Virus record (IMG/VR): IMGVR_UViG_3300010366_000039
Coordinates: 1-31,364 of that record
Length of the DNA: 31,364 nucleotides
DNA from: a virus
Lineage: Duplodnaviria; Caudoviricetes
Strand: one strand, 5' to 3'
Position 1 is the stretch's first letter; each line of letters begins with the position of its first letter. The notes below the pieces were generated by a model. It ran no database searches and was not told the origin of the DNA. It was given only the letters and a program-made list of their open reading frames with translations. Below, in pieces: positions 1 through 31,364 of this stretch. The position numbers and the translations under genes are program-made.

Positions 1-13
1 AGATCGGTCAGCA

Positions 14-358
14 TCACATCGTCGGCAGAGGATGGAAGAAACACCGTCGAGAGCCATCAGGCCGTTTGCAGCGCCAGAACCGGCCATCAGGACTGGGGAT
101 TGCCTCGGAGTACGGGACAAGCTCCTTCACGACAAAATCCATCGCTCCGTTGCCTTCACCGACACGAAACGTCGCATCAACCTCATAGCCGAATCTGTTC
201 TCGCCAATATGTCCATAGACAAACACCCCACAGTCGGATTCACCGCAACACCACTCGCCGGCATTGTTACGGTAACCGTTTCGGCTTAGCCATGAATCGT
301 GAGCAGAACTAAAATCGATCAGGGAAAAGACAATCAGAAGCCCGAGGATGCATCTCAT
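14..358 (-). CDS. Secreted Cys-rich hypothetical protein
   Basis: Hydrophobic N-terminus ending SSA|HD; CCGESDC motif and C-terminal WRC..RCFF; ATGA overlap with upstream gene. Confidence 0.8.
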   Translation of the reverse strand: MRCILGLLIVFSLIDFSSAHDSWLSRNGYRNNAGEWCCGESDCGVFVYGHIGENRFGYEVDATFRVGEGNGAMDFVVKELVPYSEAIPSPDGRFWRCKRPDGSRRCFFHPLPTM

Positions 359-936
359 TGGACTGGGATCTGATTAGATGCGGCAAAGGCAAGGCCCATG
401 AAAACGAAATCAAGATCCATCCCAGCCGAGGCCTGGAACGCAAGCTTGTCACCCGCCACACGATCACAGAGAACAGGAGGATCAAACCTGAAATGCTCGC
501 GAAAATCATAAGTGTTTACTACCGAATGGCCAAGACTGATATCACGAGTGAAGTCAGAACCAACCTCAGCTCCATTGGCTGTATTATATGCGATTCCCCC
601 AGGATCGACCCAGGCAGCCAATTCCGACATGCCAAACGGTTTGCCAGGAGAGCTTGAGCACGCAAGCCAACATGCAGTGATAAACAATCTCTGCGGAACG
701 AATGATGGAAGATAAAGAGGAAAGACGCCAGGATTTGTTGGTGATGTGTCACTGATCCATTGTTTTCCAGTGAAAGCCGGAACACCAACATAGGTACCAA
801 ATACCGGGCTTTGTCCTGGAATCCTCGGTATCCAATAATATTCTCTCTGAACAAGAGGAGGAGCATATTGAGCAATTGCAGGGCTGGCGATCATCGCACT
901 CATACCAGCCATGAGGCTACGTCGATCGATCTTCAT
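355..936 (-). CDS. Hypothetical protein with twin-arginine (Tat)-like signal peptide
   Basis: MKIDRRSLMAGMSAMIASPAIA|Q has RR, a hydrophobic core and AxA; AGGAG RBS upstream. Confidence 0.75.
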   Translation of the reverse strand: MKIDRRSLMAGMSAMIASPAIAQYAPPLVQREYYWIPRIPGQSPVFGTYVGVPAFTGKQWISDTSPTNPGVFPLYLPSFVPQRLFITACWLACSSSPGKPFGMSELAAWVDPGGIAYNTANGAEVGSDFTRDISLGHSVVNTYDFREHFRFDPPVLCDRVAGDKLAFQASAGMDLDFVFMGLAFAASNQIPVQ

Positions 937-945
937 TCTATCTCC

Positions 946-1617
946 TTATCCCAGGAAAAAGCCCTGAAAGTATGTTCCACTCACAAGACCGCTAACTGAG
1001 TGTGTACCGCCGCCTGTCGTCAAGAAAAACAGCTCATAGAAGTCCGACCCATTTGCGCTATCAATTGCGACACCCTGAGTCGCTGGAGCGAATGACGCTC
1101 CAGACATTGTGACTGCGACGATATCGCGGTAACGAGAACCATTCTTGTAGATGGAAATGAAGGCGATCTGCTGATCGACTCCGCTATTCAAACGAACGCT
1201 GCCGATAATCATGTTCTTACCAGACGGCGGAGTCCATTTGCTATTAGCGGCGTCATAGAACCCGCCAACGTCAAATTCTTCCGTCGTGAACGTGATCTTT
1301 GTGAACGTATTATCTGCTATTCCAGTCTGATCAGTCGCGTTCTTATTTGCACTGAAACATGGTTGCGACGGCGTAATTATCTGAGCAACCGTGAGCGTCC
1401 CACTGGCACTGACGTTGCCACTGTCATCAAGGGTAACAAGCGAGCCCTGAACCGTTCGACCATCCGTACCATCCCAGCGAACGATGGCGTTATCGGTAAC
1501 TGGTGTGCTCGATGTCGACACAGGACCGCCAACACCGCCCTCATAGAGAGCGCGCACAGCACGCGAAATGCGCTCGGTATTGTCTTCAGTGGCAGCGGGA
1601 ACCGGGCCGGGAATCAT
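946..1617 (-). CDS. Tail needle/fibre-like protein with C-terminal C1q/TNF-like domain
   Basis: TDNAIVRWDGTDG fibre motif, then PCFSA...KITFTTEEFDVGGFYDAANSKWTP...TYFQGF typical of C1q-like heads. Confidence 0.7.
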   Translation of the reverse strand: MIPGPVPAATEDNTERISRAVRALYEGGVGGPVSTSSTPVTDNAIVRWDGTDGRTVQGSLVTLDDSGNVSASGTLTVAQIITPSQPCFSANKNATDQTGIADNTFTKITFTTEEFDVGGFYDAANSKWTPPSGKNMIIGSVRLNSGVDQQIAFISIYKNGSRYRDIVAVTMSGASFAPATQGVAIDSANGSDFYELFFLTTGGGTHSVSGLVSGTYFQGFFLG

Positions 1618-1901
1618 TCGCTAGTAAGCCTTAATCGATCATCGTGGAGCGCCAATTGGGCACCCAAGACGCCATTCGCTCGGACCATCTCATTGCGGAA
1701 GGAATCGATTGAGGCTCCTGCCTGCCGCGTCTGTTGGGCATTCTCGATCACCAGCATGGGGAGAAGTTCCATGCTACATCCCCATTTATTAATCTGCTCG
1801 CCTGTATTGGGATTCTGACCGATGACATTAATGAACCATCGGCATTGGTGCTCCTTGCAGGGAGCGCGCCACAGCGGACAATCGGCCTTCTTGGAGAACA
1901 T
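1614..1901 (-). CDS. Conserved Cys-containing phage protein downstream of tail fibre (possible fibre assembly factor)
   Basis: CPL..PC..HQCRWF..GQNPNTGE..WGC..LP..IENAQQ..SFRNEMV motif recognised from phage tail regions. Confidence 0.75.
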   Translation of the reverse strand: MFSKKADCPLWRAPCKEHQCRWFINVIGQNPNTGEQINKWGCSMELLPMLVIENAQQTRQAGASIDSFRNEMVRANGVLGAQLALHDDRLRLTSE

Positions 1902-2783
1902 TCAATCCTTACTAGCGATAATCAAATCGACATATTGCACGGCGAAATCGAGACCCGTACCAGAGCCACCTGACGCAACGGTGTAATTGGGAAAACTCAC
2001 GGTATGATCCGACATCGCAGCAAATTGACCTGACGCGTAATAGGAGCTGCCGCCAGCGATCGCCGCATTCGTCGTCGTTGATCCAGAATTTGGAACAATG
2101 GCACTTCCACCACCAGACAGATGGGTTAATGTCTGTGAAGCCGTATTTGGAGTCCCCGTAAAATTGACGTTCGGCAGATTTGCTTGGGCAATCGTGCGCG
2201 AGGCAAAAATGCTAGTAAAGGCCGTTGAACCGCCGGAACTAGCTGTGCCTGACACAACACGCAATGCCTTGTCATTATGCGTCGATTGCTTCGTCCATCC
2301 GGTCGGCGCTGCCGTTTGCTGAAAAAGCATCAACGTTCCGGACGCAAACGCTGCATTATAGGGACCGCAGATGATCCAGCACGACCCAGCGTTATTGTAG
2401 ACCAGATCATGCACGGCATTCGTGACGACGACGCCAGTCGGCAGCGCCGTCCCAGAAGAAAGGAGCTGGATCGCCTTGGCCCCGAGACCATCCACATTTA
2501 GCGTAGGGGATGCACCATTGGCGGTATGGAACCGCACCCGGACGGCCATGCCATCCATGGCCGAAAGAGACGTGAACACCTGATTCGAGGTAAGCGTGTA
2601 GGCCGTACTTGAGCCGGCCGTGAGCAGGGAACCAGAAATATCGTCGCGGAACTTGGCCGCCGCTGCCATCACGGCGCGTGACGAATCGTTCACCGATGAT
2701 GGGGCTTGGCCCTCAGCCCAATTGATCGAGGCATCAGCATTTGAATTGCTTGCTGCCGTCTTGGACCATGTAAAGAGAGTCAT
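1902..2783 (-). CDS. Tail fibre protein
   Basis: N-terminal INWAEGQAPSSVNDS anchor; HTANGASPTLNVDGLGAK fibre motif; collar-like GTLMLFQQTAAPTGWTK and C-terminal AVQYVDLIIASKD. Confidence 0.85.
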   Translation of the reverse strand: MTLFTWSKTAASNSNADASINWAEGQAPSSVNDSSRAVMAAAAKFRDDISGSLLTAGSSTAYTLTSNQVFTSLSAMDGMAVRVRFHTANGASPTLNVDGLGAKAIQLLSSGTALPTGVVVTNAVHDLVYNNAGSCWIICGPYNAAFASGTLMLFQQTAAPTGWTKQSTHNDKALRVVSGTASSGGSTAFTSIFASRTIAQANLPNVNFTGTPNTASQTLTHLSGGGSAIVPNSGSTTTNAAIAGGSSYYASGQFAAMSDHTVSFPNYTVASGGSGTGLDFAVQYVDLIIASKD

Positions 2784-2944
2784 CTTGCGTGACCTATATC
2801 AAGCATCCGCGTGAGAGCCCATGTCACAACAAAGGCTATTCCAATCGCAATTAGGCTCGCCAGATAGCCGTTCGGAGTCAGATGCCAGTGAATATTGGTG
2901 AACATGACGGCGAGAAATATCGCTATCTGGAATGCTTTCCACAT
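2780..2944 (-). CDS. Small two-TM membrane protein (54 aa, absent from ORF track)
   Basis: MWKAFQIAIFLAVMFTNIHWHLTPNGYLASLIAIGIAFVVTWALTRMLDIGHAR; TGATG overlap upstream and ATGA overlap downstream. Confidence 0.75.
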   Translation of the reverse strand: MWKAFQIAIFLAVMFTNIHWHLTPNGYLASLIAIGIAFVVTWALTRMLDIGHAR

Positions 2945-4713
2945 CATCGACCGAGAATACCACCTTGGCCTTGGTTGAGCTGTTCAAGAGCAAGAAGCCC
3001 TTGCAAACTCGTGGGACGGATCGCAGCATTCGGAAAAACCTGATTAGAGAGATAGCGATTTGCCGGAGAGCTTAGCGCCACATTAGCAAGCGTTCGCGGG
3101 GCGGCAGCGCCGGCTGCGGCCCCGATCATGCTGCCGACCATCGGGTGACCTAAGGCCGTCCCGGCCGCATAGCCGACGCCAGAGCCGATCAGGCTGGCCA
3201 AGCCAGTATGGCCGCCTCGCTGAGCCTGCAATCGCTCTGCCGTGCCTGACGTCGGCAGAGGTTTCATGATCGCTTCTCCAGCTCGCGCCAGATCGGCAAA
3301 GTCGCCTTGGCCGCGGCCATACGCCCGTCGATTCTGGGCTACCGTGGCGTTGCGGAGAACTGATGGGGAAATAAGACCCATGGCCGCGTCGGAACCCGGG
3401 CCTGTAGCCGCTCGCTCCAAGACGATCATGTTCTTATATTCGCGCCGCGCTTCCCTCAGAAGTTTGCGATCGTCCGGATTCGTCATGCTCCGCGCCATGG
3501 CGTCATCAAGCGCATTGCGGATGCCGAACAGGGCATCTGAAGCTTGCGGGTCGGAATTGATGAAGCCCCGCGCTGCTTTATCCAGCCGGGAGCGCATAGC
3601 CATGTAGGCATCGCCGGCCAGGATGCCGTTATTCGCAGCCGCGATATCGCCGATGTCCTTGATGACGCCATCAACAATCGGCCTCTGCTGGGAGGTCGGA
3701 ACAAGCTTTTTGTACTCTTGCGATACAGAATTCAGCTCATTTCCCAGATTAGTGTCGAGGGTGACGCTATTGCGTGAGGCAACCGTGTCAAATTTGTTTC
3801 CGATCCGATCAAATGCCGCATCGATCACGGGAGCAGTAGCCCGGGGCTCGCCTTGGATACCAGCACGCTGCAATGCAGCTCCGGTGAACTGCTCGGCCTT
3901 TTGCGTTGCAATATCGGGATACTTGCTTCCCGTCTGCTCGAAATACTGAAGCCGCTTGTTACCAGTGATATCCCCCGGGGTCAGAGCCGTGACTCCTTCC
4001 CCTTGTAGCGTTCTGACCTGTGCCAATCGCTCAGGGTTGGTCGGCAAAGGGGTTAAGACGCGTCCGGCCATGCCAGGAGCCATCCCGCCGGCTACCGCAC
4101 CAGCGACCCGCGCATAGGGTTCTAGAGGACTTCCCTCAATCGCCTGCCCTGCCGCCTCGCTGCCGAGACCAGCACCTAGGGCCGTTAAGCCACGGCGAAC
4201 CAGGCCGCCACCGCCGGGAACCGCCATTCCAGGCAAGAACTCACCGACCATCTGTGCATACTGACCAGGTGTCGTCTGTGGCTGATAGAATTTGCCGGTC
4301 TTGCTCTCAATCGCTCCTTGGATATCGGCCGATGTCGGCGCATTGGCCAGACCAGGATAGAGACCGGCCACGAGCTGATGGACACGGCCAATCTGTTCAT
4401 CACTCAATCCAGCACCTTGGAGCCCGGATTTAATCAACTGGCCGAGATCGCCAATCATGCCGCCAAGGCCGATCGCGCCTTTAGCTGCCCCGATACCGGC
4501 CGACTTGGCAATATCAGTAGCCAATCCAGGGGCAGGTGACGTTTCACGTGAAACGTCGGTGGAACCAGAAAGAGCGCCAATTGGCGGTGTGGCTATGGCC
4601 GGCATGGCCGGGGTCAGAGGTGTCTCAGGCACCGCCGGTGCCCCGGTATCGGCCGGTGCATTGCGGTACATTTGCAGCAATTCCTCGGTGGAAAAGTGCG
4701 AGAAATCGGTCAT
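2944..4713 (-). CDS. Internal virion/DNA ejection protein
   Basis: 589 aa Gly/Ala-rich helical protein, third of three large genes between nozzle and fibre. Confidence 0.75.
   Translation of the reverse strand: MTDFSHFSTEELLQMYRNAPADTGAPAVPETPLTPAMPAIATPPIGALSGSTDVSRETSPAPGLATDIAKSAGIGAAKGAIGLGGMIGDLGQLIKSGLQGAGLSDEQIGRVHQLVAGLYPGLANAPTSADIQGAIESKTGKFYQPQTTPGQYAQMVGEFLPGMAVPGGGGLVRRGLTALGAGLGSEAAGQAIEGSPLEPYARVAGAVAGGMAPGMAGRVLTPLPTNPERLAQVRTLQGEGVTALTPGDITGNKRLQYFEQTGSKYPDIATQKAEQFTGAALQRAGIQGEPRATAPVIDAAFDRIGNKFDTVASRNSVTLDTNLGNELNSVSQEYKKLVPTSQQRPIVDGVIKDIGDIAAANNGILAGDAYMAMRSRLDKAARGFINSDPQASDALFGIRNALDDAMARSMTNPDDRKLLREARREYKNMIVLERAATGPGSDAAMGLISPSVLRNATVAQNRRAYGRGQGDFADLARAGEAIMKPLPTSGTAERLQAQRGGHTGLASLIGSGVGYAAGTALGHPMVGSMIGAAAGAAAPRTLANVALSSPANRYLSNQVFPNAAIRPTSLQGLLALEQLNQGQGGILGR
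4538..4557. promoter_or_regulatory. parS-like site (20-bp perfect palindrome)
   Basis: GACGTTTCACGTGAAACGTC; core GTTTCACGTGAAAC matches the bacterial chromosomal parS consensus TGTTTCACGTGAAACA. Confidence 0.75.
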
Positions 4714-6350
4714 TGCAATGGCACCTTGACGCCCCGACGAATCAGCTCGGCTGCCAAATCGGCTCTCGGGAATGTCGGCAATTCTGGAACGTTTCTCTGG
4801 TAAGACTGCGGCATATCGACGCGGTAAGCTCCCAAAAGCTCGCTTCCAGCCGGCGCTTTGGCGGCTACCTTGTCAACAAGCTGATTATGGCGTTCGATCT
4901 TGCCCCGATTAAGTTTATCGAGAATATCGAACACCCGGCGGATCGATCCTTCCTCAAGCGAGATATCACCGGCGGCCATTTTCTCCGCATATTCGCGATC
5001 CTGATTGGTGATCGACGTCCCTGATCCGAAATTCTTGACTAGGGCGGCAACTTGCTGACCCACCGTTGATTGGAACGTTTCGGTATTGATCGTCCTTGGA
5101 TCGGTCGGCTTGCCCAGAAATTCCATGAATTTGGACAGCGCCAGCCTGTTCTTGGCAAATTGTCCGCTGAAAATACCGGCCTTGGCATCGAGTTGAGCCC
5201 GCAGATCATTAGTCGCTTTGAGAGCGTCCACAGCCGAATTGGCAGTTTCCAGTCCGCTGTCGAGCCGAGTTGTGAACTTCCCGAGAATAGACCGTTGGGT
5301 CTCCGCTTCCTGTTGGGCAGTAGCGGCCTGCTGTTGCCAATCCTCGAACGAGATTGGCTTCTGTCCGGCCGCCTGCGTCTGCTGAACATAGAGACGGTAA
5401 TTCTTGATTTCGTTGGTAGGCTCAAGTGACTTCGACAGTGCGTCGACGCTCGCCTTGAGGGCATCCTGCGTATTCTTCGGCAGGAATGGATTTCCTGCCA
5501 TCGTGGCAAGCTGATTCCGAAATTGCTGCATCTCGGGATTGTTCAGCGTCGCAGGCGGGGCCGTGATCCCTGCCGTCCCCGCTACGGTTGGTGCCTGAGC
5601 CACTTGGGTCATTGGCGTCAAGGTGAATGCCGTGATGGGCTTGCCGGTGATATTTTGGACATAATTTCTCGTTTCTTCCGGCATTTTCAGCGGATTTGCT
5701 CCCGCCTTGAGCCATGCCGAGAGATTTCCAGGGCCCCAATTGTAAGCCGCGAGTGCAAGCCCGTCGTTGCCGAACTGCTTCTTGAGATCGGCCATGTATC
5801 CGGCTGCCCCAGGAATGGCCGATTCCGGTTTGAATGGTTCAACACCGCGCTCCTTGGCCGTTGCCGGCATGAACTGGGCAATTCCCTGAGCACCAGCCGG
5901 ACTGACTGCATTCGGATTAAACCCGCTTTCCTGCCGCAACTGACGCGCAAACTGGCCAGGATCGAGACCAACAGAAGCCGCAGCCGACTTAATCAAATTA
6001 CCGAATTGCCCGATGAGACCAGGTTGTGATTCGCTCGGTTGAGCCTGCGGTTGCTGACCGACACCATAAATCTGTGATGCCATCCTTCCTATGTTTTGCA
6101 GGTCGGGCGGCGCATTTGGAGACACCAGCGGGGCGTTAAGAGAGCCGAACGGTGACGGTTGCGTCGGTTGACCGCCCCCACCCCTAATGGCCTCCGCTCC
6201 CTGTTGAGCGCCAAGCAATTGAAGCTGTAAGGCGAGCAATCGTTCCTGTCGCATTGGATCGGCGAAATTAGCAAGCGCATCTTGAACATTGCCAAGCACG
6301 CCGCCGCCCTGCCCGGATGTCATCCCCAATAGATCGAGAAGGCCAGCCAT
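4710..6350 (-). CDS. Internal virion/ejection protein with soluble lytic transglycosylase (SLT) domain
   Basis: RQESGFNPNAVSPAGAQGIAQFMPATA...ALAAYNWGPGN...EETRNYV gives SLT motifs I-III with the catalytic Glu. Confidence 0.9.
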   Translation of the reverse strand: MAGLLDLLGMTSGQGGGVLGNVQDALANFADPMRQERLLALQLQLLGAQQGAEAIRGGGGQPTQPSPFGSLNAPLVSPNAPPDLQNIGRMASQIYGVGQQPQAQPSESQPGLIGQFGNLIKSAAASVGLDPGQFARQLRQESGFNPNAVSPAGAQGIAQFMPATAKERGVEPFKPESAIPGAAGYMADLKKQFGNDGLALAAYNWGPGNLSAWLKAGANPLKMPEETRNYVQNITGKPITAFTLTPMTQVAQAPTVAGTAGITAPPATLNNPEMQQFRNQLATMAGNPFLPKNTQDALKASVDALSKSLEPTNEIKNYRLYVQQTQAAGQKPISFEDWQQQAATAQQEAETQRSILGKFTTRLDSGLETANSAVDALKATNDLRAQLDAKAGIFSGQFAKNRLALSKFMEFLGKPTDPRTINTETFQSTVGQQVAALVKNFGSGTSITNQDREYAEKMAAGDISLEEGSIRRVFDILDKLNRGKIERHNQLVDKVAAKAPAGSELLGAYRVDMPQSYQRNVPELPTFPRADLAAELIRRGVKVPLQ

Positions 6351-6351
6351 A

Positions 6352-7296
6352 TCAAAGACCCGGAATTATTCCCTTAAGGAACCCGAGAGCAGAGGAAAGG
6401 CCGCTGGCCATCCCCTGGGCCGGAGACATTTGTCCGCCTGTGCCACCACCTTTGAACAGATCGGCAAAGTTGCCGAAGTTGAATGGCGTCGTCTTGGACT
6501 GCACGTCAGTGCCTTGCACATTCTGCGTCCCACCGAGCTGCGCCATGGGAACCACAAGATTGGAAAGAGCGCCAAGGGCCTGAACAGGGATTCCGCGACG
6601 TGCGGCCTCGACAGCCAAAGCCTGCGCGAACGGCTGATTGTTCGCCGCTAGAGCCTGGTCGGCTGTCTGGACGCCCTGAAGCTGATTGCCGAGCTGCGTC
6701 TGATTGAGCGCACTCAGGAGCCCAGTAGTCGTGTTGCCGGCGCCGTAGAGAGCATTGATTGCGCCAAGCTTCTGGTTGGTCATGTTGTTGTAGGCATCGA
6801 GCAAGGTGGGTGCCACGCCGGCAGAAACACCACGTCCAACCTGATAGCCATAATCACCGGAACCGACCGGCGAGATGCCCGCCCCCGCGTACGCTGATTT
6901 GATCCGATCGAGGATATCGCTCGTGAGCTGGTTCGTGACTCCCGTCACCGCCGGATTGGTGTAGGGATTGGTGTCCATCGTCGCGTAAGGCGATATCTGA
7001 CCGACGAATGTATTGTAAGCGTTCGTGGCCATCCCCGTGCCAGGACCGCCACCGCCGGCCAGAAGATTGGCCGCAAGGGCATTGATGCCGCCGGCAAACG
7101 GGTTTCCTGCATTTGCGTTCGCCTGCAATCCCGCGAGAGCCGCCTGCTCGTTTCCGGTAATCTGAGCATTCGGGATGTTGCCGACGATCTGATTGGTGAT
7201 CCCACCGAGTGCCGGCCACAGAGGCGACCATGGGCCTGTGGTCGTCGTCTTGTTGATGGTATCTGTAGTATTTGTTGTGTTATCGAAGAAACCCAT
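6352..7296 (-). CDS. Pilot/DNA transfer (ejection) protein
   Basis: N-terminal Thr-rich stretch ending GPW; Gly/Ala/Asn/Gln-rich; immediately after nozzle gene. Confidence 0.7.
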   Translation of the reverse strand: MGFFDNTTNTTDTINKTTTTGPWSPLWPALGGITNQIVGNIPNAQITGNEQAALAGLQANANAGNPFAGGINALAANLLAGGGGPGTGMATNAYNTFVGQISPYATMDTNPYTNPAVTGVTNQLTSDILDRIKSAYAGAGISPVGSGDYGYQVGRGVSAGVAPTLLDAYNNMTNQKLGAINALYGAGNTTTGLLSALNQTQLGNQLQGVQTADQALAANNQPFAQALAVEAARRGIPVQALGALSNLVVPMAQLGGTQNVQGTDVQSKTTPFNFGNFADLFKGGGTGGQMSPAQGMASGLSSALGFLKGIIPGL

Positions 7297-9455
7297 CAGC
7301 GTTGTCCTGTCGGGAAAACATCCATGACCATCCCCATGGCATAGGTCCAGAGCGTTGCAGCCGGAATCCTGATCCGACCTCTAGCTAGTTGCGTATCGCG
7401 CCGCTGTGGGCACCGGCCCTGCGAGTTAATGAGCGTCTCGGACGTCTGCGAGAGAGCAGATTGTGCATTGTCCCGATAGCGGATCGAACCATAGACGGTT
7501 GGCGCATCGGTCCGAGGCTTGATGCTAGAGATAAACATGCGGCGCGAGTCGTCGCCTTGTTCGGGTATCTCGAGTGTTCCCTCAAGATTCGTTCCGTTGA
7601 AGAACCCGAGCTGTCCTGCCGTTGTTGCGCCGGCAAGGCTGGCATTCAGGGCCGACTGAACGGCATCAAGGGACGATAAGGTTATCGTGTCGATATTGGT
7701 CCCGAACAGGCTATCCAGGCCATCCAAGGTCACACCGGGCCGCGTAATCGACGCGAGAAACTGACCCGATATGGAGAGGACCGGAGACCACCGATCGAGC
7801 CCGAAATCATAGCAGAGCATCTTGTCATATTGCGTTGTCGATGAGGCCGATTGTGATTTGTAGGCCCAGAATGCTCGGGTACCAGATGGATCGGCAGCGC
7901 CGATGAGCATCTGGAGATTACCCAGGTCTAGGTCGGCCAGAAAGGTTCTATCGACGCGCTCCTTCCCGATCGGCGACAACTCACCACCGTAATACATCTG
8001 GAAGCCTTGCGGCGAAACGTACAGGACGCGCTCACCGGATCGCACGATGGAGTAGGCCCCGAGCAATCCCTTTTCCTCGGATACGCGCTCGAAGCTAAAG
8101 GCAGGCTTCGCTCCCGAGATATAGGTCATCTTGCGGGTAACGGTTTCCTGCAAGACAAGACCGAACTCTCCGCCGGCTACCCCGCGCACGACGCCACCAT
8201 CAGGAAGGTCCACGAAGTTGGCAAATCCAGTTCCCGCCGTCCATGTCGTGATACCGTCTAGATCAGAATTATGGACTCGATTAGGATTGGACGTGAGGCC
8301 AGAGAGAACGAGGAACCTCCCGACAACGGCAACATAGCGCGCGGTTGGGGGCGAGCCGGCCAGGTCGGCGAATGCCGTCCCGGTCAAGGCAATAGACTGC
8401 GGGGCCGTATTGGCCTGCACGGCCACAGCCGTCGATCCGAACTGGGCGAATTGCCACTGATCGGTGGTTGGAACGGCGGAGTAGGCAAGCCCGCTCTTGG
8501 AAACATCGATCCAATCCAGTGTCGTATTGTTCAGAGTGAATAGGCGTGTAGATGTCGCGGCAAATACAAGGATCGTTCCATCGGTCTTGCGCGCGTAGAA
8601 CAGTCCACGGCAAATACTATTTGCTGCCGTGTCATAGGCCTTCTGTGGCGATGTAAAAGCTGCCGTCCACCGGGCAATGCCGACGCTCATCCTGAATTCG
8701 TCAAGCCAGCCATTCCACTCGTTGCCGGTCTGCTCACCATTCCTACCGACCGAAATCTGGTTGGCTGAATCCTGAACTGTCGCGCTGAATGCGGTGTTAC
8801 TCCCTTCCTGCGTTCCATCGATAAACAGTTTCAGCACGTTCGACGTGCGCACGAAGGCAACATGATGCCAACCCGTATTCAGCGCGTTGGTGAATTGCGT
8901 GGTTCCGGTGACCGTCGTTAGTGACGCACCATCGGATACCGAAGCTTGGATCACATTGCCAGACGTGCGCAAGATCGCAAAGCTGGTAGTCGCGGCTGTA
9001 GCCGTATTGTTGCACTGGCCGGCAATGCGCAGCGCCGAACCACCTGCGCCTACACACTTGAACCAGAAATCTATCGTAAAATCCCCGGAACCTAGCGTGA
9101 AATCTGCGTGATCGTTGGCTGTGACGTAATCGCCAGTCCCATCGAACAGACCGGACGCTCCGCCGAAGTGACTGTCCGCCGTATCGATCTGGGCATTGCC
9201 ATTGGCCGTCCATGAATGCGCAGAGCCCCCGGAATTATCGTCCGTGAACGTCGTGGAAGCATCCGTGCCATCCATGTGGAGCAGGATTTTCGTGTAGGTA
9301 TCATTCCCGGCCGCCAACGGGCTTGTGTAGGCCTGCAAGGCAGCCATCGGCCCGTACCCATCACCACGCGGCAGAACACCGGCCAAGACCTGCGTGTGCT
9401 GGCCGCGAAAGTCGTTCACGTCAGGCCGAAATTCTGGGAACGGAATGAACGTCAT
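7296..9455 (-). CDS. Tail nozzle/tubular protein B (P22 gp10-like) with inserted LamG domain
   Basis: PF.EFRPDV...PRGDGYGP N-terminus, beta-rich body, position after adaptor; KILLHMDG...WHHVAFVR...LFIDG...GWLDEFRMS.GIARWT insert. Confidence 0.85.
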   Translation of the reverse strand: MTFIPFPEFRPDVNDFRGQHTQVLAGVLPRGDGYGPMAALQAYTSPLAAGNDTYTKILLHMDGTDASTTFTDDNSGGSAHSWTANGNAQIDTADSHFGGASGLFDGTGDYVTANDHADFTLGSGDFTIDFWFKCVGAGGSALRIAGQCNNTATAATTSFAILRTSGNVIQASVSDGASLTTVTGTTQFTNALNTGWHHVAFVRTSNVLKLFIDGTQEGSNTAFSATVQDSANQISVGRNGEQTGNEWNGWLDEFRMSVGIARWTAAFTSPQKAYDTAANSICRGLFYARKTDGTILVFAATSTRLFTLNNTTLDWIDVSKSGLAYSAVPTTDQWQFAQFGSTAVAVQANTAPQSIALTGTAFADLAGSPPTARYVAVVGRFLVLSGLTSNPNRVHNSDLDGITTWTAGTGFANFVDLPDGGVVRGVAGGEFGLVLQETVTRKMTYISGAKPAFSFERVSEEKGLLGAYSIVRSGERVLYVSPQGFQMYYGGELSPIGKERVDRTFLADLDLGNLQMLIGAADPSGTRAFWAYKSQSASSTTQYDKMLCYDFGLDRWSPVLSISGQFLASITRPGVTLDGLDSLFGTNIDTITLSSLDAVQSALNASLAGATTAGQLGFFNGTNLEGTLEIPEQGDDSRRMFISSIKPRTDAPTVYGSIRYRDNAQSALSQTSETLINSQGRCPQRRDTQLARGRIRIPAATLWTYAMGMVMDVFPTGQR

Positions 9456-10063
9456 GGCGTCGGCGCATCCACACGAATGCCGGATGGTGACTTGCTGCGG
9501 CGCGATAGCTCCTTGATTTCCTCGAAAATCTCATCCCGTCGGCCTTTCCAGATCACGGGACCATTCGGAAAATCAGGATTGCGATTGAAGGCTTCCCCTT
9601 CAATCAGGGAGCCGAAAAGATACAAATCCGGATGTGTGCTATAGAGCCAATTGACACCACCCGATAGCGCCGTGATCTTCTGATAATACTCAAATTCCAG
9701 CGATGTCGATGTGGTGGGCCTGATCTTGAGCGTCGCGCCCTCGATCGTAAAGATCACCGGCGTTCCCGATGGCGTGGTCGGATATTCCCGTTGCAGCTTG
9801 GATGGAGTGACATATTCGAGGTCTTGCCGAATCGATGTGCCCACATTAGTGACCCTGATCCAGCTCAGATAGTCAGTCGGTAACGTCACCGAACCCGCCG
9901 ATGGCGATAACGTTGTGGAAGTCTCCATCTGCCGAACCAAAAGCCGACGATTTGCACAAGCCTCAAAGATAGTGACAAAATCATCCAATTGAGACGTAAG
10001 ATCGTCCCGCGCGAGCCATGAGGCGATCGACGTCTTAAGCTCCGCATAGGTCGTCAGGGGCAT
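9452..10063 (-). CDS. Head-tail adaptor (tail tubular protein A-like)
   Basis: TYAELKTSIASWLARDDL...EACANRRL.VRQME...NWLYSTHPDLYLFGSL motifs. Confidence 0.85.
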   Translation of the reverse strand: MPLTTYAELKTSIASWLARDDLTSQLDDFVTIFEACANRRLLVRQMETSTTLSPSAGSVTLPTDYLSWIRVTNVGTSIRQDLEYVTPSKLQREYPTTPSGTPVIFTIEGATLKIRPTTSTSLEFEYYQKITALSGGVNWLYSTHPDLYLFGSLIEGEAFNRNPDFPNGPVIWKGRRDEIFEEIKELSRRSKSPSGIRVDAPTP

Positions 10064-10372
10064 TTATTTGGTCCAGCCGACCATGTGGCTAGGGCCATCA
10101 GTCCGCAGATAGGCCCATTCAGGATCGTTAAGCTTACGGGCCACAATCTCATCCCACTCTGAGGATAGGTAACGAACATTGTGGCCATGTTGCAGTTCCT
10201 CATTGAGCCACTTCACCATGATGACAGCCGGAATGGTGGCAATATGCCGTCCCCAGTCGGATTTCTGCTCCATGGAGCGAAGTTGCTTGTTGCGTTCAAG
10301 GATCGGCTCTACATCCTGCTGGGAGACCGCAACAACTTCCCTATTGCCTGCTGGTATGATTTCCGTCTTCAT
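10064..10372 (-). CDS. Conserved phage protein (head-tail region)
   Basis: QDVEPILERNK...GRHIATIP...KLNDPEWAYLRT motif. Confidence 0.8.
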   Translation of the reverse strand: MKTEIIPAGNREVVAVSQQDVEPILERNKQLRSMEQKSDWGRHIATIPAVIMVKWLNEELQHGHNVRYLSSEWDEIVARKLNDPEWAYLRTDGPSHMVGWTK

Positions 10373-10496
10373 TTTCGCAATTCATCTTTTCAAGAAGAGC
10401 TTTCATGTCTGCCTCAAGCTGGGCAATCAGGCGCAGGAATTTCACTTCGGATTCCTGTTCCTTCTTCCATTCGTCGAAATTGACCAGATTTGTCAT
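10341..10496 (-). CDS. Small hypothetical protein (51 aa, absent from ORF track)
   Basis: MTNLVNFDEWKKEQESEVKFLRLIAQLEADMKALLEKMNCENEDGNHTSRQ; ATGA overlap with upstream stop; fills the gap. Confidence 0.55.
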   Translation of the reverse strand: MTNLVNFDEWKKEQESEVKFLRLIAQLEADMKALLEKMNCENEDGNHTSRQ

Positions 10497-10807
10497 TTGG
10501 TCAGCTCCACCAATGTCATAGTCGGCGTGGAAGCATCATTGCTGATGACCGAGACCTTTTGGCCAGGGGTTAGTTTGTAGCGCGAGACCCAATTGGCCGG
10601 CACGAAGGCGCTCGTAGAATCGGCCACTGGAGCTTCGCCGATCGCCACCCGAATTCCCGATGTCGAGCTGGTTGACAGGCCAGGTGCGGAGATTTCGACC
10701 ATGTAGGTCTCGGAACCGACCGATGTCGTTGATGCCGCCGCACCACCGGCTGAATTGACAGCCAGAATCCTCGAATTGAGGATTCTCCATTCTGATTCGA
10801 AAGCCAT
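10493..10807 (-). CDS. Small beta-rich virion protein
   Basis: Start MAFESEW 2 nt after upstream stop; Ser/Thr-rich; PANW..YKLTPGQKVSVI. Confidence 0.7.
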   Translation of the reverse strand: MAFESEWRILNSRILAVNSAGGAAASTTSVGSETYMVEISAPGLSTSSTSGIRVAIGEAPVADSTSAFVPANWVSRYKLTPGQKVSVISNDASTPTMTLVELTK

Positions 10808-10809
10808 GG

Positions 10810-11208
10810 TTACACCGCCCTGCGGATCACCGCATAAACCGTGCAACCCACAGCCGACGTATTCCCGCCCGACGTGATGAACCTGAGAGCATCGCCGGCA
10901 TTGACATACTGGCCGGGATTGACCGCCACAGAGCAACTATTGCCCTGGTAGAGTCCGCCCGAGGCGAATGTCGTGGTATTGACGATCGTCGTATAGTTCG
11001 ATGCGTTAGATGCGATGATGTTGTTGCCGATCTGGACCTGCAACGTCATGGCGGATGTGACCGAATCGTTCGGCCAGAAGCCAACTTCGTTGACATACCC
11101 CTTCCAGGGAGAGCCGATGTTGATAACCGACCCGGCTGGTGTGCCGCCGGTCGCATTGAAGGTCTGGATTACGGCATCCAGTAGCGGATGTATCACGTTG
11201 TAGGGCAT
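10810..11208 (-). CDS. Putative capsid decoration/beta-sandwich virion protein
   Basis: GGAG RBS; VNAGDALRFITSGG motif; location after capsid region. Confidence 0.65.
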   Translation of the reverse strand: MPYNVIHPLLDAVIQTFNATGGTPAGSVINIGSPWKGYVNEVGFWPNDSVTSAMTLQVQIGNNIIASNASNYTTIVNTTTFASGGLYQGNSCSVAVNPGQYVNAGDALRFITSGGNTSAVGCTVYAVIRRAV

Positions 11209-11220
11209 TTATTTTGCTCC

Positions 11221-12090
11221 TTAGGCCGCTTTCTTGAGTGATTCCAGGAATTCCGCAAGCTTTCGTTCGGCCTTCTCCTTGGCTCGCAGATATCCGGGGT
11301 CCGCCGGACCTTCTTCGGCCCGTGCATTCTCGATCTGTGAAGCATTATGGCGCACCCGATCATTGATGAGCCGCCCTTCGGCCTCGATTCCAGAGAAATT
11401 CTCCCGCAAATCGGCCTTGAGCCATTCCGGCGTGAGAAAATCGGGCGAATTGAGGATTGCGCGAGCCTTGGCGCGGCGTTCGAGCGCCATCAGGTCATAA
11501 TAGGAAGCCCAGAATCCGCAATCCCGCATTCTGAACGTCTTCCGAGCTTGATGGGCACTCGTTTTGATGTCGGCGAAGAAGTACCGGCCGACCAAGCGCG
11601 CAATATCGTGCACTTCGTGGTCGATGAACCAGAACGGGTAATCGTGGTTGTAGATGTAGCCGATCTTTTCCACCCATTTTGCCGTCATGGCCTGATAGGC
11701 AGGCGGGAACGTGCCGCCACCGATGAACGGCGAGCGCACGACACCAATTCCATCGGGGAAAAGTCGCGCTTTTTGCAGGACAATCTCATCAAATCCCGGC
11801 GTGGTGAGTGCATTGCAATCATGGCCCACGAGATAGAGATCGCCCGGACAATCGGTGAGCGCGCGGTCGGTCTTCTCGCCACGCGTATCCTCACGCGGCC
11901 GGATCGAGACCTTAATTCGCTTGTCGTGCGGCAATTCGCCGAGACGATCAATTGTCTCCTTATCATCCTCATCGACGGCAATCAGCGCATTGGTGTCATG
12001 GGATTTGACGTTCTTCCAAGTCATCGAGAACGACCACAGCAATTGATCGAAACGCTGCCTTGTCGCGACGATGATAACGAGCTTTTTCAT
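11221..12090 (-). CDS. Glycosyltransferase-like protein (GT-A/GT2-like)
   Basis: LVIIVATRQR N-terminal strand, IAVDEDD, WFIDHEV; start MKKL by ATGA overlap; DxD position degenerate (GHDC). Confidence 0.65.
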   Translation of the reverse strand: MKKLVIIVATRQRFDQLLWSFSMTWKNVKSHDTNALIAVDEDDKETIDRLGELPHDKRIKVSIRPREDTRGEKTDRALTDCPGDLYLVGHDCNALTTPGFDEIVLQKARLFPDGIGVVRSPFIGGGTFPPAYQAMTAKWVEKIGYIYNHDYPFWFIDHEVHDIARLVGRYFFADIKTSAHQARKTFRMRDCGFWASYYDLMALERRAKARAILNSPDFLTPEWLKADLRENFSGIEAEGRLINDRVRHNASQIENARAEEGPADPGYLRAKEKAERKLAEFLESLKKAA

Positions 12091-12308
12091 TGCAAAGAGC
12101 TTTCCGGTGGCTCGGGCAGCTCCATCCATCGCGTCGGATGCGGACCTTCCTCATGCCAGGTGCGGATGTAACCAGCCTGCCAATACTGGATGCCGTGAAA
12201 CTTCACATAATGACCGACGAAAATCTTCTTAGCCGTGATGGATGGAAAATATAGCAGGACTTCCCTTCCGTCCTTCGGTGCCGAATCCATGTCTTGCCAT
12301 TCGCTCAT
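12087..12308 (-). CDS. DUF551-like small phage protein
   Basis: MSEWQDMDSAPKDGREVLL...PTRWMELPEPP. Confidence 0.8.
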   Translation of the reverse strand: MSEWQDMDSAPKDGREVLLYFPSITAKKIFVGHYVKFHGIQYWQAGYIRTWHEEGPHPTRWMELPEPPESSLQ

Positions 12309-12326
12309 GGGTGCTGCGTCCAATCC

Positions 12327-13235
12327 CTATGCAGCCGGTGAGGAGACGTCTTTGGCTCGCTTCTTGGCTTCTTCCGCCAGATCGATCTTTTCCCCCATCG
12401 TCTTCCGCATAAGCACAAGCGGAGGAACGTTCGGAAATTCGCTTTCCAGCCGGTCAAATGTCTCGGCTTTGCGTTCCAGCCACTGTCGGATAGTCCCATG
12501 ATTGTAGGCCCTCAGGCCGATGTGCGTCAGGTTCAGATCGGGGTCGAGATAGACCTTGAAACCGGCCTGATGTGCGTGCTCGGCAAAGATATATCCCTCA
12601 TCATAGACGCCGGATGGACGTTGAAGGTTGTCGAAAAACATCCAGCTCCGCTGGCCTTCCGGATTGAACCGATCCTTAAATTCGAGCCAAGGCTGATCCT
12701 TAGCAATCTTCTCCAGGCATCGTCGGCTGATCCTCAAGAACCCCGGTGTGACTGCCTGAACTTCCCATAATCCATTCTTCTCCATCAAGCCATCGGCCGG
12801 CCATCGCAGCGGAAAATCGCCGGAGTCATCCTTATACGGATAAGCACCGCCGACAATATCCACATCATGCTCGCATAATCGGACGAATTCGTTGGCCTTC
12901 CATTCCAGGTCGGTATCGACGAATACAAGATCGGAGCAATTGGCCGCATTCGGGTTAACCAAGAACTGCGAGGCGAGAAGGCTTCGGCCCCGAGCCACCA
13001 TGCTATCGGCCTCACGCAAAATATAGGTGAAGCCCCATCCCTTTTCCGCGCATTGCGTCAATGCCTGCAACAAGCACGTCATCGTGCGCGTCATGATGGT
13101 GGCATTGTAGGTCAGGATACAGAGGCAAATGGCTTTCTTCTGCGGCTCCTTGGGCTTCTCGATGAAGCCCGGGGGCATCTGTTCGGCCACGAACCGATTG
13201 ATTTCTTCCGCCGACAATGTCGTGAGATTGGTCAT
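12327..13235 (-). CDS. Glycosyltransferase-like protein (GT-A fold)
   Basis: DSMVARGRSLL, LVFVDTD (DxD), DIVGGAYP.K, GFLRISR, GFKVYLDPDLNLTHIG. Confidence 0.8.
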   Translation of the reverse strand: MTNLTTLSAEEINRFVAEQMPPGFIEKPKEPQKKAICLCILTYNATIMTRTMTCLLQALTQCAEKGWGFTYILREADSMVARGRSLLASQFLVNPNAANCSDLVFVDTDLEWKANEFVRLCEHDVDIVGGAYPYKDDSGDFPLRWPADGLMEKNGLWEVQAVTPGFLRISRRCLEKIAKDQPWLEFKDRFNPEGQRSWMFFDNLQRPSGVYDEGYIFAEHAHQAGFKVYLDPDLNLTHIGLRAYNHGTIRQWLERKAETFDRLESEFPNVPPLVLMRKTMGEKIDLAEEAKKRAKDVSSPAA

Positions 13236-13249
13236 CAAATCTCCGGTAA

Positions 13250-13272
13250 GGGCGGACGGCTGGATGCCGCCC
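13250..13272 (-). terminator. GC stem-loop after capsid gene (weak terminator or mRNA stabiliser)
   Basis: GGGCGG-N11-CCGCCC; only TT follows, no U-tract. Confidence 0.35.
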
Positions 13273-13291
13273 GCGAGTTGTCGCGTTTTGT

Positions 13292-14248
13292 TTACGCGCT
13301 AGTCACGTCGAACACGCCGCCCGAGCCTTTTTCGTTGCGTGCTTCCAACGTGTACTCGGTGAGCAACTGACGCTGATCGCTGTCACCCGTCTTGGCCAAA
13401 TCCTGCGATAGCATGTTGCGGCCCTTGAGCGTAGCCAGGCCCCACATATCCATCTGGAGGATCAGGACGTCACGGGCCCGCATAAAGCGATCGGGCACCA
13501 CCTTGAGCGAACCGAAATCACTCTGATAGACGTCAACAGTCGCCACGATCTTGCGACTACCGGCCTCCTCCATCGGGGTCGATCGGCCGGTGAAGGTCGA
13601 GAACTGTTGCTTATTGAAGCCACCGGCCAGGACGACGTTCGGATCACCGCCATTATTCCAGATCGACTGAAGCACGGTCTTCAACAGGGCCTCGGTGAAA
13701 GCCCGCATGGTGCCATCCGTACGGGTTGACGCTCCACCACCGAGGGATGACGGATCGGACCCGGTCGTGGCCTTGCTCGTATTGGAGAAGATATAGGCCA
13801 GCACGGCACCGAGAGCCCGCGGGACCGTCGGAGAACCGGACGCCTTGCCCTGATTGGCCAGGACAATCGTCTCCATGTCGCGCTTCAGCTCGCGACCCTT
13901 GAGCATGACCTGATAATCAAGCTCATCATCGCGGCCGGCATGGTCGACATTGCGTTGCGTGCCGGTAACGCGGGCCACCTTGTCAGAGATTTGCAGGATA
14001 TTGCCGAGACGAACGGTAGCCGTCGCAGTGTCGGTCGTCGCGTCGTCGCCTTCCAGCACCGAGTTCACCGAGTTGACGGCGGCAAGAGCCTGCGTCTGCC
14101 ATTCATGCAGGACCGCGGTGGCACGGGCCTTGTCGATGCCGCTGATGAACGGTGTTTCGGTCGGATCGACATTGTAGATGATGTCGGATAGATCTTCCCG
14201 GTTGCCGAAAGCCGAGAAGGTGTTGAAAGTACCAACGGGCATCGTCAT
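13292..14248 (-). CDS. Major capsid protein (DUF5309/SU10-like)
   Basis: GNREDLSDIIYNVDPTETPF...HEWQTQAL...ELKRDME...LAKTGDS...EYTLEARNEK. Confidence 0.93.
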   Translation of the reverse strand: MTMPVGTFNTFSAFGNREDLSDIIYNVDPTETPFISGIDKARATAVLHEWQTQALAAVNSVNSVLEGDDATTDTATATVRLGNILQISDKVARVTGTQRNVDHAGRDDELDYQVMLKGRELKRDMETIVLANQGKASGSPTVPRALGAVLAYIFSNTSKATTGSDPSSLGGGASTRTDGTMRAFTEALLKTVLQSIWNNGGDPNVVLAGGFNKQQFSTFTGRSTPMEEAGSRKIVATVDVYQSDFGSLKVVPDRFMRARDVLILQMDMWGLATLKGRNMLSQDLAKTGDSDQRQLLTEYTLEARNEKGSGGVFDVTSA

Positions 14249-14263
14249 TTTAGAGCTGCCTTT

Positions 14264-15349
14264 CTAGCGTCGAGAGGCCGCCCGCTTGGCCCGTAGCAAA
14301 TCCACGGCCGCCCTGCTGGCATCCATTCCGCGCGCATTTTCCAGTCTTTTCTGTGCTTGCTCGATCGCAGACAGGGCTTGTGCGCCTTTTCCTTGCGCCA
14401 CTCCCGGCCGCTGCGGTGGAGGCTTCACAACCGCCGTTATGGCCTTCGCATTCTCCCTTGCGGCATTGAAACGTGCGGCATCGTAGATAATCCGCTGCAT
14501 TTCGGCCGCCCGAAAGATGGGCTCGTGCCATAATCGCGTCAGAGTTTCGGGCTCGATGCCAACACTGTCAGTAAGATAAGGCAAGATCACCTTTTCCCTG
14601 ATTTCCGCCGCTTTCTTAGGATCGGCGAAATCCTTCGATTTAGAGATAAAGGTCTTGTCCTGCTCATCCGCCCACGTCTCAAAACGCTTCTGGCTTTCCT
14701 GGACCCGTTCGGTGCGAAGCCTTTCGTTCTCCGCATTCAATTGCCTGACCGAGTCCTGATGAGCCTGCCATTTAACATACCGAAATGGATCATTCTCGGC
14801 CAAATTCTGGATATCTTGCGGGGTTTTGATGTCCGCGAATTCAGATTTGGCCGTGAGCGTTTCAAGCGTGTTGGCAACCGCCTGTTCGTACCTCTGACGT
14901 TGTTCCTCAGCCGCTTGCTCTTTTGCCGCAAGCGTCTTGGAACGTTCGGAAGCCTCGTTCTGTGCCCTGCGAAGCGCGGCATGATCCTGCCGATCACGCT
15001 CAAGCAATAACTCTTGAGTGTCGCGATCGAGCTGTGACCAACGCTCGTTATGCTCCTTGGGCCATGATCTGGGACGGCTGAGGGGCGGCAAATCTGCCGG
15101 GTCAGATTCCTCGATCGTACTTTCGTCGGGAGCCTCCGCATCGGGAGGGGCGACGTCCTCAACAGGAGTTTCCTCCTGCCGGGATTCTTCTTGCCTGACC
15201 ACCGCTGCCTTGGGCTCCGGCGCTGGTGGCTCCGGCTGTACCTGCTTGGCACGCCAAGCGCCAAGTTGTTTAGCCGCTTCCCGCACGCTGACCGGCGCAT
15301 CATTGGCCAGAGCCGGCGTCGGAAGGTCAGATTGTTCGGTTTCGTCCAT
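14264..15349 (-). CDS. Capsid scaffolding protein
   Basis: Acidic Pro-rich N-terminus, coiled-coil body, basic C-terminus; directly upstream of capsid gene. Confidence 0.8.
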   Translation of the reverse strand: MDETEQSDLPTPALANDAPVSVREAAKQLGAWRAKQVQPEPPAPEPKAAVVRQEESRQEETPVEDVAPPDAEAPDESTIEESDPADLPPLSRPRSWPKEHNERWSQLDRDTQELLLERDRQDHAALRRAQNEASERSKTLAAKEQAAEEQRQRYEQAVANTLETLTAKSEFADIKTPQDIQNLAENDPFRYVKWQAHQDSVRQLNAENERLRTERVQESQKRFETWADEQDKTFISKSKDFADPKKAAEIREKVILPYLTDSVGIEPETLTRLWHEPIFRAAEMQRIIYDAARFNAARENAKAITAVVKPPPQRPGVAQGKGAQALSAIEQAQKRLENARGMDASRAAVDLLRAKRAASRR

Positions 15350-15369
15350 ATCTCATCCCGCGAATTGCG

Positions 15370-15648
15370 TCAACTTTGCAGCCTTTCGGCCAGAATTCGC
15401 TCAATTTCCACTTCGGCAAGCTTGCCGTTGGCGATGATCTGAACGAGAAAATCGCGAACCTTTCCCAGCATATGGACGGCCGTCCAAAGCCGTTGACGGG
15501 CATCGTCATCGCGCAGCTCTGTCTGCTTCCACGCTCGTATGAAATCCTGCTCAAGTTGGATGAAAGCCTCATTGAACAGCTCATCGCTGAGGATTGCCCT
15601 TGCTCTGGCAGCCCGCACGGCATACTCGCGTAATTTGTCCTCGGCCAT
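15370..15648 (-). CDS. Conserved small head-module protein
   Basis: RARAILSDELFNEAF...W...D...RQRLW...L..IIANGKLA, usually found between portal and scaffold. Confidence 0.8.
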   Translation of the reverse strand: MAEDKLREYAVRAARARAILSDELFNEAFIQLEQDFIRAWKQTELRDDDARQRLWTAVHMLGKVRDFLVQIIANGKLAEVEIERILAERLQS

Positions 15649-15649
15649 A

Positions 15650-16147
15650 TCAATTCAACAGGAGGAAGGTTGCTTCCTCATCGTCATCTTGAGCGAGACG
15701 TTCCAGGGACTTGGCCGCGATTTCGATGTTCATCGATCGAACCTGGATTTCCCTGATCTTTGCGGTTGCCGTCACTGCCTCAAGAGAAGATCGCAGCCGC
15801 CTGGTTTCATCGACGAGGGATTGGCCCGCCTCGGACTCTCTTGCAGCCGTAATCGCTTCCTCGGCCGCATCGGTGGCCTTGGCCAGGGTTTTGCGTGCGG
15901 TGGCCCCAAGACCGGCCTGTATTGCCCGAGCCTCACGAAGCGCCTGCAAGGCCCATTGGATTTCCTCCATGAACCGCTTGCGGCTGTAACTGGTGCCAAA
16001 GCCGCCGCCCGGGCTCGGACCAACGACCGGCGTTTCGCTCGTATAATAAGCCAGGCCGCCGAGCTGGCGCAGGAAGATGCTCCTCCAGCCGCCATGCGTT
16101 ACTGCTGGAACGGAGCCCCAGCGAAAGGTGGGGCCGATTATTCTCAT
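15650..16147 (-). CDS. Hypothetical protein
   Basis: ATGA-coupled; helical C-terminus ending DDDEEATFLLL. Confidence 0.7.
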   Translation of the reverse strand: MRIIGPTFRWGSVPAVTHGGWRSIFLRQLGGLAYYTSETPVVGPSPGGGFGTSYSRKRFMEEIQWALQALREARAIQAGLGATARKTLAKATDAAEEAITAARESEAGQSLVDETRRLRSSLEAVTATAKIREIQVRSMNIEIAAKSLERLAQDDDEEATFLLLN

Positions 16148-16722
16148 GCCGGATCAACCGTGATGATCGGAAGCGCCGCCGCGTCAGTCGTCAAGGTCGC
16201 CGTCCATGACGCCGTCGAATCGTCTTCCTTGGTCACCGTCATGGTGCCGGCAGCCACCGAGACCTTGTTGCGATTGAACCGCAGGGCCTGCCGTACCGTC
16301 CTGACCGATGGCGAGCCGGAATCGGTTCCGGTGCTCATGTCGCGATCGAGCAAGGCATCGGCCACCGATGTGCGTTCGCCGGAAGTCAAGGCGTATCCGG
16401 TCTTGTCGTTATTCGTTCCGACCGTGACTGAATCGCCGAGGATCGTGGCGCTCACTTGATCGGAGAAATCAGTCGGATCGCCGCTCGCAGCCGTGATGTG
16501 ATAAGCCAGGTCACCAACCGTGTTGGTATCCGTCGTCGTCAACGCCACCTTGTACCACCCACTGGAAATCTCCGTGACAGTGCCACCGGCAGCCGCAAAG
16601 GCACCGCCGGATTTTGACAAGTTGACCGAGGGACTGGCACCCGTCAGCGCACTTATATGGTCTGACGATTGAACCATAAGAAAGACACGTGTGTAGGTCG
16701 TCGATTGCTTGAGCGTCGCCAT
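16144..16722 (-). CDS. Putative virion accessory protein
   Basis: Thr/Ser/Ala-rich; VTEISSGWYKVALTTTDTNTVGDL and NNDKTGYALT motifs. Confidence 0.75.
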   Translation of the reverse strand: MATLKQSTTYTRVFLMVQSSDHISALTGASPSVNLSKSGGAFAAAGGTVTEISSGWYKVALTTTDTNTVGDLAYHITAASGDPTDFSDQVSATILGDSVTVGTNNDKTGYALTSGERTSVADALLDRDMSTGTDSGSPSVRTVRQALRFNRNKVSVAAGTMTVTKEDDSTASWTATLTTDAAALPIITVDPA

Positions 16723-16848
16723 CTAGCTGGCCTGCATCTGCCGACGTCCAATCACTGAGCCAATCAATGATAATGTCTTGCGAAACTTGGCAATAAATGA
16801 AGGAGCGCCAGTCGGAAGTTCCATTATGAGTGTCAATGGATAAAACAT
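16723..16848 (-). CDS. Small hypothetical protein (41 aa, absent from ORF track)
   Basis: MFYPLTLIMELPTGAPSFIAKFRKTLSLIGSVIGRRQMQAS fills the gap; stop abuts next ATG. Confidence 0.5.
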   Translation of the reverse strand: MFYPLTLIMELPTGAPSFIAKFRKTLSLIGSVIGRRQMQAS

Positions 16849-16851
16849 GAA

Positions 16852-17178
16852 CTAGATTCTGCGGACCGACCAAGGGAAAGCTCGCCCTGTCCCGGCTGTT
16901 TGCTTGAGAGTGAATTTAGCCTGCGTCGTTACTGCCATCGGCGGAAACACCTTGGCACTCGCGGTTCCTTGACCATGTTGATACGATTTCATCCACATTT
17001 CACGGTAATTACTGCCATCTACCATGTCATAACAACGGATTTCCACTAGATCACCAAGGGCAAGATTGACCATATCAACTGACAGAACATAGGTTGCAAC
17101 CGTGGTCGGCGTGGCAAGCGAATGCTCTGTTCCTATCGATGCCGTCTGCGTTCCCGATGAATCGACCGCCCAGCTCAT
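16852..17178 (-). CDS. Putative virion accessory protein
   Basis: Beta-rich; SGTQTASIGTEHSL...TLKQTAGTGRAFPWSV. Confidence 0.75.
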   Translation of the reverse strand: MSWAVDSSGTQTASIGTEHSLATPTTVATYVLSVDMVNLALGDLVEIRCYDMVDGSNYREMWMKSYQHGQGTASAKVFPPMAVTTQAKFTLKQTAGTGRAFPWSVRRI

Positions 17179-17960
17179 TTGTAAACCGCATAAAGAGTGA
17201 TGCCACTTGCTGCCGCCGACGCTCCGTCGCTTTGAATCCGTGCTGAAATTCTCGTTCCAGCAGGAATGAAAATCGGATAAAAAGGCGATACGCCCTGAAG
17301 CGACTGTCTTCCCATAAAATAATTGGAAATGATAGGAATCTCGTTTCCAGCAGAACCAATTGCTATGTCCAGCAACCTGTTTTCATTGGAATAGGCGCTT
17401 GAGGTCTGCCCAGGCCCCATCGTAGCGATAACAAACCCAAGATAATCCCGAGACGAAGATGCAGTCAAAGCCGTATAACTCCCCTTCGTATTGGCCGACG
17501 CATTGGGCGTTATATTCGTCGGATTGGATGACCAGCCAATCGTATCAACCCCGGAACCGACAGAAGGAGCAAACCCGGAAAAGGTCAAAATCTGCGCAAA
17601 AGTATTGGTCTGATCGAATGTGCACCGAGCAGAAATCCTTGTTCCCTCCGGAATGTAAATAGGAAAACACCAATGCGCCGTGGTTCCATGATTTGATCCA
17701 TCCCCTTGTGGAGTGAATGCAAGATTTGGAATTATCACAACCTCGCTGCCGGCTCCGCCGATTGCCACGTCAATGATGGAAGCCCAATTTCCCGAGCTAT
17801 CATACGAATGAATAACGTCGATGAATGACGTAGCACTGGGAGTCGATGCACTGTACTGAATGAAGGTGTTGACAGGTGAGAGCTTGATTCCCCTCGAATT
17901 TGCCGCATCGCTGCCGATATCCGAGCAATTACAGACATCATCAAGGTCGAAATTGCCCAT
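17175..17960 (-). CDS. Putative virion protein with internally duplicated domain
   Basis: IDVAIGGAGSEVVIIPN..FPIYIPEGTRISAR and LDIAIGSAGNEIPIISN..YPIFIPAGTRISAR. Confidence 0.75.
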   Translation of the reverse strand: MGNFDLDDVCNCSDIGSDAANSRGIKLSPVNTFIQYSASTPSATSFIDVIHSYDSSGNWASIIDVAIGGAGSEVVIIPNLAFTPQGDGSNHGTTAHWCFPIYIPEGTRISARCTFDQTNTFAQILTFSGFAPSVGSGVDTIGWSSNPTNITPNASANTKGSYTALTASSSRDYLGFVIATMGPGQTSSAYSNENRLLDIAIGSAGNEIPIISNYFMGRQSLQGVSPFYPIFIPAGTRISARIQSDGASAAASGITLYAVYK

Positions 17961-18337
17961 TAGCCGCCCGTTGCCGCGTTCAAGATCGCCCGGACGCCAG
18001 TCGTCGCCGATACCGAACTGCCATTTACATAGAGCGGAATATTGTTGAGTACCGTCAATGCTTGAACGGTGGAGAATGCCGACGTGGCACGCTGGACGGC
18101 CGTATAAATACGCGTGTCGATCGCATGGGTGCTGTTGGGCGTAGAATCCGCAGTTCCCAACGTGCCATCCGTATTCAACGGAGCCGTCGCCATTGCATTC
18201 AAGGTATTTCCAGAGGCATCATCGATATAAGCGCTATTTACCGTCTGGATATCATAGGTCAACTGCAACAGTCGGGCACAAAGTTGCTCGATACTGTTCT
18301 TATTCTGGATTGCCTGAGTCTGTGGTGTGACAGCCAT
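17960..18337 (-). CDS. Hypothetical virion-associated protein
   Basis: TAATG-coupled to portal and to downstream gene. Confidence 0.7.
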   Translation of the reverse strand: MAVTPQTQAIQNKNSIEQLCARLLQLTYDIQTVNSAYIDDASGNTLNAMATAPLNTDGTLGTADSTPNSTHAIDTRIYTAVQRATSAFSTVQALTVLNNIPLYVNGSSVSATTGVRAILNAATGG

Positions 18338-20667
18338 TACTGTGCGCTCCCATTTCCATTTGGTTGATCGATCGCCGATATCGCATGGCTCGGCCTTCCG
18401 TCCGCTCCACGCACCAGTGTCGTCTTGCGAGGCGCCGCCGCCGCCATATGCGTGCGGGCAATCATATCCGCAAGCGTCGCCATGTGCTGCGTATTGGATT
18501 CATGCTGCCGTGCCAGATGCGCCGTCAGATGGCCCAGCATTTCCGAAACAGGAGCCATGGCGTCGGTCACGATCCCCTGCCGGTCACGCAACGCAAGCTG
18601 CCTTTCCTGCATATCCATCATGTGCTGTTCGATCCGCAATTGCTTGTCAAGCTCGAACTTCTGCCTCTCCAGCAGGGCCTCATGAGCGAATTTCTGTTCC
18701 TCTGCCTTCATGTCGGCCAAGGTCTCGGCGACCTCACGCTGGATCTTGGCCTGCGAATCCGCCTGAGCAAGAGCAATCTTCCCCTGAACCTCCATTACCT
18801 TCGGATCGGGCGGTGGTCCCTGCTGTTGCTGCATCTGCGCCATCATCCGGGCCTGCGGGCTATCCGGATCGGTCACATAGGGCTCGATCGTCTTCATGTC
18901 GATCAGCTTGGCGTATTCAGCCATCGAGTTGTACAGGTTCTTGTCGCTGACCATGGCCGGAGAAATCTTTCGCAGATTGATCTGCCCATTGATGAATCCC
19001 TGAAGATGAACAAGTCGCTCGGTCTTGGAGCCCGTGCCGAGGCCTACGCTGACCGTCAAGTCGTTGCGAGTTTTCCAATTGCGAGGATCGACCGTCACCC
19101 ACTGATTTCTCAGCCTGACCGTATCTGCCTGCTGGCCATATCTCCGCGTCACGGCATGGAGCAGGTAGAACAAATCCTTGATGCCGGTCTCGGCAAATAT
19201 CCGGGCGATCAGTTTGATGCGCGCCTGCGCCGCCGTATAAAGCTGATTGGCTGCCGTCGCGCTCTGGTTCTGCAACGCATCCGCATTCAATCCCTGACCC
19301 TGCCGACTGACGCCCGTGCGCCATTCCCGCGTCGAATCGAAATATTCCACCAGCGGATAGATATGCTGTCCGATCGTCGGAATCGATTGCCATACAATCG
19401 CAGCCCCGGCATTGGCCTTGACCCGAATCGGTCGCCCAGGTGCCGAAATCAGTAAATCATCAATCGTCGCCTCTCCGGTCTCGGATTCAGACACCACGGG
19501 CCGCGGATTGTTGGCCAGATAGGCATTATCGAGCAGCGCCCGGATCGATGCCGTCTTGATCTGCTGGATATCCATAACCAGGTCAGCAATCGACCGGCCG
19601 AAAAACCGATGTGTAATGATAACCGGCGTCATCGCCGCAAACGGCATGTAATCTTCTTCAACAATATCCGGCTCGCCATCCTTGGTAAGAACCTGCGACT
19701 GCTCTCCTCCAGTCGTGATCCGCCACAGCCTAGGATTCCCGTCCCGATCCATATCCATATGGATGTAATGCTCGGTCACCCGAACACGCCGTGCCGCCTT
19801 GTTCAGGCTGAAGTCCCGACTCCCCATGCCCTCATCGACGGTATCGCGCGCGTTCTCCTCGCCAGTCTGCGACGTCTTCGAAGCATAGGTCTGAAGCGTG
19901 TTCACCTGATCCGGGTCATACCCTTCAGCAATCAGATCGGACTGAATCCTCGGAACCTCGTGGAAACAGTAGGTGCAATCCTTGATGTTGCGGGCATTCC
20001 TGCTGATGCCAAACTCCTCCGGTGGAACCGGCAAGACCTCCGCACAGCCATAGGTGCGCTTCCTGGCCACCGTAAAATCATGCAAGACCGTCTCGGACGA
20101 TGGATTCATCTCATCGCCCGGATTAACGCAAACCTTCGTCGCATGCTCGACAATCTCGACATCCGGATCGGATGCAACAATCGCAAAAACATCCTCACTC
20201 TGATCCAGATAAGTCTCAGTCTCCGTCGTCTCCTTCTGCTCCCACCTGACCTTGACCACTCCAACCTTCGACAACAGGGCATCCTTGCAGAACGTGTAGA
20301 TGATCAGAAAGCCAGGATTGCGCTGCATGAAGATGTGATTGATGTAATCCGTCTCCTGCTCTGCCGCCTTCACATCCTCCGGACCCACCGGATTGAACTG
20401 CACAATTTCATCGCCCGCCGTGAATATCTCCATCAGGTTGGGCATCAGACCTTCGACGGAATCGCTTACATCCATCGACACGGCCTTGGACCTGCCCGGG
20501 ATCGTCGGAAGATCACTCGTGACATCGCCCAGGTAATAATCCATCGCATTCTGGCGGTCAGTCGATAGCTTGCTGGCAGCCGCCGCAGACAAAGCATCCT
20601 GCTTCTCGGCATCGAGCAGGGATTTAAGCTCGGAGAGCGAATACGGATTAGGCTTGAGCTTGGCCAT
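18337..20667 (-). CDS. Portal protein
   Basis: 776 aa; RQNAMDYYLG..GRSKAVSMDVSDSVE..F.PVGPEDV..AEQETDYIN; Gln-rich C-terminal barrel; follows terL. Confidence 0.92.
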   Translation of the reverse strand: MAKLKPNPYSLSELKSLLDAEKQDALSAAAASKLSTDRQNAMDYYLGDVTSDLPTIPGRSKAVSMDVSDSVEGLMPNLMEIFTAGDEIVQFNPVGPEDVKAAEQETDYINHIFMQRNPGFLIIYTFCKDALLSKVGVVKVRWEQKETTETETYLDQSEDVFAIVASDPDVEIVEHATKVCVNPGDEMNPSSETVLHDFTVARKRTYGCAEVLPVPPEEFGISRNARNIKDCTYCFHEVPRIQSDLIAEGYDPDQVNTLQTYASKTSQTGEENARDTVDEGMGSRDFSLNKAARRVRVTEHYIHMDMDRDGNPRLWRITTGGEQSQVLTKDGEPDIVEEDYMPFAAMTPVIITHRFFGRSIADLVMDIQQIKTASIRALLDNAYLANNPRPVVSESETGEATIDDLLISAPGRPIRVKANAGAAIVWQSIPTIGQHIYPLVEYFDSTREWRTGVSRQGQGLNADALQNQSATAANQLYTAAQARIKLIARIFAETGIKDLFYLLHAVTRRYGQQADTVRLRNQWVTVDPRNWKTRNDLTVSVGLGTGSKTERLVHLQGFINGQINLRKISPAMVSDKNLYNSMAEYAKLIDMKTIEPYVTDPDSPQARMMAQMQQQQGPPPDPKVMEVQGKIALAQADSQAKIQREVAETLADMKAEEQKFAHEALLERQKFELDKQLRIEQHMMDMQERQLALRDRQGIVTDAMAPVSEMLGHLTAHLARQHESNTQHMATLADMIARTHMAAAAPRKTTLVRGADGRPSHAISAIDQPNGNGSAQ

Positions 20668-20819
20668 TATTTCTTTCGCCGCGATACGCTTCCCTTGCCA
20701 GTCCGCCGCGCCTCACTAAGCGCAATCGCAACAGCCTGCTTCTGAGGCTTCCCAACAGCCATCTCAGTCTTGATGTTGGAAGAGATAGTCTTACGAGAAG
20801 AACCGCGTTTCAGGGGCAC
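20667..20819 (-). CDS. Small basic conserved phage protein (50 aa, GTG start, absent from ORF track)
   Basis: MPLKRGSSRKTISSNIKTEMAVGKPQKQAVAIALSEARR; GGAG RBS; TAATG overlap with portal. Confidence 0.8.
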   Translation of the reverse strand: MPLKRGSSRKTISSNIKTEMAVGKPQKQAVAIALSEARRTGKGSVSRRKK

Positions 20820-20820
20820 A

Positions 20821-21024
20821 TCACTTCTCCTTCACAGCACATAAATCCAGCGTCTTCTCCAAAATGCGCTCCGCCCTCTCCGCCACCTTCACCGCAGTAT
20901 ATGCGTTGATGACCATGTAAAGCACGTTGAACACCACCAGAGCCAAAATCATGGGCGACGACTTGAGGCTATCGATGAGATTGGACGCTACCCTGCCACT
21001 CTCCTCAATCGCGCCAGGATTCAT
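20821..21024 (-). CDS. Small single-TM membrane protein (holin-like?)
   Basis: MNPG..SLKSSPMILALVVFNVLYMVI; ATGA overlap with upstream gene. Confidence 0.6.
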   Translation of the reverse strand: MNPGAIEESGRVASNLIDSLKSSPMILALVVFNVLYMVINAYTAVKVAERAERILEKTLDLCAVKEK

Positions 21025-21302
21025 GCAGCGATTGGCCGTATTCGCTTGCCACGCAATGGAACGCGCGGATTGCCTCGAAAGTCTTTCAGACCCTCTGGTA
21101 TTTCGCCCAATTCCCAAGCAACTCCCTTAGGATCGTTTGAACAAAGAAAAAGCCCATGCGCAATCTTAAATCTTATCGATTCCTCAGTATAGAAAATGCA
21201 GCCCTCATCAAGAGGCCACGTTACACCACTGTCATAATAGGTATAAACTTCCAAATCCTGCGGAGCCTGCTTGAGCAATTCAATCAATTCCATGACTTTC
21301 AT
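21021..21302 (-). CDS. Hypothetical protein
   Basis: MKVMELIELLKQAPQDLEV, a common phage N-terminal motif; overlap-coupled. Confidence 0.7.
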   Translation of the reverse strand: MKVMELIELLKQAPQDLEVYTYYDSGVTWPLDEGCIFYTEESIRFKIAHGLFLCSNDPKGVAWELGEIPEGLKDFRGNPRVPLRGKRIRPIAA

Positions 21303-21490
21303 TCAACGACCATCCCAAATGGCATTTCCTCAGGCTTGAGTCGATAAACGCGCCAACCATTGCACGAATCCCACATGGTGCCATCCTCAAAGAGAATCGC
21401 ATGTGCAGGCCGTGTCGAAGCGCCAGGAACAAAAGTAACCCAATTGCCGCCTTCAGAAGGACTGACCGCTATCGTTCGGATTTCCCTCAA
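21299..21490 (-). CDS. Hypothetical protein
   Basis: TTG start overlapping upstream stop; HAILFEDGTMWD. Confidence 0.6.
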   Translation of the reverse strand: MREIRTIAVSPSEGGNWVTFVPGASTRPAHAILFEDGTMWDSCNGWRVYRLKPEEMPFGMVVE

Positions 21491-21702
21491 GCGTCATCAC
21501 CCTCTAGCCGCCGATTGATTGACTCAAGCTCCTGTATCGTCGCAGGCATCTGCGCAAACTGAACCGCACGTAGGGCAGAAAGAATGGCCTCGGAATGGTC
21601 AGATACAAACTCCGCCATGCGGTCGCCATCATACTGAGGATCACGCGCCGCGTCGAAATCAGCAATCAAAGCCGCAAGCTCATCGGCTAGATTAGTGCTC
21701 AT
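21487..21702 (-). CDS. Hypothetical protein
   Basis: ATGA-coupled ORF. Confidence 0.6.
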   Translation of the reverse strand: MSTNLADELAALIADFDAARDPQYDGDRMAEFVSDHSEAILSALRAVQFAQMPATIQELESINRRLEGDDA

Positions 21703-21917
21703 GATTTGGGCCGCATTTCACGAATATTCAGATAAATGCTTACCAGAAAACAAAACACAGCCACCACGAAAAATCCAAAGCCAAAAAACCAACTTTTAAA
21801 TCCGTACAACGCTATGAGGTGTGCCAGAAAAAAAGCCCATCCCCGAATTAACCATTCGCCTCCTGGCATCGACTGAAGATTATCGAAAATCCGATTCGCA
21901 ATGTTTGCTATCATCAT
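21699..21917 (-). CDS. Small membrane protein
   Basis: Two Phe-rich hydrophobic segments; ATGA overlap with terL stop. Confidence 0.6.
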   Translation of the reverse strand: MMIANIANRIFDNLQSMPGGEWLIRGWAFFLAHLIALYGFKSWFFGFGFFVVAVFCFLVSIYLNIREMRPKS

Positions 21918-23239
21918 GCTACCGCCACAGGCTGGAAATCCAGTTTACGCCAAAACTTCGCAGAGCTGACAGGCTCGACATACGTCACAGCCATCATCCC
22001 GAACGCATCAGCCGCATGTGACGACCAATCATGGTCAGGCCCAAGCCCTATGTTGCGCTGACTGTCCCGACGCTCATGATAGAACCCTAGAGCATCCCGA
22101 CCTGCCTCCGTCGTCTTTGCATTGAACCATAGCCTCGACCCGAGCCGCCGGATTGCCTCGATCCGCATAGCAGCTGCGCCCGGTCCCTGATTGGGCACAA
22201 CCGTCACCGAGAACCCCGCATCCTGCAGATGCGCCTTGTACGTCTTGCCCGTGATGTTGTTCGTATTGATCCCATCATGCGGCAGAACACACTCAGCACG
22301 CTCGTAATCGTGCTTGCGAAGCCAATTGACATAGAAGGCGAGCACCTGACCAACTCCCTCGCAATAATCGAGTACTAGGATACGATCGCCTACGAACTGG
22401 CAGACCCAGATACAGAGGGCATCAGCCTTTGCACCGGCACCACCGATGTCCCAATAAGCTCGAAGCGGCAATAGAGGATCAACGGCGAGGGCGGTGATTC
22501 TTCCTTCCTGCTCTGCCTTGGCAAGCAACTTGGCGAAGTAGGCACCTGAGAAAGCCTTCGCGTACTCACCTTCCCAGATATGATCGTACCTTTCGGCATA
22601 ATGTTCGAGGTCATGCAGACGCTCTTTTTCAAGGACATCGTTCCACCATGGATTATCACGCCAGTTCGTCCGTACGACGATGGCATTTGACGGCGGATTG
22701 ATCCGGAAGAATTTATCGATCGCATCGATTTTGCGCGTTGGGTTCCATCCTGCCCAAATTTGGCTTTCAGGAAGACGAATCGTCGGGCGCAACAGCTCAA
22801 GAGAGCGTTCTGAGAAATTCTGCCCTTCCTCGATATAGGCAATGCGGAAGCCTTCGAGCGATTTGATCGATTCGGCGGTGTGATCCTGCATTCCGTTGAA
22901 AATGATCGTTCCGTCCCCTGGGGTTTCAATACGATCATGCCAGACCTTGAAAAGCTTCCCGAGGCCGAATGACTGGATTTTGCTTTCAAGGAGGAACTTG
23001 CAGGATTCCTTGAGGGTCCGTTGCACCTCACGCAAGCAGACTGCGCGAGTTCCAGGAACCATGACGCATTCTTCAACGAGCATTTCGCCAAAGAAATGGG
23101 ATTTGGCCGACCCGCGACCGCCATAGGCCGCTTTATATCTCGCCTGATCGAGGAGCGGTCGGAAGATCGGGGCTGTCGGAATGTTCAGCGTGCCCGTTTT
23201 CTCGACCATTTGCGCTATCGTGCTTTGGCTTTGGCGCAT
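21914..23239 (-). CDS. terL: Terminase large subunit (PBSX/Terminase_3-like)
   Basis: Walker A YGGRGSAKS, Walker B AYIEEG, WNP coupling motif, nuclease WDIG and HDWSSHAADAF; start may be the MVEK ATG 30 nt downstream. Confidence 0.95.
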   Translation of the reverse strand: MRQSQSTIAQMVEKTGTLNIPTAPIFRPLLDQARYKAAYGGRGSAKSHFFGEMLVEECVMVPGTRAVCLREVQRTLKESCKFLLESKIQSFGLGKLFKVWHDRIETPGDGTIIFNGMQDHTAESIKSLEGFRIAYIEEGQNFSERSLELLRPTIRLPESQIWAGWNPTRKIDAIDKFFRINPPSNAIVVRTNWRDNPWWNDVLEKERLHDLEHYAERYDHIWEGEYAKAFSGAYFAKLLAKAEQEGRITALAVDPLLPLRAYWDIGGAGAKADALCIWVCQFVGDRILVLDYCEGVGQVLAFYVNWLRKHDYERAECVLPHDGINTNNITGKTYKAHLQDAGFSVTVVPNQGPGAAAMRIEAIRRLGSRLWFNAKTTEAGRDALGFYHERRDSQRNIGLGPDHDWSSHAADAFGMMAVTYVEPVSSAKFWRKLDFQPVAVA

Positions 23240-23513
23240 TGAGAATCGTTCGGCTGATTTGCTGGATCAGGTTCAGGGGATTCTGGCCGCCTTCGAGGGT
23301 GGTTGTTTGCAGTCGCGAGTGAAGATATGGGGCGGCGGCTTTTGCAGCTTCGAACCGAAGATTTTCGTCGACGAGGGGATTTCGCAGGATATTGAGCATA
23401 TAATCAAGAGGGGACAATCCATGCTCAAGACGACTTTTTTGCAACAATTGCAGCTTTAGATCAGCTTTATTCGGAACACCTTTTGGCCGTCCTCTTTTTT
23501 TTACGGTTTCCAT
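23133..23513 (-). CDS. terS: Terminase small subunit (putative)
   Basis: GRPKGVPNK..SPLDYML..RFEAAKAAAPYLHSRL; immediately upstream of terL. Confidence 0.75.
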   Translation of the reverse strand: METVKKRGRPKGVPNKADLKLQLLQKSRLEHGLSPLDYMLNILRNPLVDENLRFEAAKAAAPYLHSRLQTTTLEGGQNPLNLIQQISRTILNAPKPKHDSANGRENGHAEHSDSPDLPTAPRSGEI

Positions 23514-23536
23514 TTGCGAATCAATCTCACTAAGGA

Positions 23537-23725
23537 TTATTTTCCGCGCCGTCCTCTGGATATTTTCCCGAGTGTGATTGCGAGGTTAGCTTCTTTGCCG
23601 AGGAGACCGCCTGCGGATTTTTTCTTTTGCGCGAATGCTTGGGTGGACATACCGGCGCGTTTAGCTTTGGCGGAGAAGGCGCCGGGACGTTTGATGGCGC
23701 CTGCGATCCATTTAGTTTGGGCCAT
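23537..23725 (-). CDS. Small basic conserved phage protein
   Basis: MAQTKWIAGAIKRPGAFSAKAKRAGMST..A.LA.TLGK; AGGA RBS. Confidence 0.75.
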   Translation of the reverse strand: MAQTKWIAGAIKRPGAFSAKAKRAGMSTQAFAQKKKSAGGLLGKEANLAITLGKISRGRRGK

Positions 23726-23740
23726 GGTGTTTCCTGAGGG

Positions 23741-23966
23741 GTGGTGCAGGGCCGATGGGTAGGACTGGGCATCGGCCCTGCGAACCACGAGAGACGCTTG
23801 CGGGTGAAATGGGGGTTCATCCCGCAAGTAATTTGCGTCTGCCATGGAGTGGGGAGCAGGTCAAGGGCGGCGGCTAGCTTGTTCACAGGTTGGATGGATT
23901 GAGCGAGTGGACTGCACTGCGTCGCGCGTTGCGCTCCTTAGTGATCCTCGGTCGCAAGCGACCTGC
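23741..23966 (-). ncRNA. Putative structured RNA leader of the late operon
   Basis: Perfect 12-bp stem 23746-57/23770-81; stem 23792-808/23816-840; GGTCG-CTTG-CGACC hairpin 23950-63; no convincing ORF. Confidence 0.45.
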
Positions 23967-24067
23967 GGGCGGCTGTTGTGGGTTGGGTTATATGACGCGC
24001 GAGCAGATAGGGGCTAGGAATACTTTGTTTGTCAAGTGGGTGCTTATGTTGTTGATTTCATTGGTGA

Positions 24068-24110
24068 ACATTGTGGCTTTTGCGAAAATGTTCCATAATA
24101 CATTGTGGCT
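24068..24110. repeat. 11-bp direct repeat ACATTGTGGCT x2
   Basis: Copies at 24068-24078 and 24100-24110 in an AT-rich divergent intergenic region. Confidence 0.7.
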
Positions 24111-24144
24111 CAATTGTGAAATCTGCGCAATTTTCTTGCTTTCT

Positions 24145-24184
24145 CGATATCTCCTATTGACATCCTCCTAATATCAGATATCTT
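24145..24184 (+). promoter_or_regulatory. Sigma70-type promoter with GATATC operator pair
   Basis: TTGACA(24157-62)-N16-TATCTT; same layout as 30561-30598. Confidence 0.7.
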
Positions 24185-24209
24185 GTATGCACCACAACGG
24201 AGAACCCCC

Positions 24210-24452
24210 ATGACAGCAACACAATACATCAACGAATCACTTCTCGGATTTACCAATCCAGACTCCTCATGTCCGTTTCTGTCCACGTCGAACAGTAGTG
24301 ACGCCTGGTATATTGGCCGGTGGCTGAATCAAACACATCGAACAGCACCGCGTGATGTACGCAAAAGCCGAGGGGACACTTGGCACATCAATGGCATGAA
24401 GGTGCGCCTGAACTACATCCAAGGGTGCACAGAGATTGAAAGGATTGCGTGA
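24210..24452 (+). CDS. Hypothetical protein
   Basis: GGAG RBS then ATG at 24210, just after promoter. Confidence 0.7.
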   Translation: MTATQYINESLLGFTNPDSSCPFLSTSNSSDAWYIGRWLNQTHRTAPRDVRKSRGDTWHINGMKVRLNYIQGCTEIERIA

Positions 24453-24514
24453 TCGCAGCGGATGCCGGTTGCGGCCGGCATCAACGGCGACCACCGCCAA
24501 CACGGGAGAGTACC

Positions 24515-24739
24515 ATGAACATCAGACGCGGAACCTGCAACTTTGTGAGCATAGCGGCCGCTGTGTCCTACTACGTCCCCTATTACGGATGCCGCATAGA
24601 AGCGGCCCTCGCCGTTGCCCGCAAGATCAGGGAAGGCGAAATCCAAGTCGGAAAGCCCCAGGTGCTTCCGGGCGAACGCCTTGTCCTGATCGACAATCGC
24701 ACCCGCTACGCCATTCTAGACGCCATTCTAGAGGTCTGA
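24515..24739 (+). CDS. Hypothetical protein
   Basis: GGGAG RBS; MNIRRGTCNF..VARKIREGEIQVGKP. Confidence 0.7.
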   Translation: MNIRRGTCNFVSIAAAVSYYVPYYGCRIEAALAVARKIREGEIQVGKPQVLPGERLVLIDNRTRYAILDAILEV

Positions 24740-24742
24740 TCC

Positions 24743-24979
24743 ATGTCGTGGATGACCGACAACGCCGACCGCTTGCGCGAGGAAGCCCAGATGCGCCGCA
24801 ATCGTGGGCAGTCCGTCGGCAAAAACGCCAAGGGCTGGGATGTGAAGCGGCCGGACCCTACCGACGATCTAGAGCTGATCCGCGCCAAGTACAAGGCGAT
24901 ATTTGCCGACCACTGGACTGGCGTTCTCGCTGACTACCAGTGGAACAAGCTACCCGATGACTGCAAAATTCCCTTCTGA
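24743..24979 (+). CDS. Hypothetical protein
   Basis: GAGG RBS; ends DDCKIPF. Confidence 0.65.
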   Translation: MSWMTDNADRLREEAQMRRNRGQSVGKNAKGWDVKRPDPTDDLELIRAKYKAIFADHWTGVLADYQWNKLPDDCKIPF

Positions 24980-24991
24980 TGGAGGAATGAC

Positions 24992-25162
24992 TTGGACACA
25001 ATTCAAGTACCGCGAGAACTATTGGAGAGCCTACTAGGCTTTGCCGCTTCACACTTGCGCGCCCTAGAGTGTCGCCAAAACACCAAACTCAACGCAACCG
25101 GCAAAATCCTGATTAAGGAAATCGTCTACCAAACCGAGGCATTGTTATGGCCATCAACCTGA
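24992..25162 (+). CDS. Hypothetical protein (56 aa, TTG start, absent from ORF track)
   Basis: GGAGG at 24981-85; MDTIQVPRELLESLLGFAASHLRALEC. Confidence 0.55.
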   Translation: MDTIQVPRELLESLLGFAASHLRALECRQNTKLNATGKILIKEIVYQTEALLWPST

Positions 25163-25341
25163 CGATCGATGAAATCCGCTCCGGCACCGTGCGGCAGGGA
25201 AACCTGCCGTGCGTGCCGCCGGAAACCGCAAAGGCCCGCGCGCAATTGCTGGCCGATGCAAAGCTCGTAAGCAAGCGCTTGCAGCAACCATGCGATCTCG
25301 GACTATTCAGCACCGAGCACAATCAACTCACCCTGCTCTGA
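25147..25341 (+). CDS. Hypothetical protein
   Basis: GAGG RBS; QQPCDLGLF..QLTL C-terminus. Confidence 0.65.
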   Translation: MAINLTIDEIRSGTVRQGNLPCVPPETAKARAQLLADAKLVSKRLQQPCDLGLFSTEHNQLTLL

Positions 25342-25350
25342 GACACACCC

Positions 25351-25443
25351 ATGATCCGCGATTGCATCGACGGCGTGCTGTTCGTCATTGCAGCTTCCGC
25401 CCTCATCTGGTGGATGGGAACCCTATCCGCGATCCAGTGGTGA
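25351..25443 (+). CDS. Possible 30-aa hydrophobic peptide
   Basis: MIRDCIDGVLFVIAASALIWWMGTLSAIQW; weak RBS. Confidence 0.35.
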   Translation: MIRDCIDGVLFVIAASALIWWMGTLSAIQW

Positions 25444-25611
25444 TCCAGCACGCAAAACTACAAATGGCTGAACTTTCCCAGGAGGATCAGTCATTGCCAA
25501 AGGCTCATGCTCAAGATTTTTGTTAAGTTTATCAATCTTTTGCTCCAATTGGTTCACTTGTCGCTGCAATTCCTGCACTGCCGCAACCACCATCCTCAAG
25601 TTCATTTCCAT
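25423..25611 (-). CDS. Small coiled-coil protein
   Basis: AGGAG RBS; heptad VQELQRQVNQLEQKIDKL. Confidence 0.6.
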   Translation of the reverse strand: MEMNLRMVVAAVQELQRQVNQLEQKIDKLNKNLEHEPLAMTDPPGKVQPFVVLRAGSPLDRG

Positions 25612-25742
25612 TGGTTCACTCCTGAGACCGGTTAGCGTTTATTCTCGCAGCCGAGGTCGCCGATGCGTTATTTTCCTACCCTATGCCCGACACCGATCTA
25701 CCGAGAAAGCCCATCCACGACCCTCCTATCTCGCTTGAGAGG

Positions 25743-26021
25743 TTACGGCTCGTCTCTCCAATCCTCCAGTGCCCGGATTCTGGTTTCCAAAGCCTCGATC
25801 ATGAGCAGACAGGCTGTGATATCAGGACCGATCCGGCCAAGCGAAACATTCGATCGCAAGGATCTATCCCGATCATAACCATGGCGCACAAGCAATTGCT
25901 CAATCCATTCTTTTCGTATTTGGTCCCCAATCTCGATTTGACGCTTTTTTGCCTCAAAATCAGGATCGGATAATCCGCGACCCAGTCCTGATAGCCATGC
26001 CGGCAATCCAAGTGCGCTCAT
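25743..26021 (-). CDS. Hypothetical protein
   Basis: Start MSALG by ATGA overlap with the nusG-like gene. Confidence 0.6.
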   Translation of the reverse strand: MSALGLPAWLSGLGRGLSDPDFEAKKRQIEIGDQIRKEWIEQLLVRHGYDRDRSLRSNVSLGRIGPDITACLLMIEALETRIRALEDWRDEP

Positions 26022-26566
26022 ATCACGGGCCTCAATTGTTCGAAATCCATTCCCACGCTGTGATCCTTGCCAAGGAATGACACGAGAATTTCCGCCCTTG
26101 CCTGTGCATTGTCCGCCGATTGCAGCTGCCCGATGAACCCGGAAAACGGGCCTGCAACAACCTCGACCGAATCGCCAGCGCACATACGCTCGACTGCCCG
26201 CGTCTGATCAAATGCCCCGACCATTTGGCTCGCCTTGAGGGCCGCCACCATGGCGACGTCGCGCGGCCCCATCCTCTTTGGTGCACCGTCGGCAAGCACT
26301 AAGTCACATACCCCCTGAACCTGCCTGATCGGTGACCATGGCTTCTCAAGCGGATCGAATCCAACGAACAGATATCGGGCGAGCAGGGGCCGTTCCTCTG
26401 CCCTCTTGTATCGCGCGTGCCTGATCCACCGTTTTTCCATCGGCAGATAGGTCGAGTAGCCCAATCCTTTTATCCCGGCCTCGGCACGCGCTTCACATTT
26501 GGCATGCGTGTAGACCACGAACCAGCCAAAGCCCGGACGAATCGCATCGAAATCGTCAATGCACAT
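26018..26566 (-). CDS. nusG: NusG/RfaH-family transcription antitermination factor (paralog)
   Basis: NGN domain WFVVYT..E..TYLP..RPLLARYLFV..IRQVQGV; KOW domain GDSVEVVAGPFSGFIG..ILVSFLG. Confidence 0.9.
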   Translation of the reverse strand: MCIDDFDAIRPGFGWFVVYTHAKCEARAEAGIKGLGYSTYLPMEKRWIRHARYKRAEERPLLARYLFVGFDPLEKPWSPIRQVQGVCDLVLADGAPKRMGPRDVAMVAALKASQMVGAFDQTRAVERMCAGDSVEVVAGPFSGFIGQLQSADNAQARAEILVSFLGKDHSVGMDFEQLRPVI

Positions 26567-26569
26567 GGT

Positions 26570-26977
26570 TCACTTCTCGAATCTGCCGACTGGCCGAATC
26601 GTCCCCATTCGAGTCAGCTCATCGTAATTGGATCGCTCGATATCTACCGCAGGTTCCGAGCCTCGATTCATGAATTTTTCGAGCGCTGATTTATCAATAT
26701 AAACCTTGGCTGGGGGGACATATTTCAGGTCTAGCCATTCCGGCCATTGAGTGGGAACCGTATAAAACTTGGTTGTTCCACGTATTGCTGTAAATAGTGC
26801 ATACGGCAACCATTGAAGGTGATGAACGAAATAATACATCCATGCCTCGAATTCTTTAGTTATATCCCTCGGATCAAGGATGAATAGTGAGTTTTTCTTG
26901 TCACTAGGCAAGGTTTTGATAAAAGTTTCGACCGTCTCTGTGTACCGACGCGCCGTTGGATTGCTCAGATTTGCCAT
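26570..26977 (-). CDS. Hypothetical protein
   Basis: GAGG RBS; AT-richer ORF; overlaps end of the replication gene. Confidence 0.65.
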   Translation of the reverse strand: MANLSNPTARRYTETVETFIKTLPSDKKNSLFILDPRDITKEFEAWMYYFVHHLQWLPYALFTAIRGTTKFYTVPTQWPEWLDLKYVPPAKVYIDKSALEKFMNRGSEPAVDIERSNYDELTRMGTIRPVGRFEK

Positions 26978-27650
26978 TCGAATACCTCTTCAGCAGTTCC
27001 TCGTGAGTGGGAAGACCGGGGCGCCATCCGATCGGTTCATTTGCCTGTCCAGTCGAGCTGGGAAGGTTCGTGGCTTCGTATTCCTCCCAGCGCCGCTGAT
27101 GGAGCCAGGTCACCGCCTGAGCCACGTAGGGGCTTCCCACGGCGTTCTTGGCGGCAAGCTGAGCAGCATACCGCCTGGCCCCAGCAATGATCACCTCGGG
27201 ATCGACCCCCGATTTGATCGCAGCCACGAATTTCTTTTTTGCCGGCGTCGGCGGGTTTGAGCCATCCCGTTTCGGATAGGCGGCCCAAAAATCAGGAAAC
27301 CGATCGAGGGATTTGGGAGCCATCTGCCCAGAAACTTGCTCCGTGGAGATTCTTTCTTTCTTCTTTCTTTCTTTCTTTTCTTTCTTAGAGTCCTTGTTTG
27401 TTTTTTCTATCGTATTTATGGCCATCGAAGGAAGAAAGTTGGGAAATTCTTCAGTGTTTTCAATTGTCACCGTGACAGGCTGTGACAGCCTGTGACGCTC
27501 ACGACAGAGTCTTTGGCGCTCGGCTGCACGCTCCCGCGTTCTCTGCAATTTAGCAAAATCTTCCTGTTGATCGATGACAACTGCGTCGACGATCTGCTGG
27601 GCGCTCATGCCCGAATCGACCATGATCTGGAGGATGGCGGCGCTAATCAT
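26904..27650 (-). CDS. Phage replication initiator-like protein
   Basis: GGGAG RBS before MISAAILQIM; RERAAERQR linker; C-terminal FPDFWAAYPKR..AKKKF..YVAQAVTWLHQRRWE domain. Confidence 0.7.
   Translation of the reverse strand: MISAAILQIMVDSGMSAQQIVDAVVIDQQEDFAKLQRTRERAAERQRLCRERHRLSQPVTVTIENTEEFPNFLPSMAINTIEKTNKDSKKEKKERKKKERISTEQVSGQMAPKSLDRFPDFWAAYPKRDGSNPPTPAKKKFVAAIKSGVDPEVIIAGARRYAAQLAAKNAVGSPYVAQAVTWLHQRRWEEYEATNLPSSTGQANEPIGWRPGLPTHEELLKRYSNGKSEQSNGASVHRDGRNFYQNLA
27351..27505. other. Putative replication origin inside the initiator gene
   Basis: GTGAC repeats at 27472, 27482 and 27492 (10-bp period) plus inverted GTCAC; pyrimidine-only tract 27351-27386. Confidence 0.5.
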
Positions 27651-27839
27651 GCTGGTCTCCCTTTTTTCTGGAGGCCAGGGCTTGCGCGGTGGAACAAAAT
27701 CCCCTATACAGGATTTGTACGCACCGGCAGCTAGACCCTGCCTCGACTGGTTACCTTGTCTCTCTGAGCCGGCCACCTCCACGGGTGCTGCCGGCTCATC
27801 CTTTTCATGGTCATCCATCTGCCATGGATTTGTCAACTC

Positions 27840-28481
27840 CTAGACGCCTAGGATGATGCGCAGCGTTTCGACGTCGGTTCTAACCTTTTCCTCGGCCTCT
27901 AGGCGCCGAGCGATCTTATTGCAGGCATGGAGTACCGTCGTATGGTCCCGCTTGGCCATCAGGCGGCCGATCGCCGGCAGCGACAGCATCGTGTACTCAC
28001 GCGCTAGATACATCGCCACCATGCGCGGATAGACGATTCTCTTTGTACGCAAGGGAGAGAGCAGAACACGCAGCTCGATGCGAAAATGGCCGCACACAGC
28101 CGTTACGACCTGTTGCAGAGTCGGCCTCGTCGGAAGACTCAAGTCGATGGTGTCAATATTTTCTTCTGTGGATAACTTTTTATCCTGTGCGAACTGTGGA
28201 TAAGTCGCTGCAATATCTTGAACAATTGGTTTAGACAATTCAGTCAACAGCCTTTGCTGGACTGTCTTTTTTCTAAATTTATCGACCTTGGCTATCAATT
28301 CCCGTCGTCGATCTTTCTGTGCCTGCCTCCTGGCTCCATAGGCCCGACGTGAAAGGATATCCAGCTCGGTTGACACATGCCCGTTCATCGGCCGCATGAG
28401 GCGCTCACGTCGGTCCCTTGCCTCGATCGGGTCAAACATCATTGTCCTCCCATGATATGCCCATCTTATCGCGAAGTTCAT
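27840..28481 (-). CDS. Stand-alone DnaA C-terminal (domain IV) HTH protein
   Basis: LRTKRIVYPRMVAMYLAREYTMLSLPAIGRLMAKRDHTTVLHACNKI; no AAA+ domain. Confidence 0.88.
   Translation of the reverse strand: MNFAIRWAYHGRTMMFDPIEARDRRERLMRPMNGHVSTELDILSRRAYGARRQAQKDRRRELIAKVDKFRKKTVQQRLLTELSKPIVQDIAATYPQFAQDKKLSTEENIDTIDLSLPTRPTLQQVVTAVCGHFRIELRVLLSPLRTKRIVYPRMVAMYLAREYTMLSLPAIGRLMAKRDHTTVLHACNKIARRLEAEEKVRTDVETLRIILGV
28167..28203. promoter_or_regulatory. Two perfect DnaA boxes (TGTGGATAA) and an intervening partial box
   Basis: 28167-75 and 28195-203 are the reverse complement of TTATCCACA; TTATCC at 28180-85. Confidence 0.7.
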
Positions 28482-28675
28482 CAGATGCTTGTGGCATTGA
28501 AATGCCTCTTCAGTTCATCGGTGAGTTCTTTACTCGGTGGATCTTTGGCGTAGTTGGTCTCCCGCCACCATTGCTGGCGAAGGGGGAGAGGAAGCTGGCG
28601 CCAGTGCTCTGGGCAGACGTTGTTGCCACACTCGCGACCGCAGACGAGGCATCTTGGCATGGAAAACTTCGTCAT
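28481..28675 (-). CDS. Small zinc-finger-like protein
   Basis: CLVC..C....CPEHWRQLP..LR. Confidence 0.7.
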   Translation of the reverse strand: MTKFSMPRCLVCGRECGNNVCPEHWRQLPLPLRQQWWRETNYAKDPPSKELTDELKRHFNATSI

Positions 28676-28818
28676 TCAAACCTCGCTGTGATATGAGGGC
28701 GGAGAAACTTATAAACTCGAAACACGAACCGCACGATCGCAGACCTGGCGTGATGTTAGTCTGCTTGCCAAAATTGCGGCCATCCGGCCCAGGAGTCATC
28801 ATAATTGCCACGCCCATT

Positions 28819-29151
28819 TCAAACCTCCACGATCTTGATTCCGTACTGGGCCTCGACCAATTTCTTCTTCAGCTTGTACAACGGAGTGCGGACGCCCTTC
28901 ACATCTTCGATAACCGGCCGAATAGGCTTCGTAATATGATACCTAAAGTCGGCGACATAGGTGCAGATATAGTGGCCGTTAATTTCGATGGGAAACCGCG
29001 GCTGTAGTTCTATTTCGGTAATCTCCCGTCCCTTCATCAACAACAGCAGTTCAGAATATCGCTTCGCCTCCTTCTTGCTTGCAAAGCGGATGCCGTCGAC
29101 AATGGTGGGCTCGGCGCGGTACTTGTGGGGCTTGGAGATAGCTAAGATCAT
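28819..29151 (-). CDS. DUF1064-family putative endonuclease
   Basis: KYRAEPTIVDGIRFASKKEAKRY..ELQPRF..YVADFRY..IEDVKG..YKLKKKL. Confidence 0.85.
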   Translation of the reverse strand: MILAISKPHKYRAEPTIVDGIRFASKKEAKRYSELLLLMKGREITEIELQPRFPIEINGHYICTYVADFRYHITKPIRPVIEDVKGVRTPLYKLKKKLVEAQYGIKIVEV

Positions 29152-29873
29152 AGCGTCCTCGTATCTATCCACCAAGCGATAAAGAAGGTGATCGGAGCGT
29201 CAGATCGCTTGTCGGGGCTCAAGATTTGGCCGCACACTATCGGATCAGCTCCGCGACGAGCAGGCAGCACCCCGAGCTGATCGAACAACTTCAACTCCAA
29301 CGCCTTGTCGGTTGCCTCACGGATTTCCGCCCGCGCGAGCTTGAAGGGAAAGTCGACGTCCCTGAAGTTGTCCGCATAATAGCGCGTCACTTGCTTTCCA
29401 TCGTCCGTGACATCCCCATAGGAGGCCTGTATCGGCTGGTCACTGACATAGCGTCCATGGCCAGCAGGCAAGATTTGCGCAAACTGTAGCCGCCGATCAA
29501 ACTTATACTTTCCATCCCGCGGTATCGGGTTCGTGCGCTTTGTCCTGATCGCGAAAATATCGATGGGGAAAGGAGGAACGATATAGTAGCCGTGTTCCAG
29601 GGCCATTTTGATCTTGCGATAGAAGTCTATACGCCGTCCGATCTTGGCAAGCTGATTGCGCCATCCCTTCTGGTCCCACTTTTTCTGCTGATGCAGAGCT
29701 AATTGCTCGTTTGCTTCAGCACTCTCATTCTTGAGAGATTGGATTTTGCGTGCAGCCCACAGAATCAGCGACCGCTGACCGGCCTCCATATCCTTTGGGC
29801 TGGTTGCGATCACGGTGAAATCCATCGGCTCGTCGACGACAGTCGGTACGATCACGGCATTGGTGTTGCTCAT
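29148..29873 (-). CDS. Hypothetical protein
   Basis: 241 aa, ATGA-coupled at both ends. Confidence 0.8.
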   Translation of the reverse strand: MSNTNAVIVPTVVDEPMDFTVIATSPKDMEAGQRSLILWAARKIQSLKNESAEANEQLALHQQKKWDQKGWRNQLAKIGRRIDFYRKIKMALEHGYYIVPPFPIDIFAIRTKRTNPIPRDGKYKFDRRLQFAQILPAGHGRYVSDQPIQASYGDVTDDGKQVTRYYADNFRDVDFPFKLARAEIREATDKALELKLFDQLGVLPARRGADPIVCGQILSPDKRSDAPITFFIAWWIDTRTL

Positions 29874-29956
29874 CGCTTGCGTCCCTTCTTTCCATTGGCT
29901 GGCCTACGCTTAATCTCCCGGTCGATTGCCCAGATCGGCGCGGGTCTCGTTTTCAT
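29870..29956 (-). CDS. 28-aa mini-ORF/relic derived from the RHH gene 3' end
   Basis: MKTRPAPIWAIDREIKRRPANGKKGRKR; ATGA overlaps at both ends; DNA copy of 30378-30457 with an 8-nt deletion. Confidence 0.5.
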   Translation of the reverse strand: MKTRPAPIWAIDREIKRRPANGKKGRKR

Positions 29957-30156
29957 AACGTTCTCGATCGGGCGATGTAATCTGAGGCAATTTTTCTTGC
30001 CCGTCTTTCCATTTCGGAAGCGAGCATAGTTGCGGTGTCCTTGTCCGAAAAAAGCACGGATTGCCCAATGATGCCATCATCGGAGCGCATGGCGACTCTA
30101 AAGCCATCCTCTGTCGAGAGGATCACAATCTCTAGAACGAAAGTCTCATCGGTCAT
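29953..30156 (-). CDS. Hypothetical protein
   Basis: ATGA-coupled ORF, 67 aa. Confidence 0.65.
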   Translation of the reverse strand: MTDETFVLEIVILSTEDGFRVAMRSDDGIIGQSVLFSDKDTATMLASEMERRARKIASDYIARSRTL

Positions 30157-30368
30157 CGCTTCCTGCCTTTTCTTTTCTTACCGGAGAGCATCCCGAACAG
30201 GCGAATGTAGTGTTGTCGATACATCTCTTGTTCGGTCCACGTCATGCGGCAAACGGCATCCTGAATCGCCAGGAATTCGGTGTCGTCAATTCCCTCGAAT
30301 TTGTGGGTCAACTTGGCCAGCATAAGCGGCCCGCAGTGAAGATATTTCGCAGACGGCTTAGGCATCAT
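30153..30368 (-). CDS. Hypothetical protein
   Basis: TGATG-coupled to the RHH gene; basic C-terminus. Confidence 0.6.
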   Translation of the reverse strand: MMPKPSAKYLHCGPLMLAKLTHKFEGIDDTEFLAIQDAVCRMTWTEQEMYRQHYIRLFGMLSGKKRKGRKR

Positions 30369-30541
30369 CAGCCGCGCCCCTTCTTTCCATTGACCCGTCG
30401 GTGCTTAATCTCCCGGTCGATTGCCCTGCGCAGCAGATCGGCGCGGGTCTCGTTTTCCTGCAATACCGCATCCATCCGCGCCATGGTGCCCTGCGGCAGC
30501 CGCGCCGGCATCTGTTCCTCGTAGAGTTTCGGCCTGCCCAA
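30368..30541 (-). CDS. Ribbon-helix-helix (CopG/Arc-like) DNA-binding protein (57 aa, TTG start, absent from ORF track)
   Basis: GGAGG RBS; MGRPKLYEEQMPARLPQGTMARMDAVLQENETRADLLRRAIDREIKHRR fits strand-helix-helix. Confidence 0.75.
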   Translation of the reverse strand: MGRPKLYEEQMPARLPQGTMARMDAVLQENETRADLLRRAIDREIKHRRVNGKKGRG

Positions 30542-30560
30542 ATCGTCCTCCAGAATTTTT

Positions 30561-30611
30561 CGATATCGGTATTGACAGAGGCGACAATATCAGATATCAC
30601 ATCGTTGTCAA
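30561..30611. promoter_or_regulatory. Overlapping bidirectional promoter pair with operator
   Basis: Plus strand TTGACA(30572-77)-N17-TATCAC; minus strand TTGACA(30611-06)-N16-TATTGT; both flank AATATCAGATATC. Confidence 0.75.
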
Positions 30612-30657
30612 CGTGAGATTGGTGGAACGGAGGACGGATGGAAAGTCGGGGCTCAAA

Positions 30658-30810
30658 ATGCTAAATCTCACACATAGATGGCTCTTGGTGAAGATATGTC
30701 ACCCCGCATCCGACAAACACGATCGACGCCTGGTGGTCGATAAGTGGTTCGACGCTTGCGAGCGCGAAATGGTCCGACTGTTCGGCGAACCGCAGAAGGA
30801 CGAAAAATGA
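30658..30810 (+). CDS. Hypothetical protein
   Basis: MLNLTHRWLL..; ATGA overlap with next gene; start uncertain. Confidence 0.45.
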   Translation: MLNLTHRWLLVKICHPASDKHDRRLVVDKWFDACEREMVRLFGEPQKDEK

Positions 30811-30968
30811 GCAATCCGCGCATAAACTGGAATGCGGTTGATCGCGAAGAAGATGAAATCTTGAGCGATCCGTCATTGTCAAATAAAGAAAAAAACAAGG
30901 CTGTTAACGATCTCTATCGCGAGCTGCGTGATGAATATCGTGAGCGTCGCATTCGACGGGGAGAATAA
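30807..30968 (+). CDS. Small hypothetical protein
   Basis: AGGA RBS; MSNPRINWNAVDREEDEIL. Confidence 0.6.
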   Translation: MSNPRINWNAVDREEDEILSDPSLSNKEKNKAVNDLYRELRDEYRERRIRRGE

Positions 30969-30969
30969 A

Positions 30970-31290
30970 ATGACCGATCCATTCTCGACCGAGGCCCTTG
31001 TGGAGTGGCTGAGGAAACAGCCGGCAGAAGGCCTATACGACTATGGCGATCCATGCGAGTGCCTATTGGCTCAGTACATTCAAACGGTAGTTCGCGCTCC
31101 GATTTGCGTTAGCTCTCGTCATTGGTGTGTGGCAGAATCTGATGAGTTCATTACCGATAATAGCTTGCCTGCCGGATGGGACGATCTGTCGTTAGGTCCA
31201 CCCGACACTATCGAAAATCATTTCTCATGGACCTTCGGTCAGGCCCTTGCCCGTGCCGAGGCTCTGCTGGCCAAGGAGAAATCACAATGA
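30970..31290 (+). CDS. Hypothetical protein
   Basis: GGAG RBS; LVEWLRKQPA..YDY.D.C.CLLAQY..WTFGQALARA. Confidence 0.75.
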   Translation: MTDPFSTEALVEWLRKQPAEGLYDYGDPCECLLAQYIQTVVRAPICVSSRHWCVAESDEFITDNSLPAGWDDLSLGPPDTIENHFSWTFGQALARAEALLAKEKSQ

Positions 31291-31364
31291 CCACATGGAT
31301 CAGCGACCAGAATGGCAACAGGTGCTCCGTCGAATATTGGGGCACTAAAGAGGACGCCCAGCGA
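31287..31364 (+). CDS. Hypothetical protein, truncated by window end
   Basis: AGGAG RBS, ATGA overlap; MTTWISDQNGNRCSVEYWG. Confidence 0.6.
   Translation, partial: MTTWISDQNGNRCSVEYWGTKEDAQR

Follow-up and report, generated by a model that had tools for sequence, protein, structure and literature searches.

A host-type parS site, DnaA boxes and a stand-alone DnaA domain IV gene in a podophage: one system or separate elements?

Does a phage that carries a host-type parS site, two DnaA boxes, a gene for DnaA domain IV alone and a dif-like arm use them together, as an imitation of the host chromosome, or are these elements unrelated? The question was raised by a preliminary description of the IMG/VR record IMGVR_UViG_3300010366_000039 (31,364 nt, 75% complete; the whole stretch is hereafter the window), which had proposed a linked "chromosome-mimic" system. 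The window is classed as an SU10-capsid podophage and comes from a soil phage, likely one of Bradyrhizobium-type bacteria. Most of its relatives are prophages that integrate in Hyphomicrobiales, the non-sporulating candidate hosts; an integrase is present in seven of the eight complete relatives, and none was found in either partial record. The statement that the window holds no parA, parB or xer gene agrees with our searches: ParB_N and tyrosine-recombinase searches gave no match in this 75%-complete record (PF02195 was found in none of 20 records), and no parA match was found among the 36 scanned ORFs by a general domain scan. A direct search of viral contigs for near kin of the ejection protein and of NusG returned none; a metagenome scan gave no nearer relative, and parS within one mismatch occurred at none of its 79 loci (counted after removal of the window's own contig, L323). 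The features discussed are collected in Table 1. The parS site and both DnaA boxes fall within coding sequence, a point absent from the preliminary description.

Table 1. Features of the window and their positions
Feature	Position	Strand	Description
Predicted third DNA-ejection (internal virion) protein gene	2944..4713	-	After SLT-bearing gene 4710-6350
Host-type parS	4538..4557	none	Perfect 20-bp palindrome; exact 14-bp core 4541-4554
AT-rich intergenic control region	24068..24190	+	ACATTGTGGCT repeats at 24068 and 24100; CATAAT at 24094; TTGACA promoter-like site at 24157
NusG/RfaH-type antiterminator gene	26018..26566	-	PF02357, PF00467; phrog_6386; in exchangeable cassette
Phage replication initiator gene	26904..27650	-	phrog_270, E 2e-17; probable ATG 27650
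Candidate lambda-like origin within initiator gene	27350..27502	-	Three GTCAC repeats and adjoining A-rich tract
DnaA-domain-IV gene	27840..28442	-	Probable ATG 28442; open frame to 28481; long N-terminal helix and domain IV
36% GC island in DnaA-domain-IV gene	28150..28299	none	150 bp
DnaA box 2	28167..28175	-	TTATCCACA; codons TTA TCC ACA
DnaA box 1	28195..28203	-	TTATCCACA; orientation as box 2, 28 bp away, other reading frame

The parS site and its occurrence in phages

The core of the site is an exact GTTTCACGTGAAAC, and the whole is the only match in the window to the 16-bp parS consensus at up to three mismatches, where 0.06 would be expected and 6 of 100 shuffled sequences have one, in agreement with the preliminary description. 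The identical 14-mer is found in four of the five candidate host genomes, clustered in three of them, and the palindromic core, being the same as that of host sites, is of the chromosomal type. P1/N15-type phage-plasmids carry their own parA-parB by the centromere, an arrangement that differs from the window, where parS lies inside the virion module and no ParB_N match was found. The site encodes VSRET at codons 54-58 of a gene predicted from gene order to encode an ejection protein, in a variable Pro-rich N-terminus, and VSRET or FHVK is kept in none of the 119 homologs of this gene. The sequence around it fits what surrounds other viral parS sites of high GC; its outer flanks (C..G) are rare, in 3 of 161 viral parS, and sub-optimal.

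Concerning the relatives, the closest one, G001, has a near-copy of parS (13 of 14) at the same place, in an unrelated gene and in a different reading frame, the offset from the ATG being +160 in one gene and +168 in the other. Between the first ~310 bp of the window's ejection gene and the G001 gene parS is the only notable DNA match, and the two proteins are unrelated (E of at least 3). Contigs from four public runs do not extend over the site. In the family as a whole (116 records, 2.02 Mb) we found no exact parS and three one-mismatch sites, a number reached by 3 of 200 controls; one of the three lies within a VSREA peptide common to a homolog. The parS-like 16-mers of G035/G036 and of L206/G010 were rejected for peptide conservation (CFTGN, VSREA).

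When the count was extended to viral contigs, exact parS occurred in about 8,400 stretches (an estimate scaled from 1/64 parts of these contigs) against 29 for the reversed control, an excess of about 290-fold. ORFs flanking these sites had a Pfam match in 31 of 144 cases, mostly to phage families and never to one from the host origin region. Near phage DnaA-IV or DnaA genes there are nine sites with at most one mismatch (eight non-redundant) against a control mean of 0.16, and none of 419 control palindromes reaches nine; by whole records, parS is present in 9 of 79, and the control in none. GapR loci lacking DnaA-IV hold four parS against 0.08 for the control (again reached by 0 of 419), and those with DnaA-IV hold parS in 0 of 16. 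Overall, 12 of 154 alphaproteobacterial-type phage loci carry the site. Among isolated phages, VroomVroom has six exact copies and RpAliso two. In four full-genome phage records, ppBeUSDA76-2, ppBjS10J-1, RHph_N28_2 (50/52 kb) and Mvi-Yong1342-1, no parS within two mismatches was found. Most of the other phage sites are close to the replication region, in many cases where two genes meet, and not in a late gene. Eight of the nine sites stand within 8 kb of the DnaA-IV gene; we do not claim this as clustering, since short records confound it.

Both the syntenic near-copy in the unrelated gene of G001 and the excess of exact viral sites, with their phage-type flanking ORFs, argue for selection, and the parS of the window is very likely a selected site for host ParB. 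What is new is that parS is enriched in phages whose alphaproteobacterial hosts do not sporulate and suffer from an extra parS; in Caulobacter one strong plasmid-borne parS lowers viability about 1000-fold (PMC5815017).

The DnaA domain IV gene, its boxes and the replication cassette

The preliminary description had recognised a gene for DnaA domain IV only, and PF08299 is indeed the sole Pfam domain of the protein (E 1e-25, residues 123-190). It retains the equivalents of E. coli R399 (with which its R145 aligns), P423, D433, H434, T435 and H439, and its model superposes on 1J1V at 0.9 A; it has both the fold and the box-reading residues of Bac_DnaA_C. A DnaA initiator combines AAA+ with domain IV, and here PF08299 stands alone: TIGR00362 matches the C-terminal part only (94 bits, cut-off 344) and PRK06030 models score far under their cut-off. 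The gene is common in the family (six of eight complete relatives), and equivalents of R399, P423 and H439 are found, by a loose pattern, in 53 of 68 solo DnaA-IV genes. Long DnaA-like genes occur in 12 of 80 phage loci, and the three tested match DnaA across the AAA+ region.

The DnaA boxes already reported are present as two exact copies of TTATCCACA in the window (0.17 expected; none of 100 shuffles reaches two), and none of 2000 codon resamplings placed two boxes within the gene. Under the relaxed consensus their number is by itself ordinary (2 against 1.37 expected; 36 of 100 shuffles). The island in which the boxes stand is AT-rich at third codon positions, and its GC dip of 0.18 exceeds that of all 68 other solo DnaA-IV genes (median 0.04), none of which contains an exact box. 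An oriC-type origin has a box cluster next to an unwinding element and supports replication; observed here are two boxes and an AT-rich island, and the two-box pattern of the window was found in none of four host genomes. No promoter was called in the island, and upstream of terminase the family has only scattered one-mismatch box matches. In G001 the DnaA-IV gene contains two degenerate TCCACAG elements, one of which shares the peptide KKLST, so that protein-level conservation may account for it.

Downstream of the DnaA-IV gene come the initiator, a 135-aa gene with no usable Atlas match, and NusG, and a close strain exchanges the NusG-rep-DnaA-IV block (25389-28459) as a cassette. Among the 36 scanned ORFs we recognised neither a helicase nor a loader gene. 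GTCAC repeats at 27472-27496, with 10-bp spacing, mark the candidate lambda-like origin, a role suggested by this arrangement; in G001 the initiator gene is missing from between DnaA-IV and NusG. The boxes, whose AT-rich island lies upstream of the initiator, are likely to be a local operator, and it is likely that parS and the boxes each dock a protein.

Readings of the locus

The explanation that we consider best overall, with confidence a little above even, is that parS would load host ParB, the boxes would be an operator of the replication operon, and the dif arm is no better than chance. The sites are beyond chance, in a 75%-complete record that gave no ParB match. With high probability host ParB would bind parS and spread from it along the free circular phage DNA that injection or excision yields. 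The use of parS could then be transient, phage DNA being tethered to the host partition machinery and rising copies drawing ParB and MipZ off the chromosome, so that segregation and division would be delayed in lytic growth; for this step our confidence is somewhat below even. Either the DnaA-IV protein or host DnaA, bound at both boxes, would tune transcription into the initiator gene and the iteron origin, a proposal that we find slightly favoured; the protein, to the same degree, would regulate phage transcription as GafY does while retaining the ability to read DnaA boxes. Both elements would have been acquired independently.

The integrated system of the preliminary description, in which parS, boxes, DnaA-IV protein and XerD site jointly keep an episome run by the cell cycle, is very improbable. 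Every element except the dif arm is real, near-copies of both parS and boxes are in G001, the two partial records have no integrase, and exact boxes show a mild excess in loci with DnaA-IV (11 against 3.5; 5 of 150 controls). However, boxes are enriched alike where DnaA-IV is missing (8 against 2.8; 14 of 150 controls), and the co-occurrence check of parS with Bac_DnaA_C genes revealed no association (8 of 94 loci with DnaA-IV, 4 of 60 without; Fisher p 0.77). A distance of 24 kb separates the elements, one of which is on the swappable cassette. As regards dif, a single dif-like site occurs in all five candidate host genomes, and the 9-mer TTATGGAAC (24090-24098, minus strand, inside the intergenic control region) matches its XerD-side arm. 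The arm is nevertheless no better than chance: it occurs in 26 of 100 shuffles and, in 270 phage records, 11 times against a control mean of 12.2. A dif site consists of an XerC arm, a 6-bp spacer and an XerD arm; the XerC arm is missing, no full dif matched in the window within three mismatches, and the 270 records gave three matches at two mismatches, none convincing. An E. coli-type XerD arm was rejected as well, with four matches against 3.8 expected. The independent variation across related phages and the chance-level dif speak against one system, and neither they nor the absence of exact boxes from the 68 other solo genes support the proposed linkage. Stable episomal upkeep by host ParABS, also suggested earlier, is disfavoured because seven of eight complete relatives (and three of five parS-bearing records tested) have an integrase and because of the toxicity of plasmid-borne parS in Caulobacter. 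Our verdict is that parS and the DnaA boxes with DnaA-IV are two independent cis-elements rather than one system.

An origin function of the island, or an accessory part in one, opened with host DnaA or the DnaA-IV protein, seems unlikely to us. The 150-bp island is unique and AT-rich at third codon positions, the next gene is the initiator, no helicase or loader was recognised, and the three tested of the long DnaA-like genes elsewhere match DnaA over the AAA+ region; yet the iterons and A-rich tract inside the initiator gene are a better candidate, an AAA+ domain is lacking in the phage protein, the AT-rich stretch is 5' of TTATCCACA, the reverse of canonical oriC geometry, and G001 lacks the initiator at this place. 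Somewhat less probable still, the DnaA-IV protein may be a weapon against host initiation, occupying oriC boxes or titrating HdaA, with the internal boxes incidental or autoregulatory. The box-reading residues, retained here and by the loose pattern in most solo genes, would allow it, and HdaB binds HdaA and on overexpression deregulates initiation (PMC7049699); these phenotypes were later ascribed to GTA activation (PMC9632790), and an operon with NusG and an initiator suits phage gene control. The protein could have such a role in addition to that of the best explanation. A reading of parS, of the boxes or of the two together as neutral chance matches from a very large scan is improbable. 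The sites are not conserved in most relatives, the outer parS flanks are sub-optimal, and when the codons of 32 window genes were resampled synonymously parS arose in 5 of 2000 rounds, i.e. codon choice alone gives it at 0.25% per window; against this stand the viral parS excess, the syntenic near-copy in an unrelated gene and the failure of resampling to yield two boxes in the DnaA-IV gene.

Comparison with known systems

Phage phi29 is lytic and uses five host parS sites for segregation into the prespore, with Spo0J-dependent spore entrapment (PMC2731898). Like phi29, the window phage has a host-type parS and would rely on host ParB; its 75%-complete record gave no ParB match. Unlike phi29, it has one site in 31 kb, inside a virion gene, in a family of mostly integrating phages, and its hosts would be non-sporulating alphaproteobacteria in which ParABS is essential and extra parS toxic. 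We can speculate, with considerable doubt, that phages in general, far beyond phi29, have gained host parS again and again as a cis-element, so that about 1/12 of alphaproteobacterial temperate-phage loci and many actinophages would have it with no ParB of their own; where ParABS-MipZ is essential, replicating phage DNA would seize ParB, go to the origin pole and stall division, and in the clade of the window the site would have become fixed on two occasions, at one place in two unrelated ejection genes. If phages of non-sporulating hosts do routinely recruit ParB, the partition machinery would be a common phage target, for a purpose other than spore entrapment. It should also be noted that stacks of "chromosome-mimic" elements may be coincidences of separately common ones, as parS and DnaA-IV genes are each frequent here and show no association.

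DnaA reportedly controls lambda pR, and lambda is not known to encode a DnaA-like protein. The T5 injection-stop region has eight DnaA boxes in a non-coding terminal repeat (10.1101/866236). The window resembles T5 and lambda in carrying host-type boxes near replication or control functions and differs in that its two boxes lie inside a DnaA-IV gene of the phage itself.

Proteins of phage-derived loci in which DnaA domain IV stands alone are known from GafY/HdaB (CCNA_01111) and, as its N-terminal domain, GafA (PMC9632790, PMC7049699, PMC9638019, PMC11150451). In these accounts GafY is a solo domain-IV transcription activator (PMC9632790) that acts with IHF on the structural operon and pairs with GafZ, GafY/HdaB lacks R399 (PMC7049699), and its target is a non-DnaA-box element (PMC11150451). 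To that extent the window gene is similar, being a stand-alone domain IV, read as a transcription regulator rather than an initiator, with an antiterminator-type gene nearby; it differs in keeping R399, in its ~120-aa helical N-terminus, in the boxes within its own gene and in the NusG paralog nearby, and so does not have the GafY/HdaB combination of R399 loss with a downstream gafZ (DUF6456). Given the loss of R399 and the non-box target, the analogy is architectural only; the box-reading DnaA-IV family may plausibly be a phage-side counterpart of the GTA activator GafY.

CTXphi and similar elements exploit dif/XerCD. The window shares with them a single 9-bp match to the XerD-side arm, and differs in that this chance-level arm has no XerC arm at 6-bp spacing and lies in a promoter-like region. 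No exact IHF consensus was found in 23500-24500. Positions 24050-24104 are conserved in a close strain, with diverging flanks, and the control region resembles 30560-30600.

A host parS site in the window

The parS reported in the preliminary description was confirmed: its 14-bp core is exact, lies inside a 20-bp palindrome and is identical to sites in 4 of the 5 candidate host genomes, while codon choice alone produced it in 5 of 2000 resamplings. The peptide is not conserved, as neither VSRET nor FHVK occurs in any of 119 homologs. The GTGAAA half, reportedly the conserved one in Caulobacter parS sites (PMC5815017), is intact. In G001, the closest relative of the window (capsid 88% identical), the protein at the parS position is unrelated to that of the window (E at least 3) and GTTTCCCGTGAAAC occurs in a different reading frame at +168, compared with +160 for the window parS; apart from this parS-like site, the two gene starts show no notable similarity in DNA. 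Two observations count against the case for the window site, namely the little parS in the wider capsid family (116 records with three sites at one mismatch and no exact one, a count of three that was also reached by 3 of 200 controls) and the rare C..G outer flanks (3 of 161 viral sites). Flank positions 1-3 are G, T and C; in high-GC loci G is the second commonest letter at its position, and T and C are each the commonest at theirs.

Scanning of one of 64 parts led to an estimate of about 8,400 viral stretches with the exact core; the reversed-palindrome control occurs in 29. For the first 80 of 134 parS loci, we compared 144 flanking ORFs with Pfam: 31 had a match, mostly to terminase, capsid, portal, phi29-like and microvirus families with no host origin-region family among them, and the remaining 113 had no match. 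A 30-nt query around parS matched 239 isolated phage records, including 98 of Arthrobacter and 58 of Microbacterium phages; VroomVroom, an Arthrobacter phage with six sites, has no annotated parA or parB. Around phage DnaA-domain-IV or DnaA genes, 80 loci contained nine parS sites within one mismatch (eight once two near-identical contigs were merged; control mean 0.16), a number that none of 419 permuted palindromes reached, and the whole records had parS in 9 of 79 cases (control 0). An integrase was found in 3 of 5 tested parS-bearing records, and a weak ParB_N match, below cut-off, in one of the five. Exact cores also adjoin microvirus capsid, Rep or scaffold genes in small ssDNA phages (L012, L017, L060, position 601).

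Coordinates of features in the window and in other viral records
Record	Feature	Position	Remarks
Window	parS core	4541-4554	within gene 2944-4713, codons 54-58, peptide reading VSRET
Window	XerD-like 9-mer	24090-24098	
Window	look-alike promoter/operator regions	24143-24190 and 30560-30600	CGATATC..TATTGACA..AATATCAGATATC
Window	135-aa gene	26570-26977	between initiator and NusG
Window	DnaA-domain-IV gene	27840-28442	minus strand
Window	DnaA boxes	28167-28175 and 28195-28203	minus strand
Window	short duplicated segment, twice present	29703-30107 and 30368-30541	ENETRADL-type reading
Window	YlcI/YnfO-family gene	30368-30541	57 aa; beside one look-alike region
G001	DnaA-domain-IV/NusG operon	25403-26410	inverted versus late genes; no initiator gene between the two
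VroomVroom (Arthrobacter phage, L601, OQ938592.1)	six exact parS	4447, 4968, 17372, 19115, 25325, 42666	
RpAliso (Ruegeria phage, L600, OR257569.1)	two exact parS	2022, 3004	within 4.3 kb examined
L429	paired parS-like sites	8247 and 8291	44 bp apart
L366	paired parS-like sites	678 and 835	157 bp apart
L406, L418, L450, L448	long DnaA-like genes	6828-8267, 6942-8282, 7020-8225, 7026-8309	examples from 12 of 80 phage loci

DnaA boxes, the domain IV gene and its genomic setting

The DnaA boxes and the DnaA-domain-IV gene, both described initially, also withstood examination. The boxes are co-oriented, 28 bp apart and in different frames, one of them using the rare TTA codon; none of 2000 codon resamplings placed two in this gene. 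They lie within an island of 150 bp with 36% GC, where the dip is deeper than in any of the 68 other phage genes with a stand-alone domain IV (solo genes), and since none of these 68 has an exact box, the pair is lineage-specific. In the G001 gene there are two TCCACAG elements, both degenerate; one of them overlaps the shared peptide KKLST. The boxes may well form an operator for the domain IV protein or for host DnaA; the better candidate for an origin is in the next gene, the initiator, where three GTCAC repeats at 10-bp spacing adjoin an A-rich tract. In two other capsid-family relatives we observed a small DnaA-box cluster 3.3-3.4 kb upstream of the portal gene (G033) and two boxes in inverted orientation, 19 bp apart, close to the end of the record (G036).

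In an alignment with E. coli domain IV (1J1V), the domain IV protein keeps the box-reading residues, these being the equivalents of R399, P423, D433, H434, T435 and H439 in a numbering that we presume from chain length. Its predicted structure (mean pLDDT 85) includes a long helix spanning 45-93 and superposes on 1J1V at 0.9 A. Annotated phage homologs are many, and the gene occurs in 9 of 50 family records (of 80 loci, the 50 longest were used), including 6 of 8 complete ones. We infer a regulator similar to GafY, the Caulobacter stand-alone domain IV protein activating GTA transcription, that still reads DnaA boxes. The three long DnaA-like genes tested show similarity to TIGR00362 in the AAA+ region as well as in domain IV, with scores below the cut-off; an N-terminal 'RRAR' stretch common to some long genes and solo genes hints that the latter derived from the former through loss of the AAA+ domain.

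The window spans an entire virus record, which is linear and 75% complete. Its 36 scanned ORFs include a late block (PBSX-type terminase, SU10-type portal, capsid and adaptor, SLT-bearing internal virion gene) and, upstream, a NusG paralog, the replication initiator (phrog_270), the Bac_DnaA_C gene and a DUF1064 resolvase. The 135-aa gene, which has no match in Pfam, PHROG, NCBIfam or Atlas, is by position a candidate helicase-loading partner. A close strain (run X7), represented by a contig of 40.7 kb, keeps 24050-24104 and 28460-31364 but has 3,284 other bases in place of 25389-28459; this block swap indicates that NusG, initiator and domain IV gene travel as one cassette. Other runs also break at 28460. 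The putative host is assigned from capsid and portal relatives: genomes with capsid relatives belong to Xanthobacteraceae, Bradyrhizobium, Kaistia and other alphaproteobacteria, and among isolated phages the best portal match comes from Bradyrhizobium phage ppBeUSDA76-2, where an integrase is annotated. An integrase profile matches 10 of 20 family records (7 of 8 complete ones), and ParB_N none of the 20.

The dif-like arm and the control regions

An alphaproteobacterial dif pattern gave exactly one site in each of the 5 candidate hosts; the XerD arm originally proposed is therefore the right word, but its occurrence in the window is at chance level. The 9-mer is present in 26 of 100 shuffles of the window and is not enriched in 270 phage records, and on the XerC side, at the proper spacing, 1 of 7 core bases matches by eye. 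The 9-mer overlaps a CATAAT that lies between 11-bp repeats, within an AT-rich control region; the downstream, promoter-like part of this region has a second copy at 30560-30600. The scanned ORFs included no recognisable CI-like gene, and the YlcI/YnfO-family gene may encode the repressor of the look-alike regions.

Joint or separate action of the sites

The sites exist with the statistics reported here, and independently of one another. As a comparison set we used loci near GapR genes, which mark phages of alphaproteobacteria, excluding four loci on contigs of the first set. Those lacking a domain IV gene within 8 kb had parS in 4 of 60 cases (control mean 0.08; none of 419 permuted controls reached this), and those with one in 0 of 16. 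Pooled, parS occurs in 8 of 94 loci with the gene versus 4 of 60 without (Fisher p 0.77, in a small test with 8-kb flanks that ignores kinship), and there is no sign of the link that had been suggested. A 'chromosome mimic' integrating all the elements is very improbable.

MipZ inhibits FtsZ. Host ParB, which contacts MipZ (PMC5815017), would very probably load onto the phage parS. Stable episomal maintenance, also put forward earlier, is disfavoured, since in Caulobacter a single strong parS on a plasmid reduces viability about 1000-fold (PMC5815017); a transient use in the free phase, disturbing segregation and division, is a tentative proposal. Among openly available papers we found neither a survey of orphan parS in phages of alphaproteobacteria nor work on the phage DnaA-domain-IV gene family. 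Phage-borne host parS is already known in phi29 (PMC2731898) and phage-borne DnaA boxes in T5 (10.1101/866236), and the window phage resembles each in that respect.
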